Positions 1 to 50,083 of a DNA stretch of 50,083 bases are shown here, in pieces (positions within the stretch are counted from its first letter, which is position 1; each line of letters starts with the position of its first letter). The stretch comes from Dehalococcoidia bacterium. GTDB lineage: Bacteria > Chloroflexota > Dehalococcoidia > Lucifugimonadales > UBA1127. The DNA is taken from NCBI GenBank assembly GCA_963694315.1, contig CAVOCU010000002.1:1-50083 (forward strand). The letters are read 5' to 3'. The translations under genes and the position numbers were made by a program. The notes beneath the pieces were generated by a model. The model worked only from the letters and a program-made list of their open reading frames with translations. It was not told the origin of the DNA and made no database searches.

Positions 1-19
1 ATTCCCAGTTACGGTCTAT

Positions 20-614
20 CTAGACGCGCGGCCTCTTGGAGCGGAGGGCGAAGAATGCGATGCCCCCACCAAACACCAGTACCGCAATGATGATGCCAAT
101 AATCAGGCCCCGGTTCCCGCCATCATCGTCGTCAGACGGTGCAATGGTAGCCACTGCCGTTGGCGCAGGTGCCGGAGCAATCGTGGCCATTGCACCAGGT
201 GCCGGAGCCGTTGTGGCGGTTGGCGCTGGCGTTGCTATGGGTGCAGGCGTGGTTACTGGTTCAGGCCGTTGGCGTTGCCACCTGCTGCGCCTCTACCGTG
301 AAGGTAGCAAACTCCCGGTCAACGCGCACTTCAGACGTACCTGCAAACAAGTACGCCGTATCAACTGTGAAAATCACGGTCTCCGTTGATCCTGCTACTA
401 CCGCCACGGATTCAGCATCGGCGAACGCGTCGGCGATGGACAGATTGATCGGGAAGGTCTCGTCCGTTGCCCCGATGTTGGTCACGGAGGCCGTGCTAGT
501 CACCGAAGTGCCCACTACAGCCGTAGCAGGTGTTACCTGCAAGTCCGCAACGGTGAAGCCTAAGCTTGCGGGCTCTGTGCCGCCAGTGATGGCGAACAGG
601 GAGAACCCTGGCAC
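20..614 (-). pseudogene. CARDB-like beta-sandwich domain protein with Pro/Thr/Ala linker and C-terminal TM anchor; reading frame broken near 261-270
   Basis: ORF 261..614 (GTG start) reads like a CARDB/Ig-like domain (TVADLQVTPATAVVGTSVTSTASVTNIGATDETF...TVIFTV) and stops at TGA 261-263. By hand translation an adjacent frame continues as PEPVTTPAPIATPAPTATTAPAPGAMATIAPAPAPTAVATIAPSDDDDGGNRGLIIGIIIAVLVFGGGIAFFALRSKRPRV*, ending at TAG 20-22. No N-terminal signal peptide is visible. Confidence 0.5.
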
Positions 615-738
615 CGTGGCGTCTTAGTACACGTAGGTATCATCTTCCCTGGTCCGCTGGGCTACAGTAAAACATGATATGAAGGAGTCAGATTATTGCA
701 CTGTAACGCCTCGCCCAAAAGGCCCTCTACCAGCATCC

Positions 739-1863
739 CTAGCGCGGCATCTCCTCCAGCACAACCGTAAGCTCCAGCGGTTCTCCACCCCTCAGGAACT
801 GAGCATGAACCTCCTGGCCTACCGTTAATTGCTCACGCATGACGCGCTGGAGCACTCGAATCGAGGCGATTGCCTTCCCATCAATGCTTGTGAGCACGTC
901 CCCTTGTTGTATGCCAGCAGCTTCTGCTGGGCTGTCAGGCCATATACGATGCATGAGGACACCGTGACGCGCTTCCAGCCGGAGTTCCAATACTAGGGGA
1001 GCGGTAACGTCTTGAACGCTAACCCCAAGCCAGGGCCACATGACTCTGCCGTGCTTAAGGATGGATTGCACAACGGGGATAACGGTAAAGCTGCTGACAG
1101 AAAACCCAATGCCCTGAGCCCCTTGGACTACTGCCGTATTGATACCAATGATCTCTCCGTTCAGATCCACCAACGGCCCCCCGCTGTTGCCCTCATTGAT
1201 AGCAGCGTCCGTCTGGATAAGGTCTGTAAGCGTTTGCTCTCTGGTGGTCAGGGTTCTATCCAGAGCGCCAACAACGCCAAGGGTGACAGATGGCCCGCCA
1301 GGTAAGCCAAGGGCGTTCCCAATAGCAATGGCCCAATCACCAACACGAAATGAATTGGGCGGAGCAAAGGGCAGGGCAGGGAAGGGCCCTTCTCCATCTA
1401 TTTTCAATACTGCGAGGTCAGTGGCAAGGTCACTTCCCTCTACTGAAGCATTGAAAATTCGCCCATCATCGGTGGTGATTTGAATGTAGCTGGCGCCGCT
1501 GATGACATGGTTGTTGGTGATAACGTAGCCGTCAGAGTGGATGATGGCGCCGCTTCCGTTGCTGGTGGCGCCATGACTCCGAAAGAAGAGGTTGTCAGTA
1601 TCAAACTGGGCGGTAATGTTGACCACTGAAGGGCGAATCATCTCTACGATGTCCGCAACTGAGGGGAGGTCAATAATCGCGCTTGATGAGGGTCTTGAAG
1701 AAGGTATGGACTGCGCTACGGGTTGCGCCATGACCTGACTTGTGGGCACCGTGTCTGTACGTCCGGACGGTGGCAGGGTTAGGGACTCACTATTGGTACA
1801 AGCAGCAGCAAAAACAATGCCTAGAAGCAGTACGAATCCAACGTACCGTACTTTGGCCTTCAT
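739..1863 (-). CDS. htrA: HtrA/DegP-family (S1C) serine protease with C-terminal PDZ domain; lipoprotein-type signal
   Basis: Catalytic triad motifs TNNHVI, DLAVLKI and GNSGGPLVDLNGEIIGINTA are present. The C-terminal stretch is PDZ-like. The N-terminus LLLGIVFAAAC looks like a lipobox. Confidence 0.9.
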   Translation of the reverse strand: MKAKVRYVGFVLLLGIVFAAACTNSESLTLPPSGRTDTVPTSQVMAQPVAQSIPSSRPSSSAIIDLPSVADIVEMIRPSVVNITAQFDTDNLFFRSHGATSNGSGAIIHSDGYVITNNHVISGASYIQITTDDGRIFNASVEGSDLATDLAVLKIDGEGPFPALPFAPPNSFRVGDWAIAIGNALGLPGGPSVTLGVVGALDRTLTTREQTLTDLIQTDAAINEGNSGGPLVDLNGEIIGINTAVVQGAQGIGFSVSSFTVIPVVQSILKHGRVMWPWLGVSVQDVTAPLVLELRLEARHGVLMHRIWPDSPAEAAGIQQGDVLTSIDGKAIASIRVLQRVMREQLTVGQEVHAQFLRGGEPLELTVVLEEMPR

Positions 1864-1889
1864 CAGCCACCAACCTTCTCAACCCGCGC

Positions 1890-1934
1890 TATAACAATGA
1901 AACGCGCGGCAAAGCCGCGCGTTTCATTGTTATA
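1890..1934. terminator. Perfect 21-bp inverted repeat, bidirectional terminator-like hairpin downstream of rplY
   Basis: TATAACAATGAAACGCGCGGC-AAA-GCCGCGCGTTTCATTGTTATA. It has a GC-rich core with A/T-rich flanks that pair with each other. Confidence 0.6.
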
Positions 1935-1953
1935 CGGTGTTACGGGGCTAGGT

Positions 1954-2646
1954 CTAGTCCTCGCCCTTTTCATCACTATCACCACTGGCATCCGCAGTGT
2001 CATCACCGCCACCAACGTCAATCCGCTCCGGCTCGGCAGCTGCAGTGGGCGCCTCGGACTCTTCGCCAGGGCCCATCGCGCTGACCGGCGGTGTAACGTG
2101 CGCCACCATCTGTTCTGAATCAGTCAAGATGACCACACCCGTGGGAACCACAAGGTCTGAAACGTGAAGCGCCTTGTCAAAGCTGTCCAGGACAGCAATG
2201 TCCAAAACAATAATCTCTGGAATCTCCATTGGCCGGGCTTCCACCAGCACCGTGTACATCCCTTGAATCAGGCTACCACCTTGGTTTCGCACTGCTGAGG
2301 ACTCGCCGGTAAACTCCACGGGGACTTCAACGGTTGTGGTCTTGTTAGAGTCCACCCTAAGGAAGTCCACATGGACAACCTCTGTGGTCAGCGGATGGAA
2401 TTGAATTTCCCGAACAAAGGCCAAATGGGTCTCACTAGACCCGTCTGGGACTACTTCAACCGGCCTGTTATATCCAATGATTGTCAGTGTTTTACGTAGG
2501 AGTTTCGTATCCACTTGGAAGGTCTGTGACGCTATGCCAGGGCCGTAAAGGTGGATTGGGGTCACTCCCTGGCGTCGCAGAACGCTAACCTTCTTTCCCA
2601 AGACTGTTCGTTCTTGGACATGTAAGGTGGCTGCTTGGGTTGTCAT
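1954..2646 (-). CDS. rplY: 50S ribosomal protein L25 / general stress protein Ctc (long form with acidic tail)
   Basis: The N-terminus LHVQERTVLGKKVSVLRRQGVTPIHLYG is typical of the bL25/Ctc family. Length is 230 aa with an acidic C-terminal tail. Confidence 0.85.
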   Translation of the reverse strand: MTTQAATLHVQERTVLGKKVSVLRRQGVTPIHLYGPGIASQTFQVDTKLLRKTLTIIGYNRPVEVVPDGSSETHLAFVREIQFHPLTTEVVHVDFLRVDSNKTTTVEVPVEFTGESSAVRNQGGSLIQGMYTVLVEARPMEIPEIIVLDIAVLDSFDKALHVSDLVVPTGVVILTDSEQMVAHVTPPVSAMGPGEESEAPTAAAEPERIDVGGGDDTADASGDSDEKGED

Positions 2647-2753
2647 GGACGTAACTCCTATGTTTCATGCATCGAATTTGGGGAACAACCACCCTATTGT
2701 AGAGGATTATCAGCCGGGTTGAAAGTCCAGGCCTTCGTCAGCTACCATCTTTG

Positions 2754-2783
2754 TTGAAGGGTAAACAGGCTGCATGCTATACT
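2754..2783 (+). promoter_or_regulatory. Candidate sigma70-type promoter for moeB-like gene
   Basis: TTGAAG (2754-2759), an 18-nt spacer, then TATACT (2778-2783), about 85 nt upstream of the ATG at 2868. Confidence 0.3.
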
Positions 2784-2867
2784 TAATCATCTCGTGGAAC
2801 ACGCCCGTGTGCGTATTTCTGATAGTCACAAACTAGCTAAGGCTACTGATTCAGGGAGGAACCGATT

Positions 2868-3701
2868 ATGACCCAATCCATCGCAATGACGCCAGAGCAA
2901 GTACAACGGTACAGTCGCCACATCATCATGGACCAAGTGGGCAGCCAGGGCCAACGGAAGCTCCTTGCCTCTAAGGTGTTGATTGTGGGTGCAGGTGGGC
3001 TTGGCTCACCCAGCGCGGTGTACCTGGCCCTAGCGGGTGTTGGCACTGTTGGGATTGTTGACTTTGATGTTGTAGACATCTCCAACCTTCAGCGCCAGAT
3101 ACTACATCAGCACGACGACATTGGCCGCCCCAAGGTCCAATCAGCCAAAACTACTCTCCAGGCATACAACCCGGATGTGAATGTTCAAATCCATGAGACC
3201 CCTATGACCTCAGAAAACGCAATGGAAATCATCTCTCAGTACGATGTGGTAGTGAACGGCGTAGACAACTTCCCAACCCGATACTTGGTGAACGATGCCT
3301 GCTACTTCCTGAACAAACCTCTGGTGGACGGCAGCATTCTCATGTTTGACGGCCAGGCTACTGTGTACTTGCCGGGACAAGGCTGCTACCGCTGCCTCTT
3401 CCCTACACCGCCTCCTCCCGGTGCTGTGCCAAACTGCTCCGAAGCTGGAGTGTTGGGCGCTATGACCGGACTTGTGGGCAGCATTCAGGCCACAGAGACG
3501 TTGAAGCTGCTGCTGGGCATCGGCGAGTCCCTGGTGTCGCGACTGCTCCTGATAGACGCGCTGAGCATGGACTTCCGAACCGTCAAGATTCGGCAGAACC
3601 CCAAGTGCCCCCTGTGCGGAGCTGAACCCACGGTTACAGAGCTAATAGATTACGAAGTCTTCTGCGGGTTGCCTAGCGGCCTGACGACGCACCTCGGGTA
3701 A
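2868..3701 (+). CDS. moeB: HesA/MoeB/ThiF-family adenylyltransferase (molybdopterin-synthase / sulfur-carrier adenylyltransferase)
   Basis: Contains RYSRHI, the nucleotide loop VGAGGLGSPSAVYLALAGVG, and two CxxC pairs (CYRC, CPLC). RBS GGGAGG lies upstream. There is no rhodanese domain. Confidence 0.85.
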   Translation: MTQSIAMTPEQVQRYSRHIIMDQVGSQGQRKLLASKVLIVGAGGLGSPSAVYLALAGVGTVGIVDFDVVDISNLQRQILHQHDDIGRPKVQSAKTTLQAYNPDVNVQIHETPMTSENAMEIISQYDVVVNGVDNFPTRYLVNDACYFLNKPLVDGSILMFDGQATVYLPGQGCYRCLFPTPPPPGAVPNCSEAGVLGAMTGLVGSIQATETLKLLLGIGESLVSRLLLIDALSMDFRTVKIRQNPKCPLCGAEPTVTELIDYEVFCGLPSGLTTHLG

Positions 3702-3716
3702 TTTGTCGCGTTTTGG

Positions 3717-3873
3717 GCCATCCGGCGGAGACTAAAGACGAATATGTGAGGTCAGAGACTTTAGTCCCCCCGGCCCCCAAGCCAGTCCCAGACACGTGTC
3801 GCTGCGGCGAGGAACTAAAGACGAGTATGCGGCCTGCTGGCCGGAGGACTAAAGCTAGGCCGGGAGACTAAAG
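3717..3873 (-). repeat. Array of about 5 CTTTAGTC-core hairpin repeat units (mostly minus orientation) filling the moeB/cysteine-synthase gap
   Basis: Cores GAGACTAAAG 3728-3737, CTTTAGTC 3759-3766 (inverted), AACTAAAG 3813-3820, GACTAAAG 3847-3854 and GACTAAAG 3866-3873. Also contains the GTGTCGCTGCGGCGAGG module. Confidence 0.85.
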
Positions 3874-3875
3874 CT

Positions 3876-4826
3876 GTGCATGCCCGAACAGTCAAAAGCG
3901 ATATCCTAGACGCCATTGGCGATACTCCCCTTGTATATTTGCCGCACCTCAGCCCAAAGCCTGGGGTCAAAATTTACGCCAAGCTGGAGGGGCACAACCC
4001 CACCGGCAGCGTGAAAGACCGCATTGCCAAGCACATGATTAACCGGGCAGAAGCGGACGGTACCCTCACCCATGACAAAATCGTCCTGGAGCCCACCAGC
4101 GGCAACACCGGCATCTCCCTGGCCATGGTCTGTAAGATCAAGGGCTATAAGCTCAAAGTGGTCATGCCGGAGAACGTCAGCATAGAGCGCGCCCAGCTGC
4201 TTGAAGCGTACGGCGCAGAGATTCTCTTAAGCGATGGCGCGGGCGGCAGCAACCATGCCATCGTCGTCGCGCAGAAACTCTTTGCGGAAAAGCCGGACAC
4301 CTACTTCATGCCATACCAGTACGGCAATGAATCCAACCCGCTAGCCCACTATGAGACCACAGGTGTTGAGATTCTTGAGGCCCTGCCAGAGGTAGACACC
4401 TTTGTAGCGGGGCTTGGCACCGGCGGAACGCTGATGGGCGTTGGGCGAAGGCTGAAAGAGCACAACCCTGCTATCCAGGTCATTGCCGTAGTCCCATCTC
4501 CTGACGATGCCATCCAAGGGCTTCGCAGCCTTGACGATGGGTTCATCCCTCCCATTTTGAACACTGATCTCCTGGACTCGCGCATCATGATTGAGGGCAA
4601 GGAAGCCTTCGCCACTACGCGTTATCTGCTGGAGAAAGAGGGCATCTTTGCGGGGGTTTCCTCAGGGTCTGTCATCGCTGGAGCCCTCCGCATCGCAGCT
4701 AGACTTGACCACGGCAACGTCGTCTGCCTGCTTGCTGATGGCGGGTGGAAGTACCTGAGCACCAACCTTTGGACCACGGACTACGGAGACCTAGAGAGCC
4801 AGGTAAAGGGCAAAATCTGGTGGTAG
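3876..4826 (+). CDS. PLP-dependent cysteine synthase (CysK/CysM family)
   Basis: Contains PTGSVKDR (PLP lysine motif), TSGNTGISLA and GLGTGGT. The start is GTG, 3 nt after the repeat array. Confidence 0.85.
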   Translation: MHARTVKSDILDAIGDTPLVYLPHLSPKPGVKIYAKLEGHNPTGSVKDRIAKHMINRAEADGTLTHDKIVLEPTSGNTGISLAMVCKIKGYKLKVVMPENVSIERAQLLEAYGAEILLSDGAGGSNHAIVVAQKLFAEKPDTYFMPYQYGNESNPLAHYETTGVEILEALPEVDTFVAGLGTGGTLMGVGRRLKEHNPAIQVIAVVPSPDDAIQGLRSLDDGFIPPILNTDLLDSRIMIEGKEAFATTRYLLEKEGIFAGVSSGSVIAGALRIAARLDHGNVVCLLADGGWKYLSTNLWTTDYGDLESQVKGKIWW

Positions 4827-5001
4827 GTTCCCCTGCCCGGTAGCCAAGTCCCCTGGTTCTCCCACCACTATTCCCCAATTGCCTCTAGAAATTTTTGCGC
4901 TGATGTGGCACTCTACGCCAAACAAACCACTTCCGTTCATAAGGGCTACCCTGTATTCTATCGAACCTGAACATCCATTGAATTCATCTGGAGGATATCT
5001 G

Positions 5002-5508
5002 ATGACTATGGTTGACCCAACCGCATTCAAAGCAGCAGCAGGTAGTTTTGGCTCCGGGGTGACTGTGGTCACCTCAAAGCTGAATGGTCAGGTCTACGGA
5101 ATAACTGTCTCTGCTTTTGCATCCCTCTCTATAGACCCAATGCAGATCATCGTATCTTTACGAACCGGGAGCGTGCTTCCAGACATGATTATGGAATCCA
5201 AGGCCTTTGCTGTGAGCATTCTGCGAGAAGAGCAAAAAGAGGTCGCTTCATACTTCGCATCTTCAGGTCGGGAGCCCTGCGCAGATGAGTTCCCTGGCGT
5301 TCCCTGCGATACCGCTGTATCAGGAGCTCCCATCATTGGAGGCTCCCTGGCCCACTTTGACTGCACTCTGGCCACCACCCACGATGGAGGCGACCACGTC
5401 ATCTTCGTTGGGAACGTTGTGGAGGCTGCTGCGGAAGAAGGCGAGCCCCTCCTGTACTACAAAGGCACCTACCGCGGCGTTCGAGAGTGGGCTGCCAACG
5501 TATCCTAG
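5002..5508 (+). CDS. Flavin reductase-like (FMN-binding split-barrel) protein
   Basis: FKAAAGSFGSGVTVVT...GITVSAFASLSIDP is typical of the flavin_reduct domain. I chose the internal ATG at 5002 because GGAGGA lies 6 nt upstream. The track ORF starts at 4879. Confidence 0.7.
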   Translation: MTMVDPTAFKAAAGSFGSGVTVVTSKLNGQVYGITVSAFASLSIDPMQIIVSLRTGSVLPDMIMESKAFAVSILREEQKEVASYFASSGREPCADEFPGVPCDTAVSGAPIIGGSLAHFDCTLATTHDGGDHVIFVGNVVEAAAEEGEPLLYYKGTYRGVREWAANVS

Positions 5509-5517
5509 GTGCAATCT

Positions 5518-5634
5518 CAGGGACTGGCCTGCGGGCCAGAATCTTTAGTCTCTTCGCCGCAGCGATATGTGCGTGCTTTAGTCTCCGCCGGAGGCCACAC
5601 AGCTTTAGTCCCCTCGCCGCAGCGACACATGCCC
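5518..5634 (+). repeat. Repeat array D-A-B-A between convergent genes
   Basis: GGGACTGGCCTGCGGGCCAGA, followed by CTTTAGTC cores at 5543, 5576 and 5603. It ends 3 nt before the SDR stop codon. Confidence 0.9.
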
Positions 5635-5637
5635 TAA

Positions 5638-6429
5638 CTACGCTAGTACTAGGCCGCCGTCAATGTAGAAGGTCTGGCCTGTAACGTACGATGCGGCATC
5701 GGAGGCCAGGTAGACGGCCATCAAGCCAATCTCCCTCATCCGCCCAACGCGACCCAACGGGACACCACGGGCCGCAGCAGCCTCATCACGCTGCTTGAAC
5801 TGCTCCTCGGTCATCTGCTCGTGGTCAGGGAACTGGCCGGGGGCAATGGTGTTCACACGAACGCCAAAGGGTGCCCACTCCAGAGCCACTGTCTCCGTGA
5901 AGCGAGTCAACGCCGCTTTACCCGCGCCGTAGGCAGACAGGTTTGCACTGGCCTTCCGGGCAGCGAACGACGACACGTTGATGACCACGCCTTGCTTGCG
6001 GCCCACCAGGTGCGGCCCAAAGACCCTGCAACCCTCAAAGGCCTCTGTCAGGTTGATGTTCAGGATGTCATGCCACTCCTGAGAGGTCATGCCCTCAAGC
6101 TCGCCTCCGGGCAGCGCAATGACAGGCTTGCGGATGGAGTCTCCAGCAGCGTTGACCACAATGTCTATGGTGCCAAACTCGCTTATTACCTGCTTGGCCA
6201 GGAACTCCATGTCCTCACCGTGGGTGGCGTCTACGGTCAAGCCCGCGCTTTTGCGACCCATCGCTTCAATCTCTTTGGCTGTGTTTTCCACGTATTTGTT
6301 GGTGAAGCCAGTAACAGCAACGTTTGCGCCGGCGTCAGCCAACGCCATAGCGATGCCCTTTCCGATGCCTCTGCTACCAGCGATGACGATGGCGTTGTTG
6401 CCTTCCAGGCTGAACTCAGTAATGCTCAT
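5638..6429 (-). CDS. SDR-family oxidoreductase (FabG-like)
   Basis: Contains GSRGIGKG (TGxxxGxG), NAAG and YGAGKAA (YxxxK). Confidence 0.85.
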   Translation of the reverse strand: MSITEFSLEGNNAIVIAGSRGIGKGIAMALADAGANVAVTGFTNKYVENTAKEIEAMGRKSAGLTVDATHGEDMEFLAKQVISEFGTIDIVVNAAGDSIRKPVIALPGGELEGMTSQEWHDILNINLTEAFEGCRVFGPHLVGRKQGVVINVSSFAARKASANLSAYGAGKAALTRFTETVALEWAPFGVRVNTIAPGQFPDHEQMTEEQFKQRDEAAAARGVPLGRVGRMREIGLMAVYLASDAASYVTGQTFYIDGGLVLA

Positions 6430-6496
6430 AAAATGCTCCTTATATGATGGGATTAGAGGTAACCGTCAGACGGCTCAGGTGCAAGGCTAACCGTGC

Positions 6497-6805
6497 CTAG
6501 AGTTCCTCGTCGTCGTCCTCACCGAAATCGGCGGAACTGAACACCCCTAGGTCGTTACCCTGATGAACATGGACGATGAACTCCTCACGACTGACCCCAA
6601 TGGAGTTGACCAACTCTTCGTCCACTACTTCCACTAGGTCTTGAATGCGATCCCGCGTAAGGCTCTCCACCACGCACAGCGTAGCGTGGACAACCACCGG
6701 GGTGAAATGCAGGTCAACCCGTCCTATAGGCTGGTCGTCCTCCAGAATCGTATAAACCTCAGAGTTCTCAGTACGAACCTCGCGCTCAAAGAAAAAACCT
6801 GGCAC
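6497..6805 (-). CDS. Hypothetical small acidic protein
   Basis: Clean 102-aa ORF with no competing ORF. I recognise no family. Confidence 0.5.
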   Translation of the reverse strand: MPGFFFEREVRTENSEVYTILEDDQPIGRVDLHFTPVVVHATLCVVESLTRDRIQDLVEVVDEELVNSIGVSREEFIVHVHQGNDLGVFSSADFGEDDDEEL

Positions 6806-6853
6806 AATCGCCTCCTTTCGCCGTAGCGCGTATACCTAAGTCTAGCCTTCGCA

Positions 6854-6933
6854 ATATGCAGGGGACTGGCCTGCGGGCTTTAGTCTCCGCCGGAGGCCAC
6901 ACTACTTTAGTCTCCTCGCCGCAGCGACATATC
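6854..6933 (+). repeat. Repeat array D(truncated)-B-A
   Basis: ATATGCAGGGGACTGGCCTGCGGG, then CTTTAGTCTCCGCCGGAGGCCACA, then CTTTAGTCTCCTCGCCGCAGCGACATATC. It ends 4 nt before the proA stop. Confidence 0.9.
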
Positions 6934-6937
6934 CTAG

Positions 6938-8215
6938 CTAGAGTCGTGTATGCCCGGAGCCGGTGACCACCCACTTGTAGGAAGTCAGCTCCCGCAACCC
7001 CATGGGCCCCCTGGCGTGGAACTTGTTGGTGCTAATGGCCACTTCCGCGCCAAGGCCAAACTCAAACCCATCGTTGAACCCGGTGCTGGCGTTCACAAAG
7101 ACCGCAGCAGCGTCCACCTCGTTGAGGAACCGTTCCGCAGCAGCATCGTCAGACGTCATGATGGCCTCAGAGTGCCCGGAGCCGTACTTTTCGATGTGGC
7201 CCAGCGCCTCGTCAAAGGAGTCCACCACCTTCACCGATAGGATGAGGTCAAGGAACTCTTTGCCGAAGTCCTCTGGCGCTGCCGCAACCACCTTTGCGTC
7301 TTCCTGCGGCCCCAGGAGGCTGACAGCCCTGCCATCGCACCGCATTTCCACGCCCGCCACCCCCAGTTCCACAGCCAGCAGTGGCAGGAAGCGGGGCGCA
7401 ACTTGAGAGTGGACAAGGACGGTGTCCAGCGCATTGCACACGGATGGTCGTCGTATCTTGGCGTTGGTCACTACTGCCACAGCCGCTGCAATGTCTGCAG
7501 TTGGGTCAACATAGGTATGGCAGACGCCAACGCCGCCGGTAATAGCAGGCATTGTGGCGTTCTCACCAACAAAGTTCACAAGCTCTGCGCTGCCCCGTGG
7601 AACCAGCAATTCAATGTACTCACGCATACCAAGCATCTGGAGCACCAACGCACGGTCTGTGTTCTCCACAAACTGGACAGCATCTTCGGGGCCACCAGCG
7701 GCAGTAATCGCATCACGGATGAGCCCCGCCAGGGCTACGTTGGAGTTAATGGCCTCTTTGCCGCCACGCAGGATGCAGGCGTTGCCCGACTTGAAGCAGA
7801 GCACCGCGATGTCCACCGTGACGTTCGGGCGGCTCTCATAGATGACGCCAACTACGCCCAGAGGCACCCGCCGACGTGTCACCAACAACCCGTCCGGCCG
7901 CGTGTGGCTGTCCAATTCCTGACCAATAGGGTCTGGCAAAGCGGCTACGGTCATTACGCCGCCGGCCATCGCCTTCAATCTATCTGCGTTCAGCAGCAAC
8001 CGATCCATGAGAGAGGATGAAAGGCCACTGGCCTGTCCCGCTTCCATGTCCCTGGCGTTAGCCGCCAGAATGGTATCGGCGTGGGTTCCCAACGCCTTTG
8101 CGATGTTGTGAAGTGCTTGGTTCTTGATTTCAGAGGTCGTCCTCGCCAGAACACGGGCGGCAGCGCGGGCTGCTATCCCCTTCTGTTCCAGCTCAGGCGC
8201 TATTGATGTTGCCAT
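6938..8215 (-). CDS. proA: Glutamate-5-semialdehyde dehydrogenase (gamma-glutamyl phosphate reductase)
   Basis: Full-length ALDH-like protein with the VCNALDTVLVH catalytic Cys context and GSGHSEAI. It lies downstream of proB. Confidence 0.92.
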   Translation of the reverse strand: MATSIAPELEQKGIAARAAARVLARTTSEIKNQALHNIAKALGTHADTILAANARDMEAGQASGLSSSLMDRLLLNADRLKAMAGGVMTVAALPDPIGQELDSHTRPDGLLVTRRRVPLGVVGVIYESRPNVTVDIAVLCFKSGNACILRGGKEAINSNVALAGLIRDAITAAGGPEDAVQFVENTDRALVLQMLGMREYIELLVPRGSAELVNFVGENATMPAITGGVGVCHTYVDPTADIAAAVAVVTNAKIRRPSVCNALDTVLVHSQVAPRFLPLLAVELGVAGVEMRCDGRAVSLLGPQEDAKVVAAAPEDFGKEFLDLILSVKVVDSFDEALGHIEKYGSGHSEAIMTSDDAAAERFLNEVDAAAVFVNASTGFNDGFEFGLGAEVAISTNKFHARGPMGLRELTSYKWVVTGSGHTRL

Positions 8216-8279
8216 CTCATCTTCCTATTACTTGGCTGTATCCAAGGTCGACCGTTTGTATGCAGCGGGTAGGTTCACC

Positions 8280-9134
8280 TTACCGTTCCCTCGCAGCAGA
8301 AGCATCGCGATGCGTTGTCGGCGGGAACCACGTTCCCAGCGGCTCCCCGGCCAACAATCGAGTCAGGACTTCAGGTTCACGACCATCGGCAATGACCACA
8401 GACGTCCCGGCGGCTGTCGCTTCACGGGCAGCGCGTATCTTGGTGACCATGCCCCCACGGGCGCTGTCACTCAACGGGCCACTGACCTCGGCTTCTAAGG
8501 CGTCCAAGTCCTCCACCACGGGGATGAGTTCAACGTCTTTGTGGGTGTTGGGGTCGGCAGAGAAGAGCCCTGCAACCTCGCCAAGAATCACCAGCAGGTC
8601 TGCTTCCACCAGCCTGGCCACCACGCCAGATAGGGTATCGTTGTCGCCGATGACCAGCCCTTCAAGCTCATCTACAGCTACAACATCGTTCTCGTTGATG
8701 ATGGGCACCACGCGCAGCCGCAGCAGCTCCCGCAGGGTGTTTTGTGTGTTGTGCCGATGCACATCGTCATTAATGTCGTTGCGAGTCAGCAGTGCTTGGG
8801 CCACAGATACGTTGCTTGCGCCAAAAAGCCCCTCGTACACCTGCATCAACCTACTCTGGCCCACGGCAGCCAAGGCCTGCCTGAGTGTGACGTTGTCCGT
8901 AGGGTCAGCACGACCCTCAAGGGCCTGCCTACCTGCCGCAACAGCTCCCGACGAGACCACCAGCACATCAACACCTCGTTGGTGAAGCGTGACAATCTGC
9001 GCGACAAGTTTGGTCATGATGTCCATATCAAGCTTGCCCACGCCGCCTGTAAGAAGGCCCGTGCCAAGCTTGACCACCACTCGCTGAGCGTCAGCCAGAG
9101 GTCGTTTGGAGTCTGACCCTGTCGTCATTGCCAT
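8280..9134 (-). CDS. proB: Glutamate 5-kinase (short form, no PUA domain)
   Basis: Contains VVKLGTGLLT and an amino-acid-kinase fold. At 284 aa there is no room for a PUA domain. Confidence 0.9.
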   Translation of the reverse strand: MAMTTGSDSKRPLADAQRVVVKLGTGLLTGGVGKLDMDIMTKLVAQIVTLHQRGVDVLVVSSGAVAAGRQALEGRADPTDNVTLRQALAAVGQSRLMQVYEGLFGASNVSVAQALLTRNDINDDVHRHNTQNTLRELLRLRVVPIINENDVVAVDELEGLVIGDNDTLSGVVARLVEADLLVILGEVAGLFSADPNTHKDVELIPVVEDLDALEAEVSGPLSDSARGGMVTKIRAAREATAAGTSVVIADGREPEVLTRLLAGEPLGTWFPPTTHRDASAARER

Positions 9135-9196
9135 AGGTTTACCTTACGTGAGAGATACGATACTAGTATACAACGTGTGCCTGCGACTAGCCTGTG

Positions 9197-9585
9197 CATA
9201 TACAGGGGACTGGCCTGTGGGTCAGTGGGCCAGTGTTTGCTAGTAGCCAGAAGGAGGCGGGGTCTTTAGTCTCCCGGCCAGCAGGCCGCATGCCTGAGAC
9301 TGGCCTGTGGGCCAGAAGCCGACTTTAGTTCGCGCCGGAGCGATATATGCGCGCTTTAGTCTCCGCCAGAGGCAATACGCCGCATGCTACAATGTTTGTA
9401 GTTAAAGGCCAGCGTTGGAGGCACCCTCTCCACGCGCTGGCCCCTTTTGGCGTGTCTGGGACTTTAGTCTCCTCGCACCAGCGACACATATCTGGGACTG
9501 GCCTACGGGCCAGAAGCTTTAGCCCCCCGGCCAGTAGGCCGCATACTCGGCTTTAGTCTCCGCCGGAGGCAACACGCCGCATATT
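9197..9585 (+). repeat. Largest repeat array (about 10 units, all plus orientation) in the proB/mfd divergent gap
   Basis: CTTTAG cores at 9264, 9323, 9354, 9462, 9517 and 9552. D modules (GACTGGCCTRYGGGCCAG) at about 9205, 9297 and 9495. A unique 70-bp island (9387-9456) sits in the middle. Confidence 0.9.
9407..9450 (+). terminator. Orphan terminator-like hairpin inside the repeat array
   Basis: GGCCAGCG-T-TGGAG...CTCCA-CG-CGCTGGCC followed by CCTTTTGG. No plus-strand gene lies upstream. TACAAT occurs at 9388-9393. Confidence 0.35.
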
Positions 9586-9600
9586 ATTCTAGGGGAACAT

Positions 9601-12600
9601 ATGGGGCTTTCCGGGATTTTGGACATCGTTCAGGAATCGCCTACCTACCAGGGGGCGTTAGCAACATTAGCCAGCGCCAGTAACGGTGCTGGGCCTCTTC
9701 ACATTACCGTCCCCGACGCCGCACGAAGCTATCTCATCGCCTGCCTTTGCCGAGATTTGCATCGCACAGTGCTGCTGATAACGGCGAAGCCAGGGGACGC
9801 TGATCGCCTATCCGACGAGCTGGCAACCATCTTCAGCGGAACCGACGGGACGGCCGATGACAGCACGTTCCAGGTGCTTCGACTCCCAGAAAGCGAAGCC
9901 CTTCCCTACGAGCGGCTGGCAGAGGACGCTGCGGTCTCCCACGGTCGGTTGCGCGTGCTATCCGCACTGTTGGAGCAACAAGGTAAAAACTCCACACCAT
10001 CCGCTAGTAACAGTTCTCAAAAATCAGACTCACATAAAGAGAAGGGTCAAGGGCTCGCCCTTGTGGGGTCTGTGGCGGCGCTGGCACAACGGATGCTTCG
10101 CCCCAACGAGTTTGAGGACGCCACCCACGACCTTGCAATAGGACAGCACGTTCAGATAGGGCCGCTGTTGGCCCAGTGGAGCGCAATGGGCTACGTGCTG
10201 GAAGCCACGGTAGAAGTGCCCGGTACAGCCAGTCGCAGAGGCGGCATCCTGGACATCTTCCCCCCAAGCGAAAGTCAGCCCGTCCGTATAGAGCTGTTGG
10301 GCGACACCATTGAGGACATTCGCCCGTTCGATCCCCTCACCCAACGCTCATCGCCGACTATTCACCACATCACCATCTCGCCAGCCCTCGACCACCGAGG
10401 GACGTTGGGGTTGGACGGCGCACGGATAGCCGACACCGCCGGAATGGACGCGCTGTTGGAGCAGCTTGGCGCGGTTCAGCAGACAAATGAGCCCCTGCAA
10501 CGGATGCAGGAAGACTTGGAGCGACTGCGTAGCGGCGAGGTCATAGACGAAGCGGGTTTTTATGCAGGGTTCTTGTGCGATGGCAGCGTCACAGACTACC
10601 TTCCCGCTGACACCGTGATAGTGACGGTGGAACCTGACAGGGTCTCCCAGGAAGCTGAAGAGCTTAGTAACCAGGCAGCAACCCTGCGCGAGGCCAAGAT
10701 TGCGCGTAATGAATTGCCGGAGAGCTTTCCCTCTCCGTGGTGGCCCTGGAGCGTGGTTGAAGAGCATGTCAACAACCACTCCGCCAAATTGCACCTTAAC
10801 TGGCTTACATCGTCAGAAGACAGAACTGCGGGAGGAGGACTGACCGTCACTCCCTCAACCAGCTTCTGGGGGAAATTGGATGCCTTTGCCACAGCAGTAG
10901 GCCATCGAACTCGAGAAGGCGCGCGGGTGGTGATTCTCTCCAACCATGCAGAGCGGTTGCAAGAGGTGTTGGAAGACTACGGCGTTGGCGCAAAGCTCTG
11001 GGTTGACCTTGATGAAGCACCAGAAGTTGGCTCAGTAGCGCTGGTGGCCGCTCCGTTGCCGGAAGGCATGACATTGGAACTCTCCTCTGGCGCGTTGACC
11101 GTCTTCACCGATAACGAGGTCTTCGGACATTCCAAACGTAGACGCTCCCTCCGCAAGCATGCACAGCGCAGAGAGGCTTTCCTCACGGAATTGGTTCCAG
11201 GCACCTACGTGGTGCACGTCGATCACGGCATCGGGCAGTTCACAGGCGTACGTATGGTATCTGGCGAGCACGGTGAGCATGAGTACCTGACACTGGAGTA
11301 CGCGGAGGGCGATAAGCTCTTCGTCCCCTCGGAGCACCTGGACAGACTCTCGCCATACCTTGCCCCCGGCGATAGCTCTCCAACCCTCACTCGATTGGGC
11401 AGCCAGGAATGGGCGAAGGCCAAGGAGCGCGCCCGAACTTCTGCGAAAGAGATGGCTGGCGAGCTGGTGGCCCTCTACGCCGCCCGGCAGGTGCTACCCG
11501 GCCATGCGTTTTCTCCAGACACGGTGTGGCAGAGGGAGATGGAAGACGCTTTCCCTTTCACGGAGACACGAGACCAGTTAGAAGCCATTGACGCGGTAAA
11601 GGACGCAATGGAAGCCCCGCACCCCATGGATCACCTGATATGCGGAGACGTGGGCTACGGGAAAACGGAGATTGCCATTCGCGCCGCGTTCAAAGCCGCA
11701 CAAGACGGCATGCAGGTTGCCATGCTCTGTCCCACCACGGTACTTGCTCAGCAGCACTACACCTCCTTTACCGATAGGCTCAGCCCGTACCCGGTTCGGG
11801 TTGAAGTGCTGAGCCGGTTCCGCACCCCCCAGGAGCAGCAAGAGGTCATTAAGGACTTACGTGAAGGCAAAGTGGACATCCTCATCGGCACGCACCGCAT
11901 CCTCCAGAAGGATGTGCAGTTCAAGAACCTTGGCCTGGTAGTCGTCGACGATGAGCAGCGGTTCGGCGTGGTGCACAAGGAACGGTTCAAGCAGCTACGG
12001 CGTGAAGTGGATGTCCTGACGCTGACGGCTACGCCAATCCCTCGTACCCTCTCAATGGCACTGGCGGGGGTACGCGATATGACCACCGTCCACACACCCC
12101 CGGAATCGCGTCTGCCCGTGCGCACCTTCGTCTCGGATTACGAGGACAGCATTGTGCAGGAAGCGGTTCTGCGAGAGTTGGATCGTGGCGGGCAGGTCTT
12201 CTTCCTCCACAACCGCATCCGCACCATCCATGAATGGGCAAACCGCATCCAGGAGCTTGTGCCCCAGGCGAAAGTGGCCGTAGGGCATGGTCGGATGGAC
12301 GAGGACGAGCTGTCCGGCGTCATGAACTCCTTCATGGACGGCAAAGCAGACGTACTTGTCTCTACCACCATCATCGAGGCGGGTCTAGACTTGCCCAACG
12401 CCAACACCATCATCGTGCATAGGCCGGAGTTGTTGGGGCTTGCGCAGATGTACCAGCTACGAGGCAGGGTAGGCCGAGGGAACCGCCACGCCTATGCCTA
12501 CTTCCTGGTGCCACCCGGCACACGTATGACGGAAGCAGCCCAGAAACGACTGAAAGCCATCGTGGCCTACCAGGAGTTGGGGGCAGGTTTCCGCATTGCC

Positions 12601-13230
12601 ATGAAGGACCTAGAGATACGGGGAGCGGGGAACATCCTGGGGCCAGAGCAGAGTGGACTGGTTCACGCCGTAGGGTTTGACCTGTACACGCGCTTGCTAG
12701 AAGAAGCAGTGGCAGACCTGAAGGCGCAGGATAACGGCGAGTCGCCGGTGCGCCGGGTAGAGCCACCACAAGTTGCCGTAGACCTGCCAATGGAAGCCTT
12801 CATCCCGGAAGACTACATTGAAGACCTCCCAACCAGGCTTGGCGCGTATCAACGACTGGCCCGTGCCGCCGACACCGAGGAAGCTGTCATCATCGGCGAG
12901 GAGCTCCGAGACCGGTTCGGCCCTACACCGGAGGCCGTAGACAACCTGGTGTACGCCGTCAGGATTAAGGTGCTGGCGGGTGCCGCAGATGTGGAGACGG
13001 TCATCTGTGAGGGCCGCATGATTGCCATACGACTGCGTCACGGAGTGGGTGGAGCACGTGCGCTTCTCCAAAAGGATCTTGGCACGGTAGCGCAGGTGGG
13101 AGATTCCCTGGTGCGGTTGCCAATGAAAGGTCAGTGGACGGAGATTCTAGCGTGGGTTCTTGAGCGGATGGCTTCCTTCCGGGAGCGAATGATAGAAATG
13201 GCTGAGGCCGCAGAACAGGCACAAAGCTAG
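9601..13230 (+). CDS. mfd: Transcription-repair coupling factor
   Basis: 1209 aa with Walker A GDVGYGKTE, DEQRFGV, TATPIPRTL and a C-terminal TRCF domain region. Confidence 0.95.
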   Translation: MGLSGILDIVQESPTYQGALATLASASNGAGPLHITVPDAARSYLIACLCRDLHRTVLLITAKPGDADRLSDELATIFSGTDGTADDSTFQVLRLPESEALPYERLAEDAAVSHGRLRVLSALLEQQGKNSTPSASNSSQKSDSHKEKGQGLALVGSVAALAQRMLRPNEFEDATHDLAIGQHVQIGPLLAQWSAMGYVLEATVEVPGTASRRGGILDIFPPSESQPVRIELLGDTIEDIRPFDPLTQRSSPTIHHITISPALDHRGTLGLDGARIADTAGMDALLEQLGAVQQTNEPLQRMQEDLERLRSGEVIDEAGFYAGFLCDGSVTDYLPADTVIVTVEPDRVSQEAEELSNQAATLREAKIARNELPESFPSPWWPWSVVEEHVNNHSAKLHLNWLTSSEDRTAGGGLTVTPSTSFWGKLDAFATAVGHRTREGARVVILSNHAERLQEVLEDYGVGAKLWVDLDEAPEVGSVALVAAPLPEGMTLELSSGALTVFTDNEVFGHSKRRRSLRKHAQRREAFLTELVPGTYVVHVDHGIGQFTGVRMVSGEHGEHEYLTLEYAEGDKLFVPSEHLDRLSPYLAPGDSSPTLTRLGSQEWAKAKERARTSAKEMAGELVALYAARQVLPGHAFSPDTVWQREMEDAFPFTETRDQLEAIDAVKDAMEAPHPMDHLICGDVGYGKTEIAIRAAFKAAQDGMQVAMLCPTTVLAQQHYTSFTDRLSPYPVRVEVLSRFRTPQEQQEVIKDLREGKVDILIGTHRILQKDVQFKNLGLVVVDDEQRFGVVHKERFKQLRREVDVLTLTATPIPRTLSMALAGVRDMTTVHTPPESRLPVRTFVSDYEDSIVQEAVLRELDRGGQVFFLHNRIRTIHEWANRIQELVPQAKVAVGHGRMDEDELSGVMNSFMDGKADVLVSTTIIEAGLDLPNANTIIVHRPELLGLAQMYQLRGRVGRGNRHAYAYFLVPPGTRMTEAAQKRLKAIVAYQELGAGFRIAMKDLEIRGAGNILGPEQSGLVHAVGFDLYTRLLEEAVADLKAQDNGESPVRRVEPPQVAVDLPMEAFIPEDYIEDLPTRLGAYQRLARAADTEEAVIIGEELRDRFGPTPEAVDNLVYAVRIKVLAGAADVETVICEGRMIAIRLRHGVGGARALLQKDLGTVAQVGDSLVRLPMKGQWTEILAWVLERMASFRERMIEMAEAAEQAQS

Positions 13231-13238
13231 CGTTATTG

Positions 13239-13931
13239 CTAGAACCGTAGCTTCAGCAAGTCGCCCGGAGTGCCCACAACTATGTCCGGGTTGGATCGTT
13301 CAGCTCTACTGGCCCCATCGGGTACTCCCCACGTAGCCAAACAACTCCAACGCCCAGCAGCCTTAGCAGCTTGTATGTCTGTGACCGTATCACCAATCAT
13401 CAACGCATTCTCTGGTTAAACGCCTATCCTCTCCAGAGCCATGAGTATCCCTTCCGGGTGAGGCTTCGTTTCTTGGACATCGTCAACCCCGATTACCACG
13501 GGGAACAAACCCGCAAGCTCAAGCTCTTCCATCTCCACAGCCACTCCCGCTAAAACGCCATCTATCTGAAAGTGCCTAATTTTTTGCGTCACGACTGCCA
13601 TCGGGATTTCCTCTCTGGTTAACATAGCTAGAACGTCACTGACATCCGGAAAGAGCTTGAGCAGACCCGGCTCCTTGTTCCAGTACAGGCTCTTATAGCG
13701 TTCGTACAAATCCGGTGGCCTACGTAGGCTCTGTGCCAACGAGGCTAGCGCCAGCCCAAAGGTAGGTTCTCGCAAGTTCAGGAGGAAGTGCTGCGGGTCA
13801 ATGTTGCCAATGTCTGTATCACGGAAGACCTGGGCAAGCGCGGAGGCTCGGGCATCCATCGAGTCGACCAGCGTGTCGTCAAAGTCCCAGACTACCGCTG
13901 AAATCTTCTCTGGATATCTTTCAACGTTCAT
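13239..13931 (-). pseudogene. HAD-IA family hydrolase (phosphoglycolate phosphatase/PpaX-like) interrupted by an in-frame TAA at 13416-13418
   Basis: ORF 13416..13931 has WDFDDTLVDS (DxDxT) and ends ...ALERIGV*. The same frame continues PENALMIGDTVTDIQAAKAAG...KLRF* to TAG at 13239-13241 (hand translation), which is HAD motifs III/IV. Confidence 0.7.
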
Positions 13932-13998
13932 TTTCGGTTCACAACTCGCTTCACGTATTCAGTCCCGCCGCCAACGGCAGCATACCATGCCACCTTCA

Positions 13999-14028
13999 TT
14001 GACACCCCTCACAGGCCAATGGTATTCT
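13999..14028 (+). promoter_or_regulatory. Candidate promoter for the HesB/IscA-like gene
   Basis: TTGACA (13999-14004), an 18-nt spacer, then TATTCT (14023-14028). RBS GGGGAG precedes the ATG at 14091. Confidence 0.35.
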
Positions 14029-14090
14029 GGCTCACAGTGGTGATGTAAAACTGCTATAGTGTGCGGAAGCCTTAAAAGGGGAGAAGCGGA

Positions 14091-14429
14091 ATGATTGAAG
14101 TAACAACAGAAGCAGTTGAGAAGCTAAAGTCCATCATGGTGGATGAAGAGGCCATGGATGCCGCCCTACGGGTGGTTGTCGTTCCCGCCGGCGACGGCGT
14201 GCAGTACATGCTGACCCTGGAGTCCGAGCAGCATGACGACGATGTGCTAACTGAGATTGACGGTGTCCGAGTGTTGGTAGATGCGGACAGCGCCCCAATC
14301 ATGGAAGGCGCCACGATTGACTACGTTGAGGATTTGATGCGCAGTGGGTTCATCATTGATAACCCCAACATTGCCATGTCCACTGGCGGCTGCGGCTGCG
14401 GTGGTAACTGCTCCTGCGGCGGCCACTAA
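14091..14429 (+). CDS. HesB/IscA-family Fe-S cluster insertion protein with Cys/Gly-rich tail
   Basis: The N-terminus MIEVTTEAVEKLKSIM and overall layout match A-type carriers. The C-terminus is GGCGCGGNCSCGGH. The usual first Cys position reads D (PAGDGVQY). Confidence 0.7.
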   Translation: MIEVTTEAVEKLKSIMVDEEAMDAALRVVVVPAGDGVQYMLTLESEQHDDDVLTEIDGVRVLVDADSAPIMEGATIDYVEDLMRSGFIIDNPNIAMSTGGCGCGGNCSCGGH

Positions 14430-14439
14430 GCCTTTAACG

Positions 14440-14496
14440 GAATAGAGCAATAAAAAACCGGCCCTGTTACGGGGCCGGTTTTTTATTGCTCTATTC
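14440..14496. terminator. Bidirectional intrinsic terminator, 24-25-bp perfect inverted repeat between convergent genes
   Basis: GAATAGAGCAATAAAAAACCGGCCC-loop-GGGCCGGTTTTTTATTGCTCTATTC. The A-tract and T-tract flank a GC core. Confidence 0.8.
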
Positions 14497-14512
14497 TTTC
14501 CCCCAGGTATCG

Positions 14513-15388
14513 CTATACCTCTATCTCCTCATCGTCTTCATCCTCTACATCTTCGTCAGAAAGGGCGCGCGTGGAACGCTGCTGTTTCGCTTTGACGGGC
14601 GATGATTCCTCAGAGGAATCATCAGCTAGATCGGCATCAGCCGCGGAAGATGCCCGGCTTCCAGAAGTATCAAATTTCGTACCCTCATCTATATCCAGGT
14701 CCATGTCAGCTATGTACGCTGGCGCACGGCCTTTGGGCGCAGGAAAAGAGACGTATCCTTTCAGCTTGGAAGATTGATACGTCTCTCTAACCACCAAAGT
14801 AACGTTTTTGCCAGATATAGAAGCAACAGCGGCAAGATACTTGTTACCACCATCAAGGAGCTTGATGAGCCTTCCAGCCAGCTTTGGTTCCAGCCGGCCC
14901 AGCCGTTGCCCAACGTGGTTCTGTACTTCTACAGTTGCACCGTCCACCACAAACTCCACAGTGTCACCGCTGGTAATCTGGCCAAGAACGGTGGCAACGC
15001 CCACCCCCAGCAAGGTTGTCGTCGTACTCTTGCCAGACTCGTCAATAAAGACCTGCGGTGCCAGCCGCCCGGTTGTACCAACGAATTTGCTAGATATTGG
15101 CGCGTCCTTAAGGCCCGCCATCCTATCCAGGTTCTTCTTGGCTATGTTGTTAGAGGGTGAAAGCTTCAGGGCGCGTTCCAACGCCTTACGCGCAGCCGCA
15201 TAGTGTCCGGTCTCAGAATGCGCTTTGCCAAGCCGATTCAACGATTCCACATCGTCGGGAAAGGCCTTCAGAAGCTCCTCGTTGGTAGCAACAGCTTCTT
15301 TCCAGCGCCCCTGGCTTGCGAAAGCAATAGCCTGGATGCTCTTGTCCCGTTTAAGCTTGGCCCCTTGTTCCAGTTGGTGGATCTCCAT
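14513..15388 (-). CDS. TPR-repeat protein with acidic C-terminus
   Basis: TPR-like repeats (GRWKEAVATNEELLKAFPDD, GHYAAARKALERALKLSPSN) and a poly-acidic tail. Confidence 0.65.
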   Translation of the reverse strand: MEIHQLEQGAKLKRDKSIQAIAFASQGRWKEAVATNEELLKAFPDDVESLNRLGKAHSETGHYAAARKALERALKLSPSNNIAKKNLDRMAGLKDAPISSKFVGTTGRLAPQVFIDESGKSTTTTLLGVGVATVLGQITSGDTVEFVVDGATVEVQNHVGQRLGRLEPKLAGRLIKLLDGGNKYLAAVASISGKNVTLVVRETYQSSKLKGYVSFPAPKGRAPAYIADMDLDIDEGTKFDTSGSRASSAADADLADDSSEESSPVKAKQQRSTRALSDEDVEDEDDEEIEV

Positions 15389-15480
15389 AACGTTCCTTCA
15401 CATGCGTACTCAAGATGGGAATTCTATGCAGGGAATCACGCCTCTGCGATGCCCTTTTGGCGGCGCTTCCCTGCGTTCTG

Positions 15481-15897
15481 TTATAACTGTCCAGCCTTAG
15501 CCAGAGCCCTATGCTCAATGGCCGTGCACTTGTCCATGACCACGTCCAATTCGGCTTCTTGCGCCAGCTTAGCAGCAGCCTCATTAACGATGCCCAACTG
15601 CATCCACACAGCTTTGGCCCCTACTTGAATGGCCTCATCAATTACAGATGGCACTTCCTCAGAACGACGGAAGATGTCTACCAGTTCCACAGAATACGGA
15701 ATTGCTGTCACATTGGGATAACAACGCTCCCCCAATATCTCTGCAGCGTTTGGGTTTACCGGCACAACGCGATACTCCTGCTCCTGCAAATAGACCGCAA
15801 CTCTATGGCTTGGTCGTGCGGGGCTTGGTGACAACCCGACCACCGCCACGGTCTTGCAGTCTCTCAAGATGTCCTCAATAGTGCGTATAGCTGCCAT
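15481..15897 (-). CDS. CoA-binding domain protein (YccU/YneT-like)
   Basis: KTVAVVGLSPSPARPSH...VDIFRRSEEVP...GAKAVWMQLG, typical of the CoA_binding_2 family. Confidence 0.75.
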   Translation of the reverse strand: MAAIRTIEDILRDCKTVAVVGLSPSPARPSHRVAVYLQEQEYRVVPVNPNAAEILGERCYPNVTAIPYSVELVDIFRRSEEVPSVIDEAIQVGAKAVWMQLGIVNEAAAKLAQEAELDVVMDKCTAIEHRALAKAGQL

Positions 15898-15972
15898 CCA
15901 TAGACGGATTTTGCCTTTGAGTATCGCCAGGGGCTGAGGGTTGTCAAGAGGTATGCGCCGAACAACTTGGCC

Positions 15973-16728
15973 TTAGTCCAACCTGGGCATCCCGCCGAAC
16001 CGAAGCCGCATGAGACCTCGAAGGTCTTCCATAATGGTAGCTACCAGCCGCACCCTGCTGTCAGGGTCGTCTTCCCATGCCACAGGCACCTCACGAATAC
16101 GCATGCCGCGCTTCTCAGCTATGAGCAGCATCTCGGTATCAAGGAAGAACGCGTTGTTCTTCACCTTGGGAAGCAGACGCTGGGCCGCTGCACGGCTGAG
16201 CGCCTTGAACCCGCACTGCATGTCTGTGATTCGAGTCCAGAAAAGCGACTTGATAAGCAGGTTGTAGCCCCGGGAGATAACCTCCCGCTTCAATGTACGT
16301 TTGGATACATACGCACCATTGGCCAAGCGTGACCCAATGGCAAGGTCATATCCGTCATTCAGGATTGCAGACACCAGCGGGGGGAGCGCATTCAAATTCG
16401 TTGAGAGGTCTACGTCCATGTAGCAGAGGACATCGGCGTCGCTGGCAAGCCATGCAGCCTTCAGCGCCCGGCCACGCCCCTTTTGGGCCAAGCGCAACAC
16501 GTGGACTTCCGGGTGGGCTGCTGTCAGAGCCGTTGCCACGGTGAAGGTACCGTCTGTGGATGCGTTGTCCGCCACCAGGATGCGCCACGCCCATGTTGCG
16601 TTGGCCTGCAAGTAGGCAATCAGAGTATCAACGCTACTTGGGAGGTCTGCTTCCTCGTTGTAAACGGGCAGCACGATCTCCACAAGGGGTCCAAGGGGCC
16701 TGGCGGGGGTATCACGTTCGTTAGTCAT
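15973..16728 (-). CDS. Family 2 glycosyltransferase (polyprenyl-phosphate sugar synthase-like)
   Basis: Contains VLPVYNEE, DNASTDGT and the YMDVDLS (DxD) motif. Confidence 0.8.
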   Translation of the reverse strand: MTNERDTPARPLGPLVEIVLPVYNEEADLPSSVDTLIAYLQANATWAWRILVADNASTDGTFTVATALTAAHPEVHVLRLAQKGRGRALKAAWLASDADVLCYMDVDLSTNLNALPPLVSAILNDGYDLAIGSRLANGAYVSKRTLKREVISRGYNLLIKSLFWTRITDMQCGFKALSRAAAQRLLPKVKNNAFFLDTEMLLIAEKRGMRIREVPVAWEDDPDSRVRLVATIMEDLRGLMRLRFGGMPRLD

Positions 16729-16807
16729 ATCAAGGCATCATTGTAGCGCATCAGCGTTGCTGGTTGACCTAATTCGAACACAAAGCCGCCAGCCCAAAGA
16801 GAAGAGT

Positions 16808-16824
16808 CCAGGGCATCGCCCTGG
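16808..16824 (-). terminator. Short hairpin directly after the purH stop
   Basis: CCAGGGC-ATC-GCCCTGG. In the minus-strand sense it is followed by the T-rich ACTCTTCTCTTT. Confidence 0.4.
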
Positions 16825-18354
16825 CTAGTGGAGGAAGTGGCGAACGCCGGTGCACACCATGGCGATGCCAGCCTTGTTGGCAGCCGCTATGACCTCATCG
16901 TCGCGGATGGAGCCGCCTGGCTGCACCACAGCCGTGATTCCGCTCTCAGCAGCCAGCTCAACCCCGTCTGCAAAGGGGAAGAAGGCGTCTGAGGCCAGAA
17001 CAGTACCCGATACACGCTCACCAGCCGCTTTTGCCGCCAGATGGACGCTGGTGATTCGATTAGGCTGGCCTGCTCCCATGCCAATGAGCGCACGGTCTTT
17101 AGCCAGAACAATGGTGTTCGATTTGATGTGCTTGGCTGCTTTCCATGCAAAGACCAGGTCTGCCATCTCCTGCTTGGTGGGAGCGCGTTCCGTGACCGCC
17201 GTCCAACCTTCTGGGTCTTCCTCAAACATGTCTGGCCCTTGGTATAGAAGCCCGCCGGAGACGCGACGCACCTGCAATGGCGTCCCAAGCGGCGGGCTGG
17301 CGGGTTCCGGGGGAACTAGGAGGATGCGGAGGTCTCGCTTCTTCTGCAGCGCTTCCAGCGCAGCAGGCTCATAGCCGGGGGCGACGATGACCTCAAAGAA
17401 GACTTTACGTAGTGCTTCCACAGCCTCGGCGGTGACCGATCGGTTGAAACCCACAATGCCACCATAGGCAGACACTGGGTCACCCGCTAACGCCTTGCGA
17501 AACGCCTCTGCCTGATCATCGTCACAAGCAAGGCCGCAGGAGTTGGTATGTTTGATGATGGAGACCGCCTGCTCAGTGAACTCGTTGGCAGACCGCCATG
17601 CCGCGTCAGCGTCCAAGATGTTGTTATAGGACAGTTCCTTGCCATGTAACTGCTCTGCTGCAACAACGCCACCAGTTGTGGGGGCATTGGCGTAGAGGGC
17701 TGCCTGCTGGTGAGGGTTCTCGCCATACCGTAGCTCTGCCACACGCCGAACACCTACCGTCATCTCCTTGGGGAAGGGGTCGCCCGGGCCTCGCAGCCAG
17801 GAGGCGACGAGGCTGTCATAGAAGGAGACGTGCCCAAAGGCGATAGCGGCAAGCTTACGTCGCTCGTCCGCTGACGTTCCACCCTTGGCAACGCGCTCGG
17901 CCACCCATGCGTAGTCCTCCGGGTCAACGACCACCGTGACTGCCGGATGGTTCTTGGCCGCTGCTCGCAGCATGGTGGGCCCACCAATATCGATGTTCTC
18001 CAGGATTTCCTGGTCGGGAACGCCGTCTCGGGCAACCGTACTCTCAAAGGGGTAGAGGTTCACCACCACCACGTCGATGGTGTCCATGCCATGCTCGCGC
18101 AACTGCGCCATGTGGTCGGGCAAGTCGCGTCGCGCTAGCAGCCCACCGTGGACTACGGGGTGTAGCGTCTTCACGCGACCGTCCAACATCTCAGGAGAGC
18201 CAGTGAGTTCAGACACCTGCTGGACGTTCAGGCCTTCCTTGGTCAGGAGTTCATGGGTGCCGCCGGTGCTGACCAGGCCGTAGCCCGCCGTTTGCAGGGC
18301 ACGAGCCAGTTCAACAACGCCAGTTTTGTCATAGGCACTGATAAGGGCTTTCAT
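16825..18354 (-). CDS. purH: Bifunctional AICAR transformylase / IMP cyclohydrolase
   Basis: 509 aa with an MGS-like N-terminus (MKALISAYDKTG), an AICARFT domain and a C-terminal ...GVRHFLH. Confidence 0.95.
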   Translation of the reverse strand: MKALISAYDKTGVVELARALQTAGYGLVSTGGTHELLTKEGLNVQQVSELTGSPEMLDGRVKTLHPVVHGGLLARRDLPDHMAQLREHGMDTIDVVVVNLYPFESTVARDGVPDQEILENIDIGGPTMLRAAAKNHPAVTVVVDPEDYAWVAERVAKGGTSADERRKLAAIAFGHVSFYDSLVASWLRGPGDPFPKEMTVGVRRVAELRYGENPHQQAALYANAPTTGGVVAAEQLHGKELSYNNILDADAAWRSANEFTEQAVSIIKHTNSCGLACDDDQAEAFRKALAGDPVSAYGGIVGFNRSVTAEAVEALRKVFFEVIVAPGYEPAALEALQKKRDLRILLVPPEPASPPLGTPLQVRRVSGGLLYQGPDMFEEDPEGWTAVTERAPTKQEMADLVFAWKAAKHIKSNTIVLAKDRALIGMGAGQPNRITSVHLAAKAAGERVSGTVLASDAFFPFADGVELAAESGITAVVQPGGSIRDDEVIAAANKAGIAMVCTGVRHFLH

Positions 18355-18457
18355 AGCAATGACCTTCCTTGAGGGATTGGACAGTCACTATGATATCGGA
18401 GGGGAGACCCAATGAGAACCGGTTCACCGAGGGGGTTTTTCCGAGTTTTGAACGCTA

Positions 18458-19489
18458 TTACGCAATGACTACCTGGGGCCCATCGCCGACAGGAGCCACG
18501 TCACCAACCACAATCGCCTCCGGGATACTGGCACAGACGGAAGCAATGTCACCTGGGGCCACTGCCACAATCATGCCGATGCCCATATTAAAGACGCGGT
18601 TCATCTCTTCTGCGCCCACCTTGCCCTGTTGTTGGATGAGTTGGAAGAGTGGGGGAACTTCCCATGTGCTGCTGTCCAATCGCGCAGCCACGCCCTCCGG
18701 CAGCATCCGAGGAACATTGTCGGTAAACCCGCCGCCCGTGATGTGCGCCATGCCCTTGATGCGGTCCAACACTGGCGTTAGCTGGGCTACGTACGACATG
18801 TGGGGAACCAGGAGTGCATCGCCCAGCGTCACGCCAAGCTCTGCTGTGTACTTGCTAAGAACCGTTGGATCGTCGTCAATGCCGAAGATGCGCCGGACCA
18901 GCGAGTACCCGTTGGTGTGCAGACCGTTAGACGGGAGGCCCACGAGCACGTCGCCTGCAACGATGCCAGCACCGTCAATTACAGCATCACGTTCCACAGC
19001 GCCCACCACAAATCCAACCAGTTCCACATCTTCGCCAACATACATGCCCGGCATCTCGGCAGTCTCGCCACCAATGAGGGCGCAGCCCAGAGCTTTGCAG
19101 GCATTCGCCATGCCAGAAACCAGGGATTCCACCTTCTCTGTAGATAGCGTGGCCATGCCCATATAGTCCAAGAAGAAGAGGGGCTTGGCGCCACACGTCA
19201 GAATATCGTTGGTGGTGTGGTTAACAATGTCTATACCCACGGTATCGTAGCGGCCCATGAGGCTGGCAATGCGGAGCTTGGTGCCAACGCCGTCCGTGTG
19301 GGCTACCAGGACAGGGTCTTTGTACCCCGCTACTTGATAGAGCGCGCCAAAGGCTCCAATGTCTCCCAGGACGCCGGGGGTGAAGGTGGATCTGGCGAGT
19401 TTGAAGATGCGGTCTTTCGCACTACCCGCGACATCACGGTCTACTCCGGCACCCTTGTAGACCTCTTCAGACACGGGTTGCTCCTTCAT
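18458..19489 (-). CDS. purM: Phosphoribosylformylglycinamidine cyclo-ligase (AIR synthetase)
   Basis: Contains YKGAGVD and THTDGVGTK, with a PurM N/C domain layout. Confidence 0.95.
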   Translation of the reverse strand: MKEQPVSEEVYKGAGVDRDVAGSAKDRIFKLARSTFTPGVLGDIGAFGALYQVAGYKDPVLVAHTDGVGTKLRIASLMGRYDTVGIDIVNHTTNDILTCGAKPLFFLDYMGMATLSTEKVESLVSGMANACKALGCALIGGETAEMPGMYVGEDVELVGFVVGAVERDAVIDGAGIVAGDVLVGLPSNGLHTNGYSLVRRIFGIDDDPTVLSKYTAELGVTLGDALLVPHMSYVAQLTPVLDRIKGMAHITGGGFTDNVPRMLPEGVAARLDSSTWEVPPLFQLIQQQGKVGAEEMNRVFNMGIGMIVAVAPGDIASVCASIPEAIVVGDVAPVGDGPQVVIA

Positions 19490-19553
19490 TGTGGTGTGCG
19501 CGAGTCAAGTATGGTAAATCTAAAGTGACCCTACCCCCTGGTAGCTTAGGTGC

Positions 19554-20954
19554 TTAGTGTCGTTCCAACACCATCTTACCCAACTCCAGCTGGACTTCAA
19601 TGGGGTATCGGCCGGTGAAACACGCCGCGCAGCACTGGTCAGCCTCTTTGCCTATGGCCCTGAAGAGTCCCTCTACGCTGAGGTACTCCAGGGAGTCTGC
19701 CCCAACGAATTCACATATCTCCGGGATGGTCTTCTGAGCTGCCAGCAACTCCCCCTTGGAAGCCATATCCACGCCAAAGTGGCAGGGAGAGATGATAGGT
19801 GGAGCACACACTCGAAGGTGGACTTCCTTGGCTCCGGCACTGCGGAGAAGGTTGACCACATGGGGCGTTGTCGTACCCCGGACAATACTGTCATCCACAA
19901 CAATCACGCGTTTACCCGCCAGCACTTCTGGAAGCGGGTTGAACTTCTGGCGGACGCCCAGATCCCTGAGCCTCTGGTTGGGTTGGATAAACGTCCTGCC
20001 TACGTAGCGATTCTTAATCAGTCCCTCTTGGTAGGGAATCCCTGCTGCTTCTGCGTACCCGATAGCTGCTGCAGTAGCTGAGTCCGGCACACCCATGACC
20101 ATGTCCGCATCAACCGGGGATTGGATGGCAAGCTGTCTGCCCATCTCTCGCCGTGCTGAGTGGACTGGTCGCTTATCAACAATGCTGTCCGGCCTGGCAA
20201 AGTAGATGTACTCAAAGGAACAGAGCGCTCGTTTCCCCTCGTTGCCGTTATGGATGGTCCGGAGGCCCTCAGCATCAATTTGTATGGCCTCTCCCGGCTC
20301 CAGCTCGCGAAGAAGCGTTGCGCCAATGTGATCCAGGGCGCAGGACTCAGACGCCACAACCCAGCCACCGTTGTACATTCCAACGCACAGTGGCCGAACC
20401 CCAAGGGGGTCACGCATGGCAATCAGCGTATCTTTTGTGAGGAATGCCACTGAGTACGCACCCTGCAATCTGCGCATCAAGTAGGCAATACGCTCGCCCC
20501 AGTCTTTACCAGGAGCATTTACTGCCAGTTGGGCAATAACCTCAGAGTCAGTTGTCGTAGTAAATCGGCAACCCCAGTCACCTTCCAGCTCCACCCGTAG
20601 TGGTAGAGCATTAATGACATTGCCGTTGTGGGCTAGGGCGATACGGCCGTGGATGCCTTCAACCTCAAGGGGTTGTGCGTTGTCCAGGTGTGTTGATCCC
20701 GTGGTGGAATAGCGTGTGTGTCCAACTGAGATGTGGCCTGGGAGACGACTGAGGTCAAACTCATGGAACGCCTGAGTGACCAATCCCATCTCTGTCCTAC
20801 AGGAGATGGTAGACCCATCCGCTGCCGCAATACCGGCAGACTCCTGGCCTCTATGCTGAAGAGCAAATAGTCCGAAAAATGCAGCCCTTGCCGCCTCTTC
20901 ACCGGGAGTGAAAACGCCAACAACACCACAGGCTTCTCGGGGTGGGTTTGCCAC
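19554..20954 (-). CDS. purF: Amidophosphoribosyltransferase
   Basis: Contains the catalytic N-terminal Cys context CGVVGVF and the PRPP loop VIVVDDSIVRGTT. The track ORF runs to 21059, leaving 43 aa before the Cys. I prefer GTG 20954 (GGAGG 4 nt upstream), which gives an 8-aa propeptide. The start is uncertain. Confidence 0.9.
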   Translation of the reverse strand: MANPPREACGVVGVFTPGEEAARAAFFGLFALQHRGQESAGIAAADGSTISCRTEMGLVTQAFHEFDLSRLPGHISVGHTRYSTTGSTHLDNAQPLEVEGIHGRIALAHNGNVINALPLRVELEGDWGCRFTTTTDSEVIAQLAVNAPGKDWGERIAYLMRRLQGAYSVAFLTKDTLIAMRDPLGVRPLCVGMYNGGWVVASESCALDHIGATLLRELEPGEAIQIDAEGLRTIHNGNEGKRALCSFEYIYFARPDSIVDKRPVHSARREMGRQLAIQSPVDADMVMGVPDSATAAAIGYAEAAGIPYQEGLIKNRYVGRTFIQPNQRLRDLGVRQKFNPLPEVLAGKRVIVVDDSIVRGTTTPHVVNLLRSAGAKEVHLRVCAPPIISPCHFGVDMASKGELLAAQKTIPEICEFVGADSLEYLSVEGLFRAIGKEADQCCAACFTGRYPIEVQLELGKMVLERH

Positions 20955-21270
20955 ACGCCCTCCCTGTCGGCAGTTTTGGGTAGAGCACCCAATTAGTAGA
21001 CCCGCTATTCCAAGTGCACTAAAAGTATAGCTCTCTAGTTTCAGCAGGGTCAACGGCATTTCACGCCGTTTTGACTACAAACCCCACCAATCTGGGAATG
21101 GGTGTTCCAACAAGCTCTGTGGTAATTCAGAAAACCCAACAGTATCCCATCAGCCGCCAACTGCTACAATAACACTATGAGCACTATTCTTTCAGATACA
21201 TTTCAAACAAACCAAACAGCCTTATTACTATTATTCTTAGTTCCTAATAAGCTAAGTATTATATAAACCT

Positions 21271-22569
21271 ATGATAGATACTGTTGATATTGTTGTTCAA
21301 GCAGGAAATGGTGGGGATGGCTTTTTAGCCTTCCGCCGAGAGAAGTTTGTTGCCCGTGGTGGCCCTGAGGGTGGCGATGGGGGCGACGGAGGCTCTATTT
21401 ATTTGTTAGCTACGCCTGATGAGAATACCCTTCAACACCTTACGTACAAGCGAAGGCATAGGGCTGCTGATGGCACAGCAGGGAAGCGCTCTAATAAACA
21501 CGGCAGGAATGGCGAAGATATTGTCATCCTTGTTCCTGTGGGGACTATCGTCTCCCAAACATTTGGCGCGGATGAAGGTGTTCCCCCTATAGACCTCTCA
21601 GAAGATGGCATGAAAGTACTCATCGCCAGAGGCGGATCAGGTGGTAAGGGCAACGCCCAGTACGTTTCTCCAACAAATCAGGAACCCCTTCTGCGAGAAT
21701 CAGGCGAAAAGGGGGACACCCGCCAACTCTCGTTAGAGGTTAAAGTCCTAGCGGATGTTGGGGTTATTGGTGTCCCCAACGCGGGGAAATCAAGCTTCGT
21801 CACTAGGGTGACCGCAGCAAGGCCCAAAATTGCAGCATACCCGTTCACAACGCTTGAGCCTGTTCTTGGGGTTGTGGAAAACCGGCGGGAAACCTTTGTT
21901 ATTGCAGAGATACCCGGCTTGGTAGAAGGCGCGCACCAGGGGATTGGCCTTGGGCATGAGTTCCTTCGCCATGCTGAGCGGACGCGCATCTTCCTCCATC
22001 TCCTGGACGGCAATGGGATAGACCCCATCGATGATTATCGCAAGGTCAACGAGGAGTTGAGGCAGTACAGCCCTGACTTGGCAACGCGGCCCCAGATTGT
22101 CGTGATAAACAAGACAGACGTAGCGGAAGTGCAAGAGCGATTGCCAGAGCTGATAAGTGCGTTGAAGGCGCTTAATGTGGAGCCTCTTTCCATATCTGCA
22201 GCCACGGGAGACGGCATCCAGCCGGTATTGGATAGGTTGTTGGCGGGAGTGAATCCTGCCGAAGATAAGAAGGCACCACCCCAAATAAAGGTGATTGATG
22301 GTGCCCCCGTGAAGCCAAGGACAGGCAGGGTTCTCGTGCTGGAAGACGGAACGTTCTCTGTGAACTGGTCAAAGGCGGAACGCCTTATTACGCTGGCAAA
22401 CACGGATGACCACCTCATTGTTGGGCAACTCTTCCGGGAGTTCAGGAAATTGGGTGTAACGGATGCGCTGGAAGCAAAGGGCGTGAAGTACGGGGACACT
22501 GTCCAGATTAGTGATTGGGAGTTCACTTGGGGTGATGTCCTGTCCCCGGAATTGGATGAATCGTACTAA
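21271..22569 (+). CDS. obg: GTPase Obg/CgtA with C-terminal OCT domain
   Basis: Contains a Gly-rich Obg fold (GNGGDGFLAFRREKFVARGGPEGGDGGDGGS), G1 GVPNAGKSS and G3 DIPGL-type EIPGLVEGA. Confidence 0.95.
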   Translation: MIDTVDIVVQAGNGGDGFLAFRREKFVARGGPEGGDGGDGGSIYLLATPDENTLQHLTYKRRHRAADGTAGKRSNKHGRNGEDIVILVPVGTIVSQTFGADEGVPPIDLSEDGMKVLIARGGSGGKGNAQYVSPTNQEPLLRESGEKGDTRQLSLEVKVLADVGVIGVPNAGKSSFVTRVTAARPKIAAYPFTTLEPVLGVVENRRETFVIAEIPGLVEGAHQGIGLGHEFLRHAERTRIFLHLLDGNGIDPIDDYRKVNEELRQYSPDLATRPQIVVINKTDVAEVQERLPELISALKALNVEPLSISAATGDGIQPVLDRLLAGVNPAEDKKAPPQIKVIDGAPVKPRTGRVLVLEDGTFSVNWSKAERLITLANTDDHLIVGQLFREFRKLGVTDALEAKGVKYGDTVQISDWEFTWGDVLSPELDESY

Positions 22570-22664
22570 GGTTGCCCCCTTGACGCTCTCACCCCCTCCT
22601 ACGTACCATTCCGCCTTGTTATACGCCTTGAATTGCTAGGGAATCATTTCTGTAAGGAGCTTGG

Positions 22665-23276
22665 TTGGTGAAGCTGGGAATTCTAGGCGGCACCTTTGAC
22701 CCTGTCCATCTTGGGCACCTCATCATCGCAGAGGAAGCCATGACTTCTTTGGGCCTTGATCGTGTCCTCTTCGTTCCTGCCGGTGACCCTTGGCTCAAAG
22801 CTGGTATGGAAATCACTCCTCGCCAGCACAGGCTGGCCATGGTGCTTGCTGCCGTTGTAGACAACCCGAAGTTTAATGTGTCGCCCTCTGAGTTGGAGCG
22901 CTTCGGCCCCTCATACACCGTTGAGACCCTTGAGGAGTTCCAAGAGGACTACGGCTTGCAGACAGCGTTGTACTTTATCATCGGTGCCGATGCCCTTCGA
23001 GACTTTGGCAGGTGGCGCGATCCCCAGCGCGTGCTGGAGCTATGCACCCTTGCAGTGGTGGGTCGGCCGGCCCAAGCGTCGCTTGACCTAACGGAACTTG
23101 AGGCAATCCTGCCCGGGATAGGCCAGCGTGTGGCCTGGGTAGACGACGTAGACATCGATATCAGCGCTACGGATATCCGTCAGCGTGTGGCAGAGGGTAG
23201 GTCAATCAAGTCTCTGGTTCCACCAGCGGTAGAGGCATACATCCAGGAGCAGTATCTATACAAGGAGAAGCGATGA
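22665..23276 (+). CDS. nadD: Nicotinate-nucleotide adenylyltransferase
   Basis: Contains GILGGTFDPVHLGHL. The start is TTG 22665 or GTG 22668, with AAGGAG upstream. Confidence 0.9.
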   Translation: MVKLGILGGTFDPVHLGHLIIAEEAMTSLGLDRVLFVPAGDPWLKAGMEITPRQHRLAMVLAAVVDNPKFNVSPSELERFGPSYTVETLEEFQEDYGLQTALYFIIGADALRDFGRWRDPQRVLELCTLAVVGRPAQASLDLTELEAILPGIGQRVAWVDDVDIDISATDIRQRVAEGRSIKSLVPPAVEAYIQEQYLYKEKR

Positions 23277-23839
23277 CAGCGGAGCGGCGAGAACGTATTC
23301 TGTCCCTGACCAACGAATTAGGCGCACTGACCTACGGTGATTTTGTCCTGAGTTCCGGTGAGAAGAGTACCTACTACTTTGACGGTAGGCTCCTGTCCCT
23401 GAACCCAGAGGGGGCCAGCCTTATTGGGCCGGAGTTCCTGCAAATCGCAATAGACAGCGGTGCAGACGCCATCGGAGGCCTCACCCTTGGTGCGGATCCC
23501 ATCGTTTCCAGCGTTGTCCTCACCAGCTACCTTGCCGGGTCTCCTGTGCAGGGGTTCCTGGTGCGGAAAGAAGCGAAGGGCCACGGGGGTGGTCGCCTGA
23601 TTGAAGGGCCGCTCAAGCGCGGCTCCAAAGTCCTTATCGTCGATGACGCTTGCAGCACTGGCGGATCCCTGTTCCAGGCGATAGCCGCCGCAGAGGCCGA
23701 GGGCTGCAAGGTGGTTCACGTGGCATCCATCATTGACCGACACCAGGGCGGCGATGAGGAGCTTGCCCGTCGAGGCTACCCTTTCACGGCCCTGCTGGAA
23801 TCAACTCCTGAAGGCGTCGTCCGCCCACTGGGCGGCTAG
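23273..23839 (+). CDS. pyrE: Orotate phosphoribosyltransferase
   Basis: Contains the PRPP motif VLIVDDACSTGGS and KEAKGHG. ATGA overlap with nadD. Confidence 0.85.
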   Translation: MTAERRERILSLTNELGALTYGDFVLSSGEKSTYYFDGRLLSLNPEGASLIGPEFLQIAIDSGADAIGGLTLGADPIVSSVVLTSYLAGSPVQGFLVRKEAKGHGGGRLIEGPLKRGSKVLIVDDACSTGGSLFQAIAAAEAEGCKVVHVASIIDRHQGGDEELARRGYPFTALLESTPEGVVRPLGG

Positions 23840-24160
23840 GTGGCTTAGCCACTTTTGTGCTTCGCGGGTGTCGGTCGGGCGGGTATTTAGCCGGCTAAAG
23901 GGCCAGCACCGGCTAGAAGAAATAACCAATAGCGGTGTAAAAGGTCAGCACTCATATACCTTTAGCGCTACTGGCAGTAGTTGTCGCAGATCAAGAACGA
24001 CGGTGTTAATTGTCACCATCATGTGCGGGGGTAGGCTTCTCTTCTGCTACTTCTTCAACCGCTTCCGGTTGGGCAGGTTCACTGGCTGCAGAAAGAAACC
24101 AATAGCTGTCTAGGTAGCTCACCACAGCCGATTCAATCACCTCGGAGTCATCAAGTTAAG

Positions 24161-24202
24161 GCCAGACCCAGACGTATATGCGCTGCGACGAGGAGACTAA
24201 AG
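24161..24202 (-). repeat. Single A-type repeat unit next to the tsaD stop
   Basis: GCCAGACCCAGACGTATATGCGCTGCGACGAGGAGACTAAAG. Confidence 0.7.
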
Positions 24203-24220
24203 CCACCCGTTAGGCCAAGC

Positions 24221-25330
24221 TCAGTCTTGTGGGGCCAGGCTCAGCCTGGGGTTGGCGTCCACTGCCAAGGTGGGCTGGAGGCCTCGCTGCATACCGTAGA
24301 ACGCCGCTGCGGCAATCATAGCGCCGTTGTCCGTGCACAGCACCAGGCGAGGGATGACCACAGGAACCGGTGACTTCTCCCGGATAGTTGCCCTTAGCAA
24401 TGCGTTGGCTGAAACGCCGCCGCCCACCACAATCCCTCTGGCGGCATATTGTTCAACGGCCTCCAGCGTTTTCCCTACCAGCACATCCACCACCGCGTCC
24501 TGGAACCCTGCAGCCAGAGCCTTTCGCTGCTCTTCACCAGCTTCGGCCAGGCCCTCAGACCTGTCCCCTCCATATGTCGCTGCGGCGAGGGGACTAAAGC
24601 CCGCGCCCTGGTCAGGAACGCCCTGGTCTACGCCCACCGCCACGCCAAGCTCCTTGGCTTTCCTCAGCAGTGCAGTCTTGAGGCCGCTGAAGCTGAACTC
24701 CAAGGTGCCACGCATCCACGGTCTAGGCAGGGGCTCAGAGCGTGTTGCCAGGGCCGCCTCGCGCTGGACTGCCGGCCCGCCGGGGTAGCCGAGGCCTAAT
24801 ACTCGCGCCGCTTTATCAAAAGCCTCTCCCGCTGCATCGTCACGGGTGCTGCCCAGGAGTTGGTAATCGCCGTGACCTCGCATCAGAACCAGCTCCGTGT
24901 GCCCGCCGGACACCAGCAGACAGACCATAGGGAAGCCTATAGCCTCCTCTGGCGTGGGGCCTTCCTCAAGCCAGCCCGCGTACATGTGTCCTTCAAGGTG
25001 GTTCATGCCGTACAGAGGCACTCCAAGGCCCATAGCGATGCCTTTGGCGTAGTTCACGCCCACCAGGAGAGAACCCGCCAGTCCGGGGCCAGCAGTGACC
25101 GCTACAGCGTCTAGATCGGTGGGGGCCACGCCAGCCTCGGCGAGGGCAGCGCGGTAGATGGGGGTGATGGCTAGCATGTGCTGTCGTGACGCGACTTCCG
25201 GGACGACGCCACCGTAGCGGGCGTGCACCTCGACTTGGGAGCTGATGACGTTGGAGAGGATGATACGTCCGTCACGGACAACAGCAACAGCCGTTTCGTC
25301 GCAGGAGGTCTCAATGCCAAGTACTAGCAT
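24221..25330 (-). CDS. tsaD: tRNA N6-adenosine threonylcarbamoyltransferase
   Basis: Contains [22 protein letters not shown] and CTDNGAMIA. At 369 aa it is about 30 aa longer than usual because of an internal insert. Confidence 0.93.
24548..24628 (-). repeat. Repeat element (D-like / A / D-like modules) inserted in frame inside tsaD
   Basis: 24571-24599 is CATATGTCGCTGCGGCGAGGGGACTAAAG, a perfect A unit. In the gene sense it is translated as FSPLAAATY (residues 245-253). The flanks resemble D modules. Confidence 0.8.
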
Positions 25331-25332
25331 GG

Positions 25333-26010
25333 CTAGCTGGCAGGAGCGTTGAGGATAAGTGCCAGGAAGAGGGGATCATCTCCCATCAGTAGGCCCAGTT
25401 TCTCCACGGAGGCCTGGGGCGATGTGGACATGATGTTTTCCAGGCCGTCGTAGCCCACTGCGTCCTCAAGGGAACCGCTAGCTACCAAAAGGGATTCGCC
25501 GAGTCTTAGGGATGGACGCGCCATCGTCACCTCTATCGCGTCAGAAGACGTGCCCAGCACCGGGGAAGACGTTCCCTGGACAGCAGGGGTGACTTTACTG
25601 ACGCCATGTTGGTCTCGCAGATAGATGACAGAGTCACCAACCACGGCCATATAGGCGTCATTGCCCCGCATGGCCAGGCAGGCAACCCCCACGCCAACGC
25701 GGGCCGCCATGTCATGGGAGGCGTTGGCAGCTTCAAGGTCTTTGTGGCATGTCTGGAAGGCGTCCTGCAACACAGAGGTGAGGGACGCTCGACCACCGCT
25801 AGTGAGACTCCGCTGGAGGGATGAGAGAGCAAGCTTGCACAGAGGCTCCGGTTCCGTGGCAGACGACTCTATCAAGAGGTGGAACCGAACTGAATCCTGG
25901 CTCCCTTTTCCGGAGAACGTGGCGTAGAACGGTGAGGGGTTACCCTGGGGGTTTCCCTCTCGGATGACAAGGGGTGTGATTTGCGGTGTTCCAGCCATGA
26001 TGGCCTCCAT
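25333..26010 (-). CDS. PP2C-like domain protein, possibly catalytically degenerate
   Basis: [26 protein letters not shown] and [15 protein letters not shown] resemble PP2C motifs. SDGL is replaced by SGSL and I see no clear N-terminal metal-binding Asp motif. Confidence 0.45.
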
Positions 26011-26034
26011 AGTCGAGTCGCGTCTTCATGATAG

Positions 26035-26083
26035 CATGTGTCGCTGCGGCGAGGGGACTAAAGACGCAGCCGGATAGCTAAAG
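26035..26083 (-). repeat. Two repeat units between the TPP-decarboxylase beta gene and the PP2C-like gene
   Basis: CATGTGTCGCTGCGGCGAGGGGACTAAAG followed by ACGCAGCCGGATAGCTAAAG. It abuts the stop codon at 26084. Confidence 0.85.
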
Positions 26084-26647
26084 CTACGAAGCGGCAAAGG
26101 TCTTGCGGAACCGTTGGAGGTTGTCCTCAAGGGAGACCTCGGGTCGATTCGGCTTGTCCCCGCCTTCAACGTCTGCCACGATGCACCACGGGCCGTCCTC
26201 CGTCATAGCGCGGTCAAACATCTCCTCCAGAGCCTCTAGCGTAGACACAGCTTCCACCTTCGGAATACCAGCGCCCTTCGCTATAGCGGCAAGGTCAGTG
26301 ACGCCTGCCGTGTGTGTTGGCTGACCGCCCGTCCCTGCCCACTGGTGGTTGTCCCACACAATATGGATCATGTTGCGAGGGTTCTGTCGGGCAATGGTGC
26401 CTAGCGAGCCCAGGTTCATCAGCAGTGAGCCATCGCCGTCCATGACAATAACCTTGCGGTCAGGCGCAGCAAGGGCTACGCCAAGGCCTATGGATGATGA
26501 CAGCCCCATTGCCCCCCAGGTGTACAGGTTGGCATCCCGTTCCTCAGACAGGTTGTGAAGGTGGAACGTAGTACCTCCCAGGTTGGCGATGATAGGTTCA
26601 TCTTTCACGCGATCTAGAACTGACTGGATGGCATCAAGCCGGAGCAT
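26084..26647 (-). CDS. TPP-dependent decarboxylase beta subunit (sulfopyruvate decarboxylase ComE-like; PP domain)
   Basis: Contains the TPP motif VMDGDGSLLMNLG...N. I chose ATG 26647 because AGGAGG lies 5 nt upstream. Confidence 0.7.
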   Translation of the reverse strand: MLRLDAIQSVLDRVKDEPIIANLGGTTFHLHNLSEERDANLYTWGAMGLSSSIGLGVALAAPDRKVIVMDGDGSLLMNLGSLGTIARQNPRNMIHIVWDNHQWAGTGGQPTHTAGVTDLAAIAKGAGIPKVEAVSTLEALEEMFDRAMTEDGPWCIVADVEGGDKPNRPEVSLEDNLQRFRKTFAAS

Positions 26648-27146
26648 CGCGGCCTCCTGTGAGCAGAGTTGAGAGGAGATTGGCAACGGGCAATCGTCCG
26701 GCGTAGCAGAGTGCTATCCCGCCTTTGATGATTGCGTCCAACTCGTCCTCTCTGGTAAGGCTGAAGTACTGCAACCCCAACGAATCAAGAATGCCGGGTA
26801 TGGCCCTGGCACCAGGAACCTGCGCCATGTTGAACTCGCCGGGCCCGCCTCGCATACCAATGAACATGGGGAAGGGGATGCGTGAGGGGATGTTCAGTGT
26901 AGCCAGCGCGTTGATGCAGTTGCCAAAGCCGCTGCTCTGCATGAAGACCGCGCCGCACTTTCCGGCAGCGTATGCCCCGGAGATAATGCCGATAGCTTCC
27001 TCTTCTCGAGAGGAAGGCACCATATGGAAGAAGGGGTCCTGTTCCATTTTGCTGAGGATGCGCCAGGTAATCCCGTCAGGGACGTAGGCAATGATGCTGA
27101 CGTCCGCGTCTTTAAGACCCTGGATGATTTGATCTGCCCAGGCCAT
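26634..27146 (-). CDS. TPP-dependent decarboxylase alpha subunit (sulfopyruvate decarboxylase ComD-like; PYR domain)
   Basis: PYR-domain pattern SREEEAIGIISGAYAAGKCGAVFMQSSGFGN. I chose ATG 27146 because AGGAG lies upstream. It overlaps the beta-subunit start by 14 nt. Confidence 0.7.
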   Translation of the reverse strand: MAWADQIIQGLKDADVSIIAYVPDGITWRILSKMEQDPFFHMVPSSREEEAIGIISGAYAAGKCGAVFMQSSGFGNCINALATLNIPSRIPFPMFIGMRGGPGEFNMAQVPGARAIPGILDSLGLQYFSLTREDELDAIIKGGIALCYAGRLPVANLLSTLLTGGRDAPA

Positions 27147-27280
27147 ATAGCTACTCCTGTTGCAGGATTCTCCTGCTCCTGATCCCTTGCACAATGATTA
27201 GGCAGGGACAGCTTAGGACAAACCAGCGTGAAGGGCTAGCCCTGAACCCTCTTCCTGCGATTGCCTAGGGGTCGGTTGGG

Positions 27281-27326
27281 CCACAAAAAATAAGGGCCTC
27301 CATATGAAGGCCCTTATTTTTTGTGG
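27281..27326. terminator. Bidirectional terminator-like 19-bp perfect inverted repeat
   Basis: CCACAAAAAATAAGGGCCT-CCATATGA-AGGCCCTTATTTTTTGTGG. Confidence 0.65.
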
Positions 27327-27354
27327 GGGTCTAGTTACTTAGGGTCGACGGTCG

Positions 27355-27995
27355 GTGCCGGCGTCAGCGCCCGTTGGGGAGCTAGAAGCTTCTGGCCTGA
27401 TGGCGTCCGCTCCAGCATCGGCGGGTCTGTCAGCGGTTCGGCTGCGAGCGCCTGTTGCTATACCAGCGGCCCTGTCAAAGCCAGCGGAGGCCCTGTCCAT
27501 TGCGCCCTTTGGACGCAGCCCTCGGTCACGTTTGAGGGGAAGTGGCACCACATCGATGCTGCTGGCATCAACCCACTGCCCGTCCAGCGACCCATCCCGG
27601 TCTGGTTCGGTGGCGGCGCCGACGCCCTACTCCGACGTATTGCCAGGATGGGTGACGGGTGGATTAGGGAGCCGCAGGTGCAGACGCGAAAAGAGAACCA
27701 GGCGATGCTTGACCGTTTGTTCGGTTTTGCCGAGGAGCTTGGTAGGGACCCCGCCAGCATTGGGATTGAAGGGCGCATAGAGTTTGTGGACAACCCGACG
27801 GAGCCGGCTGTGCTGGCTGCGTTACGCGACTGGCAGGACATGGGTGTGAACATCGTGACGTTGAGCACTAGGGCCGTTGGGCTGGACTCGCCCCAGGAGC
27901 AGATGAACGCCCTCAAGAAGTACATGAATGTTGCGATACCCTTTAGGTGCAGGGTCTTTAGCCCTCCGGCCCGCAGCGCACATGCCGGACTTTAG
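27355..27995 (+). pseudogene. Remnant of an LLM-class (luciferase-like, F420/FMN-dependent) oxidoreductase: C-terminal half only, with a frameshift
   Basis: ALWTQPSVTFEGKWHHIDAAGINPLPVQRPIPVWFGGGADALLRRIARMGDGWI matches the C-terminal half of LLM proteins. The upstream residues are plausible only in another frame (...PAALSKPAEALSIA...). A terminator hairpin sits where the N-terminal half should be. The 3' end runs into a repeat array. Confidence 0.6.
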
Positions 27996-28076
27996 TCTCC
28001 GCCAGAGGCGACACATAGGTCTGAGACTGGCCTGTGGGCCAGAGGCTTTAGTCTCCTCCACCACAGCGACAGACAG
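27941..28076 (+). repeat. Repeat array (units with cores at 27941, 27956, 27989 and 28046, plus a D module at 28024)
   Basis: Contains CTTTAGCCCTCCGGCCCGCAGCGCACATGCC, CTTTAGTCTCCGCCAGAGGCGACACAT, GAGACTGGCCTGTGGGCCAGAGG and CTTTAGTCTCCTCCACCACAGCGACAGAC. Confidence 0.85.
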
Positions 28077-28114
28077 CCTTGGGTTGGGTAACCGTCAGGC
28101 ATATGGGTGGAGGG

Positions 28115-28900
28115 CTAGCCCTCCCGATACGTCTCCATGTTGTCCTGGGGGTCAAAGCCCACAAGAGCCTGAGCGTTGCTGATATCCCAGAATCGCCACG
28201 TGTTGTTGGACACCCCGAAGAACGTAGCGAATCGTAGCGAGTCCGGTGCCACCACACATCGCTCCACCAGGTGCGCCAGGTCACGGTGACTGAAGATAGT
28301 GGCGAAGTGACGCACGTTGGCGGGTTTGCTGTCCGGCCTGACGGTGCCGAAGCGCAAGCAGATCACGGAGAGTCCGTGCCTGTCTGAGAAGTACCGTCCC
28401 GCAGCCTCGCCCATAGCCTTGGCAATGCCGTAGGGGCCACTGGGTCGAACGGGCATATCGGGTGTGATCATCGGGAACTTGCCGGGCTCCAGGCCTGTGT
28501 AGTCGCCGGCGCAGATGTTGGCGTAGGGCTGGTCAAGCTCGTAGTTCTCCGATGCACGGTTGGAGCTGGCGAAGATGATGCGCTTTACCCCCGCTCGCTT
28601 GGCAGCTTCCAGGGCGTTGTATATGGCGGGGATGTTGTTGCGATAAGCAGCGTGCCAGGGAAGGTTGCCCTGGGGACTGTTAGCAAGGTCCACTACCGTG
28701 TCTATGCCCTCGAAGGCTGGCTGTATCGCCTCCAGGTTTGTCATGTCCGCGACGGTCGACTCAAATCCGTCGGCCTTCCGGATGTCGATGCCGCTGACAT
28801 CGTGCTCGCCAACGAGTGCTTCACGGACGACTCCGCCTATTTGGCCCGCCACGCCGGTTATCAAAACGCGTTTCCCGTCTGCCATAGCTTTTCGCCTCAC
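28115..28900 (-). CDS. NAD-dependent epimerase/dehydratase family protein (extended SDR)
   Basis: Contains ITGVAGQIGG (GxxGxxG) and YGIAK (YxxxK). Confidence 0.8.
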   Translation of the reverse strand: MRRKAMADGKRVLITGVAGQIGGVVREALVGEHDVSGIDIRKADGFESTVADMTNLEAIQPAFEGIDTVVDLANSPQGNLPWHAAYRNNIPAIYNALEAAKRAGVKRIIFASSNRASENYELDQPYANICAGDYTGLEPGKFPMITPDMPVRPSGPYGIAKAMGEAAGRYFSDRHGLSVICLRFGTVRPDSKPANVRHFATIFSHRDLAHLVERCVVAPDSLRFATFFGVSNNTWRFWDISNAQALVGFDPQDNMETYREG

Positions 28901-28911
28901 ATTACAAGATT

Positions 28912-28999
28912 ACATGTGTCTGGGGCTGGCCTGATGATCAGAGGGGCTGACTTCAGTCTCCGCCGGAGGCAAGACGTCTTTAGCCCCTTCGCCGCAGCA
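28912..28999 (+). repeat. Repeat array D-B-A (diverged)
   Basis: CATGTGTCTGGGGCTGGCCTGATGATCAGAGG, then CTTCAGTCTCCGCCGGAGGCAAGAC, then CTTTAGCCCCTTCGCCGCAGCATG. Confidence 0.8.
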
Positions 29000-29105
29000 T
29001 GAGGATGATAGGGTGAGGCGACGATATGGTCAATGCTTTGTGGTGTCTCGACCTCCCTCCATGAGGGGACTACCCTATGGACTGTAAATTTTAAGGAGGT
29101 GTCCA

Positions 29106-29417
29106 GTGGCGATTATTCGTCGCAGAGTGTTCTACGCAAAGATTGGCAAGGCGGACCCCCTGGTAGCTCTGATGAAGGAAGCTGACGGACTGATGCAGAG
29201 GGCTGGCTTCTCATTCAAGAGCCGTTATCTGACCGATTGCATATCTGGTCGCAGCGATAGGGTCATCATGGAGTGGGAAATAGAGGACGTAAGTGAGATT
29301 GCTGCTCTGTACCAACCCCTTGGGAGTCCTGCGGTTCAGTCAGCTTTCAAGGACTGGCAAGGCAAAATGAACGAGATGGTTGAGTACTCAGAGGTGGAGA
29401 ACCTGGCTATTCGTTAA
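29106..29417 (+). CDS. Hypothetical protein, possibly a small alpha+beta barrel
   Basis: Clean 103-aa ORF with a GTG start and AGGAGG upstream. I recognise no family with confidence. Confidence 0.5.
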   Translation: MAIIRRRVFYAKIGKADPLVALMKEADGLMQRAGFSFKSRYLTDCISGRSDRVIMEWEIEDVSEIAALYQPLGSPAVQSAFKDWQGKMNEMVEYSEVENLAIR

Positions 29418-29418
29418 C

Positions 29419-29524
29419 CAGGCCAGAGGCTTTAGTCTCCCGGCCCACAGGCCGCATACGGCTTTAGTCTCCGCCGGAGGCAATATTGCCTTTAGTCCCC
29501 TCGCCGCAGCGACACATGTCTGGG
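29419..29524 (+). repeat. Repeat array D(truncated)-C-B-A filling the whole gap between convergent stop codons
   Basis: CCAGGCCAGAGG, then CTTTAGTCTCCCGGCCCACAGGCCGCATACGG, then CTTTAGTCTCCGCCGGAGGCAATATTGC, then CTTTAGTCCCCTCGCCGCAGCGACACATGTCTGGGG. Confidence 0.9.
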
Positions 29525-29525
29525 G

Positions 29526-30608
29526 CTACACCCTGGTGAGCAGAGCCTGACAGAAGCGCGCAGTGTCTACCAGGTCTAGGATGTCCACGTACTCTCTGTT
29601 CGTGTGCATGAGGTTCGTGGACATGCCCACCACCACTGCTGGGATGCCTCGTCGGTTGAACACGTTGGCGTCTGTGCCGCCGCCGGTGGGGCCCAGTTGT
29701 GGCTTCAAGTTGATATCGGTCAACACGTTGGTTGCCCGCTGCACCATCTCGTGGTCGTCCGGTAGGGTGTACGTGTGGAAGCTGATGTCCAGGTCTTCCA
29801 CAATCTTGGCCTCCGTGTACAGCTTTCGTGCGGCGTCCAACGCGTTGGTTATCTGAAGCCTCAGCAAATCCAGGGTCTCGGTACTGCGACTACGAAATTC
29901 TCCGGAGAAGAAAGCTTCCTCCGGCACGGTGTTCCGCACGCTCCCCCCGGTGATGGAGCCGACGTTGATGGTGGTCTCATCGTCGAGGCGACCCTGTGGA
30001 AGCCTTCCTATGATGTCTGCTGCAATCCTGATGGCTGACAGCCCCTTCTCCGGCTCCACCCCTGCATGGGCAGACCTACCGGTTATGCGGACATCAAAGC
30101 TGACGTACGTTGGGCTGGCGGTGGTGACCATGCTCACGGGGCCGTTGCCATCAAACACCACGGCATGCTTTGCCTGCACCATCGAGAAGTCGAGGTTGCG
30201 TGCGCCTACCAGGCCAATCTCTTCGCCGCGGGTGTAGATGAGCTGGAGGGGAATGCGTGACCCGCCATCTTGCTTAATAGATTCCAACGCCTCAAGGACA
30301 GCAGCTATCCCAGCCTTGCAATCGCCGCCGAGGATAGTTGTGCCGTCCGATTGTATTCGGTCACCCACCACTTGTGGCTTGATGCCTCGGCCGGGGTCAA
30401 CCGTGTCCATATGGGCGGAGAGCATCAAGGGGTTGGAGCCCTCTTCAGAGGCGAATAGGTTGCCGTGGGCGTCGCGACTGATGACAAAGCCCAGCGCGGT
30501 GAGGCGTCTGTTCAAGTCCTGGGCCATCGCCTCCTCCTCGCCAGAGGGGCTGTCTATCTGCACAATCTCGCAAAGGGTGTTTACTACTCTGTCTCTATCA
30601 ATCATCAC
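29526..30608 (-). CDS. M20-family metallopeptidase (tripeptidase/PepT-like)
   Basis: Contains SAHMDTV, GGDCKAGIAAVLEAL and GEEIGLVGA. Confidence 0.8.
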   Translation of the reverse strand: MMIDRDRVVNTLCEIVQIDSPSGEEEAMAQDLNRRLTALGFVISRDAHGNLFASEEGSNPLMLSAHMDTVDPGRGIKPQVVGDRIQSDGTTILGGDCKAGIAAVLEALESIKQDGGSRIPLQLIYTRGEEIGLVGARNLDFSMVQAKHAVVFDGNGPVSMVTTASPTYVSFDVRITGRSAHAGVEPEKGLSAIRIAADIIGRLPQGRLDDETTINVGSITGGSVRNTVPEEAFFSGEFRSRSTETLDLLRLQITNALDAARKLYTEAKIVEDLDISFHTYTLPDDHEMVQRATNVLTDINLKPQLGPTGGGTDANVFNRRGIPAVVVGMSTNLMHTNREYVDILDLVDTARFCQALLTRV

Positions 30609-30688
30609 GGCCTCCTATAGGTTCTGGTGCTAGTGGCGTCATTGTACAGCAGGTCTACAGTGGCACCATGCTGATGTGGTAGAGAACG

Positions 30689-31600
30689 TTACTGAGGCGA
30701 CAGGACAAAGAACCGACCGGCAGGTTTCGATGGGTCTGGCTGATAGACGTAGGACGATCCTAGGAGGAGCTCCTCCTCGTAGAGCACCTCTTCGTGGTCG
30801 TCGTAGTTGACGGTCACCGCATAGACATCATCGTGCTGGGGGTACAACTTCGCATACCCGTGTCTGTTGGTCCTGAATCGGCCTACCCCCAAAACGGCAA
30901 CTTTGGCACCATGGACTGGTACGCCCTGATCGTTAAGGATTCGCAACCATGTGGTCCTTCCGGGGAATAGCTGCCCGTAAACGAACCGCTTGATCCTCCC
31001 GAAGGGTCCCGGAACAAACCCCTTGCCAATGCTGACTAACACGTCCTTCTCGTACCCGATCTGTTTGGGCGTCACCCAGTCCGGTCCGTATTTGATCTCC
31101 AGGTATTCCTCAGGTGGATTGGGAACCAGGAACGTCGACCCGATGAACGGGGCTTCCTTGAGGTTGGTGAACAGGCTGGTGGGGAACCAGACCCCCGGAT
31201 AGTGGTACACCTTCCCATCAACCACCCGCATGATATACAAGTCAGTCTTCTGGTTTTCTTTGAGCAGCGCTAGATTGACATAGCTGCTGTTTTCATCCTC
31301 AACCTTTACGTAATACCCGTTGTCACGAAGCGCTTTGATTAATGGGTCAATGGATGCTTCCGTGAAGCCGTGAAGTCCGAAGACAATACCGAGATCAAGG
31401 TCATCGTCCCAGGGGATGAACGCGTGGTCACGGACAGCGCCGAGGCATGTGCCCTGCCGAAGGAAAAAGACTATGCCAAGCCCGTCGAGAATCCGTTTGA
31501 GTTCTATGAGCAGCTTCCCGGCGATGGCAACGTCCATCGCCGGAATGGTCCGATTCAGCCTGTCGAGCGTCTCTGCGTCACTGCTCTCGTTTGCGTCCAT
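30689..31600 (-). CDS. LicD-family nucleotidyl/phospho-alcohol transferase with extra C-terminal beta-rich domain
   Basis: Contains the LicD signature GTCLGAVRDHAFIPWDDDLDLGI. Confidence 0.7.
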   Translation of the reverse strand: MDANESSDAETLDRLNRTIPAMDVAIAGKLLIELKRILDGLGIVFFLRQGTCLGAVRDHAFIPWDDDLDLGIVFGLHGFTEASIDPLIKALRDNGYYVKVEDENSSYVNLALLKENQKTDLYIMRVVDGKVYHYPGVWFPTSLFTNLKEAPFIGSTFLVPNPPEEYLEIKYGPDWVTPKQIGYEKDVLVSIGKGFVPGPFGRIKRFVYGQLFPGRTTWLRILNDQGVPVHGAKVAVLGVGRFRTNRHGYAKLYPQHDDVYAVTVNYDDHEEVLYEEELLLGSSYVYQPDPSKPAGRFFVLSPQ

Positions 31601-31695
31601 ACATAGCTCCTTGGGCTCGTCGCCACCCGGGTCAACCGTATTGGCGACCTCCTAGAAGGTTCCGATTTGGCACTTGCCACAATGGGCAACTGATG

Positions 31696-32286
31696 CTAGA
31701 TGCCCAGCTTGTCAGCCAGCATCGCGCGGATCTCTTCAACGGTGGCGCGCTGCCATGCGGGATAGCGCTCCACCAGGCGAGGTCGGGACACCTTACGCAC
31801 TTCGGCCTCTTCCGTGCCAGCGGGAAGCTCCTTGCGCGCCTCTTCTATGAACTGCTCGGTCTCCTGGTAGCCGATGGCAGGCTTCTCAATCCAGTGGCAC
31901 TGGTACACGCCCGCTGCGGTGTAGAAGATGACCGTGGGGATGGAGCGGAACTCGCCACGGTTCAGGAACTCGTCGGCAATGTCCAGGTTCTCATCGCGAG
32001 GGAAGACGCGTAGCTCAATGCCCGCTGCTTTTGCAATACGCGTGAACACCGGCAACCCGCGATACACGTCTGGGCACCAGTCCTCGCCCACCACCAGCAT
32101 TTTCGCAGCGCCGCTCTGGGCCGCCTTGGTGAAGAACGCCACGTCGTCAGCGTTGAGGACATCGGTGGAGGTCTCTGTGTACTCCTGGAACTTGTCGTGG
32201 TTTACCTTAATCTGTGCAATGTAGTCGCTGTACGTGAACCCAGATGCGTACCGCTCTGGTGTTACTACGCTTGTCTGCTCTGCCAT
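31696..32286 (-). CDS. Thioredoxin-fold family protein (single-Cys WCPD motif)
   Basis: Contains VVGEDWCPDVYRGLP and IPTVIFY. I chose ATG 32286 because AGAGGAGAA lies upstream. The track's extra 88 N-terminal residues overlap the Grx-like gene in another frame. Confidence 0.65.
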   Translation of the reverse strand: MAEQTSVVTPERYASGFTYSDYIAQIKVNHDKFQEYTETSTDVLNADDVAFFTKAAQSGAAKMLVVGEDWCPDVYRGLPVFTRIAKAAGIELRVFPRDENLDIADEFLNRGEFRSIPTVIFYTAAGVYQCHWIEKPAIGYQETEQFIEEARKELPAGTEEAEVRKVSRPRLVERYPAWQRATVEEIRAMLADKLGI

Positions 32287-32380
32287 GTTGTTCTCCTCTT
32301 TGCTTTTGCCTGTGTATGGGAACCACCGTGGGTAAACCGTCAGGTCAGGTATATCCCGCAACGCGGGACTAGATGATTGC

Positions 32381-32596
32381 TCAGCCCCATTCCCCTTCAA
32401 ACCCCTCTTCAACCCTACCGCCAGGATGGATGATGAGGGGGACCGACTCGCCGTACCCGCGGGCTTCGTCCATGAATACCTGGTTTTCTTCGACTTCCCG
32501 TTCTTCGAACTCGATACCCCGCTCCCGCCACGCAACGCGTAGCTGTTCACAGGTGGGTCAGGTGCGCATCGTGTAGACGATGGTCATAGTGGGCAT
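32381..32596 (-). CDS. Glutaredoxin/NrdH-like small redox protein with in-frame TGA at the first active-site position (candidate selenoprotein, U-P-T-C)
   Basis: Hand translation: MPTMTIVYTMRT-TGA-PTCEQLRVAWRERGIEFEEREVEENQVFMDEARGYGESVPLIIHPGGRVEEGFEGEWG*. GGAGGA lies 5 nt before ATG 32596. TGA is at 32558-32560. The Grx-fold landmarks (CxxC position, cis-Pro VP, G-rich end) are all in place. Confidence 0.6.
32524..32557 (-). promoter_or_regulatory. Candidate bacterial SECIS-like structure downstream of the Grx-like TGA
   Basis: Sense sequence is CCCACCTGTGAACAGCTACGCGTTGCGTGGCGGG. The outer stem is CCC-CC/GG-GGG and the apical mini-hairpin is ACGC-GUU-GCGU, placing G/U in a loop about 22-24 nt after the UGA. 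Folded by eye only. Confidence 0.3.
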
Positions 32597-32702
32597 TGTT
32601 TCCTCCAATGTGGTGAATAGATGATAGTTCACTGGGCCCAATTGATTATGCGGAATGGTACACCCGTAGGAGAGAGCCTGTCACGAGTGCTAGGGGAGCG
32701 TT

Positions 32703-34181
32703 CTAGGGGAGGTTAAGCGCGGCTGCGTCGGCTGCGGGGAGGATGACGTCGGTGGCGTTCTCAATGATGTTCACCAGCGGTTCAGGGTAGACGCCTAACA
32801 AGATGACAATAATTACCAGGACACCAACCAGCCCGTACAGGAGGTTGGGCACCTTGATTGCGCCTTCTTCGCCGTCCGCTGCCGGACTGATGTACATCTG
32901 TCGCACAACGTTCAGGTAGTAGTAGAGGGAGATGAGGCTGGCAACCATTGCCACACCCGCCAGCCAGAGCAAGTCCTCTGCCGCCGCTGCGGAGAAGAGG
33001 TAGAACTTGGTGACAAACCCCGCCAGGAACGGTAGACCCGCCAGTGAGAACAGCGATACGGTGATGGCTGCTGCCAGGAACGGCGAGCGACCCGCCAGCC
33101 CGGCGAAATCTACGATGTCTTCTTTGCCGGTGACGTTGTAAAAGGCGGTGATGGCGAAGAACACGGCCAGATTGGTAGCTGAATACCCTACAAGGTGCAC
33201 CATCAGGCCGTTGGATGACAGGGTTGATAGTGAGGCGATGCCCATGAGCAGAAAGCCCACCTGCCCCACGCTGGAGTACGCCAGCATACGTTTCACGTTG
33301 GTCTGTGCCAGGGCTACCAGGTTGCCGAAGAGCATGGTCAAGGCCGCCAGTCCGGCAATGAGTACGTTCCATTGGTCAATGGCGGGCAGGAGCCCTTCTG
33401 CGAAGAGCCGTAGCACCAGCGCAAAGGCAGCAACTTTAGACCCCACGGCAATGTATGCCGTTATCGGCATCGGAGCGCCCTCATAGACGTCCGGGGCCCA
33501 CATGTGGAAGGGCACTGCTGCCATCTTGAAACCCAGGCCGGAGATCAGCAGCGTTAGGCCTATCAGCAGCCTGCCATCAATGTCCTCAATGCCCTCAAGC
33601 GCAACGGCCATCTCCGCGAAGCTGGTGGTACCCAGCGCGCCGTACAGCATAACGATACCGTAGAGCAGCAACCCTGAGGAGAATGCTCCAAGCAGGATGT
33701 ACTTCACCGATGCCTCGTTCGACTTGCTGTCGTGTAGGGCGAAGCCGCTGAGAATGTAGAGACAGAAGCTCAACAACTCGAGAGATAGGTAGGCGGTTAG
33801 AAGTTCACCGGAAGCTGCCATCATCATCATGGCCAGCACGGAGAGCAGGATGATTGCGTAGTACTCGCCGGGGTGCGTCAGGTAGCGACCAACGAAGTGG
33901 ATGGAGCCAAGTATCACCGCGCCGCCGATGGCCATAGATAACACCTTGAAGAAGAGAGCGTAATCGTCAACGCGATAGAGGCCGTTGAAGAGGCTATCGG
34001 TCTCGTTCATTAGGTGCGGGATGGTGAAGGCCAGAATACCCGCCAGGCCAATGACGGACACCCACGCCAGGATGTTCTTCCGCTCTGGGCGCAGGAAGAA
34101 GTCCAACGTGAAAATGACAAAGGCCAGCCCTGCTACCAGGAACTCCGGCCAAAGCAATTCAAAGCGTACTTCTGCTGGCAT
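32703..34181 (-). CDS. nuoN: NADH-quinone oxidoreductase subunit N
   Basis: 492-aa polytopic antiporter-like subunit at the last position in the nuo cluster. Confidence 0.9.
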   Translation of the reverse strand: MPAEVRFELLWPEFLVAGLAFVIFTLDFFLRPERKNILAWVSVIGLAGILAFTIPHLMNETDSLFNGLYRVDDYALFFKVLSMAIGGAVILGSIHFVGRYLTHPGEYYAIILLSVLAMMMMAASGELLTAYLSLELLSFCLYILSGFALHDSKSNEASVKYILLGAFSSGLLLYGIVMLYGALGTTSFAEMAVALEGIEDIDGRLLIGLTLLISGLGFKMAAVPFHMWAPDVYEGAPMPITAYIAVGSKVAAFALVLRLFAEGLLPAIDQWNVLIAGLAALTMLFGNLVALAQTNVKRMLAYSSVGQVGFLLMGIASLSTLSSNGLMVHLVGYSATNLAVFFAITAFYNVTGKEDIVDFAGLAGRSPFLAAAITVSLFSLAGLPFLAGFVTKFYLFSAAAAEDLLWLAGVAMVASLISLYYYLNVVRQMYISPAADGEEGAIKVPNLLYGLVGVLVIIVILLGVYPEPLVNIIENATDVILPAADAAALNLP

Positions 34182-34227
34182 CTATTTACACTCTACCTGT
34201 CATAGTTACTAGTCTAGCCTCGTATTT

Positions 34228-34255
34228 ATATATCGCTGCCGCGCGGGGACTAAAG
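34228..34255 (-). repeat. Single A-type repeat unit in the nuoM/nuoN gap
   Basis: ATATATCGCTGCCGCGCGGGGACTAAAG. Confidence 0.7.
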
Positions 34256-34289
34256 ACTCCGCGCATCCTCGCCCGTAGGGCTTGCCCTG

Positions 34290-35798
34290 TTAGCTGCCAA
34301 ACCTTTCCATGATTGGAACCACGCCACTGTCGATGATCTCGACGATACGGAAGGGATACAGCCCCCACAGGAGCAGGAAGCCCGTTAGCATGACAGCAAC
34401 GCCCGTTTCCAAGCGGTTAGCGTCCTCCAGATCCTTCCAGCGGTTGTCAATGGGGCCAAAGAATACCTTGCCCAACAATCGGAGGATGTACACCGCAGTG
34501 ATTGCCGCGCCTATCACCCCCAGGATTGCCAGGATGGGGTAAGTCCGGTACGTGCCGATGAACACCAGGAGTTCCGCCACAAAGCTGCTGAACCCTGGGA
34601 GACCCAAGGACGTCAGTCCCGCAACCGCCAGGAACACCCCTGTGATGCCCATGCGCTTGCCAAGACCCTCCAGGAGGGTGATGTCCCGGATGTGTGTTCG
34701 TTGATAGATGATGCCTACCATGGCGAAGAAGAGGGCCGTCATAATGCCGTGGGAGAACATCTGAAGCACTGCGCCGTCCACTGCCAGGACATCAAGGGTG
34801 CCTAGGCCCATGAGGACGTACCCCATGTGGCTGACGCTTGAGTAACCAATGACGTACTTCAAGTCCTTTTGACCAAGCGCAGAGATAGCACCATAGAGGA
34901 CGTTCACCGTGCCCAACCCAATGAGGGTGGGAGCCCAGAACTGCGCCCCTTGCGGCAGAATGACCATGCCCACTGCCAGGATGCCGAAAGCCCCTAGCTT
35001 CATGAGCACGCCTGCGTGAAGCATGCTGACGGCGGTTGGCGCGGCTACGTGACCGTCTGGCGACCACGTATGGAAGGGCCATAGACCCGCCAGGATGCCA
35101 AAGCCAACCATCAGGAACGGGTAGTAGAACTTCTGGAAGCCCTCTGAGAACTTCACCTGCGCCAACCCTGCGATGCTGAAATCGGCGATGCCGGTAATCT
35201 CACTGGCCTCCATCCACATTGCCAGGATGGCAATCCAGACAAGGACGCTGCCAGCCACCAGCACCAGCATGACCTTCATTGCGCCGTACTCTTTGGTACG
35301 GAGGAAAGTGCCGAAGTCTGTGCTGCTGCCCCACACGCCAACCAGCAGGTACATGGGTACCACGGCCAGCTCGTAGAAGAAGAACAGGAAGAAGAGGTCT
35401 TGGGCGGCGAACACGCCATAGACTCCAGCCACCAGCAGCATCAACCAGATAAAGAAGTCCTTGGGTCTATGGGTCACGTTCCAGGAAATCAGCACACCAC
35501 CAAAGAAAATAATCGCGTTAAGCAGCATCAGCGGTACCGTGATGCCTGAGAGGCCCAGGGTGAACCGGATGCCAAGGGATGGCAACCAGTCGAAATCTAC
35601 TGTGTATTTAGTAAGGTCGCCGTTGGTGTCAAAGGTGATGAACAAGTATGCGGCGATGGCCAGCCCGACGGCTGCGATGATCCTGGTATACCAGTGAATC
35701 ATGATATGCCTGTCCGCAGGGAAGAACGCCAGGCCAATGGCGCCAAAGAAGGGAATCGCCACAAGCGCGAAGATGAGGACGCTGTCTATCCCGTTCAT
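34290..35798 (-). CDS. nuoM: NADH-quinone oxidoreductase subunit M
   Basis: Antiporter-like subunit. ATG 35798 forms an ATGA overlap with the nuoL stop. The track ORF starts at TTG 35810. Confidence 0.9.
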   Translation of the reverse strand: MNGIDSVLIFALVAIPFFGAIGLAFFPADRHIMIHWYTRIIAAVGLAIAAYLFITFDTNGDLTKYTVDFDWLPSLGIRFTLGLSGITVPLMLLNAIIFFGGVLISWNVTHRPKDFFIWLMLLVAGVYGVFAAQDLFFLFFFYELAVVPMYLLVGVWGSSTDFGTFLRTKEYGAMKVMLVLVAGSVLVWIAILAMWMEASEITGIADFSIAGLAQVKFSEGFQKFYYPFLMVGFGILAGLWPFHTWSPDGHVAAPTAVSMLHAGVLMKLGAFGILAVGMVILPQGAQFWAPTLIGLGTVNVLYGAISALGQKDLKYVIGYSSVSHMGYVLMGLGTLDVLAVDGAVLQMFSHGIMTALFFAMVGIIYQRTHIRDITLLEGLGKRMGITGVFLAVAGLTSLGLPGFSSFVAELLVFIGTYRTYPILAILGVIGAAITAVYILRLLGKVFFGPIDNRWKDLEDANRLETGVAVMLTGFLLLWGLYPFRIVEIIDSGVVPIMERFGS

Positions 35799-37666
35799 GC
35801 CACCCACCAAGCCAGGGCGATGCCAAGGAAGCCGACGAACATGCCCATTGCATAGGTGTAGAGCTTGCCGTTCTGGACGTAACGCATCAGTCGGCCGGTG
35901 GTGGTTGCGATTGCGCCTGTGCCGTTGACACCAACGTCGTTGATGATAGCGCGGTCAAAGAAGGCCACAAAGCGGCCTGTCACCAGTACCACCTTATCAA
36001 TGAGCCACTGGTAGACCTCGTCAACGTAGTACTTGTTGATGAGCACTCGGTGGACACCGCTGAACCGTCGAATTATGGGCTCCGTCTTCAGGCTTCCCTG
36101 GATGTACGCAAGCCACGCCAGAAGGAAGCCGCTTATCGCCAGGGCTATGGAGCCGATGGCGATGCCCTTGTTCAAATGGAATGCCTCTTGGTGCTCGCCT
36201 GCGAACACGAAGTAACCGAAGCCCTGGTAGGCGTCAGTGTAGTTCAGCGCCATAAACCCGATGGTGAGGGCCAGGAAGGCAAAGATGAGCATCGGAGCAA
36301 GCATCACAACCGGTGATTCATGGGCGTGTTCGTTCTCAGGCTGCAGCTTGCCAAAGAAGACTGCAAAGAACACCCGGCTCATGTACAACGCCTTCATGAA
36401 GCCAATCAGTAGGGCAATCGACATGAAGAACAAGCCCCTGCCGTCAAACACGGCAAGGATGACCTCGTCTTTGCTGAAGAACCCGCCGAATGGCGGTATA
36501 CCTCCAAGAGACAGCGCGCCAATCCCAAAAATGATGGCCGTGATGGGCATCTTGCGCCACAGGCCACCCATCTGCCTGATGTCTGTCTGGCCGCTCCCGT
36601 GGGAAATGCTGCCAGCCCCAAGGAACAGGATTGCCTTGGAGAAGCCGTGTACTAGGAGGTGGAACATGCCAGCAGTGACGCTGCCTGCGCCAAGGGCAAA
36701 CATCATGAAGCCCAAGTCTGTCAGCGTTGAATACGCCAGAATTCGCTTGATGTCTGTCACTACCAGGGCTATTGCGGCCGCGCCTATGGCAGTGAATGCC
36801 CCAATGAGCGTCACCATCAACGCAGCCGATTCTGAATGCTCGTAGAAGGGGAACATACGGGCCACTAGGTATACACCTGCCACAACCATGGTGGCAGAGT
36901 GAACCAGAGCGCTTACCGGGGTTGGGCCTTCCATGGCGTCTGGCAGCCAGACGTGGAGTGGGAACTGGGCCGACTTGCCGATGGCTCCCAGGAAGAGCAG
37001 CACCGCCGCCGCTGTTATGACAGTGTCTGACAGGCTGCCGTTCTCCACCATTGCGAAGATGGCCGAGAGTTCAAAGGTGCCTGTCTTGGCGAAGAGCAGA
37101 AGGATGCCGATGAGGAGCCCAACATCGCCGATGCGAGTCGTTATGAAGGCTTTCTTGGCTGCTTCGGCTGCCGATCTCCGCTCATAGAAAAAGCCGATGA
37201 GCAGGTAGCTACAGATGCCTACCAACTCCCACGCGATATACAAGAGCAGCAGGTTGTCGGCCAGCACCAGCGTCAGCATGGCTGCGGCGAACAGGGAGTG
37301 TACAGCAAAGAACCAGGTGAATCGGGGCTCATGGGCCATGTAGCTCCAAGTGTAGACCTGAATACCAAGAGCCGCCGCAGTGACCAGGCCCAGCATGACA
37401 AGAGAGATGGGGTCTATGACCATGCCCCAGGTGAAGACAGACCCTCCCGCTTTCATCCAGTCAAAGCTGTAGCCAAAGGCTTTAACTTCCGGCAAGGACT
37501 CCATGGAGAGCCAGTCAGCCAGCACAAACCAGAAGAGGACAAAGCCTATCGCCATCGTCCCTGTGGCTGCAATTGCAGACCAGTTGGGAAGACGTCGACC
37601 AGCCGTCGCCAAAAAGAAGAAGGCGATAGCAGGCAGTAACGGAATGAGCCAGGCGTATTCCATCAT
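35795..37666 (-). CDS. nuoL: NADH-quinone oxidoreductase subunit L
   Basis: 623-aa antiporter-like subunit with a long C-terminal extension. Confidence 0.92.
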   Translation of the reverse strand: MMEYAWLIPLLPAIAFFFLATAGRRLPNWSAIAATGTMAIGFVLFWFVLADWLSMESLPEVKAFGYSFDWMKAGGSVFTWGMVIDPISLVMLGLVTAAALGIQVYTWSYMAHEPRFTWFFAVHSLFAAAMLTLVLADNLLLLYIAWELVGICSYLLIGFFYERRSAAEAAKKAFITTRIGDVGLLIGILLLFAKTGTFELSAIFAMVENGSLSDTVITAAAVLLFLGAIGKSAQFPLHVWLPDAMEGPTPVSALVHSATMVVAGVYLVARMFPFYEHSESAALMVTLIGAFTAIGAAAIALVVTDIKRILAYSTLTDLGFMMFALGAGSVTAGMFHLLVHGFSKAILFLGAGSISHGSGQTDIRQMGGLWRKMPITAIIFGIGALSLGGIPPFGGFFSKDEVILAVFDGRGLFFMSIALLIGFMKALYMSRVFFAVFFGKLQPENEHAHESPVVMLAPMLIFAFLALTIGFMALNYTDAYQGFGYFVFAGEHQEAFHLNKGIAIGSIALAISGFLLAWLAYIQGSLKTEPIIRRFSGVHRVLINKYYVDEVYQWLIDKVVLVTGRFVAFFDRAIINDVGVNGTGAIATTTGRLMRYVQNGKLYTYAMGMFVGFLGIALAWWVA

Positions 37667-37670
37667 TGAG

Positions 37671-37691
37671 CCAGGCCAGCCCTATATGTGA
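37671..37691 (-). repeat. Partial D-type repeat module just upstream of the nuoL start, in the 139-bp nuoK/nuoL gap
   Basis: GCCAGGCCAGCCCTATATGTG. Compare the reverse complement of CATATACAGGGGACTGGCCTG. Confidence 0.5.
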
Positions 37692-37805
37692 TGCCCTTAG
37701 ACAATCCAGTCTCCTGATTTCTAATCTTTACCAGAGACAACCACGCTCGTTCAAACCCTGAGTCATTTATTCTCAAGAAGAGTCCTGAGCACGCTCTGAC
37801 CCTGG

Positions 37806-38111
37806 TTACCACTTCATTGAGTCGGCTTCATCAACATTGGCCGTCGCCCTGGCCCTGTAGAGGCGCAGGATGATGGCCATTGCCAGTGCCACCTCCGCTG
37901 CAGCCACCGTGATGACAAAGATCGTAATCACCTGGCCTACCAGTCGCGATGGGTCAAGGAACGCCGCGTAGGCTACTGCGTTGATGTTCACAGCGTTCAA
38001 CATCAACTCAATCGACATCAGGATCATCACCGCGTTCCTACGGGCCAGCACACCATAGACGCCTATGGCGAAGAGGGCTGCGCTTAGGAGTTCAACGTGA
38101 TATAGCTCCAT
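37806..38111 (-). CDS. nuoK: NADH-quinone oxidoreductase subunit K
   Basis: 101 aa with three TM helices, in the canonical position. Confidence 0.9.
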   Translation of the reverse strand: MELYHVELLSAALFAIGVYGVLARRNAVMILMSIELMLNAVNINAVAYAAFLDPSRLVGQVITIFVITVAAAEVALAMAIILRLYRARATANVDEADSMKW

Positions 38112-38680
38112 TAGCTCCGTTCCTCTGGTGTCTGGTCATTGGCCCCATCGGTACCCGTCAGGGAACGTGGGTCCAGAGTATCGCCCTGGCCCTGCCCGTC
38201 TGATGCTCGAGCCAGAATAATCGCGCCAATGAGGGCCATCAATAGAACCAGTGAGGCTATCTCAAAGGGCAAAACCCAGTTGGTGAAAAGCTCTGTGCCC
38301 AACCCTTCAAGGCTTGGGCCAGCGAGCTCTTGTGTATCGAGTTTGTTGTTGAGGATGACACCGGCCATCACACCAAGGAAGCTCAGCGCAGCTACAGCGG
38401 CAACGGCCCATTGGGGGTTGTCGCGGACATTGGAGAATTCCTCAGCGCGAGTCAGCATCAGCGCGAACAGAAGCACGATGGTGATGGCACCCCCGTAGAT
38501 GAGCACCTGCACCAAGGCCAGAAACTCAGCCATCAGGAGGATGAACACCCCGGCTACAGAAACCAGACTTAGGAGCAGAAAAAGGGCCGCATGGGCCACG
38601 TTGCGTGTGGTCACCACGCCTATCGCGCCACCTAGCACCATTACCGCCAGGAAGGTAAAGGCTACCGCACTGGCATCCAC
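38111..38680 (-). CDS. nuoJ: NADH-quinone oxidoreductase subunit J
   Basis: 189-aa membrane subunit between nuoI and nuoK. Confidence 0.88.
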   Translation of the reverse strand: MDASAVAFTFLAVMVLGGAIGVVTTRNVAHAALFLLLSLVSVAGVFILLMAEFLALVQVLIYGGAITIVLLFALMLTRAEEFSNVRDNPQWAVAAVAALSFLGVMAGVILNNKLDTQELAGPSLEGLGTELFTNWVLPFEIASLVLLMALIGAIILARASDGQGQGDTLDPRSLTGTDGANDQTPEERS

Positions 38681-39312
38681 TACTTGGCCTCCTCTACAGG
38701 GGGCTCTTTAGTCTCCGCACCGGCAGTCGTGTCATTAGCTGGCGCATCTTTAGTTTCTGTAACATCACCGGCAGACGCAGAAACGGCTTTAGTCTCTTCG
38801 CCGACAGGTGCAGTAGCAGCAGCCTTTGCAGCAGCTATAGCGGCTTTCTTAACCTCAGGGGCTATCCAGTTGGACTCAGCCTGATACTTCTTACCCATCT
38901 CCAACAGCACCGGTAGGTCTGACCTACGCCCGTCACGGGCATAGTGGCTGATTTCGTGCTCGTGGCTCATTTCAATGGCGTCAAAGTTGCAGACCTCAAC
39001 GCACAGGCCGCACAGAATGCAGCGACCTAAGTTAATCTCAAACTCTTCAATAATCTTGCGGCGGGTGCTCTTCCCCTCAGCGTGAAGAGGGTTGTCAATC
39101 ATCGTGCCGGACATACACTGCGTGGGGCACATGCGCACGCACACCATGCAGCCAACGCAGTACGGTTCACCCACCTTTGCGTCCCAGGTCAGGGCCGGGA
39201 ACCCAACTTGCCGTTCCATGAGGGGCAAGTGCTGCTTGGGGTACTGGGCAGTCACTGGCTTCCGCAGCGATGTCTGCAGGGTCATTAACATGCCCTTCAA
39301 CGTACTAAGCAC
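38680..39312 (-). CDS. nuoI: NADH-quinone oxidoreductase subunit I (2x[4Fe-4S]) with a C-terminal low-complexity extension of about 50-60 aa
   Basis: Contains CVGCMVCVRMCP and CILCGLCVEVCNFDAIEM. The tail is ...KKAAIAAAKAAATAPVGEETKAVSASAGDVTETKDAPANDTTAGAETKEPPVEEAK. Confidence 0.92.
   Translation of the reverse strand: MLSTLKGMLMTLQTSLRKPVTAQYPKQHLPLMERQVGFPALTWDAKVGEPYCVGCMVCVRMCPTQCMSGTMIDNPLHAEGKSTRRKIIEEFEINLGRCILCGLCVEVCNFDAIEMSHEHEISHYARDGRRSDLPVLLEMGKKYQAESNWIAPEVKKAAIAAAKAAATAPVGEETKAVSASAGDVTETKDAPANDTTAGAETKEPPVEEAK
38706..38830 (+). repeat. Three degenerate CTTTAGT-core units embedded in the 3' end of nuoI, read as E-T-K
   Basis: Cores at 38706-38713, 38748-38755 and 38787-38794, spaced 42 and 39 nt apart. 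The third unit, CTTTAGTCTCTTCGCCG, matches the unit at 5543 for 17 nt. Confidence 0.55.
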
Positions 39313-40465
39313 GGCGCACCTCCCTTGCTGGAATCAGTCTTACGGTTGGCCGTACCTTCTTGGATGCTGTTTTCATATAGATAAACGTGCTGGCAGCTAC
39401 GAGCGTTGTCAGACTCAAAACCGTCTGAACCCAGTTTGGCCACCCGTAGAAGAGCGCAAAGGCCACCATCAGGAAGTTCAGAAAAGAGAGAGGTACCAAC
39501 CCCTGCCAACCAAACGCCATGAGTTGGTCAATACGCAGTCGTGGGAGCGTGCCTCGTAGCCAAAAGATAACAAGAATTACCGAGTAGCACTTGATGAGGA
39601 ACCAGGCCAGCTCTGGCAGCAACGGCCCGGACCAACCGCCAAGGAAGAAAATTGTGACCAGTGCAGCTACCAGGAACGTGTTGATGTACTCAGCAAGGAA
39701 GAATATGGACCAGTGTGCGCCGCTGTACTCGATGAACGGGCCGCCAACCAGCTCCGATTCCGCCTGGAAGATATCGAAGGGGCTGCGCCCCACCTCTGCC
39801 AGCCCCGCCAGCAGGAAAATGACCAAAGCCAGTGGTTGGAGAAGGATGTACCAGGTGTTGCCCTGACCCATAGCAATCTCCGTCAGGTTCAACGTTCCCG
39901 CCAGCATCGCAATGGTGATGGCAATGACAAGCAGAGGTATTTCGTAACTAATTAGTTGGGCAGCACTCCGTAGTCCGCCAATTATGCCGTACTTGTTGGC
40001 AGAGCCCCAGCCAGCCATGAGTAGTCCAATGAGGGACATCCCGGACAGCGCCAGGACGTACAGCAGGCCAAGGGACATGTCCGTCAGGACAAGGCTTGAA
40101 GTAAAGGGAACCGCAATCCACACGGCAAAACTGGGTATAAAGACTGCTAGTGGAGCCAGCCAGTAGACCGGCCGATCAACCCATGCTGGCATAATGTCTT
40201 CTTTGATGAGGAGCTTTAGGCCGTCGGCTATGGGTTGGAGCAGGCCGTAAGGGCCAACTCGCATCGGCCCCATGCGTTGCTGAATGCGAGCCAACGCTTT
40301 GCGCTCAACCCACGTGAGGGAGAGCACAACCACGCTGAGAATGGTCAGCAGGGACAGGGACTTAATCAGGATGTAAACAACGTCTTCTCCGCCGTATCCG
40401 ATGGCCAGGCCTACGATTGCCAGGAGTGCAGCCAGAACAACGCCCAGGGGAATGAGGAGAATCAT
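39305..40465 (-). CDS. nuoH: NADH-quinone oxidoreductase subunit H
   Basis: 386-aa ND1-like membrane subunit. Its start overlaps the nuoD stop by 4 nt. Confidence 0.92.
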   Translation of the reverse strand: MILLIPLGVVLAALLAIVGLAIGYGGEDVVYILIKSLSLLTILSVVVLSLTWVERKALARIQQRMGPMRVGPYGLLQPIADGLKLLIKEDIMPAWVDRPVYWLAPLAVFIPSFAVWIAVPFTSSLVLTDMSLGLLYVLALSGMSLIGLLMAGWGSANKYGIIGGLRSAAQLISYEIPLLVIAITIAMLAGTLNLTEIAMGQGNTWYILLQPLALVIFLLAGLAEVGRSPFDIFQAESELVGGPFIEYSGAHWSIFFLAEYINTFLVAALVTIFFLGGWSGPLLPELAWFLIKCYSVILVIFWLRGTLPRLRIDQLMAFGWQGLVPLSFLNFLMVAFALFYGWPNWVQTVLSLTTLVAASTFIYMKTASKKVRPTVRLIPAREVRRA

Positions 40466-41580
40466 CGATCCACCTCTCCAAGGACGATGTCCAGAGAGCC
40501 GAGGATCATGACAGCATCTGCTACGTAGACGCCGCGCAGCATAGTGCGGAGCGCCTGAAGGTTGGCAAATGAGGGTGCCCGCACCTTGAGGCGATACGGT
40601 TTGTCTCCACCGTCAGTGACTATGTAGACACCCATCTCGCCGCGGGGTGTTTCTGATCGGAAGTAGACCTCTCCTGCAGGTGGGCGAGGGATGCTTCGGA
40701 CGCCGGTGGCCTTGGTAGGGCCGTCGTCAGGCATCTGTTCCAATGCTTGTTTGATGATGCGAATGGATTGGCGCATCTCTTCCACGCGCATGGCGTATCG
40801 ATCCCAGGTGTCGCCGGTGTTGCCAAGGGGGATATCGAAATCGAATCGGTCATAGACGGAGTAGGGCTCAATCACGCGAATATCGTCTGGAATGCCGGAA
40901 GCACGTAGCGATGGCCCGGTTAGGCCGTAATCCAGTGCGTCCTGGCCGTTGATAATCCCAACGTTCCTTGCACGGGCAAGGAAGACCTCATTGTAGGTGA
41001 GCAGCTTATCGCCTTCCTCAATACCCTTCTCCAGGGCAGGGAGGATGCCTGCTACACGCTCGGCGAAATCGTCCGGTGGGTCTTCACGCAATCCGCCAAT
41101 GCGGAAGTAGTTGTGCATCATCCGTGCGCCGCTGGTGGCTTCAAAGAGGTTCTGGATGCGCTCACGCTCACGAAAGCCGTACATGATAGGCGTCATAGCT
41201 CCGGCGTCCAGGCCCATAGTGCCGTAGAAGAGCATGTGGCTGGAGATACGGTTAAGCTCGCAGAGGATGACCCGGATGTACTCGGCGCGTTCAGGGACGG
41301 TGATGCCCATGACCTTTTCAACAGTGGAGCAGATTGCCAACTCCATGTTGTAGTTGCCAATGTAGTCCATGCGGTCAAATAGCGTGATGATCTGGGGGTA
41401 AAGCTCACCCTCGCACAGCTTCTCGGAACCGCGGTGGAGGTAGCCAATGTGGGGTTCTGCTTCAACGATGCGCTCGCCGTCTACCCAAAGCACCATGCGA
41501 AAGACTCCATGGGTTGATGGGTGCTGAGGCCCCATGTTGACCATGATGTCTACGGATTCAAGCCGCTGCGCTTCAGTCAT
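40462..41580 (-). CDS. nuoD: NADH-quinone oxidoreductase subunit D
   Basis: NMGPQHPSTHGVFRMVL...GYLHRGSEK, 49-kDa subunit family. Confidence 0.95.
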   Translation of the reverse strand: MTEAQRLESVDIMVNMGPQHPSTHGVFRMVLWVDGERIVEAEPHIGYLHRGSEKLCEGELYPQIITLFDRMDYIGNYNMELAICSTVEKVMGITVPERAEYIRVILCELNRISSHMLFYGTMGLDAGAMTPIMYGFRERERIQNLFEATSGARMMHNYFRIGGLREDPPDDFAERVAGILPALEKGIEEGDKLLTYNEVFLARARNVGIINGQDALDYGLTGPSLRASGIPDDIRVIEPYSVYDRFDFDIPLGNTGDTWDRYAMRVEEMRQSIRIIKQALEQMPDDGPTKATGVRSIPRPPAGEVYFRSETPRGEMGVYIVTDGGDKPYRLKVRAPSFANLQALRTMLRGVYVADAVMILGSLDIVLGEVDR

Positions 41581-41612
41581 ACCCTACAGTCTCTTGTGAT
41601 TGTGGCATGGGC

Positions 41613-41653
41613 AGGGGGTGCCCTTATAAGCGTTGTTCATAGAGGCACCCCCT
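41613..41653. other. 10-bp GC-rich stem with a 21-nt loop in the OFOR-beta/nuoD gap
   Basis: AGGGGGTGCC...GGCACCCCCT. No U-tract follows it in the minus-strand sense, so it is not a canonical terminator. Confidence 0.4.
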
Positions 41654-41706
41654 ACACCGTGCTGTGATTCAAATGTTTTTGCCCTTGGGCAACCTGTGGC
41701 GGTCGG

Positions 41707-42591
41707 CTACATCATCCTGCCAAGAAGCTTCTTTGTCTGGTCCTCGGTGATCTTGAGGGGCCGAGACGACATAGGGCCATCCTTCAGGACAGGCTCTCGT
41801 GCATCAAGGGATGCAATGCCGTGACCTTGGAAGAAGAGGCCAATGTTGATGGTGTCTCCCCACTCCATAGCCTTTTCGCAAGCGGCCTTCCAGTCGCTTG
41901 AGTCGTGGCCCTGCTCCTCCAACTTGCTCACCCTGCTCTTGAAGAAATCGTGGGAATTATCGTCGTTGAAGGTCACGCAGGGGCTGAAGATGTCTACAAG
42001 GGAGAAGCCTTTGTGCTCAATGGCGCCCTTGATCATGGCCGTGGTGTGCCGGATGTCGCCGCTGTACGCGCGGGCAACGTAGGTTGCACCGTTCATGATA
42101 GCGGAGGTGATGGGGTTGATGGGTGTCTCTACGTTGCCAAAGGGCGTGCTCTTGGTCTTCATATCCAACCGACTGGTTGGTGAAATCTGCCCGGTGGTCA
42201 GACCGTAGATCTGGTTGTTCATGACAATGTAGGTGAGGTCAACGTTGCGGCGTGATGTGTGGGCGAGGTGGTTGCCGCCAATGCCGTAGCCGTCACCGTC
42301 TCCGCCGGTAGCAATGACCGTGAGTTCATGGTTGGCCATCTTGGCGCCCGTGGCAAAGGCCAGGGAACGCCCGTGGAGGGTGTGCATGCCATAGGAGTTG
42401 ATGTACCCCGGCAAGTTAGAAGAACACCCAATGCCACTTACCGTGAGAATCTGATGGGGCTGAAGGCCCAACTCAGCACAGGCACGTTGTAGCGAGTTTA
42501 GTACACCAAAGTCGCCACAGCCAGGACACCAGTCAGGGCTTGTTCCGGACCTAAAATCCGCGGCAGTTAATTCAATAGTTCCAGTAGTCAT
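41707..42591 (-). CDS. 2-oxoacid:ferredoxin (acceptor) oxidoreductase beta subunit (TPP/[4Fe-4S])
   Basis: Contains WCPGCGDFG and the TPP-binding motif GGDGDGYGIGGNH...NNQIYGLTTGQ. Confidence 0.9.
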   Translation of the reverse strand: MTTGTIELTAADFRSGTSPDWCPGCGDFGVLNSLQRACAELGLQPHQILTVSGIGCSSNLPGYINSYGMHTLHGRSLAFATGAKMANHELTVIATGGDGDGYGIGGNHLAHTSRRNVDLTYIVMNNQIYGLTTGQISPTSRLDMKTKSTPFGNVETPINPITSAIMNGATYVARAYSGDIRHTTAMIKGAIEHKGFSLVDIFSPCVTFNDDNSHDFFKSRVSKLEEQGHDSSDWKAACEKAMEWGDTINIGLFFQGHGIASLDAREPVLKDGPMSSRPLKITEDQTKKLLGRMM

Positions 42592-42604
42592 ATCAGCTTC
42601 CTCC

Positions 42605-44383
42605 CTAGACGTTCACTTCTTGATATGGGACGTAGGTGTCCACCTTGCCTGCAAGAATCTCCTGTACACCATCAGCAATGTGATGGGGCATGAATGGCTC
42701 TCCGTCATACTTGCGGATGTGGTTGTTGATGGTGAGGCCTGTCTCGCTCCTCAGATAGCGATAGAACTGGCCTGAGAAGTTGTTCTCCACCACAATGGTG
42801 CGCTTGGCCTTGTTGACCACGTTTGTAATGGCCTCGCCGTGCAGCGGGACCATCCATTTAACGGCAATTTGATTGGCGGTGACTCCGCGTTCCTTGAGGG
42901 TAGCAATAGCCTCGCGGATAACGCCCTCAGTGGATCCCCATCCTACGATGGTGACCTCAGCGTCTACCGGGCCTTCCAACACGGGGGCCTCAATGGCTTT
43001 TTCGATGTTTTCGAACTTACGGGCACGCTTTTCCACCATCTTCCGACGCTTGTGTGGATTGGTGAACTCGTCGCTGAGAAGGGAGCTGTTCTCGTCGTGC
43101 TCATCGGTTGCAACCACGTGGACAAAGCCCTTGGTGCCGGGGACGGCTCGAGGCGAAATGCCAGTCTCCGTGTCCTTGTACCGCATGTAGCCGTTCTGCT
43201 CCGCGTCCTCAGTGATCAGCGCTCCACGGTCAATTACAGGGTTCATGTTGAGGTTGTCCGGGTCCACGCTGAAGGTTCCTTCTGAAATCAGAAGATCAGA
43301 GAGGACAAGGCCCGGGGCCTGATACTTGTCTGTCAGGTTGAACAACTCTGCCATGGTGTTAAAGGCGTCCAGGGCACTCTTGGGGGCTACGATGAAGCGG
43401 GGGAAGTCTCCCTGGCTTGCGCCTAGCATCTGCCAGAGGTCGCCCTGCTCCGTTTTGGTGGGGACTCCGGTAGATGGACCCGCACGTTGCACGTTCACCA
43501 TCACCACGGGAATCTCCATCATTGAGGCTGCGCCAACCGCTTCTGTCATCAGCGCAAATCCACCGCCGGCGGTGGCCGTCATGGCGCGAGTCCCGGTTTG
43601 GGCTGCGCCGATAATCATGTTTGCTGCAGCAATCTCGTCTTCAACCTGCCTGACCATGATTCCAAGGTCCCTGGCGTTCTGGGCAAACCAGTGAAGGACG
43701 CCGGTTGAAGGACTCATTGGATACGCGGCGTAGAACTTGACGCCCGCGGCCGCAGCGCCCATGGCGATGGCTTCATTACCTGCCCATTGCGCTAGGGCAT
43801 GGGGGTTTTCCGGCAACGATCCGCCAAATGCTTCAAAGTTCTTAACTGCGTAATCGTACCCGGCACGGGCAACGCCTACGTTCTCATCAACTACTGCCTG
43901 ACCCTGACGCTGGAAACGCGCTTTAAGGCTCTCTTCCAGGGTCTCAAAGTCCAGACCCATAAGGGCACTGGTGGCGCCAACGGCTACGGTGTTCTGTACC
44001 AGCCGGTTACGGCTGCCAGACAACTCTGATACCGGGAGGGGACATAGGCCAACACCCTTGGCGGCATCGCCTGGCGTGATGGTGTCACCGTTGAATATCA
44101 CGCGGGTGTTGTCTCCCATCAACCTAAGGTGCCGGTCCATGGTGTCCTGGTTGAGGCACACCAACAAATCCAGTTTATCGCCGTGGCTGTATACGGGTTC
44201 TTCCCCAACACGGATGGTGAGGAAAATATGCCCGCCACGGACAATGGATTGATAGGCGTTATAGGCGTTGAGATGGAGGCCTCGACGAATAAACAGTCGG
44301 GCCATGATGTTTCCGGGAGTTGCGATGCCTTGACCGGCCTCGCCTCCAATTGCTAGGGCGAAATCAAATTTCCCTGCAGCCAT
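42605..44383 (-). CDS. 2-oxoacid:ferredoxin (acceptor) oxidoreductase alpha subunit (gamma-alpha fusion, two-subunit type)
   Basis: 592 aa. The N-terminus is gamma-domain-like (IGGEAGQGIATPGNIMA) and is followed by the alpha core (YPMSPST, GGGFALM). RBS GAGGAG lies upstream. Confidence 0.9.
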   Translation of the reverse strand: MAAGKFDFALAIGGEAGQGIATPGNIMARLFIRRGLHLNAYNAYQSIVRGGHIFLTIRVGEEPVYSHGDKLDLLVCLNQDTMDRHLRLMGDNTRVIFNGDTITPGDAAKGVGLCPLPVSELSGSRNRLVQNTVAVGATSALMGLDFETLEESLKARFQRQGQAVVDENVGVARAGYDYAVKNFEAFGGSLPENPHALAQWAGNEAIAMGAAAAGVKFYAAYPMSPSTGVLHWFAQNARDLGIMVRQVEDEIAAANMIIGAAQTGTRAMTATAGGGFALMTEAVGAASMMEIPVVMVNVQRAGPSTGVPTKTEQGDLWQMLGASQGDFPRFIVAPKSALDAFNTMAELFNLTDKYQAPGLVLSDLLISEGTFSVDPDNLNMNPVIDRGALITEDAEQNGYMRYKDTETGISPRAVPGTKGFVHVVATDEHDENSSLLSDEFTNPHKRRKMVEKRARKFENIEKAIEAPVLEGPVDAEVTIVGWGSTEGVIREAIATLKERGVTANQIAVKWMVPLHGEAITNVVNKAKRTIVVENNFSGQFYRYLRSETGLTINNHIRKYDGEPFMPHHIADGVQEILAGKVDTYVPYQEVNV

Positions 44384-44490
44384 ACACTTGCTCCTCTATG
44401 CACTGTTCCTGACAATCACCACTTGATAGATAACTAGGAGAGTATACGGGGAAACACTTTGGACGTATACCTCTGTTCTCTATCTAAGGC

Positions 44491-44519
44491 ATTATATTGC
44501 CTATACCTATAGAAAAAAT
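44491..44519 (-). promoter_or_regulatory. Candidate promoter for the OFOR genes inside the nuo cluster
   Basis: In the minus-strand sense there is a perfect TATAAT (44496-44491) in an AT-rich stretch about 100 nt upstream of the OFOR-alpha ATG. The -35 is poor (ATTTTT). Confidence 0.25.
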
Positions 44520-44593
44520 CTATATCTTAGCTGCTAGTTATATTCCCCACATGGGGCACGGCGCCCCGCACCCCACGCGAGAGCGAGAAGCGT

Positions 44594-45040
44594 CTACCAT
44601 TCTTGATAGTCGTGGAAAGGGAAAGACTTTAGGCCGGGATGCCCCTCAAACCCATCGTACAGGAGGAGCACCTTCAGATCAGGGTGCCCTTCAAAGTTCA
44701 CGCCAAAGAGGTCATGGCCTTCCCGCTCAAACCAATCGGCACCCCGCCACACTCCGGTCACAGAGGGTACCGTGGGCGTTTCAGGGGGTACATTCACCTT
44801 CAACACCAGTTTGTGCCGATGCTCCCGTGACCAGAGGTGATAAACCACCTGCAAGCTGGTCTCGTAGTCGACAACGGAGAGGCACCGAAGGTAATCAAGG
44901 GACAGCGCGGGGTCTTCTCTCAAGATACTGCTTGCTTCCAGAAGACGGTCAACAGCTATAGTAACCACAACCTCATCCAAGGCAGTGGTTACCTCTGGTT
45001 GAAACGGAGTTAACTCCCCTGGCTTGGATACCACGGCCAT
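44594..45040 (-). CDS. nuoC: NADH-quinone oxidoreductase subunit C
   Basis: Contains the 30-kDa subunit motifs (WRGADWFEREGHDLFG). ATG 45040 gives a canonical-length N-terminus. The open frame extends to 45181 or 45169 through repeat-like low-complexity sequence, so the start is uncertain. Confidence 0.85.
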   Translation of the reverse strand: MAVVSKPGELTPFQPEVTTALDEVVVTIAVDRLLEASSILREDPALSLDYLRCLSVVDYETSLQVVYHLWSREHRHKLVLKVNVPPETPTVPSVTGVWRGADWFEREGHDLFGVNFEGHPDLKVLLLYDGFEGHPGLKSFPFHDYQEW

Positions 45041-45082
45041 GAGCGCTTCGCCTCTTTTGTCCAAACCCGGTCCCAGGGGGGC

Positions 45083-45140
45083 TGCTGGCGCATGGCCAGT
45101 CCCTTTAGCTGCTGGTGCCGGAGCCGTCTCCGGGGAGGGC
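45083..45140. repeat. Repeat-like segment (D module plus palindromic B-like module) at the nuoB/nuoC junction
   Basis: CTGGCGCATGGCCAGTCCCTTTAG contains the family 10-mer GGCCAGTCCC and a CTTTAG core. CCGGAGCCGTCTCCGG is a palindrome. The nuoB stop TAA (45105-45107) is the CTAAAG core read on the minus strand. Confidence 0.5.
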
Positions 45141-45767
45141 TGGGGGTCTTTCGGCTGTTCTTCCGCCATACCGCCTCGCATCGTGTTGAATCTTGTCTTG
45201 CAATCGCAGGATGCCGTCCATCAGCGCTTCAGGCCTTGGCGGGCATCCTGGGATATATACGTCAACGGGCACAATGTGGTCTACGCCCATCACCACGGAG
45301 TAGGAACGATAGTAGGGGCCGCCGTTTGTGGCGCAGCTCCCCATGGCAATGACCCACTTGGGCTCAGGCATCTGTTCGTACAGGAGCTTGATGGGCTCTT
45401 CCATCTTTTTCACCACCGTGCCCGCCACAATCATTACGTCTGATTGGCGAGGCGATGGCCAGGTGACGACGCCCATGCGGTCAAGGTCATGGTTGGCCAT
45501 GTACGTGGACATCATTTCAATGGCGCAGCATGCCAGTCCAAAGGTCAGCGGCCAAAGAGAGTTTTTCCTTGCCATGGCAAAGAGGTCCTCTGTGCGTGCA
45601 GTGATGATTCCCGGAGCTGCGCTGCGATACGGCGCTAGGGGGGCAATGTTGCCCTCAGCCGCAGAAGTCGGAGGTAACTCTAAGCTGCTGTTACGACTCC
45701 ATGGCTCGGCCCATGATGGAACTGAAGGGCTGATACCCTTGTTTACGGGTTCCTTCTTTATCGCCAT
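45105..45767 (-). CDS. nuoB: NADH-quinone oxidoreductase subunit B
   Basis: Contains [21 protein letters not shown] and [12 protein letters not shown] chose ATG 45767 because AAGGAG lies 7 nt upstream. The track ORF starts at 45848. Confidence 0.92.
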
Positions 45768-46126
45768 TCCAGAACTCCTTTTCTCCAACCGTAGAGCACG
45801 CCAAACAGGAGGATGGCGATAAACAGGATCATTTCGTAGAAGATCCATGAGGCGCCCGTGAGGAAGGTCAATATCCAGGGAAAGAGGAAAACCGCCTCTA
45901 CGTCAAAGATGAGGAAGAGGATGGCAAAGATGTAGTAGCGAATATGAACCTGCGACCAGGTGAAGGGCATTGGGGGGATGCCGCACTCAAAGGGAAGCTC
46001 CTTGGCATCTGACCGCCGCTTGGGTGCGAGCATGAAGCTTCCCATGAGCATCCCGCCCATAGCTAAAAGCCCAACAATTGCAGCTAGGACAACAGCGATG
46101 TAGTTTAGGGCGTACCCTTCTGGCAT
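45758..46126 (-). CDS. nuoA: NADH-quinone oxidoreductase subunit A
   Basis: ND3-like protein with three TM helices and [12 protein letters not shown] chose ATG 46126 because GGAGGG lies upstream. Confidence 0.88.
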
Positions 46127-46180
46127 TTCAACCCTCCAAATAGTGCAAATACTATAGCATGGCAGAGTGTTATCCTGCAC

Positions 46181-46372
46181 CCTGACCCACAGGCCAGTCC
46201 CCGGCATGTCGCTGCGGCGAGGGGACTAAGGCTCCGGCCCCCCTGGTCTACAGGCCAATCCCCGGCATGTCGCTGCGGCGAGGGGACTAAAGCCGTATTG
46301 CCTCCGGCGGACATAGCGGTGACGGAACATTACAAAATTACACTGTAATCTCCTCGCCGCAGCGACATTTGT
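46181..46372. repeat. Repeat array upstream of nuoA: D-A-D-A-B(degenerate) in minus orientation plus one inverted A unit
   Basis: CATGTCGCTGCGGCGAGGGGACTAA(A)G occurs twice (46205-46230 and 46266-46292). The arms ATGTCGCTGCGGCGAGG (46267-46283) and CCTCGCCGCAGCGACAT (46352-46368) form a 17-bp inverted repeat with a 68-nt spacer. Confidence 0.9.
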
Positions 46373-46523
46373 AACCGCAGGAGTGTGGGTCAAGGGCATC
46401 GCCCTTGCCTGTGCTAAAATGCTCCTGCTAGCGAATAGGGAGCGGTGAAACACGAACGCCTTTGCGACTCGATACTTAGCGGCGCTGGAGTACAAGGACT
46501 ACCGGTGGCTGTGGCTTGCTGCC

Positions 46524-47702
46524 ATGAGCGGCGCGTCGGCCTATTGGGCGCTGATTGTAGCGCGCGGCGTGCTGGTACTGGAGATGTCCGGCTCCTCTGG
46601 AATGGTTGGCATCGTCACCTTTGCAGCTATGGCTCCTCGCTTTATCATCCCGCCAATAGCAGGCTACCTGGCGGATAGGTTCAATCGTAAAGACGTGTTG
46701 GCTACCGTCTACTGGGTCAACATGGTCACCACCGTGCTCCTGGCAGGTCTTGCTTTGGCAAATGTCCTGGAACTTTGGCATCTTATGACGCTGTCCGTAC
46801 TGAACGGCACCGCTCGTACCTTCCAAATGACCTCTACGGCTGCGCTGGTCCCTAATCTAGTGCCCCGTGAACGACTGCTCAATGCGGTCTCGTTGAACTC
46901 CGTGACCCAGCAAGGCTCTAGGTTGTTTGGGCCGGGCCTGATTGCGCCGTTGCTGATTTTCTATGGGCCGGACGCCGCCTTCTTGCTTAGCGCGGTGTTC
47001 TACCTTTGGGGGCTGGTGATGGTCAGTCGCATCCAGACACGCTCCACCGGAGATGTCCGGTCAGGGACGAACATGCTGGCCAGCCTTGGAATTGCGGCAT
47101 TGGTGGTGTATCAGAACCCCAAGCTGCGAGTGCTGTTTGCCCTGGTGGCGTTGCATTGCGCCATGACCATGTCCTTCGAGTCCATGTTGCCTATCTTCTC
47201 TCGCGATGTATTGGGCAGTGGCGGTGCCGGCGTCAGCTACTTGATGATGTCTGTGGGCGCAGGCGGGCTGGTATCGTCGTTGTTCATCGCCGGGGTAAAA
47301 GAGGACTGGCTCAGGGGCAGACTTCTGTTGGTGGCAGGCGTAGCCAGCGGAGGCTCCATGTTGGCGTTAGCGGCATCGCCGAACATTCTTACGGCCAGCC
47401 TTTCTGGGGTTGCTATGGGGGCGTCTCAGGCAGCGTTCATGACGTTACTTGCGGCTATGGTGCAGATGATGGCACCTGACGCTATGCGTGGTCGGATCAG
47501 CGGACTTAACCAGATAAACATTGGCGGGACAATGGCGATGGTCAACCTGGGCAATGGCTTCATCGCCGATGCCGTGGGTTCATCGGTCGTCCTGACAACC
47601 CTGGGTATAAGCTTCATGGTGGTCATGATGGTGAGCATACTGGTGACTACATTACGAAACGTGTACGTGGGTGGCGTGCCCGCTCTTGCGACGGCACCCT
47701 AG
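46524..47702 (+). CDS. MFS transporter (MFS_3/EntS-like); true start probably upstream of the first ATG
   Basis: 12-TM profile. The in-frame upstream sequence ...FATRYLAALEYKDYRWLWLAA looks like the conserved MFS_3 N-terminus, but it has no canonical start codon before the in-frame TGA at 46446. Confidence 0.8.
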   Translation: MSGASAYWALIVARGVLVLEMSGSSGMVGIVTFAAMAPRFIIPPIAGYLADRFNRKDVLATVYWVNMVTTVLLAGLALANVLELWHLMTLSVLNGTARTFQMTSTAALVPNLVPRERLLNAVSLNSVTQQGSRLFGPGLIAPLLIFYGPDAAFLLSAVFYLWGLVMVSRIQTRSTGDVRSGTNMLASLGIAALVVYQNPKLRVLFALVALHCAMTMSFESMLPIFSRDVLGSGGAGVSYLMMSVGAGGLVSSLFIAGVKEDWLRGRLLLVAGVASGGSMLALAASPNILTASLSGVAMGASQAAFMTLLAAMVQMMAPDAMRGRISGLNQINIGGTMAMVNLGNGFIADAVGSSVVLTTLGISFMVVMMVSILVTTLRNVYVGGVPALATAP

Positions 47703-47703
47703 C

Positions 47704-47967
47704 ATGGACGATGAAGCTTTTATCCAGAACATGCACAGTCGCATTGAGGAGAGCACCGGGGTGTCTATCATCTTGGAGCTTAACCACGATCAGCGTGAGG
47801 ACATTGATGTGCTCTTCAGTGGTGATACGCCTCGCGTGGTGATGGGCGCCGATGCCCTAGAGCACGCGGGCCTAGCGCGTATGTTCATGCAGTTTGCTAT
47901 CCTCAGCCTGCGGGAGGGTCGCAAAGCGGAGCAGGAAGAGTTCCTTCGGTTCCTCCGCCGTAACTAG
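47704..47967 (+). CDS. Hypothetical protein (87 aa)
   Basis: The ATG lies 1 nt after the MFS stop. I recognise no family. Confidence 0.45.
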   Translation: MDDEAFIQNMHSRIEESTGVSIILELNHDQREDIDVLFSGDTPRVVMGADALEHAGLARMFMQFAILSLREGRKAEQEEFLRFLRRN

Positions 47968-48286
47968 CCAGGGCTGGCCCTGCATATACACCCGATGTAA
48001 TAACGGGTTAACTTCCTCGAGTGACCATTAGGAACTCGGGTCAAGGGCCTCGCCCTTGGGTCAACTAGCGGCCTCAGTCACCACTGCGCCCTTGGCTGGG
48101 CGGCGCGCGGCTTGCGCCTATTGCACTACCTCCTCCATTGCACCGACGTCGGGCATGAAGATTGGCTCTTTAGCGATGTGTTTTCCTTTGTTCTTAAGCC
48201 AGTAACCCTGAGCGCGATGGGCTATATACTCAAACCAGAAAGGCCCGGAGTAAAGCCCGGTGTAGGTCGAGGAATGGTAGCACAGG

Positions 48287-48393
48287 CATATGTCGCTGCG
48301 GCGAGGGGACTAAAGTCGGCCCGTCTGGCCCGCAGACCAGTCCCCTTCATATGCGCCCAGTTGACAGACTGATTCTGCGCGCGGAGACTACAG
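48287..48393 (-). repeat. Repeat array A-D-(B/A variant), minus orientation
   Basis: CATATGTCGCTGCGGCGAGGGGACTAAAG, then TCGGCCCGTCTGGCCCGCAGACCAGTCCCC, then ...CTGCGCGCGGAGACTACAG. Confidence 0.85.
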
Positions 48394-48435
48394 CCAAATT
48401 CCAGCGAAAGCACAAGTTGAGGGGAGCGATTTTCA

Positions 48436-49146
48436 ATGCCGTGGATTAAGGTGATACAGGAGCACGAGTCCGAGGGTGAACTCAAGGAAGCCTATGAGCG
48501 CATGCGCCAAGTCAACATTGAGTACAACGATGAGATGATTCGGGACATGCCAGCCGGCCCACCAAAGGCGCATCCGGTGACACCGCCGGAGCTGTCTAGC
48601 TTGAACCCGTTGTCCATGTTGTATGGTCGGCAGTTCATGATGCAGGTCATGCGGGGCGACTCTCGAGTCACCCCGGCCCAGCGCGAGATGATTGCTACCG
48701 TGACCTCTCTGGCCAACAACTGCCGCTACTGAACTGTTGCACACGCAGGGGCCCTGCGTAGAGTTGGCGGAGATGACCTCTTGGCGGAGTTTATCCAGAA
48801 CGATTGGCGAAAGGCAGACCTGACGGACGGCGAGCGCGCCATGCTTGAGTACTCGGAGAAGCTGACCCTGACTCCTGCCATGATGGAGGAATCGGACGTT
48901 CAAGCCTTGCGAGACGCTGGCTGGGACGACAGAGATGTCCTGGACATCGCAACCGCGTGCGCCTACTTCAACTTCCGCGTGCGTATTGTTGATGGCCTGG
49001 GGCTGGAGGTTTCAGATACCACGGCGGAACGCGCCACCGAAGCTCGCGAGCACGCCAAGGAGCTTGCAGCGGAGAAGGGCGTTAAACTCCCTGGCGATAT
49101 CTGGGGCGTCGGCGAGCAGGCAAAGGCTTCCAAACCCAAAGTCTAG
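48436..49146 (+). CDS. AhpD/carboxymuconolactone-decarboxylase-family peroxidase-related protein with in-frame TGA in the redox motif (candidate selenoprotein, C-R-Y-U)
   Basis: Track ORFs 48436..48732 and 48781..49146 are in the same frame. Reading through TGA 48730-48732 gives ...VTSLANNCRY-U-TVAHAGALRRVGGDDLLAEFIQNDW..., the CxxC...H motif context of AhpD-like proteins. The N-terminus MPWIKVIQEHESEGELKEAYERM is typical of the family. RBS GAGGGGAG lies upstream. Confidence 0.65.
48743..48759 (+). promoter_or_regulatory. Candidate bacterial SECIS hairpin 10 nt downstream of the AhpD-like TGA
   Basis: ACGCAGG-GGC-CCTGCGT, a 7-bp stem with a G-rich apical loop about 18-20 nt after the UGA. 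Confidence 0.4.
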
Positions 49147-49178
49147 AAGCAGGCTAGTCTCAGACAAGAAGTACCTGA

Positions 49179-49208
49179 GAAACCCGCTCACGTAAATGAG
49201 CGGGTTTC
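49179..49208 (+). terminator. Intrinsic terminator after the AhpD-like gene
   Basis: GAAACCCGCTCA-CGTAAA-TGAGCGGGTTTC followed by CTGTTTCTTG. Confidence 0.7.
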
Positions 49209-49395
49209 CTGTTTCTTGCCCTTGGCTGAACGCAGCGTAGAATCTAAAGCCATCCTCTTACTCCAATGCACTACTTGAAACTCCCGAGTCTGGTATGCTG
49301 GGGCGCACTTAGCTATATACCATTATCGAGTAGTCGGAGACATAGGGGTCCAGAGCTCGCCCTGGCAGGTCAGTCTCAAAACATAAAGGAGAACC

Positions 49396-50016
49396 ATGTA
49401 CCTGCATCTAGAGATGAAGACAATCCCGGTAACCAGGCGCACAGAGGCATTGAACCGCTTGGGCAAGCTGCACGGGCTTATGTCCCAGTGTTCCGGCTTC
49501 CAAGAGGCCCAGATTTACAGCTACCTGGGCAATCCCGGCCAGTTCCTCATCGTCCGTACCTGGGACACTATGGAAGAACATAAGGCCTACCGCGCCAGCG
49601 ATGCGTCAAAGGCCTTCGCCGCCAGTCGACCAGAAGTGCTGCCCTGGGAGAACTACGCTGTGCAGGAGTGGGACGAATTGGTGCGATCTGCTGGCGATGC
49701 AAAGGGTAATTTCCTAATCAGGACACTCCAGAACGTGGGCGCTGGTAGCGATGCGGTGTATCTGGACAGTCGACGTGAGCGCGATGCCCTAGATATGAAG
49801 CTCGGCGGCGTGGTGGACGTTCGCACGTACAGACCTCTCACGGGCGTCGATGACCCCACCGAGGCGATGGTGTTGGAGCGGCGTGCAGACCGCGCGGGCT
49901 ACGATACCTTCTTGGAATCGGCAGCCAGCGAGAATTATGAGACCAGCGTTGCCCCCACCCTCTACACCAACCAGCTTATCGAGTGCTATGAGCTAGTGGT
50001 TGAAATTAAGGTATAG
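49396..50016 (+). CDS. Tandem ABM (antibiotic-biosynthesis-monooxygenase-like, ferredoxin-fold) domain protein
   Basis: GFQEAQIYSYLGNPGQFLIVRTWDTMEEHKAYRAS is ABM-like and a second similar half follows. AAGGAG lies 5 nt upstream. Confidence 0.5.
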   Translation: MYLHLEMKTIPVTRRTEALNRLGKLHGLMSQCSGFQEAQIYSYLGNPGQFLIVRTWDTMEEHKAYRASDASKAFAASRPEVLPWENYAVQEWDELVRSAGDAKGNFLIRTLQNVGAGSDAVYLDSRRERDALDMKLGGVVDVRTYRPLTGVDDPTEAMVLERRADRAGYDTFLESAASENYETSVAPTLYTNQLIECYELVVEIKV

Positions 50017-50030
50017 GCAGGGAAGGGGCA

Positions 50031-50083
50031 TTATTCTTCGATTTCGTCAAAACTAGCCGGCACTTCTGCGGAGGGAGTTGCTG
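50031..50083 (-). CDS. Possible 3' end of a minus-strand gene running off the window
   Basis: The open frame reads ...ATPSAEVPASFDEIEE* with a stop at 50031-50033. Only 17 codons are visible. Confidence 0.2.
   Translation of the reverse strand, partial: ATPSAEVPASFDEIEE

Follow-up and report, generated by a model that had tools for sequence, protein, structure and literature searches.

Repeat modules in the window

The DNA analysed here (50,083 nt, referred to as the window) comes from a Dehalococcoidia bacterium and carries thiF, cysK, mfd, tsaD and nuo genes. Short hairpin modules lie in the gaps between genes and, at a few sites, inside them. Units of types A, B and C are 25-30 nt long and consist of an 8-11-nt tag (CTTTAGTCYCC), a GC hairpin of 3-6 bp and an ACAYATG tail; the types are set apart by the sequence of the hairpin stem. 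Module D is a capping hairpin composed of its own CATATG-like box on the 5' side, GGGACT (the reverse complement of AGTCCC in the tag), a 6-bp hairpin and AGAGG. Most arrays are headed by D or a D-like hairpin. The following loci were found.

3713-3873, minus: thiF-cysK gap; B 3713-3737, plus-strand palindromic tag GAGACTTTAGTCCCC 3755-3769, D 3769-3789, A variant 3793-3820, C 3825-3854, C fragment 3855-3873
5520-5631, plus: D-A-B-A, convergent gap between flavin reductase and short-chain dehydrogenase genes
6862-6933, plus: D (truncated)-B-A, between two minus-strand genes
9206-9575, plus: largest array, divergent gap upstream of mfd; D with insert, linker GTGTTTGCTAGTAGCC 9233-9254, C 9264-9293, D 9296-9316, A variant 9323-9349, B 9354-9378, unrelated long hairpin 9407-9442, A 9462-9490, D 9494-9514, C 9517-9546, B 9551-9575
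24159-24202, minus: downstream of tsaD, directly after the stop codon; A 24173-24202, truncated D 24159-24172
24547-24599, minus: inside tsaD; in-frame A 24571-24599, then coding D-like hairpin 24547-24568
26035-26083, minus: A 26035-26063, tag-like fragment CTTTAGCT within 26067-26083
27956-28125, plus: C/A-like unit 27956-27986, B 27990-28014, D 28023-28043, degenerate A 28046-28076, H hairpin GGTGGAGGGCTAGCCCTCCC 28106-28125
28919-29004, plus: divergent gap; degenerate D 28919-28944, B 28951-28975, truncated A 28978-29004
29418-29518, plus: fills a convergent gap; D remnant 29418-29429, C 29430-29459, B 29462-29486, A 29490-29518
34227-34255, minus: A variant inside the 108-nt nuoM-nuoN gap
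37668-37714, minus: nuoL-nuoK gap; degenerate D-like remnants CATATAGGGCTGGCCTGGCTC and GGAGACTGG...
38706-38808, plus: nuoI tail; three degenerate tag-bearing units, 38706-38726, 38748-38774 and 38787-38808
45082-45109, minus: nuoB-nuoC junction; tag-like CTAAAG and D-like hairpin
46181-46311, minus: upstream of nuoA; B (truncated, 46293-46311)-A (46264-46292)-D-A (46203-46231)-D (46181-46201)
46343-46371, plus: A-like copy CTGTAATCTCC..., opposite in orientation to the neighbouring array
48287-48393, minus: upstream of an AhpD-like gene; degenerate unit with CTGTAGTC tag 48369-48393, D 48324-48344, A 48287-48315

Exact matches to the core CTTTAGTC number 26 in the window, whereas dinucleotide-preserving shuffles contain 0.76 +/- 0.92 (largest, 3), and GGGGACTGGCC at no more than one mismatch occurs 10 times against 2.2 expected. 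When the four consensus modules were scanned for by ungapped Hamming distance with mismatches allowed, 33-36 modules were called (A, 12; B, 8; C, 4; D, 12), and none in any of 20 shuffles. The window and the fetched loci together gave 446 module calls, redundant loci included. Tandem Repeats Finder picked up almost none of the arrays.

An earlier, sequence-only reading of the window had described the module sequences and their small hairpins correctly, and the spacing measured here (27-33 nt, start to start) agrees with it. Its four-module grammar holds for A to D and is incomplete, since E, F and H hairpins and a linker insert are also present. It put the number of loci at 18 or more and called the intergenic DNA saturated; we count about 16 loci (13 intergenic gaps and the tsaD, nuoI-tail and nuoB/nuoC sites), and of the 36 gaps that measure 40 nt or more only 13 have modules, which cover about 14% of intergenic bases. 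Of the copies it placed among the nuo genes, those at the nuoB/nuoC junction, the nuoI tail and the nuoM/nuoN gap stand, whereas the nuoK/nuoL gap holds only degenerate remnants of weak resemblance, below the Hamming thresholds.

Independent metagenome assemblies from ENA and JGI contain the same arrays at 99.8-100% identity, so the arrays are not the assembly artefact that the sequence-only reading had allowed for; identical arrays are also present in separately assembled Logan contigs. Comparison with Rfam, which that reading had also raised, yielded no release 15 family at gathering score anywhere in the window, and a full-text literature search with the core and its 11-mer extensions in both orientations returned no paper on these repeats among the matches listed. 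The reading of the window repeats as a real family of modular hairpin repeats, each array with a single polarity, is supported.

Among 185,579 species genomes searched for exact matches, only four marine Dehalococcoidia MAGs, from different studies, contain module A. Related metagenome contigs also carry it, 2.9 million viral contigs do not, and modules continue beyond the window on the same contig. The family is genome-wide, as proposed, and lineage-wide, and it is restricted to one small, uncultured clade of marine Dehalococcoidia.

Orientation and structure of the arrays

In all DNA examined, 206 of 208 arrays have a single orientation. The proposed rule of one orientation per locus thus holds, with two local exceptions in the window: the plus-strand core at 3755-3769 within a minus-strand array and the plus-strand A-like copy at 46343-46371. 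Between loci, orientation flips repeatedly within the 50 kb (23 modules plus, 13 minus), which is not the usual outcome of lagging-strand, single-strand transposition of the IS200/IS605 type. In gaps between tandem genes, 38 arrays are sense and 38 antisense to transcription; the array at 6862-6933, lying between two minus-strand genes, is antisense. Arrays are mildly over-represented in convergent gaps, which account for 37 of the 140 arrays in classified gaps and for 104 of all 557 gaps. Because copies are found in either orientation relative to transcription, they look largely neutral for the host.

In 97-99% of cells the local hairpins keep their pairing, with a few compensatory changes (for example, CTGACC/GGTCAG and CCGC/GCGG), and no T run follows them. 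Pairing between GGGACT and AGTCCC showed no covariation (pair 16-54: GC, 13; GU, 11; AU, 4; unpaired, 8). Upstream of the first tag-bearing unit, position -2 is G in 87 of 119 cases, and the sequence there is more structured than shuffled or downstream sequence. Some copies form a 14-nt palindrome, GGGACTTTAGTCYC. The module A consensus is identical in five genomes, with within-genome mismatch equal to between-genome mismatch, even though coding DNA is only 75-85% identical, an estimate of conservation that carries a bias, since an exact match to module A was used to fetch the loci.

Gain, loss and reshuffling between relatives

Module presence differs between relatives at orthologous intergenic regions, the comparison that the sequence-only reading had suggested, and orthologous gaps hold different arrays, some in opposite orientation. 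The thiF-cysK gaps of L018 and L026 have the same orientation as the window and different modules, while in the gap of the 27956-28125 array, L074 and L021 carry arrays in the opposite orientation. In the gap at 28919-29004, the orthologous D and truncated A of L074 flank A-C instead of B; L003 has its B-A elsewhere in this gap, and L021 lacks modules. The gap at 29418-29518 holds D-B-A in L021 and is nearly identical to the window in L030. Arrays thus persist at the same gaps while their member modules change, and arrays are also missing from orthologous gaps of close relatives with no visible consequence.

Between close relatives, L041 among them, single modules are gained or lost, as with the array at 26035-26083, which fills a 73-nt gap between two minus-strand genes: L041 has an extra C module (34 nt) directly 5' of A, and L003 has no module there. 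For this difference between the window and L041, loss through slippage between tags is an equally good explanation. Downstream of tsaD, L041 carries B-A-D-A-D-A, in which the duplicated A copies share a private loop variant; shared private variants mark other duplicated units as well. Upstream of nuoA, the array of the window has two copies of a 61-nt A-D unit, as do L089 and L094; L096 has a single copy, L090 and L095 have three, and such differences in copy number occur within one population. A 2,123-nt indel between the window and L093 has its junction inside a D module, with breakpoints in D 46181-46201 and D 48324-48344.

Copies also appear at separate sites. The B-A part of the 5520-5631 array is 92% identical over 61 nt to 6872-6932, and B-A pairs have inserted independently at different places within one gap. 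In L030 (92-96% identical), the nuoM stop and nuoN start codons overlap (TAATG) and no module is present. No clean, high-identity pair of empty and filled sites that would define element ends, target sequence or target duplication was found, and the two cleanest inserts (tsaD, 57 nt; nuoM/nuoN, 105 nt) exceed the length of a module. Module swaps could reflect ectopic gene conversion instead of transposition. The family is still being gained, lost and shuffled.

Nature of the repeat family

In REPs, a short GC hairpin follows a conserved linear tag on its 5' side, and one tag can be combined with hairpins of several types; inverted pairs dominate in classical REP/BIME clusters, and RAYT genes are often flanked by their own REPs (PMC3733652). 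The repeats described here likewise have one linear tag 5' of a short GC hairpin of several types. They differ in a tag consensus without GTAG or CGTC, in stems of 3-6 bp (5-13 bp in known REP families) and in arrays that run head to tail, without inverted doublets (REPINs). The sequence-only reading had drawn this contrast with REP/BIME as well as that with CRISPR, and both proved correct; unlike CRISPR, the arrays have no spacers. Its statement that the window has no transposase also holds, and in 682 kb of sequence enriched for perfect A copies, which is a small and redundant part of the genomes, there was no match to Y1/HUH or RAYT proteins at E <=10, no HUH...Y motif and no multicopy ORF. 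The repeats are best described as a lineage-specific REP/BIME-like mosaic that falls short of the defining REP/BIME features.

We favour, with a probability of about 0.6, the interpretation that the repeats are a lineage-specific family of miniature, non-coding and non-autonomous DNA elements, similar to a REP/BIME mosaic or mini-MITEs. Units or small composites (D-A, B-A and D-B-A) arise at new sites that are not homologous, among them gaps within operons and loops in coding sequence. Existing arrays expand, contract and swap modules, and recombination or slippage between tags or D hairpins in direct repeat can remove the genes that lie between them. The comparisons above show both processes, appearance at new sites and turnover of arrays. 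A new unit may be laid beside an existing hairpin in fixed polarity, and a recognition target within the module would then explain the head-to-tail arrays of single orientation. The identity of the consensus across genomes with diverged coding DNA suggests a conserved trans-acting factor that would recognise tag and hairpin; a hairpin-recognising, single-strand DNA enzyme is no more than our leading guess.

There are four other possibilities. The modules might be classical REPs or REPINs, cut and copied by a RAYT (a Y1 HUH transposase) whose single gene would lie elsewhere in these genomes, with the tag corresponding to GTAG. The tag-hairpin architecture fits the published description of REPs (PMC3733652), as do the high copy number, the intergenic location with some intragenic copies, the vertical persistence of copies in orthologous gaps, their consensus conserved, and the insertion beside other small palindromes. 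The tag sequence, the short stems, the head-to-tail arrays, the lack of inverted doublets and the failure to find a RAYT or IS200-type protein in the 682 kb make this reading unlikely, at perhaps one chance in five. Functional cis elements under selection, either binding sites (for a nucleoid-associated protein or an HTH regulator on GGGACT/AGTCCC half-sites) or orientation-independent RNA hairpins that stabilise or punctuate transcripts, would account for the sequence identity across genomes, for arrays that persist while modules change and for the excess in convergent gaps. The palindrome GGGACTTTAGTCYC may resemble the DosR box of the NarL family. The support for this, a string match in PMC5999986, is a lead and not a test. 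Selection on such elements is nevertheless improbable given the arrays missing from close relatives, the variation in copy number inside one population, the random orientation to transcription, the copies within ORFs, the hairpins without a T run, the pairing without covariation and the roughly two-thirds of gaps that have no module.

Purely local tandem repeats of the VNTR or MIRU type, generated by replication slippage without dispersal and similar between loci by ancestry, would explain the one to three copies of the 61-nt unit, the A-D duplications with private variants and the single-module indels between direct tags. Neighbouring modules are usually of different types, however, and are therefore not duplicates of each other. 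This and the near blindness of Tandem Repeats Finder, the copies at sites empty in relatives (including the tsaD interior and nuoM/nuoN), the opposite orientations in one orthologous gap and the hundreds of module calls leave slippage as the sole process very unlikely. For a collapsed or chimeric assembly, a degenerate CRISPR or a chance motif, only the short, repetitive nature of the sequence speaks. That reading, which we give practically no weight, is refuted by the independent assemblies, the distribution among MAGs from different studies and the module-free shuffles; the absence of spacers and of an Rfam family also argues against it.

Copies used by host genes

Copies of this family are occasionally co-opted as a peptide segment (the TsaD loop and NuoI tail) or as a stop codon (ORF 27321-27995 and nuoB). 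In TsaD, the A module is read in frame and encodes 11 residues. L041 shares the insert with the window. The 16 residues aligned there are missing from the L024 ortholog, and in L003 the stretch is different and shorter, with gaps of 7 and 5 residues. The collection has the exact TsaD protein of the window in 41 indexed blocks; 21 contigs that encode it were examined. The C-terminal extension of NuoI (...GEETKA...TETKD...AETKE...) corresponds to the three tag-bearing units, antisense to nuoI and read in frame; L030, with 5-6 such units, has a longer tail. ORF 27321-27995 takes its stop codon from the TAG of a B tag (27993-27995), and nuoB from the TAA (45105-45107) of the tag-like element at nuoB-nuoC. 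The sequence-only reading had missed the in-frame copies, the tag-donated stop codons, the copy-number polymorphism in the population and the 2.1-kb indel. It had noticed GGGAGA ahead of the GTG of cysteine synthase, which we place in the last unit of the thiF-cysK array, 9-10 nt before the cysK start at 3876; a Shine-Dalgarno role as a putative ribosome-binding site of cysK is plausible.

A tagged hairpin repeat family in the window

The window carries a family of miniature tagged hairpin repeats that is lineage-specific and still dynamic. Its core, CTTTAGTC, occurs 26 times in the 50,083 nt, compared with a mean of 0.76 and a maximum of 3 in dinucleotide-preserving shuffles, and the core-less motif GGGGACTGGCC was found 10 times with at most one mismatch where 2.2 matches were expected. 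An ungapped Hamming scan with the four consensus sequences, which misses copies containing indels, returned 33 to 36 modules depending on the threshold for D (A, 12; B, 8; C, 4; D, 12) and none in 20 of 20 shuffles. Modules A to D are real, with the sequences and small hairpins that the sequence-only reading had described, and their spacing (27-33 nt) also agrees with that description. TRF gave four short rows for the window and nothing relevant, and ARAGORN gave nothing relevant to the modules.

The modules occupy ~16 loci: 13 intergenic gaps, tsaD, the nuoI tail and the nuoB/C junction. There are indeed many dispersed loci, fewer than the at least 18 that had been claimed. The earlier statement that the repeats saturate the intergenic DNA was too strong, because only 13 of the 36 gaps of at least 40 nt hold modules and called modules cover ~14% of the intergenic bases; the stretch from 10 to 23 kb is module-free. 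Of the copies placed within the nuo operon, those at the nuoB/C junction, in the nuoI tail and in the nuoM/N gap were recovered, and the nuoK/L gap holds a degenerate remnant only.

Module anatomy

Modules A, B and C share one plan: the tag CTTTAGTCYCC (GGRGACTAAAG on the other strand), then a hairpin, then the tail ACAYAYG. The hairpin is TCGC-CGCA-GCGA in A and CGGCC-AGCA-GGCCG in C, and B has a stem of 3-6 bp. The tag consensus contains neither GTAG nor CGTC, and one degenerate tag copy reads CTGTAGTC. Position-wise conservation across A copies (n = 68) begins abruptly, on the 5' side, at the C of CTTTAGTC, is high in tag, stem and loop, and decays along the tail ACAyatg.

In module D, GGGACT comes first (the tag's AGTCCC in reverse complement), a 6-bp hairpin (CTGGCC-TGCG-GGCCAG) follows and AGAGG is last; between D and the next tag is a linker of 2-10 nt. 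A CATATG-like box nearly always lies 5' of D, even where D is the first module of an array. At the head of most arrays is D, or a variant or remnant still recognisable as D. In the first 80, A stood alone in 23 (many with a degenerate D upstream), DA occurred 10 times and DBA and BA 5 times each, and DABA and ADBA were also seen. In grammars such as DA, DBA, DABA and DCDB, D acts as a left cap and A mostly closes the array, with B, C and A as the variable units in between.

Further elements join these arrays. Module F (GGGGGCACATCCCCC) was seen in the related contigs L024 (1380-1530), L059, L062 and L078, among others, as part of a group with modules E and H and a linker insert. Module E (CCAGAGGGGAACCCCTCTGGACTCCCC) shares intergenic arrays with A to D, and both E and F are nested within the D hairpin, whose arms are split around them. 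In addition, a 14-nt palindrome, GGGACTTTAGTCYC, arises where GGGA, GAGA or CGGA lies directly 5' of the tag. Window positions are:

9233-9254, linker insert GTTTGCTAGYAGCC
28106-28125, H module GGAGGGCTAGCCCTCC
3755-3769, 14-nt palindrome
9457-9472, 14-nt palindrome
27986-28000, 14-nt palindrome

Modules E, F and H and the GTTTGCTAGYAGCC insert were missing from the four types first listed; this and the claim of saturation apart, the sequence-only reading was largely right in description and interpretation. A long near-perfect hairpin unrelated to A to D (GGCCAGCGTTGGAGGCACCCTCTCCACGCGCTGGCC, 9407-9442) lies in the middle of the largest array, upstream of mfd.

The local hairpins are well supported: 97-99% of cells are paired across 36 distinct D-A copies, with occasional compensatory variants such as CTGACC/GGTCAG. 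The DNA structure of minimum energy for the consensus (z -2.1) is a larger D-A fold, which combines a CATATG/CATATG closing stem with a GGGACT/AGTCCC stem. In the same 36 copies its pairing and covariation were no better than in column shuffles, the CATATG boxes (68% paired) likewise did no better than shuffles, and GAGACT tag variants lacked a co-varying AGTCTC. Because covariation gives it no support, the larger fold was rejected, and the two local hairpins stand.

The palindrome presumably resembles the DosR box of NarL-family regulators. The one link to a DosR box that we have is a string match in PMC5999986. The palindrome GGGACTTTAGTCCC is a candidate site for NarL/LuxR-type regulators of this clade.

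Host and distribution

When one genome for each of 185,579 species was searched, the exact 25-nt module-A pattern matched 26 stretches, all of them in four MAGs that are labelled Dehalococcoidia bacterium and come from marine samples. The window is 75-85% identical to the syntenic parts of these MAGs and therefore comes from a fifth related organism. A single metagenome scan gave 57 further module-A stretches, and its matches include contigs of a close relative, 92-96% identical to the window (sample ERZ890510). On the contig of the window itself, 10 more modules were found in the 9.9 kb past the 3' end and none in the 9.3 kb past the 5' end. The family is thus not confined to the window, given its presence in the contig neighbourhood, the four MAGs and the metagenome contigs. 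Neither module A nor module B matched any of 2.9 million viral contigs.

By exact-protein look-up, the window's own population was traced to many independent assemblies from ENA, JGI and Logan, at 99.8-100% identity; one scaffold among them, of 90,961 nt, matches at 100% across the 4 kb compared. Since the same arrays recur in independent assemblies, they are not assembly artefacts, which rules out a possibility that the sequence-only reading had raised against itself. Searches of the full-text literature with the core and its 11-mer extensions, in both orientations, returned no paper on these repeats among the best-ranked matches; the motif matches were unrelated primers and a DosR-box string only. 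We also found no paper on repetitive extragenic palindromic sequences in Dehalococcoidia.

Polarity is a property of the array

Across all DNA examined, 206 of 208 arrays have a single orientation, and the grammar listing contains one mixed array among 80. This bears out the proposal that modules run head to tail in one orientation per array. Relative to transcription, arrays in tandem gene gaps are evenly divided (38 sense, 38 antisense), and convergent gaps are mildly over-represented (they hold 37 of the 140 arrays that lie in classified gaps and make up 104 of all 557 gaps). Orientation also switches many times along the window, with 23 modules on the plus strand and 13 on the minus strand. 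Polarity therefore belongs to the array, does not follow the transcript and has no visible link to the replichore.

Position -2 before the first tag-bearing unit is G in 87 of 119 non-redundant cases, and the 34 nt 5' of that unit fold better than shuffled or downstream sequence (p about 0.001-0.006). Tag-bearing units therefore typically lie just 3' of a hairpin.

A sense-specific element acting at the RNA level was considered and rejected. The 38:38 split stands against it, RNA fold z values reach only -0.7 to -1.1, and a comparison with Rfam, which had been proposed in the sequence-only reading, gave no family at gathering score.

Gain, loss and turnover

The comparison of orthologous gaps that had likewise been proposed revealed differences in presence and in module content between relatives. 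New sites acquire units or small composites, existing arrays gain, lose and swap modules, and recombination uses the modules as substrates. In species at 75-85% identity the same gaps tend to carry arrays with differing modules, as in the thiF-cysK gap, and certain gaps that hold modules in one species lack them in another. The gap at 28901-29105 holds D-B-A in the window, B-A at another position in the related locus L003 and no module in L021; at 27996-28114 the relatives' arrays are opposite in orientation to that of the window.

Changes are also visible at closer range. Between the window and its 92-96% identical relative, (i) a 34-nt C module directly 5' of the A at 26035-26063 is present in one and absent from the other, (ii) the B at 28951 is replaced by A-C in the relative, between an orthologous D and a truncated A, (iii) the nuoM-nuoN gap of the window contains a 105-nt insert with an A variant where the relative's genes overlap as TAATG, and (iv) a tandem A-D duplication lies downstream of tsaD in the relative, and a private loop variant is common to its copies. 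Copy number varies even among sequences from one population, at least 99.8% identical: contig L096 has a single 61-nt A-D unit upstream of nuoA, the window, L089 and L094 have two, and L090 and L095 have three.

Gene-sized change can involve modules as well. A segment of 2,123 nt (window 46207-48329), with modules, a small ORF and the gene for an MFS transporter (46524-47702), is missing from contig L093, which is 96-98% identical to the window. The junction of this indel falls within a D module, and the D copies at 46181-46201 and 48324-48344 flank the segment as a direct repeat. The segment is apparently missing from the more distant L005 and L010 and present in L012. Module boundaries are not a general rule for gene-sized indels: a 1.06-kb segment (30616-31679) and a 3.3-kb difference (at ~27505) have no modules at their bounds. 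The former, which includes a 303-residue ORF (30689-31600), is missing from L030, a contig of the 92-96% identical relative.

The first 25 positions of the A consensus are identical in 5 of 6 genome groups and copies of A show a mean mismatch of ~2/26 within and between genomes alike, in an estimate for which all loci save the window were fetched by exact A match.

Modules within genes and gene signals

Module A is open in four of its six reading frames, and the tag contributes a TAG on one of its strands and a TAA on the opposite one. In TsaD an A module lies in frame and encodes 11 residues. The insertion of which it is part amounts to 19 residues relative to L024 in the DNA alignment; tblastn gave a 16-residue gap in L024 and two shorter ones in L003. 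The close relative has this insertion as well, and all three orthologs conserve an adjacent D-like hairpin. The C-terminal extension of NuoI consists of antisense units read as ...ETK... repeats, three in the window and 5-6 in the close relative. This low-complexity tail of ~55 residues (38680-38850, minus strand, 3' end of nuoI) is ~30 residues longer in the relative (L030, 8100-8330). Given the repeat units and the difference in tail length, it is therefore a variable coding tandem repeat in a complex I subunit.

Modules also provide stop codons. The TAG of a B tag ends the ORF at 27321-27995, and the TAA of a tag-like CTAAAG adjoining a D-like hairpin ends nuoB. The former ORF matches only the middle part of a luciferase-like monooxygenase profile (136-244 of 314). 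The close relative has ~3.3 kb of extra DNA (L074, 560-3892) at the site matching window 27505, so the window copy of this ORF may be a deletion remnant.

At the start of cysK, the last repeat unit places GGGAGA 9 nt before the GTG at 3876, as the sequence-only reading had indicated for this cysteine-synthase gene. Two cysK orthologs keep ~30 extra nucleotides with a GGGGAA of their own. The GGGAGA of the repeat unit could plausibly act as a Shine-Dalgarno sequence for cysK.

Search for a mobilising enzyme

The search for an IS200/IS605-type Y1 (RAYT) transposase that had been suggested was carried out on 577-682 kb. In REP systems the cognate RAYT, a Y1 HUH transposase, is typically encoded by one gene copy with the repeats on either side. 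With E. coli TnpA-REP and four IS200/IS605 TnpA proteins as queries (checked against PDB entries, TnpA-REP against 4ER8), phmmer found no match in the six-frame ORFs of this DNA, nor did a small HMM and HUH...Y motif regexes. We found no ORF family repeated within a locus, no multicopy transposase-like ORFs in the sampled DNA of the lineage, and no transposase domain in the precomputed Pfam lists for ~20 kb flanking the window. The weight of these negatives is low, because 577-682 kb is a small and redundant sample of several genomes.

A module-flanked ORF at 48433-48903 (minus strand, 156 residues) was discarded as a candidate enzyme: it is antisense to an AhpD-like gene and probably spurious. 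The gene on the plus strand (48436-49146), whose product we take from its N-terminal sequence to be AhpD/carboxymuconolactone-decarboxylase-like, is apparently split into two ORFs (48436-48732 and 48781-49146); L010 has two tandem paralogous copies.

Comparison with known repeat systems

REPs are 20-40 nt palindromes with a GTAG or CGTC tag at one end and stems of 5-13 bp (Di Nocera et al. 2013, PMC3733652). Most dimers are HH or TT, with HT dimers either missing or scarcer than expected; intragenic copies, insertion into other small palindromes and clusters encoding 20-82 residues have been reported; and RAYTs are associated with GTAG families and with no CGTC family (PMC3733652). The present family behaves like REP/BIME mosaics and is best regarded as REP/BIME-like. 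The likeness covers units of 20-40 nt (here 25-30 nt) in which one end of a GC-rich hairpin bears a short and conserved linear tag, stem and loop subtypes within one family, and many copies (36 in 50 kb, none in shuffles) that are mostly intergenic (13 of ~16 loci) and partly intragenic. It extends to restriction to a lineage, insertion in or beside small palindromes, and mosaics with other short motifs, here of A to D, the hairpins E, F and H and linker inserts, whose order varies; as in CGTC families, no dedicated transposase is evident. The differences are that the tag is CTTTAGTC(YCC) rather than GTAG or CGTC, that stems have 3-6 bp rather than 5-13 bp, that a capping module carries the tag's reverse complement, and that no RAYT turned up in the DNA searched. 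Arrays are almost wholly head to tail whereas HH or TT dimers dominate in known families, so that neither the inverted doublets of REPINs nor the alternating orientation of BIMEs is seen. Since both the GTAG/CGTC tag and inverted pairing fail, we did not file the family under REP/REPIN.

Other classes of repeat fit less of the evidence. MITEs would call for terminal inverted repeats, and none exist beyond the 6-nt palindromic CATATG boxes that bracket D...A composites; nor is a target-site duplication visible at presence/absence sites, and for these reasons the family is not a MITE. It is not a CRISPR either, because there are no spacers: units abut or have linkers of 0-10 nt, the variable part comes from a small set of hairpins, and the ~16 loci are dispersed. 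The contrasts with CRISPR and with classic REP/BIME orientation had both been drawn correctly beforehand. MIRU-VNTRs are tandem repeats of one 40-100 nt unit in operon gaps that abut stop and start codons and vary in copy number between strains. The present family likewise has direct tandem arrays in operon gaps, next to stop and start codons, and the 61-nt A-D unit and the nuoI tail vary in copy number in this VNTR-like way; most arrays here, by contrast, mix different modules, a unit stands alone at many loci, and orientation to transcription can be either. The BOX elements of Streptococcus pneumoniae (boxA-boxB(n)-boxC) are intergenic and hairpin-forming, built of 45-59 nt modules with distinct ends and a variable internal number. 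The D cap, the usually terminal A and the variable internal modules recall this layout, but the sequences are unrelated, every internal module here repeats one tag, solo units occur (23 A) and order is freer. RPE-1 of Rickettsia is ~100-150 nt long. Like RPEs and intragenic REPs, the present repeats lie in frame at tolerated positions of conserved housekeeping proteins (a probable surface loop of TsaD, the NuoI C-terminal tail); here, however, the coding copies are 29-nt units or tandem runs and a minority of the family. Finally, the small dispersed repeats (mini-MITEs) of heterocyst-forming cyanobacteria, the subject of work by Elhai and colleagues in 2008, are reportedly nested hairpin units of ~21-27 nt with no transposase identified. 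They nest in one another and in other repeats and are intergenic, occasionally in genes; to our knowledge, head-to-tail arrays with a common tag are not their described arrangement. The two share very small, nested hairpin units and differ in sequence and host phylum.

Possible mechanism and significance

What is unusual here is the strict head-to-tail polarity, a tag of 8-11 nt kept across hairpin types, a cap that bears its complement, and the lack of any transposase in the DNA searched. The feature recognised at insertion may lie in the modules themselves, as a hairpin followed by a G-rich linker, and head-to-tail polarity would then arise because each module carries it. A conserved trans-acting factor may recognise the modules, which the invariant consensus across diverged genomes would reflect. 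The 8-11 nt tags and the 20-nt D hairpins could give rise to local changes, through slipped-strand mispairing or through recombination between them that is unequal or ectopic. We give a probability of about one in five to the joint reading that CTTTAGTC modules form a third tagged-hairpin superfamily beside GTAG and CGTC, in which a non-RAYT enzyme would read tag and hairpin and lay units directionally beside an existing hairpin. This would be a polar, self-targeting mini-element system, undescribed before, whose modules would also serve as recombination sites for gene-sized gain and loss, the D-bounded 2.1-kb segment with the MFS transporter being an example, and it would belong to an abundant, uncultured marine lineage. 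No major paradigm is changed unless the mobilising mechanism proves new.

Few components of bacterial genomes are as poorly understood as small tagged hairpin repeats, whose best-studied families are inverted doublets tied to a RAYT. The present family, with a different tag, head-to-tail polarity and no RAYT found, thus offers a helpful contrast when asking how these repeats spread and keep their sequence. The hosts are uncultured marine Dehalococcoidia known only through metagenomes. In these organisms modules contain false long ORFs, stop codons and start sites, so the repeats matter for annotation; assembly and binning are affected too, and the site with variable copy number of the 61-nt unit is a ready strain marker. 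Repeat DNA has been incorporated into the conserved proteins TsaD and NuoI, and repeats mediate loss or gain of a transporter gene within a population.

Gene content of the window

The genes of the window include luciferase-like monooxygenases, a flavin reductase, short-chain dehydrogenases and a nuo operon of the 11-subunit type, a content that would fit a SAR202-type member of the Dehalococcoidia. The nuo genes are ordered A-B-C-[POR]-D-H-I-J-K-L-M-N, without nuoE, nuoF and nuoG. Between nuoC and nuoD, at 41707-44383, are two genes with POR, POR_N, TPP_enzyme_C and PFO_beta_C domains (pyruvate/2-oxoacid:ferredoxin oxidoreductase), and this gene set suggests an 11-subunit, possibly ferredoxin-linked complex.

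Follow-up and report, generated by a model that had tools for sequence, protein, structure and literature searches.

Rickettsia palindromic elements (RPEs) occur as in-frame insertions within genes that encode proteins (Ogata et al. 2000, via PMC10969869), and intragenic MITEs (ERIC, BOX, and Nezha-type) can form in-frame fusions (PMC10969869). Here, we describe a repeat family of the Chloroflexota lineage SAR202, one unit of which lies in frame within tsaD, and compare it with these and with the REP/BIME elements of enterobacteria and Pseudomonas. The likeness to RPEs lies in a short palindromic interspersed repeat that sits in frame in housekeeping genes and is translated as an added peptide, in its toleration within a segment apparently compatible with the fold, and in what appears to be a hit on more than one gene, with the TsaD loop and the NuoI tail as the SAR202 cases. 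However, RPEs measure about 100 to 150 bp, belong to an alphaproteobacterial genus, and have dozens of coding insertions, whereas the SAR202 unit measures 29 nt, the insertion added 57 nt, and the family is modular and mostly intergenic, which sets the two apart by size and host.

REP/BIME elements, like the SAR202 family, consist of imperfect palindromes of about 25 to 35 nt with short GC-rich stems, form mosaic intergenic arrays that often lie at gene 3′ ends, and combine several unit types with conserved linkers, the number of units varying between strains. The hairpins are present here too, with stems of 4 to 6 bp predicted for units A, C, and D and a weak one for B. In contrast, REP units alternate and are by definition extragenic, whereas the SAR202 units are for the most part arranged head to tail with a single orientation, all have a GGRGACTAAAG tail, and include a tsaD copy that is translated. 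MITEs resemble the tsaD unit in being small nonautonomous repeats inside an ORF that is not destroyed, but the tsaD unit is far shorter and by eye has no recognizable terminal inverted repeats or target-site duplication. The closest known phenomenon is RPE-type in-frame insertion and the closest architecture is REP/BIME; judged by its size, by how its units are oriented, and by terminal inverted repeats and target-site duplication, the family falls outside both RPE and REP/BIME.

The tsaD gene and its protein

The tsaD copy assessed is the one in the window, that is, the whole stretch of 50,083 nt that was analyzed, where it forms a 369-aa ORF on the minus strand.

24221..25330, minus strand: tsaD coding sequence, 369 aa, intact (ORF list, TIGR03723, structure alignment, and alignment A1)

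The protein matched the TsaD equivalog TIGR03723 (381.4 bits against a cutoff of 296.1), the insert loop breaking the match into two parts, and solved TsaD structures aligned with residues 1-223 and 264/266-366, so that a single loop was left out. In alignment A1, H111 and H115 were invariant and D334 was nearly invariant (E. coli H111, H115, and D300), and FSFSGLK was found at residues 212-218; the roles of these motifs (the metal-binding HxxxH, the C-terminal Asp, and the FSFSGLK tRNA D-stem motif) are described in PMC6009658 and PMC13276492. With the conserved motifs all kept, tsaD appears otherwise intact, and its product would, by analogy with other bacteria, be essential in the uncultured SAR202 host.

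The loop left out of the alignments comprises 42 residues in the window TsaD and 8 in E. coli (about 40 versus 7 to 8 when E. coli/Salmonella are taken together). An initial annotation of this DNA had put the segment at about 51 residues versus about 17 in E. coli, which is about right, since 42 residues lie between the aligned blocks versus 8 in E. coli. Only 19 of the approximately 34 residues in excess of E. coli are repeat derived; the remainder represents an older, lineage-wide expansion, and even without the repeat, the loop exceeds that of E. coli by about 15 residues.

An AlphaFold2 model (built with alignment A1) had a mean pLDDT of 81 and values below 50 at residues 235-259, a stretch that sits between predicted helices 215-227 and 263-295. 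Together with the FSFSGLK before it, the first of these helices is the counterpart of alpha7, and alpha7 touches the D-stem of the tRNA in cryo-EM structures of T. maritima TsaB2D/tRNA (PMC13276492); the loop belongs to the TsaD helical insertion that grips TsaE (PMC6009658). Judging from the model, the insert probably forms a flexible loop at the surface. The expectation, implied in the initial annotation, of a loop remote from functional surfaces found no support in this context. The alpha7-alpha8 loop is also an indel hot spot in its own right: unrelated insertions or duplications occur in P0003-P0006, P0010, and P0016 (A1 columns ~236-310), including APLTRADEDVA in P0004 and 27 residues in P0005. 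The idea that the APLTRADEDVA insert of L085/P0004 came from another repeat was dropped, as no second copy occurred in the loci examined.

The repeat unit and its family

The initial annotation reported a perfect A unit in the sense frame of tsaD, and both the ORF and the copy count bear this out.

24571..24599, minus strand: perfect A unit (copy count versus shuffles; 4-bp hairpin TCGC/GCGA)

This 29-mer, CATATGTCGCTGCGGCGAGGGGACTAAAG, is in frame within tsaD and is read in the coding sense as CTTTAGTCCCCTCGCCGCAGCGACATATG, residues 244-253. It matches the family at 29 of 29 positions, and the intergenic copy at 48287-48315 has exactly the same sequence. At ≤3 mismatches, 7 copies occur in the window, whereas shuffled sequence would give 0, and a 24-nt core of the unit occurs in 12 copies. 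FSPLAAAT, which had been noticed in intergenic ORFs as well, is indeed encoded by short open frames over five intergenic A copies (~5604, 26039, 29491, 46268, and 48291). The recurrence of the 29-mer against none in shuffles, together with the spread of FSPLAAAT across the intergenic copies, indicates that the original observation is real. The A unit has four stop-free frames, one of which tsaD uses.

The family as a whole forms mosaic intergenic clusters of units of about 27 to 35 nt, to which the GGRGACTAAAG end is common. The stems are TCGC/GCGA in A, CGGCC/GGCCG in C, and CTGGCC/GGCCAG followed by TCCCC in D, and clustered units mostly follow one another head to tail in one orientation. 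The clusters fill gaps between long ORFs.

~3720-3880: repeat cluster
5510-5640: repeat cluster
6850-6940: repeat cluster
9190-9580: repeat cluster
27950-28070: repeat cluster
28930-29010: repeat cluster
29420-29520: repeat cluster
46180-46370: repeat cluster
48280-48400: repeat cluster

D-A composites recur often: a D unit directly precedes A in 3 of the 11 other A copies in the window, and the GTCCCC tail of D is able to pair with GGGGAC of the A unit. A CRISPR-like origin, suggested by the unit sequence GTCGC...AAAG, was rejected: the units abut with a period of 27 to 35 nt, have differing stems, and leave no spacers. Rfam at the gathering threshold matched no family anywhere in the window, and a literature search for SAR202 repeats turned up nothing specific and no description of such units. 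A different palindrome, GGGTCAAGGGCATCGCCCTTG, which the repeat scan grouped as family D12, is also present in the window in 4 copies (16804-16824, 38169-38189, 46387-46407, and 48038-48058).

An exact 25-mer of the A unit was matched by just 36 stretches in the metagenome collection, which marks the family as narrow. A screen of about 45 perfect A copies from public metagenome contigs, with ORFs taken as predicted and not checked by homology, placed only the tsaD copy clearly inside a genuine long ORF. The family was present in L082, L085, L092, and L094 and absent from L088-L091 and from the more distant Dehalococcoidia loci L001, L008, and L027. Two intergenic sites near tsaD allowed comparison between genomes.

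24174..24207, minus strand: A-like unit just 3′ of the tsaD stop codon (units at the orthologous site: 1 in the window, 4 in L094, 5 in L092)
26035..26063, minus strand: intergenic A unit two genes upstream of tsaD, the comparison copy for intergenic conservation

Beside the A unit orthologous to 26035-26063, L092 has an extra C-type unit (~9230-9300), upstream of the neighboring gene. Because unit numbers differ at orthologous sites of close relatives, units are evidently gained and lost one at a time, and rapidly.

Extent of the insertion and origin of its flanks

Compared with the closest insert-less orthologues, the window tsaD carries an insertion of 57 nt, or 19 codons, corresponding to residues 237-255, with boundaries that are ambiguous by a few nucleotides.

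24566..24622, minus strand: lineage-specific 57-nt insertion (alignment A1; DNA compared with L082, L085, L091, L088, and L089)

In alignment A1, the insert falls between DQ and DR(S/P)EGL in the window protein and in P0001, whereas insert-less loops run straight through this point (P0007, ...AVGLDQ-GRPEGLDEAGE; P0002, ...LAQ-DRPEGLDAAGE). The size of 57 nt follows from the junction DNA, which reads GACCAAGGC|AGGCCTGAGGGCCTGGAC in L082 and GCCCAGGAC|AGGCCTGAGGGCCTGGAC in L091 against GACCAG + 57 nt + GACAGGTCTGAGGGCCTGG in the window. The initial annotation had counted about 27 added residues (81 nt) and proposed an alignment with orthologues of close relatives; this alignment confirmed that the segment is missing in relatives and reduced its extent from 27 residues to 19 codons.

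The same annotation took both flanks of the A unit for inserted D modules. This does not hold for the flank that encodes (G)DRSEGL, which is ancestral coding sequence apart from its first codon.

24547..24568, minus strand: D-like palindromic sequence GGGGACAGGTCTGAGGGCCTGG (GACAGGCCTGAGGGCCTGGAC in L082, L085, and L091; homology with outgroup L088)

L082, L085, and L091, which have no A unit, carry GACAGGCCTGAGGGCCTGGAC at the place of this flank, and it is positionally homologous and equal in length to DGPEELD (GACGGCCCGGAAGAGCTGGAC) of outgroup L088 and positionally homologous to DAPGILLD in L089, although the outgroup sequences are not D-like. Since insert-less relatives carry the flank, we rejected it as a part of the insertion. 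Its counterparts in L081 and L085 lie within 3/20 mismatches of the D consensus; roughly estimated, 50 kb should contain about 0.003 matches of this kind, which makes it improbable that the ancestral flank resembles D by chance. The ancestral form GGGGACAGGCCTGAGGGCCTGG (GDRPEGL; window 24547-24568, L085 ~10734, and L081 ~1473), within 3/20 of the D consensus, retains a 6-bp palindrome, CAGGCC/GGCCTG, from which the D consensus stem CTGGCC/GGCCAG differs on both arms.

The other flank consists in part of a 15-nt local duplication, which encodes DQGVP and DQGAG.

24599..24628, minus strand: 15-nt tandem pair GACCAGGGCGTTCCT / GACCAGGGCGCGGGC (read from the sequence)

The first six bases of the pair, GACCAG (D235 Q236), are ancestral, and copy 2 in full, like the remainder of copy 1, lies within the insertion; in L081, the copies read GACCAGGGCGTG-CCT and GACAAGGGCGTG-GGC. 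By eye, this pair is the only direct repeat beside the tsaD A unit, on one side only, and no target-site duplication or terminal inverted repeats are evident around the unit; nor did a candidate transposase come to notice.

Distribution of the insertion among relatives

The nearest TsaD proteins belong to SAR202 Chloroflexota. Close-relative loci were taken from contigs that encode a similar TsaD; in a scan of contigs with the TsaD protein, identities reached at most 59% among the matches listed. NCBI, JGI, Logan, and ENA together provided 27 contigs with the exact window protein, the longest of 109,761 nt, and in the cluster at ≥90% identity, all loop-spanning members carried the insert and were 94 to 100% identical to the window protein (member P0125, of 99 aa, was left out of the alignment). 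Insert-bearing genes fell into three alleles (the window, L081/L094, and L092/L093) with 3 to 7% tsaD DNA divergence, which hold the insert at one codon and have allele-specific substitutions in the flanks.

The segment was missing from the closest orthologues, P0002-P0016 (~85 to 88% identity), and from outgroups (~76 to 82%), which keep DRPEGLD or DGPEELD at unchanged length. L088, L089, L090, and L091 had no repeats of this family in the surrounding DNA and no A-unit segment in tsaD. Because outgroups and sister lineages are without the insert, the gain is lineage specific, and because the sisters and two outgroups lack it at unchanged loop length, a single gain is most parsimonious. Thus, repeat-free orthologues carrying the loop, which would have spoken against an insertion, did not turn up, and the recurrence of the insert in many independent assemblies and three diverged alleles contradicts the assembly error that the initial annotation had considered. 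That annotation proposed an intergenic repeat inserted in frame and tolerated or exapted; insertion and toleration stand, while the evidence reaches as far as toleration and not to exaptation. By these comparisons, the insertion is genuine, fixed, tolerated, and in frame.

The relatives differed from the window in some further respects. P0124 (378 aa) combines a window-type loop (QGAG...GGDRSE...AEAGEEQ) with a long P0001-type C terminus, a mix that suggests possible recombination between alleles within the population. In the P0001/P0122 allele (L081 ~1841-1846; L094 ~10850-10855), which ends ...GGC GGG CTT TAG, the tsaD stop is the TAG of CTTTAGTC, a downstream repeat motif, and the window allele stops earlier, at PQD*. 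Between tsaD and the phosphoribosyltransferase gene, the window (23840-24220) is without the HTH_3 and DUF2851 genes that are present in L081, L092, and L094, and a repeat cluster lies at the junction where they are missing.

Conservation of the repeat core

We compared variable sites among the three insert-bearing alleles and found that the A unit and the adjoining bases form an invariant core.

24571..24602, minus strand: invariant 32-nt core (comparison of three alleles)

None of the 32 sites of this core, GGGCTTTAGTCCCCTCGCCGCAGCGACATATG, varied, which is lower than the rate in the rest of the loop, codons 229-270 (22 of 94 sites; one-sided Fisher test, P value = 0.0008), and lower than that at third codon positions (61 of 355 sites; P value = 0.003). 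Against the gene-wide rate (85 of 1,066 sites), the difference was nonsignificant with n = 3 alleles (P value = 0.07). Between the window and L081, 6 of the 9 nonsynonymous changes fell in the loop.

The intergenic copies behaved in the same way. The A unit at 26035-26063 shows no difference between the window, L094, and L092 and matches at 27 of 29 positions in L082, while its flanks diverge, and retained intergenic units are 89 to 98% identical between genomes versus 82 to 87% for other intergenic DNA. Because the intergenic units are equally conserved, conservation of the core looks like a property of the repeat and not of the TsaD peptide. The invariance would then reflect constraint on the repeat DNA/RNA, or homogenization against other copies, and not the function of the peptide.

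A second coding occurrence in NuoI

NuoI, encoded at 38680..39312 on the minus strand, has a C-terminal tail with three ETK motifs.

38683..38830, minus strand: NuoI tail, three degenerate repeat units in frame (sequence, module numbers in relatives, and the L132 tail)

The DNA of the three motifs reads ...GGCGAAGAGACTAAAG..., ...ACAGAAACTAAAG..., and ...GTGCGGAGACTAAAG..., with a spacing of 39/42 nt. NuoI tails of relatives carry roughly one to six E[EG]TK modules, often as PAGE[EG]TK (loci L132 2273-2995 and L133 1001-1675). The L132 tail contains, in frame, 33-nt hairpin units, an A-like unit CCGATGTGTCGGCTGCGGCCGAGGAGACTAAAG, and a D-A composite CTGGCCCTCAGGCCAGTCCCCAACATGCACCTGCGGCCGAGGAGACTAAAG, the last translated as GPSGPQASPQHAPAAEETK. 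GEGTKA is exactly what the A unit encodes when a different open frame is used, and the TsaD loop and the NuoI tail translate the repeat in different frames and orientations. On this evidence, the NuoI tail appears to be the second case in this lineage of the repeat family within coding sequence.

Origin of the insertion

The explanation that we consider quite probable is that a single unit of the modular family inserted in the alpha7-alpha8 loop of TsaD, and that this arose once, in a SAR202 species-level ancestor, and was fixed and tolerated. One hairpin-repeat unit would have been copied into this variable loop, accompanied by about 28 nt of sequence that includes the 15-nt local duplication. 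The A unit may have landed beside a preexisting sequence that mimics a D module, A-D composites being, we infer, standard in the family. Templated recombination with an intergenic D-A-D array, with GACCAG and GACAGGCCTGAGGGCCTG as microhomology, is an attractive putative route, because the ancestral loop resembles D units on both sides, with GACCAG like the close of one D and GACAGGCCTGAGGGCCTG like the beginning of another that follows. Alternatively, the unit may have arrived in the same way as single units are inserted between genes, where their number changes; we slightly favor recombination. The length of 57 nt and the stop-free frame together mean that 19 residues were gained, and the gain would have been tolerated with these residues placed in a predicted disordered loop and the conserved TsaD motifs all kept.

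Three other explanations have to be weighed against a tolerated single gain. Metagenome assemblies are known to go wrong at short repeats, and such an artefact, an assembly error or chimera that collapsed a repeat into tsaD, could be imagined here; yet the identical protein is found on 27 contigs from four sources, three diverged alleles hold the insert at one codon, and the reading frame and downstream sequence are undisturbed, so that we regard its probability as practically negligible. That the segment is instead ancestral to a wider clade and was deleted in relatives draws on the D-like sequence that adjoins it and is common to L082, L085, and L091, on the fast gain and loss of units at intergenic sites, and on the proneness of the loop to indels. 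However, this would need at least two precise deletions, because the sisters P0002-P0016 and the two outgroup lineages L088 and L089 are all insert-less with equal loop length; moreover, the outgroup loci have no member of the repeat family at all, and the tsaD unit still matches the family consensus perfectly. We therefore judge loss to be highly improbable.

Exaptation, in which the insert contributes to TsaD function (for example, in the handling of tRNA or TsaE) or retains a function of the repeat at the nucleic acid level, finds support in a 32-nt core that is invariant in three alleles within what is otherwise the most variable part of the gene. The position of the loop, after the alpha7 contact with the tRNA D-stem (PMC13276492) and within the helical insertion that grips TsaE (PMC6009658), and the translation of the same family in the NuoI tail point in this direction as well. 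But the significance of the core varies with the background rate, falling away against the whole gene (P value = 0.07), and the equal conservation of intergenic copies makes constraint at the protein level unneeded; the insert region is also predicted to be disordered, close relatives manage without the segment, and their loops accept unrelated indels. On balance, exaptation seems decidedly unlikely.

Meaning of the finding

In-frame insertion of a repeat is in itself not a new principle. What the tsaD locus offers is a clean, dated case of a protein loop lengthened by intergenic repeat DNA, in which the source element, insert-less relatives, and three diverged descendants can be examined together. 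It also identifies the alpha7-alpha8 loop of TsaD as a site that tolerates large insertions, and it comes from SAR202, an abundant uncultured ocean lineage whose repeat content is apparently undescribed.

A bolder proposal, which we put forward tentatively and consider unlikely, is that the SAR202 family is a recurrent source of peptides (TsaD and NuoI), that the tsaD element is kept as an active DNA/RNA hairpin, and that its site next to alpha7 could modulate tRNA or TsaE. If this were true, translation would not keep the tsaD hairpin from acting, be it as an RNA structure or as a site of recombination or protein binding, to name some examples. The occurrences in TsaD and NuoI together suggest that Rickettsia-style gain of peptides from selfish or structural repeats is not limited to reduced intracellular genomes.

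Follow-up and report, generated by a model that had tools for sequence, protein, structure and literature searches.

Between nuoN (32703..34181) and a gene for a Thioredoxin_9 protein (31696..32286), the minus strand of the window, as the whole 50,083-nucleotide stretch of DNA analyzed here is called, carries a small glutaredoxin-like gene that is absent from the ORF track. From 32596 to 32381, this strand reads MPTMTIVYTMRT, an in-frame TGA (32560..32558), PTCEQLRVAWRERGIEFEEREVEENQVFMDEARGYGESVPLIIHPGGRVEEGFEGEWG and a second TGA (32383..32381), with the stretch between both TGAs starting with PTCEQ and ending with GEWG. The translation given for this segment in an earlier note on the sequence was reproduced exactly on re-translation. 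A Shine-Dalgarno sequence, GGAGGA, is present on the minus strand at 32601..32606 as announced there, however, it is located 4 nt and not 5 nt before the ATG; GGAGG or GGAGA is conserved in relatives. The long ORF 31696..32550 found in the track represents, as previously proposed, an out-of-frame upstream extension of the Thioredoxin_9 gene, whose true start is ATG 32286.

The two TGAs are referred to as UGA1 (32558..32560, codon 13) and UGA2 (32381..32383, codon 72). Translation and alignment confirmed that UGA1 occupies the first Cys position of a CxxC motif, so that the motif would read U-P-T-C with selenocysteine (Sec) as residue 13. UGA2 had been taken as the stop codon of a 71-codon gene ending at 32381, a gene model that is corrected here to 75 codons followed by TAG (32369..32596, minus strand), with a second Sec near the C-terminus: MPTMTIVYTMRT-U-PTCEQ...EGEWG-U-AII-stop. 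Very probably, the gene runs from 32596 to 32369 and encodes the candidate motifs U13-P-T-C and G-U72-A-I-I.

The neighboring gene (minus strand) encodes a 196-residue protein belonging to Thioredoxin_9 (PF14595, E = 1.2e-22) with the one-Cys motif W-C-P-D-V. Across the loci compared, the motif W-C-x-D-V is invariant and no second conserved Cys is found. The Thioredoxin_9 gene adjoins the glutaredoxin-like gene in the window clade as well as in the loci L013, L019, L014, L020 and L021, with the gene order reversed in L014, L020 and L021, in which the glutaredoxin-like protein is of the all-Cys type. Upstream, a distance of 106 bp separates nuoN from the glutaredoxin-like gene, as stated earlier, and this spacer contains the promoter-like sequence GTGACA-N18-TACCAT (32655..32684, minus strand), the sole match resembling a sigma-70 promoter in 31600..32800. 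Across 8 related loci, its two hexamers show little or no change, in contrast to the variable spacer sequence around them. Based on this conserved putative promoter, independent transcription is predicted and the glutaredoxin-like gene appears to have its own promoter. The proposal that the pair is co-transcribed with the nuo operon is not needed and has become less likely, given the promoter-like site and the fact that distant relatives keep Thioredoxin_9 and not nuoN; adjacency to nuoN is restricted to the close clade. It should also be noted that the motif CCTGACGG (32337-32344, minus strand) in the spacer between the two genes is kept in the window, L001 and L004, in a spacer that is otherwise variable.

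Conservation of the two in-frame UGA codons

Relatives of the gene were compared as retrieved DNA and not as called proteins. A word-indexed protein search found one homologue while representative and profile searches reached further; at least 673 homologues have E <= 1e-5. Besides the window, 9 distinct loci carry UGA1 in frame, with protein identities of about 42-94% and with the sequence conserved on both sides of the codon. TGA at codon 13 is found in the window, L004, L006/7, L008, L009, L010/11, L012, L013 and L016. L004 is a Dehalococcoidia MAG (JAPYRQ01), and L006/7, L008, L009, L010/11 and L012 represent five further metagenome lineages. The distant TGA-bearing relatives are only about 42-52% identical to the window protein and carry the motifs U-N-A-S (L013) and U-P-T-C (L016). 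Among homologues of the Cys type, every full-length sequence obtained by exhaustive HMMER search has Cys at column 13, and Cys is found in 118 of 119 profile hits both at this column and at column 72. Nearly all homologues show either Cys or TGA at codon 13, and one population carries TGG. Two loci considered as N-terminally truncated Sec forms, L014 and L015, were rejected as such and are Cys forms with frameshifts.

The TGG (Trp) codon is confined to L001-3/L005, all from one marine population; L001 and L005 belong to the MAG CAJWXP01. It bears on the possibility that the gene is a pseudogene, or that faulty sequencing or assembly has placed a TGA in a glutaredoxin containing Cys or Trp, since P0001, the closest database protein (85% identical), has Trp at codon 13 and its DNA reads TGG, one transition away from TGA. 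Taken alone, P0001 could mean that the window carries a nonsense mutation; the DNA of the retrieved relatives, in which TGA recurs, settled this question. Identical TGAs are present in independent assemblies from ENA, JGI, NCBI and Logan, and the contigs carrying them differ at many synonymous sites and are therefore not a single mis-assembled sequence. The gene contains no frameshifts and no other stops, and dN/dS amounts to 0.06-0.22 at dS values of 0.3-1.0 in 28 pairs of the window clade. Further, TGA is found in L010/L011, which is closest to the TGG sequence, and this makes TGG the derived state. A private nonsense mutation or sequencing error, which the earlier note had named as a way for its interpretation to fail, is thus contradicted by recurrence and constraint, and we regard a pseudogene or an erroneous TGA as hardly credible.

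The Trp population differs from all other lineages in its partner gene as well. In L001 (10001-10930; also L002, L003 and L005), TGG takes the place of the first Sec codon while UGA2, the C-terminal tail and the hairpin following it are kept. The Thioredoxin_9 gene of this population is interrupted twice by an in-frame TAG, at codons 4 and 132, and shows 7 lineage-specific changes at otherwise invariant positions, compared with 0-3 in other lineages. These changes suggest a recent joint decay of both genes, although they represent one event only.

The sequence beyond the supposed stop was searched because the best NCBIfam match, Uxx-star, has a Sec a few residues before its C-terminus. The window reads GGC TGA GCA ATC ATC TAG, corresponding to G-U-A-I-I-stop, with the tail and the true stop (TAG, 32371..32369) located at 32369..32380 on the minus strand. 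G-U-x-I-x-stop is found in 10 of 10 distinct Sec-clade loci and the terminal stop can be TAG, TAA or TGA. Substitutions within the tail are in line with a coding sequence: in the Sec-clade loci, the first codon after UGA2 is GCA, GCC, GCT, TCC, GAG or CAC, the second ATC or ATT, encoding Ile without exception, and the third ATC, GTC, GGA or GCG, with the stop at one position in every locus. The pattern extends to relatives with an N-terminal Cys, specifically L017 (G-U-F-I-stop), L018 (G-U-E-I-G-stop) and L019 (G-U-H-I-A-stop). In total, 13 distinct sequences representing at least 5 deep lineages retain UGA2.

All-Cys homologues (n = 119) end predominantly in G-C-x-x-stop (93 sequences) or G-C-x-x-x-stop (25 sequences), mostly with GCFI, and the UGA2 column corresponds to the Cys of a G-C-x-I-(x)-stop ending in 118 of them. 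The alignment of UGA2 with this Cys indicates a Sec/Cys pair at the second TGA as well. Once the tail is included, the Uxx_star model is aligned over positions 2-68 of 70 and U72 falls on model position 68, which leads to the gene of 75 codons, 32596..32369. Based on these comparisons, TGA 32383..32381 very probably encodes a second Sec and does not act as a stop. Alternatively, only UGA1 may encode Sec, in which case TGA 32383..32381 would be the true stop of a 71-residue protein and the hairpin behind it a terminator or an mRNA-stabilizing stem-loop. Gene callers indeed stop the protein at UGA2, P0001 being an example, however, x-Ile-x-stop is kept in 13 distinct sequences with synonymous changes and varying stop codons, UGA2 aligns with a nearly invariant Cys of the all-Cys family and the Uxx_star alignment passes through the UGA2 position. 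We consider a single-Sec protein improbable, also in light of the hairpin described below.

Candidate SECIS elements and the decoding of UGA

Each of the two UGAs is followed by a predicted stem-loop with GU in its apical loop, and both are candidate SECIS elements based on sequence. Candidate SECIS 1 (32518..32553, minus strand) represents the minimum-energy fold and consists of the upper hairpin GCUACGC-GUU-GCGUGGC (32543..32527) and the lower stem CCUGU/GCGGG, with the loop starting +25 from the U of UGA1. The hairpin postulated earlier for this site is therefore recovered as the predicted fold, with GU in the loop and at the expected distance, but it is not more stable than shuffled sequence (z = -0.17 to -0.97). 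For the window clade, z-scores after UGA1 are not significant, and folding energies were therefore not counted as evidence. All 8 of the 8 clade sequences retain the upper hairpin, in which A-U pairs have changed to G-U and covariation is minimal; the lower stem is not retained in L010 or L001. The conserved nucleotides also encode the conserved residues L-R-V-A-W, and conservation of synonymous sites around SECIS 1 is not clearly above the gene-wide level. In the distant Sec form L016, a 9-bp hairpin with z = -2.8 is found at the matching distance after UGA1. Taken together, the homologue column, the recurrence of the TGA and the hairpin agree with the original proposal of an unannotated glutaredoxin-like gene in which a Sec-encoding UGA replaces the first Cys of CxxC.

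Candidate SECIS 2 (GUCCCGC-GUU-GCGGGAU; 32353..32369, minus strand) is located at and past the stop codon and would thus be untranslated. It shares the apex CGC-GUU-GCG with SECIS 1. Its loop starts +22 from the U of UGA2 in the window and +21 to +23 across 10 of 10 loci, and the GC-rich hairpin begins at or directly after the true stop in every locus. The stems, namely GUCCCGC, AGGAGGC, AGCCCGC, GACGGUCC, GGGGC and CAAGC, are unrelated in sequence and nonetheless complementary, with differences that compensate each other. Loops are GUU, GUC, GUA, CGUG and AGUU as well as CUUGC in L016, with GU present in 9 of 10. The conservation of the UGA2 hairpin is the strongest structural evidence of this analysis.

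If UGA2 were the true stop, the same hairpin might act in termination. In several loci, it is followed by 3-4 T, with TTT(T) in L001, L006, L008 and L010, and some SECIS 2 hairpins could double as weak terminators. However, a T run is absent in the window, L004, L009 and L013, a terminator scan at 32369..32353 returned no terminator in the window, and both the fixed distance between TGA and hairpin and the GU-containing loop point away from termination and toward UGA2 as a Sec codon. Within the window, a comparable hairpin follows 9 of 1664 TGA triplets by criteria set after the data had been seen, and UGA1 and UGA2 are the only in-frame codons among them; at the stops of other genes in the window such a hairpin was found in 0 of 48 cases. 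No SECIS or tRNA-Sec match was returned by Rfam for the whole window at the gathering threshold, nor at E <= 10 over 32300..32720, and two scans of the window for other read-through selenoprotein genes gave nothing convincing.

The SECIS of E. coli fdhF is a hairpin shortly after the UGA that is bound by SelB and exposes a G and a U in its apical loop. The candidate elements resemble the fdhF type in that a hairpin is located just after the UGA with an apical G/U about 22-25 nt downstream. They differ from it in that SECIS 2 of the window is untranslated, lying at or past the stop codon, and in their G-C-closed triloops (GUU, GUC, GUA), which no Rfam model matches. To our knowledge, textbooks reserve SECIS elements in the 3' untranslated region for archaea and eukaryotes.

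Genes for the Sec-decoding machinery (selA, selB, selD, tRNA-Sec) were found neither in the 50-kb window nor in any fetched locus. ARAGORN returned no tRNA of any kind for the window or 13 loci, and Pfam annotation of about 40 window ORFs gave no SelA, SelB or SelD. One ORF with an AIRS domain (18458..19489) was considered as SelD and rejected; it is located between purH-like and purF-like genes and is assigned to PurM. Dehalococcoidia MAGs have been listed with 46-49 selenoprotein genes (PMC13326102). The stop codons of 48 long window ORFs are TAG in 27, TAA in 15 and TGA in 6 cases, at a G+C content of about 57%. Such TAG-rich and TGA-poor stop usage, which is unusual for this genome composition, is also seen in related loci.

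In principle, a standard tRNA for Trp, Cys or Gly could decode the UGAs, or UGA could be reassigned, resulting in a protein without selenium. Points in favor of this are the population with TGG at codon 13 in a gene that is otherwise constrained, the fact that TGA is the rarest stop (6 of 48 ORFs) and the missing Sec machinery in the window and the fetched loci. However, TGA serves as an ordinary stop for 6 of 48 window ORFs and for several genes in relatives, which indicates that the genetic code is not reassigned. Both UGAs align with Cys of the catalytic type, the signature of Sec/Cys exchange, and not with Trp or Gly, and a hairpin is found at SECIS distance after each of them. The two nonsense codons in the partner gene of the Trp population suggest loss of function and not a tolerated variant. 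We therefore judge a selenium-free protein to be very unlikely. By comparison with its homologues, the gene very probably encodes a real bacterial selenoprotein in which UGA specifies two selenocysteines, with the UXX-star glutaredoxin-like selenoproteins as its diverged relatives.

Relation to UXX-star and other glutaredoxin-like proteins

With Cys substituted at the first TGA, the window protein matches the Pfam family Glutaredoxin (PF00462) with 33.8 bits against a cut-off of 22.9 (E = 3.8e-8). The score is above the gathering threshold and the redox motif is located at the start of helix 1. The glutaredoxin part of the Grx/NrdH-like fold assigned previously is thereby confirmed, but the NrdH label is not, as the NrdH-redoxin model TIGR02194 yields 23.7 bits against a cut-off of 85.75; TIGR02181 yields 22.5 against 90. 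The members of the window family share a small size, a CxxC motif and a thioredoxin fold with NrdH-redoxins and classical Grx3. Unlike them, they lack a C-terminal helix, with a tail containing Cys or Sec in its place, and their HMM scores are far below the respective cut-offs. An AlphaFold model of an all-Cys relative shows a glutaredoxin fold (pLDDT 87.7) with TM-scores of 0.72-0.76 to C. oremlandii cGrx1, BC3987 and NrdH, with the NrdH structures at about 0.73-0.75. The best match in the PDB, both by sequence and by structure, is 7c10, the dithiol form of Clostridium oremlandii Grx1.

The best NCBIfam match is NF041212, the Uxx-star glutaredoxin-like (seleno)protein model, at 39.7 bits, below its cut-off of 66. 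This model is the top match for all six proteins tested, with relatives scoring 38.5-55.1 bits. Besides NF041212, which describes a subfamily, the UXX-star models NF041114 (family 1), NF041211 and NF047338 were compared; here the window protein scores 23.6 against 72 (NF041114) and 23.7 against 100, and all scores are below cut-off. NF041114 family 1 corresponds to the distant Grx-like protein 1 of the GOS study, which has a UxxT motif and 2 Sec. The primary paper on the UXX-star families is reportedly that of Haft and Tolstoy from 2025; the comparison made here rests on the NCBIfam names and a review (PMC13188914).

Alike in UXX-star proteins and the window protein are the glutaredoxin fold, a length of about 70 residues and a Sec or Cys located a few residues from the C-terminus; as in family 1, the N-terminal redox motif of the window protein would hold a further Sec. 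However, this motif is U-P-T-C, an UxxC and not the UxxT of family 1, whose model requires at least 72 bits. The eponymous ending of two residues between Sec and stop is likewise not seen in the window, where three residues follow (U-A-I-I-stop), as they do throughout its clade; it is present in the relative L017 (U-F-I-stop) and, as C-x-x-stop, in 93 of 119 all-Cys homologues. Further differences are the scores below all curated cut-offs and the conserved Thioredoxin_9 partner gene. Judged by sequence, the window protein is UXX-star-like in its predicted working and not a member by the curated NCBIfam test, and its closest curated family is that of the Uxx-star glutaredoxin-like selenoproteins and not NrdH.

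Clostridial Grx1 is described in the literature as glutathione-dependent and as working with the selenoprotein MsrA. The C. oremlandii protein (UxxC) resembles the window protein in its glutaredoxin fold and in the Sec at the first CxxC position; it differs in that it has only one Sec and lacks a Sec-containing tail at the C-terminus, at an identity of about 27-30%. The class is cited as an experimentally studied Sec-glutaredoxin (PMC13188914). More generally, UxxC glutaredoxin selenoproteins and the glutaredoxin-like selenoproteins of marine metagenomes are established (PMC1794560, PMC2398784, PMC13188914), and selenoproteins of the distant Grx-like/UXX-star type with two Sec are known (PMC13188914, PMC2398784). 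For the Sec of UXX-star proteins, a role in binding metals or unknown substrates is considered possible (PMC13188914).

Proposed redox module and further features of the window

We hypothesize that the glutaredoxin-like protein and the adjacent one-Cys Thioredoxin_9 protein work together as a redox module encoded by two genes under their own promoter. U13 would replace the nucleophilic first Cys of CxxC, resulting in U-P-T-C, while U72 would be part of the conserved C-terminal tail G-U-A-I-I-stop. A separate SelB-type hairpin would serve each UGA, with a GUU triloop closed by G-C at a distance of about +22 to +25 nt; the first hairpin would lie inside the coding sequence, and the second, starting from the true TAG stop, would remain untranslated. 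SelB binding to these hairpins would result in the insertion of Sec, and not of another amino acid, at both UGAs. The C-terminal Sec may act as a mobile redox or ligand arm, with U72 exchanging with the U13/C16 center via a selenenylsulfide or diselenide and possibly also with Cys71 of the Thioredoxin_9 partner. Going further, the gene pair might represent an undescribed two-component selenium redox relay of marine Dehalococcoidia, in which a U13-U72 diselenide or selenenylsulfide would pass electrons or a metal or metalloid on to Thioredoxin_9 and the second Sec would be inserted via a bacterial SECIS located wholly in the 3' untranslated region. This full scenario is speculative and, as a whole, rather unlikely to be correct.

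Standard gene calling hides small selenoproteins, and the glutaredoxin-like gene described here was lost entirely. Public entries of the family annotated as glutaredoxin or hypothetical are often truncated selenoproteins, among them P0004, P0005 and P0012 (L017, L018 and L019, respectively) as well as P0002, P0015 and P0049; some of these entries are cut at the C-terminal UGA while others start after the N-terminal UGA. Glutaredoxin-like proteins with two candidate Sec residues would gain a branch that scores below the current curated models, and the conserved Thioredoxin_9 partner could guide functional work on it. The locus further provides a clear natural case in which a bacterial SECIS-like hairpin is positioned past a stop codon. 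What is known about Sec decoding would remain unchanged, and selenium-rich Dehalococcoidia have already been reported.

A number of other features were observed in the window. A dispersed REP-like sequence is repeated across more than a dozen intergenic gaps, in either orientation and frequently as an array of 2-3 tandem units. The unit of about 30 nt reads CTTTAGTCCCCTCGCCGCAGCGACACATG, with the variant CTTTAGTCTCCGCCGGAGGCNACAC, and is found at 3750-3856, 5510-5632, 6857-6936, 9200-9575, 24174-24604, 26032-26068, 27956-28066, 28930-29522, 34227-34260, 46177-46372 and 48283-48320. The nuo cluster (35795-45848) is without nuoE, nuoF and nuoG in the part seen in the window. Genes for a 2-oxoacid:ferredoxin oxidoreductase (42605-44383 and 41707-42591) are located between nuoC and nuoD; in L001, nuoC is directly followed by nuoD without these genes. 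Finally, two overlapping ORFs at 26084-27194 encode TPP_enzyme_N and TPP_enzyme_C separately. An identical split is found in L001, and the pair probably represents a genuine two-subunit TPP enzyme and not a frameshift.

Follow-up and report, generated by a model that had tools for sequence, protein, structure and literature searches.

A 2-oxoacid:ferredoxin oxidoreductase encoded between nuoC and nuoD of a NuoEFG-less nuo operon in marine Dehalococcoidia

Introduction

Cyanobacterial and chloroplast NDH-1 has 11 core subunits and oxidises ferredoxin. In epsilonproteobacteria, the oxidoreductases OOR and POR feed complex I through flavodoxin, according to Weerakoon and Olson (2008) as cited in PMC11238625. 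The nuo operons of Dehalococcoidia are known to lack nuoEFG (PMC4959651, PMC5736913), and an 11-subunit operon is thus prior knowledge for this class and not new here. In Desulfitobacterium hafniense, PFOR and ferredoxin are the leading donor candidate for the 11-subunit enzyme (PMC11238625). The presence of 2-oxoacid:ferredoxin oxidoreductase (OFOR) genes within a complex I-like cluster also has one earlier mention, namely the oor genes inside the fqo cluster of Thermoproteus tenax (TTX_0203-0215; Siebers et al. 2011, PMC3189178). Here we describe an OFOR embedded in the nuo operon of a clade of marine, SAR202-related Dehalococcoidia, starting from a stretch of 50,083 nucleotides, hereafter the window.

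Results and Discussion

All genes of the cluster lie on the minus strand and were identified with Pfam and NCBIfam profiles. Their order is nuoA-B-C, OFOR alpha-beta, nuoD-H-I-J-K-L-M-N, exactly as originally predicted, and the embedded arrangement is real. NuoA (45758-46126, 122 residues, PF00507) was given the N-terminus that is conserved in relatives and in public gene calls. NuoB (45105-45767, 220 residues; PF01058; TIGR01957, 225.6 bits against a cut-off of 142.7) begins at MAIKKEP, a start set by in-frame stop codons upstream in relatives, and carries its cluster N2 cysteines in CCAIEM, GSCA and GCPP. The starts of nuoA, nuoB and nuoC (44594-45040, 148 residues, PF00329, following the gene calls) were corrected using such stop codons together with public gene calls, so that the N-terminal extension predicted for NuoB stands, at about 52 rather than 60 residues. 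The stop of nuoD (40462-41580, 372 residues; TIGR01962, 479.1 bits, cut-off 459.35) overlaps the start of nuoH (39305-40465, 386 residues, PF00146) in an ATGA, as had been noted before. NuoI (38680-39312, 210 residues, Pfam match) contains two CxxCxxCxxxC motifs and a C-terminal tail of about 80 residues rich in Ala, Glu and Lys. The remaining genes are nuoJ (38111-38680, 189 residues, PF00499), nuoK (37806-38111, 101 residues, PF00420), nuoL (35795-37666, 623 residues, PF00361 and PF00662), nuoM (34290-35798, 502 residues in the public gene call, PF00361) and nuoN (32703-34181, 492 residues, PF00361).

The operon thus has the predicted 11-subunit architecture. Genes for nuoEFG are missing from the nuo cluster and from the rest of the 50-kb window, and none was found within 10 kb of nuoD in any of 80 related species. 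Homologues of NuoE, NuoF and NuoG were likewise absent both from the window and from related loci totalling 1.8 Mb. A NuoG of the epsilonproteobacterial type and the substitute genes at the E/F position were not found in the window cluster. Nor does the nuo/OFOR cluster have a linked ferredoxin gene, a point against the explanation preferred below. In another Chloroflexi genome, nuoEFG has been reported elsewhere in the genome (PMC5736913); the same may hold here, which we also counted against that explanation.

OFOR alpha (ofoA, 42605-44383) is a KorA-type gamma-alpha fusion of 592 residues (TIGR03710, 608.9 bits, cut-off 482.75) that comprises the Pfam domains POR gamma (residues 16-177), POR_N (209-433) and PFOR_II (475-569). 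OFOR beta (ofoB, 41707-42591, 294 residues) matches TPP_enzyme_C, PFO_beta_C and TIGR02177 (345.7 bits, cut-off 261.9), with a TPP-binding GDGD motif at residue 97 and Cys22, Cys25, Cys56 and Cys205 for one [4Fe-4S] cluster. No Fer4 or delta domain was detected in beta with Pfam and NCBIfam profiles, which agrees with the original description of a two-subunit enzyme without delta. The nearest structures are those of Magnetococcus OGOR (6N2N) and Sulfolobus StOFOR (5B46-48), the best PDB matches being 6N2N_A for alpha (E = 2.5e-86) and 6N2N_B for beta (E = 3.7e-79). We take 6N2N, the closest solved structure, to be a reverse-TCA enzyme, a point in favour of the reverse operation considered below. 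Neither length nor domain content set the nuo-embedded OFORs apart from their homologues outside nuo clusters, which speaks against a special role.

The predicted gaps on either side of the cassette were located at 44384-44593 (210 bp, nuoC-ofoA) and 41581-41706 (126 bp, ofoB-nuoD). Directly after the nuoC stop, the first contains a GC-rich 17-bp hairpin without a U-tract (44545-44582, minus strand; z = -3.36, 0 of 200 shuffles as stable), which had not been described before. It also contains an operator-like palindrome, TATAG-N7-CTATA (44508-44524), that recurs between nuoC and the cassette at all OFOR-bearing loci, for both cassette types (see below). A search of 1.87 Mb of related sequence, in which about 1.8 occurrences are expected by chance, found it 0 times outside occupied slots. 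The -10-like element CGTATACT (TATACT; 44441-44448, minus strand) lies 75-76 bp past the palindrome start and precedes the ofoA ATG by about 57 nt. It is invariant in 9 of 9 KorAB-type spacers while the spacer DNA around it has diverged, and in clade A it is preceded at 18 nt by TTGGAC or ATAGAC. Finally, a ribosome-binding site GAGGAG (44391-44396, minus strand), 7 nt upstream of the ATG, is kept in all KorAB-type spacers. The original prediction had based a promoter of the cassette's own on a TATAAT; this hexamer is present (44491-44496) but not conserved even in the nearest KorAB-bearing relative. The conserved upstream signals are the palindrome, CGTATACT and the strong ribosome-binding site. 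A scan for consensus promoters returned no site in either spacer, which makes the case for a promoter weak. In the ofoB-nuoD spacer, the predicted 10-bp hairpin proved to be a strong one with a 13-bp core stem and no U-tract (41605-41662, minus strand; z = -3.44 versus shuffles), but it is not conserved in relatives. In the relative L001, only 15 bp separate ofoB from nuoD, which suggests that nuoD is co-transcribed with the OFOR there.

Since the identical nuoC-OFOR-nuoD arrangement is found on at least 19 contigs from separate ENA, JGI and Logan assemblies, it is not an assembly artefact. It is shared by nine species-level relatives (NuoD 84-92% identical, OFOR alpha 74-82%), in which intergenic DNA has diverged past recognition except for the motifs, and the functional link first proposed, which presupposes that relatives share the arrangement, stands on this point. 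In the OFOR-alpha tree, all nuo-embedded copies form one clade whose two subclades mirror the Nuo tree, which points to a single capture followed by vertical co-divergence with Nuo. Outside this clade, gene neighbourhoods were inspected for three homologues (73-75% identical, the closest ones examined); each belongs to an lpd(E3)-ofoA-ofoB-E2 cluster and none to nuo. The nuo position is therefore derived, and the suspicion that the cassette is a secondary insertion was borne out.

In a sister lineage whose NuoD is 91% identical, this slot is filled by a different enzyme. It is a split PFOR, non-homologous to KorAB, made of an alpha-gamma and a delta-beta ORF that match the two halves of TIGR02176 as well as 6CIN and 1B0P. 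The locus has the same flanking genes and a Nuo core that shares 96.8% identity with the core of a KorAB-bearing relative, and was seen in three independent assemblies and one metagenome contig. A 74%-identical orthologue of this PFOR is not in nuo.

[quoted passage not shown] The OFOR would oxidise a 2-oxoacid, probably 2-oxoglutarate, and reduce a soluble ferredoxin, which the complex I-like enzyme would re-oxidise while reducing quinone and pumping protons. We counted in favour of this reading the reported use by SAR202 of a TCA cycle in its OGOR variant (PMC5395668), the donor candidate put forward for D. hafniense (PMC11238625) and the oor genes within the fqo cluster of T. tenax (PMC3189178). 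The point of the gene arrangement would then be to co-express the producer of reduced ferredoxin with its respiratory consumer. An OFOR in an operon without NuoEFG, together with an unrelated OFOR in the same slot, provides genomic evidence for the electron source of the complex.

Alternatively, the OFOR might be an ordinary soluble enzyme of the TCA cycle or of pyruvate metabolism that landed in a permissive site and stays there by inertia, which we consider rather unlikely. The nuoC/nuoD junction is, judging from its contents, a general insertion hot-spot in the class: other genes occupy it in 30 of 80 species representatives, mostly HicB-like, TumE (PF20126) and HicA toxin-antitoxin genes on the nuo strand, and restriction-modification genes do so in the near outgroup L182. 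Other nuo junctions hold a methylase-HNH gene, Uma2, REase-ARP or DUF4238. Since the junction takes such unrelated cargo, residence in the slot does not by itself imply function. Moreover, because the slot is empty in two close relatives, L002 and L104, the OFOR in it is dispensable as far as these genomes tell, and the enzyme bears no structural specialisation. However, the two metabolic cassettes observed in the slot both encode 2-oxoacid:ferredoxin oxidoreductases, and these come from unrelated lineages, which would be very unlikely if metabolic genes inserted at random; the upstream palindrome is kept wherever the slot is filled and degenerate in L002, where it is empty; and the cassette has been kept despite divergence to about 75% protein identity.

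An improbable variant is that the OFOR docks directly on the Q-module (NuoB, C, D and I) in place of NuoEFG, forming a 2-oxoacid:quinone oxidoreductase without free ferredoxin. The location of its genes within those of the Q-module and the lack of a nearby ferredoxin gene are consistent with this, the split PFOR carries its own two-cluster delta domain that could bridge to NuoI, and the T. tenax cluster prompted the same question (PMC3189178). The extensions put forward as docking surfaces do not fit such a role. That of NuoB is also present in the OFOR-less relatives L002, L012, L013 and L016; the NuoI tail is of low complexity, NuoI measuring 163-217 residues across all relatives with or without an OFOR; and the NuoJ tail is short and variable, its extension also occurring in OFOR-less relatives. 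These extensions are thus not OFOR-specific docking surfaces. Furthermore, OFORs of two different structures, with and without a delta domain, fit the slot, an empty slot is viable too, and relative to the homologues from E3-E2 clusters, the OFOR within nuo carries no additional domain. The original prediction of a dedicated route from 2-oxoacid to the complex is therefore partly supported, its functional link being strengthened by the split PFOR and its docking surfaces finding no support.

Less probable still is reverse operation, in which proton-motive force and quinol would drive ferredoxin reduction and the OFOR would use that ferredoxin for reductive carboxylation, synthesising 2-oxoglutarate or pyruvate in an anaplerotic assimilation of CO2. 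In Nitrospina, electrons have been proposed to flow in reverse through a variant complex I (PMC3578206), but SAR202 bacteria are described as aerobic organoheterotrophs without an autotrophic pathway (PMC5864207, PMC10444878), and the non-nuo homologues have as neighbours the genes that encode E2 and E3 of 2-oxoacid dehydrogenases, which are oxidative enzymes.

Comparison with known systems

The OFOR of the window shares the gamma-alpha fusion plus beta organization, the single [4Fe-4S] cluster and the absence of a delta domain with Magnetococcus marinus OGOR (6N2N) and Sulfolobus tokodaii StOFOR (5B46-48), which use an external ferredoxin as acceptor (PMC5020499), a feature that we list as a further likeness. 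Unlike the window OFOR, whose substrate is putative, these enzymes are encoded outside nuo clusters. NDH-1 has the same 11 core-subunit architecture as the enzyme encoded in the window (PMC3144371), but with the ferredoxin-binding subunits NdhS, NdhV and NdhO and with scattered genes. In the epsilonproteobacteria, as cited in PMC11238625, 2-oxoacid oxidoreductases likewise reduce a carrier of low potential, which passes the electrons to a complex I independent of NADH, as in our reading of the window; in the same account, however, the operon keeps NuoG and two substitute genes at the E/F position, and the OOR/POR genes lie outside it. Dehalococcoides, DEH-C11 and D. hafniense have the same nuoABCDHIJKLMN set without nuoEFG, and PFOR with ferredoxin has been proposed as the donor of these 11-subunit enzymes in Dehalococcoidia and Firmicutes (PMC4959651, PMC5736913, PMC11238625); their candidate donor genes lie elsewhere, whereas in the window the candidate is inside the operon.

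The fqo/oor cluster of T. tenax resembles the window in having oxidoreductase genes in mid-cluster and a complex I-like set without an NADH or F420 input subunit, and both raise the question of whether the oxidoreductase is a soluble enzyme or a replacement input module. The T. tenax cluster is archaeal and of the Fqo type, with three oor genes (A, B and CD) that include a delta-type part. The window differs in being bacterial, in the nuoC/nuoD position, in its two-subunit enzyme without delta and in the alternative PFOR cassette found in the slot. Finally, the T. tenax case is a single genome without comparative evidence, whereas the arrangement in the window is conserved across a clade.

Organization of the nuo cluster and of the embedded oxidoreductase

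Searches with Pfam and NCBIfam identified 13 minus-strand genes within 32703-46126, in the order nuoA, nuoB, nuoC, OFOR alpha (ofoA), OFOR beta (ofoB), nuoD, nuoH, nuoI, nuoJ, nuoK, nuoL, nuoM and nuoN. The original prediction, that a 2-oxoacid:ferredoxin oxidoreductase (OFOR) lies between nuoC and nuoD, is borne out by these assignments. All 11 core subunits have Pfam or NCBIfam matches and are encoded in this one cluster. The operon lacks nuoEFG, as had also been proposed, with the nuoD stop overlapping the nuoH start as ATGA, and the remainder of the window harbors housekeeping genes without nuoEFG. The ligands of cluster N2 are intact in NuoB (CCAIEM, GSCA and GCPP), as are those for two [4Fe-4S] clusters in the two CxxCxxCxxxC motifs of NuoI. 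NuoD is of the quinone type, scoring above the TIGR01962 cut-off, with [NiFe] hydrogenase models below 26 bits. Using in-frame stops in relatives and public gene calls, the starts were corrected to 46126 for NuoA (122 aa), 45767 for NuoB (220 aa) and 45040 for NuoC (148 aa). Across the cassette, the base composition is uniform. Assemblies in ENA, JGI and Logan include at least 19 contigs that encode precisely this OFOR alpha protein, each time beside the same genes, and the arrangement is thus not an assembly artefact. Among its carriers are the complete MAG chromosomes OZ220679.1, OX638292.1, OZ252245.1 and CBDHDD010000002.1. Elsewhere in the window, two adjoining minus-strand ORFs of 200 and 186 aa (26084-27194) resemble by eye the split halves of a TPP-dependent decarboxylase of the sulfopyruvate/phosphonopyruvate decarboxylase type.

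In the alpha subunit, gamma and alpha I/II parts are fused, with POR (16-177), POR_N (209-433) and PFOR_II (475-569) domains, and the protein scores 608.9 bits against TIGR03710 (cut-off 482.75). The beta subunit scores 345.7 bits against TIGR02177 (cut-off 261.9) and comprises a TPP-binding GDGD motif at residue 97 as well as Cys22, Cys25, Cys56 and Cys205 for one [4Fe-4S] cluster. Pfam found no Fer4 or ferredoxin-like delta (2x[4Fe-4S]) domain in the beta subunit, which together with the two family matches agrees with the earlier description of a two-subunit OFOR without a delta subunit. In length and domains, the nuo-embedded enzyme is the same as its homologues elsewhere. The nearest solved structures are the Magnetococcus 2-oxoglutarate:ferredoxin oxidoreductase (OGOR; PDB 6N2N) and the two-subunit OFORs of Sulfolobus tokodaii. 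The closest PDB entry being an OGOR, the JGI annotation of homologues as 2-oxoglutarate ferredoxin oxidoreductase, and the existence of homologues adjacent to E2/E3 genes point indirectly to 2-oxoglutarate (KorAB/OGOR) as a candidate specificity. SAR202 genomes reportedly use a TCA cycle of the OGOR type and also encode PFOR (PMC5395668, PMC5864207).

Distribution and origin of the OFOR cassette

We performed a NuoD scan with one genome per species, which yielded 80 loci, all from Dehalococcoidia or SAR202-type marine Chloroflexota, and surveyed the content of their nuoC/nuoD junction (the slot) by tblastn with the window proteins. The order nuoC-ofoA-ofoB-nuoD was found in the related loci L001, L003 (a partial contig), L005-L010 and L019, whose NuoD is 84-92% identical to that of the window. 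Among the 80 loci, it is absent from every one with a NuoD identity of 75% or less, and the next outgroups (NuoD 76-80%) have a slot without OFOR. The OFOR within nuo is a real and conserved feature, and the comparative data give it stronger support than could be known from the window itself.

A neighbour-joining tree built from NuoD, NuoH, NuoI and NuoK comprises two sister clades. Clade A includes L005-L010 and L019, all of the KorAB type, and clade B includes the window, L001, L002, L003 and L004/L086. In the tree of OFOR alpha, all nuo-embedded copies fall into one clade with two subclades that mirror the Nuo tree, which indicates a single capture of the KorAB cassette and thereafter vertical co-divergence with Nuo. 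The gene context was read for three homologues outside this clade, 73-75% identical, and all three show the order tatAC, lpd (E3), ofoA, ofoB, E2 acyltransferase, TPP enzyme and thyX. Given this E3-OFOR-E2 context, the nuo position is derived, in line with the earlier suggestion that the cassette is a secondary insertion.

In the large-genome relatives L081 (6397-14241), L082, L083, L084 and L085, a homologous OFOR lies between the E3 and E2 genes with no E1 gene visible, and occupies the expected E1 position; a 545-aa TPP enzyme and then thyX are also encoded there. Two other lineages have a distant two-subunit OFOR paralogue (31-44% identical) that lies 2-4 kb upstream of nuoA (L012:3702-6397, minus strand, and L175:311-2889), separated from nuoA by an ornithine cyclodeaminase-like gene in L012 and by genes for CcmE, NAD synthase and HIT in L175. 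Finally, the protein cluster P0255 (22 members; contig of 1.57 Mb) contains a 489-aa NuoD homologue, 74% identical to the NuoD of the window, with precomputed Pfam matches PF13650 and PF13975 besides the NuoD domain, which could reflect a fusion or an erroneous gene call.

The nuoC/nuoD junction as an insertion hot-spot

When the junction was classed in the 80 species representatives, it was tight (<150 bp) in 34 loci, intermediate (150-450 bp) in 4 and occupied by at least 450 bp of other content in 30, with a KorAB-type OFOR in 8 loci plus the partial L003 and a split pyruvate:ferredoxin oxidoreductase (PFOR) in one, L004. The contigs of L003 and L004 carry no nuoC, and both loci were classed by the genes immediately preceding nuoD; L061 and L066, also missing nuoC, were left out of the classes. 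The other content consists mostly of small genes, encoded on the nuo strand, that resemble toxin-antitoxin pairs (L015-L078 and many of L105-L181), including a 27-member cluster with no Pfam match that was judged HicB-like from sequence, a 15-member TumE toxin family (PF20126) and HicA. The slot of a near outgroup (L182:4190-6785) harbors restriction-modification genes (N6_Mtase/Eco57I and Methylase_S). Further nuo junctions (D-H, H-I, I-J, K-L and L-M) also hold inserted genes, encoding a DNA methylase-HNH fusion, Uma2, REase-ARP, DUF4238, PaREP1 and an RmuC-like protein (loci L043, L061, L062, L065, L068, L030 and L054). In Dehalococcoidia, selfish and defence genes have repeatedly inserted into the respiratory operon. 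With such unrelated cargo in its junctions, residence in the nuo cluster alone is not evidence of function, and neutral cargo in a hot-spot is a strong null model for the OFOR, given the 30 of 80 junctions with other content.

Two unrelated cassettes and an empty state

The NuoD of L004 is 91% identical to that of the window, and across the Nuo core L004 shares 96.8% identity with the KorAB-bearing L003. Immediately before nuoD, L004 has two ORFs, one with POR_N, PFOR_II and POR domains and the other with two [4Fe-4S] motifs and a TPP-binding domain, which match the two halves of a single-chain PFOR (TIGR02176; PDB 6CIN, 1B0P). No similarity between this split PFOR and the OFOR of the window was detected by tblastn at E = 1e-5. 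Two longer contigs, L086 and L088, encode a protein identical to that of L004 and show the order MFS (minus strand), nuoA nuoB nuoC, split PFOR, nuoD to nuoN, thioredoxin-like gene and MFS; the genes flanking this cluster are those flanking the cluster of the window. The split PFOR is found in the slot again on the metagenome contig L103, and a 74%-identical orthologue is encoded outside nuo.

The slot is empty in L002 and on the metagenome contig L104. The 417-bp spacer of L002 is co-linear with the two spacers of L086, with the 3.8-kb cassette cleanly missing, and no remnants of OFOR genes were found in it. A likeness of this spacer to the ribosome-binding region of ofoA in a MAFFT alignment proved to be homology to the downstream flank in L086. 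Among Nuo cores that are approximately 90% identical or more, the slot is therefore observed in three states, KorAB, split PFOR and empty, and these near-identical backgrounds constitute a natural three-state system. Both metabolic cassettes ever found in the slot are 2-oxoacid:ferredoxin oxidoreductases.

Conserved elements in the spacers

The spacers of 210 bp and 126 bp, the TATAAT in the former and the hairpin in the latter are all present as originally described. Cited earlier in connection with a promoter of the cassette, the TATAAT is not conserved even in L001. We aligned the nuoC-ofoA spacers of nine KorAB-type loci. These are mostly diverged, with four elements that are invariant or nearly so: an operator-like palindrome, TATAG-N7-CTATA, at 44508-44524; CGTATACT at 44441-44448, 75-76 bp downstream of the start of the palindrome; a GAGGAG ribosome-binding site before ofoA; and the ofoA ATG. 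In clade A, TTGGAC or ATAGAC is localized 18 nt before CGTATACT, and the two look like a putative -35/-10 pair. The conserved elements emerged solely from the alignment of relatives: a scan of 32-47 kb for consensus promoters and terminators gave no site in either spacer, and Rfam (E-value mode) matched no RNA family in the same interval. Two further features were observed in this spacer, a second motif, GTATAC, of which clade B has two copies upstream of ofoA, spaced by about 20 bp, and an extra insertion of about 125 bp with a directly repeated CGACAGGCTCAGGGCGA unit in L007 (1650-1840).

The palindrome is present in every occupied slot, PFOR type included (window, L001, L005-L010, L019, L086 and L088), and has no further occurrence in 1.87 Mb of related sequence, against a chance expectation of about 1.8 matches. 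It is degenerate in the empty slot of L002 (AATAG-N7-CTATG). Its absence from the E3-OFOR-E2 loci and from the loci of the non-nuo PFOR orthologue shows that it belongs to the slot and to neither cassette's former home.

Between ofoB and nuoD, the spacer measures from 15 bp, in L001, up to 199 bp, without conservation of its hairpins. Because of the 15-bp spacer, nuoD of L001 would be transcribable only together with the OFOR. A hairpin in this spacer was rejected as a conserved RNA element, with z = -1.3 in L086 and z = -0.2 in L002 against shuffles. The regions after the cassette (41612-41655 in the window, L086:8725-8770 and L002:9780-9810) share a loop-like sequence, TGAACAACGC in the window and L086 and TGAACAATCG in L002, with different flanking stems; only the window version folds better than shuffles.

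Electron donor and possible role of the OFOR

A tblastn search with NuoE, NuoF and NuoG of E. coli had no match in the window, nor in some 100 related loci (1.8 Mb). Within the reach of this search, 50 kb of the window genome and 21-kb loci of the relatives, none of the species has an N-module close to its nuo cluster. Dehalococcoidia typically have the 11-subunit operon (PMC4959651, PMC5736913), and at least one other Chloroflexi genome has such an operon and a separate nuoEFG operon (PMC5736913). The SAR202 papers and preprints consulted contain no subunit-level account, and no linked ferredoxin gene was seen among the small ORFs flanking the cluster. From the gene context, we infer that ferredoxin (or another non-NADH donor) may be the physiological donor. 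The reading that we consider somewhat probable is that the OFOR, co-expressed with the complex, would reduce ferredoxin, which the complex I-like enzyme would re-oxidise. If so, SAR202-type bacteria would conserve additional energy, drawn from low-potential electrons of 2-oxoacid oxidation, which bears on their energetics in the oligotrophic deep ocean.

Neutral carriage in a hot-spot would require none of this and, strong as it is as a null model, we judge it rather unlikely. Against it, OFOR cassettes are the sole metabolic cargo in the slot on the nuo strand, one functional enzyme class was recruited twice from unrelated lineages, and a slot-specific conserved palindrome precedes the cassettes.

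A bolder proposal is that the junction serves as a socket for exchangeable electron-input modules, where the Q-module would physically bind either the KorAB OFOR or the split PFOR instead of NuoEFG to form a membrane-bound, proton-pumping 2-oxoacid:quinone oxidoreductase. We regard it as improbable. Extensions of NuoB, NuoI and NuoJ had been put forward as docking surfaces for the OFOR. With its corrected start, NuoB has about 52 residues ahead of the conserved core, and a comparable extension is present in the OFOR-less loci L002, L012, L013 and L016. The NuoI tail is rich in Ala, Glu, Lys, Thr and Pro, and NuoI has 163-217 aa in all relatives regardless of slot content (214 aa in the OFOR-less L002); the NuoJ tail is short and variable. 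Since these extensions occur without an OFOR and are of low complexity, they were rejected as docking surfaces. Comparison of NuoB, NuoI, NuoJ and the OFOR with relatives gave no support for a dedicated docking surface. Direct docking of the OFOR on the complex is considered very improbable. Reverse operation is the least probable of all.

Two unrelated OFORs were thus recruited to one nuo position behind a shared operator-like site in abundant marine Dehalococcoidia. This double recruitment provides evidence from comparative genomics for the favoured reading, in which ferredoxin reduced by the OFOR would be the donor.

Comparison with known systems

What donates electrons to the 11-subunit enzyme is a recognised open question, and a search for one shared partner was unsuccessful (PMC3144371; repeated in PMC11238625). 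In Desulfitobacterium hafniense, PFOR with ferredoxin is the leading candidate on the basis of proteomic co-variation (PMC11238625). The epsilonproteobacterial flavodoxin-dependent complex I keeps NuoG and has two non-homologous genes in place of nuoE and nuoF, whereas the cluster described here has no NuoG homologue and no extra genes between nuoD and nuoH. A single earlier report places OFOR genes within a complex I-like cluster, that on Thermoproteus tenax, whose fqo cluster has three oor genes at its centre, an arrangement that the authors called unprecedented (PMC3189178). They asked whether the product is a soluble enzyme or a replacement of the input module, thereby first raising, in 2011, the possibility of a 2-oxoacid:quinone oxidoreductase (PMC3189178). 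We found no follow-up of this question in the literature, and no report of a bacterial OFOR-in-nuo arrangement. Both systems have OFOR genes inside a complex I-like cluster without an input module (PMC3189178). That of T. tenax, known here from the text of the paper, differs in having three genes (oorA, B and CD) and an Fqo-type cluster, whereas the cassette of the window is two-subunit, lacks a delta domain and lies between nuoC and nuoD. The 11-subunit operon is already known for this class, and in other organisms a complex I supplied by an OFOR is an established idea. What is new is a bacterial variant in which two unrelated OFOR cassettes and an empty state occur in the same slot.

Follow-up and report, generated by a model that had tools for sequence, protein, structure and literature searches.

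Organization of the AhpD-like locus

We analyzed a window of 50,083 nt from a Dehalococcoidia bacterium (contig CAVOCU010000002.1, positions 1 to 50,083), which contains an AhpD-like gene interrupted by a single TGA codon (Table 1). Two ORFs, 48436..48732 (98 aa) and 48781..49146 (121 aa), share one frame with an offset of 345 nt (3 × 115), and the TGA is the sole internal stop codon before the terminal TAG. Read-through of this codon gives a protein of 236 residues. A preceding sequence-only reading had described two ORFs parted by one TGA and joined by read-through into a 236-residue AhpD-like protein; its coordinates match the sequence exactly, and both the translation and a TIGR01926 score above the cutoff agree with its family assignment. 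The homologues begin with the identical MPWI... start and end at a matching point.

The read-through protein scores 125.3 bits against TIGR01926 (NCBIfam, peroxidase-related enzyme of the AhpD/CMD fold; cutoff 81.8), and the match extends from residues 69 to 192 of the protein and positions 51 to 175 of the 178 in the profile. It also exceeds the cutoffs of the AhpD core domain TIGR00778 (34.6 versus 27.8 bits) and of Pfam CMD (36.6 versus 23 bits). Two models for related selenoproteins were rejected: NF041238 (AhpD_rel_CFYUT, alkylhydroperoxidase-related (seleno)protein), with 56.8 bits against a cutoff of 175, and NF053654 (GroundWater_YciW, YciW-related (seleno)protein), with 16.6 bits against a cutoff of 310. 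No AhpD equivalog model was among the NCBIfam matches of the window protein at E ≤ 0.01.

The neighbors of the AhpD-like gene code for an MFS transporter, a small protein lacking any Pfam match, an ABM monooxygenase-like protein, and a 5'-nucleotidase. Neither ahpC nor a gene for a peroxiredoxin partner is among them, and a conserved partner gene was likewise not found at the homologue loci. An assignment to AhpD sensu stricto (the AhpC-reducing M. tuberculosis type) is not supported, given the lack of both an equivalog match and ahpC/peroxiredoxin linkage. The terminator-like hairpin downstream of the stop codon suggests that the AhpD-like gene is a monocistronic unit.

Table 1 Features of the AhpD-like locus and of a second TGA-containing gene in the window.
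Feature	Positions	Strand	Basis
Shine-Dalgarno-like sequence GAGGGGAG, 9 nt upstream of ATG 48436; putative function	48419..48426	+	Read from the sequence
Complete gene for a very probable AhpD-like (TIGR01926) selenoprotein, 236 codons + TAG, Sec at codon 99	48436..49146	+	Frame, single internal TGA, TIGR01926 score
Codon of Glu84, within the AQREMIAT stretch and 12 residues ahead of Cys96	48685..48687	+	Invariant in alignment A2
Redox motif C96-R-Y-U99-T-V-A-H103: TGC 48721-48723, Sec codon TGA 48730-48732, CAC (His103) 48742-48744	48721..48744	+	Sequence, Cys in homologues, PDB structures
Possible lower-stem extension of the SECIS, T-V-A codons pairing with G-G-D codons	48734..48770	+	Minimum-free-energy folds of many homologues; weakly supported
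Bacterial SECIS-type hairpin, 7-bp stem ACGCAGG (48743-48749)/CCTGCGT (48753-48759), loop GGC (48750-48752)	48743..48759	+	Minimum-free-energy fold, covariation
Intrinsic-terminator-like hairpin, 12 bp followed by a T-rich tail, 33 nt past the stop codon	49179..49208	+	Consensus match only
Second putative selenoprotein gene, Grx-like, 71 codons, TGA at codon 13 (first base 32560), motif T-U-P-T-C	32381..32596	-	Pfam Glutaredoxin, 33.8 bits

The TGA codon occupies the position of the second redox Cys

In the read-through protein, the local motif reads ...SLANN-C96-R-Y-[TGA]99-T-V-A-H103. Alignment with full-length Cys homologues, in which the corresponding residues are CRYC, CEYC, and CAYC, places the TGA at the second Cys of a CxxCxxxH redox motif. 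Cys is found in the U99 column of six homologues (P0004, P0061, P0072, P0075, P0084, and L084) and of the solved structures 3c1l, 6k40, and 2pfx, and His103, four residues after U99, is invariant in alignment A4. The earlier proposal that the TGA stands in for the second catalytic Cys of a CxxC motif followed by His is thus borne out by both the Cys homologues and the three structures. Upstream of the motif, Glu84 may act as the active-site Glu that relays protons, presumably with the role of its counterpart in M. tuberculosis AhpD.

The TGA is conserved and the sequence downstream of it seems to be under selection as protein

A Sec/Cys pair at this column had been named as a test of the selenoprotein proposal, and the homologue alignment contains one. 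Among 80 homologous loci from named genomes, which span Dehalococcoidia, Binatia, 'Deltaproteobacteria', Cloacimonadota, and others, the U99 codon is TGA in 79 and TGC in one archaeal locus, and Cys occupies this position in distant relatives. The DNA of loci L001-L007 has TGA at the U99 codon, with the protein conserved on both sides of it.

Past the TGA, differences from the homologues L008 and L009 fall at codon positions 1/2/3 in counts of 11/7/35 and 13/9/46, respectively, and synonymous changes outnumber nonsynonymous ones (28 versus 11 and 37 versus 15). In the close relatives L008-L026, the predominance of third positions and the synonymous excess are seen both downstream and upstream of the TGA. 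The other two frames contain four and five stops. Judged from these substitution patterns, the sequence downstream of the TGA is translated in frame and under purifying selection. This downstream half also holds the most conserved residues of the family, such as AYFNFR and GLG.

These data bear on the simplest alternative, namely that the TGA is a nonsense mutation that terminates translation, so that only the 98-aa N-terminal fragment is made while the downstream ORF decays. In all public assemblies examined, gene callers do terminate the first ORF at the TGA, and they report two hypothetical proteins, one of about 95 aa and one of 121-139 aa. However, independent nonsense mutations would not hit one codon again and again across many phyla (79 of 80 loci), and a decaying ORF would not be kept in frame under purifying selection together with the most conserved residues of its family. 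Because of the conservation of the TGA across loci and the purifying selection downstream, we consider the pseudogene reading effectively refuted at the sequence level, and its residual probability very small.

The split products raise a second alternative, in which the two halves are separate polypeptides that assemble non-covalently, the second being translated from an internal start codon. About 60 close homologues in the databases are fragments of 130-143 aa, and the aligned fragments begin with M-AHAGALRR, which corresponds to a GTG two codons past the TGA; all of them are therefore split at one and the same codon. This GTG is present in many homologues and is used as a start by gene callers. 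In the window, however, the codon at this position is GTT, which is not a start, and no start is possible before a TTG 16 codons on, at 48781; in L008 and L025, the codon two past the TGA encodes Ile. Moreover, two chains would cut the CxxU...H active site between them, whereas the Cys forms are single chains. A split gene is hence highly improbable. Whether gene callers merge the two halves when TGA is allowed as Sec had been suggested as a check on the selenoprotein proposal; the halves are split in all public assemblies examined, and one JGI call (P0001) merges them only by reading the TGA as Trp. Selenoprotein-aware gene calling would mend dozens of database entries.

A covarying hairpin follows the TGA

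Downstream of the TGA, at a distance of exactly 10 nt, a hairpin begins; it lies inside the H-A-G-A-L-R codons. The sequence-only reading had pointed out this ACGCAGG-GGC-CCTGCGT element and had called it compatible with a bacterial SECIS; it is present at that distance, and the comparative data agree with the proposal, as the structure is conserved, covaries, is tied to the TGA, and is missing from the distant Cys forms. The hairpin is the predicted minimum-free-energy structure. The folding energy of the single window sequence is unremarkable (z = -0.49 for a 66-nt region, with 52 of 200 shuffles folding as well), so that the significance of the hairpin comes from comparative data and not from this energy.

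Across 58 distinct sequences, 97.5% of the stem cells are paired, compared with 23-61% in slid controls. Five of the seven pairs change on both sides, and the observed values were reached in none of 500 shuffles. RNAalifold predicts the identical helix, and the first base of the loop is an invariant G in the 58 sequences. Since the hairpin lies within conserved codons, its conservation is partly at the protein level; the covariation nevertheless crosses amino-acid changes, e.g., from HAGALR to HAEFLR and HGAALY. In the distant Cys forms, only two, five, and two of the seven pairs are formed, indicating that the hairpin is absent there. A covarying structure behind the TGA is also unexpected for a pseudogene. 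Minimum-free-energy folds of many homologues extend the stem downward, but four of the nine pairs of this extension are unpaired in 25-40 of the 58 sequences, and we regard it as weakly supported. The conserved hairpin offers a simple marker for selenoprotein-aware annotation.

SelB loaded with Sec-tRNA(Sec) would, by the standard mechanism of bacteria, bind the mRNA hairpin at 48743-48759 and outcompete release factor 2, and Sec would be inserted at position 99.

TGA usage and Sec machinery

A conserved TGA within a coding sequence might also be decoded without Sec, by a reassigned code (TGA as Trp or Gly) or by non-specific near-cognate read-through. The Trp in P0001 fits this alternative at first sight; that call comes from a 960-nt contig and is a translation-table artefact. 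In the window, TGA still serves as a stop that ends 4 of the 35 genes, including nuoL and tsaD, and in several cases the following gene begins at this stop or just ahead of it. In-frame TGAs are confined to redox-motif positions. The homologues with a sense codon in the U99 column have Cys there and never Trp or Gly. The structured element accompanies the TGA specifically and is missing from the distant Cys forms. Decoding of the TGA as anything other than Sec therefore seems most improbable.

A second gene with a TGA in a redox motif had been reported about 16 kb away, and this observation holds. The gene is Grx-like, its TGA is conserved in the relatives L094-L099, and Cys (TGT) is found at this codon in L100-L106. 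Together, the AhpD-like and Grx-like genes suggest that the organism decodes UGA as Sec. Dehalococcoidia MAGs are described as Sec-utilizing with 46-49 selenoproteins (PMC13326102), which supports Sec decoding at the level of the class only.

A search of the 50-kb window and of the 10 kb past its right end found no selA, selB, selD, or tRNA-Sec, which taken by itself would favor a terminating TGA. None of them turned up in the 671 kb of fetched DNA either, where tblastn with E. coli SelA, SelB, and SelD queries gave no match, a result that is uninformative for a multi-megabase genome. The window contains no tRNA genes, and no family reached its gathering score in an Rfam scan of the whole window. 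Several candidates for the Sec machinery were rejected. The ORF 18458..19489 (343 aa, AIRS and AIRS_C domains) resembles SelD in its domains but scores 349.6 bits as PurM and 28.4 bits as SelD against a cutoff of 125. The ORFs of 492, 506, and 623 aa adjoining the Grx-like gene, considered as SelA or SelB, encode NuoN/M/L-type antiporter subunits. A 93-nt 'tRNA-Gly(tcc)' in L029, considered as tRNA-Sec, is coding-like sequence, and the lack of an Rfam tRNA match at E ≤ 1 marks it as a false positive.

Given the single frame, the family membership, the conserved UGA, the Sec/Cys pair, the purifying selection downstream, and the covarying hairpin, we are highly confident that a single gene, 48436..49146, encodes an AhpD-like selenoprotein ('AhpD-like 1', COG2128, TIGR01926, CxxU) and that its UGA is read as Sec.

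Predicted fold and proposed reaction of the selenoprotein

As a proxy for the window protein, we used the structure model of P0004, a natural Cys form that is 50% identical to it and has the same architecture. In the AlphaFold2 model of P0004 (pLDDT 94.1), helix 82-94 opens with the CxxC motif. The PDB entries closest to the model are 6k40, 3c1l, 2prr, 2oyo, and 2pfx with TM scores of 0.83-0.90, and the top match is 6k40 (DR1765; TM 0.88, rmsd 2.0 Å). The window protein itself matches the same entries by sequence (E = 1e-20 to 1e-27). On this proxy, the window protein is predicted to have the all-helical AhpD/CMD fold.

The redox centre Cys96-x-x-Sec99-x-x-x-His103 would then lie at the N-terminal end of a helix, with Glu84 12 residues upstream of Cys96. 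The Sec99 selenolate is the likely attacking nucleophile; its target would be either a peroxide or an oxidised partner protein, and the product a selenenic acid or a mixed selenenylsulfide. Resolution of this intermediate by Cys96 would give an intramolecular Se-S bond, which a cellular thiol system would re-reduce. This chemistry points to a function in thiol/selenol-dependent antioxidant or disulfide-reductase reactions. The substrate and the reductant named here are candidates, and the biochemical function of the window protein is extrapolated from Cys homologues with an identity of only about 40%.

The protein could instead be a selenoprotein with a chemistry different from that of AhpD-type peroxidases and AhpC reductases, such as a general selenol-thiol oxidoreductase or a Bmp8-like reductive dehalogenase. 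The fold search also finds the CMD-family debrominase Bmp8 (6ohi, E = 2.6e-5, TM 0.81) and further CMD proteins of various functions, the window protein is not an AhpD equivalog, and ahpC was not found nearby. The window protein is also a member of a long-form clade (about 225-236 aa), whose proteins have an N-terminal insert (about residues 27-52) and ~45 additional C-terminal residues relative to the canonical members of 185 aa. Sec is present in nearly all copies of this clade, several paralogues occur per genome, and Dehalococcoidia and Binatia genomes have up to four TGA-bearing ones. However, the nearest structures by far are those of the peroxidase-related group (E about 1e-10, 27-36% identity), which includes DR1765 with its H2O2-sensitivity phenotype (PMC8945050), and the identity with Bmp8 is just 18%. 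We thus consider a different chemistry unlikely, although it carries more weight than the alternatives to Sec decoding discussed above, and we prefer the thiol/selenol-dependent function.

A stronger form of this idea, in which the long-form clade is a functionally distinct selenoenzyme and not just another AhpD-like antioxidant protein, appears doubtful to us. If it were true, the enzyme might be a stand-alone selenol peroxidase, or a Bmp8-/deiodinase-style reductive dehalogenase or detoxifier of marine/subsurface Chloroflexota, and its SECIS would be held in place by the conserved H-A-G/E-A/F-L-R codons adjoining the active site.

Comparison with known systems

The hairpin resembles the E. 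coli fdhF-type SECIS in that it lies within the coding sequence right behind the UGA and has a conserved G that opens a small apical loop, ~18 nt past the UGA in the window. It differs in that the supported stem is shorter (7 bp), the loop has just 3 nt, and the bulged U is not evident; SelB would presumably bind it. In the bacterial SECIS model that Zhang and Gladyshev are said to have presented in 2005, the distance from the UGA to the loop is reportedly 16-37 nt, and the window hairpin falls within this range.

M. tuberculosis AhpD (MtAhpD), a lipoamide-dependent AhpC reductase, has the AhpD core domain TIGR00778 in common with the window protein. Its active site, as reportedly described by Koshkin and coworkers in 2003, consists of Glu118, Cys130, Cys133, and His137, and the spacing E-x11-C-x2-C/U-x3-H is that of the window protein. 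No entry for M. tuberculosis AhpD is among the PDB sequence matches to the window protein at E ≤ 0.01.

DR1765 of Deinococcus radiodurans (6k40) is much closer to the window protein than M. tuberculosis AhpD is. DR1765 and Mlr4105 (3c1l) match the window protein with E = 4e-25 and 5e-27, respectively, and their CxxC aligns with C96/U99. The P0004 model superposes on the 3c1l chains with TM scores of 0.83-0.90, and 6k40 and 3c1l are 30-36% identical to P0004. Both proteins have Cys instead of Sec, are about 185-197 aa long, and lack the extensions of the window protein. DR1765 is only 12% identical to MtAhpD; its deletion mutant is sensitive to H2O2, and its CxxC mutants complement poorly (PMC8945050).

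The AhpD-like family, its CxxU motif, and its SECIS have been known since 2005, and the finding made here is therefore already known. AhpD-like CxxU selenoproteins were described by Zhang, Fomenko, and Gladyshev in 2005 (PMC1088965), 299 sequences were reported from GOS in a 2008 analysis (PMC2398784), and a 2026 review table enters them under TIGR01926 (PMC13188914). Since the family has been described for so long and Dehalococcoidia are already catalogued as selenoprotein-rich, we regard the find as ordinary, and it opens no new question. Like the AhpD-like 1 family, which has widespread Cys homologues and is abundant in marine metagenomes, the window gene has the same HMM family, a CxxU motif with Sec very probably in place of the second Cys, and, directly past the UGA, a bacterial SECIS-type hairpin whose small apical loop contains a G. 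Nothing essential differs, the window gene being of the long-form clade with its insert and C-terminal extension, and the gene seems to add one more member to the selenoproteome of a Dehalococcoidia lineage that is abundant and uncultured.

A single reading frame interrupted by an in-frame TGA

The AhpD-like gene very probably contains a Sec (selenocysteine)-encoding UGA and is a selenoprotein gene. As the sequence-only reading held, its two ORFs share one frame, and translation across both yields 236 residues and is interrupted only once, by the TGA in ...SLANN-C-R-Y-[TGA]-T-V-A-H.... The same organism is present in many metagenome assemblies, and gene callers split the gene at the TGA every time, into 98 and 121 aa. 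The neighboring genes encode an MFS transporter, a small protein without a Pfam match, an ABM-domain protein, and a 5'-nucleotidase, and the remaining genes of the window are housekeeping (purM, purH, purF, obg, mfd, proA, tsaD, nuo). No ahpC/peroxiredoxin gene was found among the neighbors, and the homologue loci show no conserved partner gene either.

Features of the window discussed in this section
Feature	Coordinates	Strand	Remarks
AhpD-like gene	48436..49146	+	
First ORF	48436..48732	+	
Second ORF	48781..49146	+	
In-frame TGA	48730-48732	+	codon 99
Shine-Dalgarno-like GAGGGGAG			9 nt upstream of the AhpD-like ATG; read from sequence
Putative SECIS hairpin	48743-48759	+	arms 48743-48749 and 48753-48759; ten nt past TGA
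Terminator-like hairpin	49179-49208		33 nt past the AhpD-like stop codon
Grx-like gene	32381..32596	-	71 codons; TGA first base 32560; motif T-U-P-T-C; Pfam Glutaredoxin 33.8 bits
Thioredoxin_9-domain gene	31696..32550	-	directly downstream of Grx-like gene
tsaD	24221..25330	-	
Repeat copy	48287-48318		~120 nt upstream of AhpD-like start codon
Repeat copies	5600-5631, 6902-6933, 9459-9490, 29487-29518, 46340-46371	-	
Repeat copies	24571-24602, 26035-26066, 34227-34258		first copy in frame within tsaD
Repeat copies	46203-46295		tandem 61-nt units

In the close homologues L008 and L009, differences after the TGA are concentrated at third codon positions (11/7/35 and 13/9/46 for positions 1/2/3). 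Synonymous codon changes exceed nonsynonymous ones, 28 to 11 in L008 and 37 to 15 in L009, just as they do before the TGA, and both alternative frames are closed. Judged by this comparison, the half behind the TGA is translated. A reassigned genetic code is excluded because TGA ends four of the 35 larger genes in the window, including nuoL and tsaD (TAG, 21; TAA, 10). TGA stops are unusually rare among these 35 genes for a genome of ~57% GC, and several of the four coincide with the point where the following gene starts. The rarity might reflect selection against TGA as a stop in a lineage rich in selenoproteins.

Conservation of the TGA among homologues

Among 94 homologues found in the database, those closest to the window protein (55-76% identical) are mostly fragments of 130-143 aa. 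The aligned fragments start with M-AHAGALRR, corresponding to a GTG two codons past the TGA position of the window; this shared start indicates that gene callers cut all of them at the same place. In L001-L006, a gene of 92-95 aa ends three bases ahead of the called start, and in all seven loci L001-L007 the stop proves to be TGA at the matching codon, and the protein is conserved before and after it. The full-length call P0001 (CRFW; JGI 3300086683 contig, gene 160-831) shows Trp at the Sec position. Since its DNA, L007, has TGA there, translation of the contig used a code in which TGA is Trp, and the Trp is an annotation artefact.

Of the 80 loci recovered by scanning one genome per GTDB species, 79 have TGA at this codon; the other one, from an archaeon, has TGC. 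Together with Cys at this column in the solved structures 3c1l, 6k40, and 2pfx, this result bears out the expected Sec/Cys pair. The closest loci belong to Dehalococcoidia (up to 86% identity), and others to Binatia, 'Deltaproteobacteria', Udaeobacter, Cloacimonadota, Planctomycetota, Marinimicrobia, Thermoanaerobaculia, Anaerolineae, Bacillota, and Armatimonadetes. Some genomes carry two to four paralogues, every copy with TGA at the same codon. Four are located on one Dehalococcoidia chromosome, OZ240228.1 (L019, L022, L025, and L054), and two loci each on OZ244559.1, OZ252245.1, OX638292.1, and OZ220679.1. Paralogues on single chromosomes fall in different subclades, with hairpins of the HAGALR or HAEFLR type.

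Protein family and fold

The read-through protein, scored with Cys at the TGA position, exceeds the cutoffs of the NCBIfam 'peroxidase-related enzyme' model TIGR01926 (125.3 bits vs 81.8), the AhpD core domain TIGR00778 (34.6 vs 27.8), and Pfam CMD (36.6 vs 23), in agreement with the proposed AhpD/CMD membership. It stays below the cutoffs of the '(seleno)protein' models NF041238 (56.8 vs 175) and NF053654 (16.6 vs 310), and the NCBIfam search gave no match to any AhpD equivalog model. The gene is part of a long-form clade, marked by an N-terminal insert and ~45 additional aa at the C-terminus.

The closest solved structures by sequence are 3c1l, 6k40, 2pfx, 2oyo, and 2prr (E 5e-27 to 2e-20). 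In alignments to the first three, the TGA column holds the second CxxC Cys, and the His four positions further on is conserved, as the sequence-only reading expected for this family. As a proxy, a structure was modeled for P0004, which belongs to the same subfamily and naturally has Cys. The model is all-helical (pLDDT 94.1, pTM 0.90), with CxxC at the N-terminus of helix 82-94, and matches 6k40 best (TM 0.88, rmsd 2.0 Å), followed by 3c1l, 2prr, 2oyo, and 2pfx. The fold assignment comes from sequence matches in the case of the window protein and from modeling in that of the proxy.

A covarying hairpin downstream of the TGA

The hairpin ACGCAGG-GGC-CCTGCGT is present and is the predicted minimum-energy structure. 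Its single-sequence fold is not unusually stable (z-score -0.49; 52 of 200 shuffles at least as stable), so the case for it depends on homologue comparison. In an ungapped alignment of 63 codon-registered sequences (58 distinct) from the TGA on, 97.5% of cells in helix columns 14-20 / 30-24 are paired, vs 23-61% in slid-partner controls. Both-sided changes occur at five of the seven pairs, the first loop nucleotide (column 21) is an invariant G, and none of 500 shuffles matched any observed measure. These values uphold the proposed SECIS-compatible form, and RNAalifold predicts the same helix when it is not supplied. Pairing is kept when the peptide changes from H-A-G-A-L-R to H-A-E-F-L-R (ACGCAGA-GTT-TCTGCGT), and in the variants ATGGAGC-GGC-GCTCTAT (H-G-A-A-L-Y) and ACGGGCG-GGC-CGCCCGT; the conservation is therefore not only at the protein level. 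A lower-stem extension of the window hairpin is weakly supported.

Three distant Cys forms make just 2, 5, and 2 of the seven pairs. The closest Cys form, L088 (logan:SRR14039729 contig, gene 23-706; protein P0004), is 50% identical, reads CRYC with TGC, and retains all seven pairs after the Cys codon (ACGCAGA-GTC-TCTGCGT). The sequence of L088 is consistent with a recent replacement of Sec by Cys that left a remnant SECIS, as has been described previously (PMC1794560). In the distant subfamilies of L071-L087 (Planctomycetota, Marinimicrobia, Thermoanaerobaculia, Anaerolineae), the predicted hairpin lies farther from the TGA, between about +22 and +40. The stems appear to covary (GACCUC/GAGGUC, GACUUC/GAAGUC, AGCCUC/GAGGCU, CUUCGUCA/UGACGAAG), and the loops contain G, some resembling GGUC.

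A second TGA gene and the Sec machinery

The window does contain a second gene with TGA in a redox motif, the Grx-like gene. Its TGA is kept in L094-L099 (79-94% identity), is the Cys codon TGT in L100-L106 (57-60% identity), and is TGA again in the more distant group L110-L112. An SD-like GGAGGA precedes the ATG, and a hairpin follows the TGA. By these sequence features, it is evidently a second selenoprotein gene.

Neither a tRNA gene nor an Rfam match was found in the window, 50 kb of a multi-megabase genome, and no sel genes in an extra 10 kb to its right. A SelD-sized AIRS protein in the window is PurM, not SelD. Searching 671 kb of fetched DNA by tblastn with E. coli SelA/B/D queries gave no match. 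A 93-nt 'tRNA-Gly (tcc)' called by ARAGORN in L029 (405..497, minus strand) is a false positive: it is coding-like and matches no Rfam tRNA or tRNA-Sec model at E <= 1. At the level of the class, BSepDB, which counts a species as Sec-utilizing only when two or more of SelA, SelB, and SelD are present, lists Dehalococcoidia MAGs with 46-49 selenoproteins among the richest bacteria (PMC13326102).

A dispersed repeat family

A short repeat with core ATGTCGCTGCGGCGAGGGGACTAAAG occurs upstream of the AhpD-like gene and at no fewer than nine other window sites, and also in L008. With its partner arm (...CAGRCCAGTCCCC..CATAT) it forms a GTCCCC/GGGGAC inverted repeat, and the copies are mostly intergenic and REP- or MITE-like. 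The tandem unit number near 46.2 kb differs between the otherwise identical contigs L091 and L092. The tsaD copy encodes 12 residues in an unusually long linker (residues ~230-265), around which the TsaD HMM match is split in two; it resembles the in-frame insertions of palindromic elements known in Rickettsia.

Putative mechanism and relation to known systems

The analysis shows a single frame, family membership, the fold, the Sec/Cys pair, the covarying hairpin, and selection on the half after the TGA. Following the standard bacterial pathway, SelB with Sec-tRNA(Sec) would bind the hairpin and insert Sec at UGA99. The motif spacing E84-x11-C96-x2-U99-x3-H103 equals that of Glu118/Cys130/Cys133/His137 in M. 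tuberculosis AhpD, in which the second Cys is reportedly the attacking residue (Koshkin et al. 2003). If the window protein works in the same way, its Sec99 selenolate would react with peroxide or an oxidized partner; Cys96 would resolve the resulting intermediate, forming an Se-S bond that a thiol system would reduce again. The protein may instead perform other redox chemistry, for example like the CMD-family debrominase Bmp8, which is also among the structural matches of the P0004 model. The nearest characterized homologue is DR1765 (6k40), which uses CxxC; its deletion mutant is H2O2-sensitive, and CxxC is needed for complementation (PMC8945050).

The window gene is a member of the well-documented 'AhpD-like' selenoprotein family, and its practical value lies in annotation correction. 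Sargasso Sea data gave the first report of the family, with 27 sequences, COG2128, CxxU, and a SECIS figure (PMC1088965); members in sequenced genomes followed in 2006 (PMC1794560). It is the fourth most abundant GOS selenoprotein family, with 299 Sec forms and 902 Cys homologues (PMC2398784), and a 2026 review places it under TIGR01926 with CxxU (PMC13188914).
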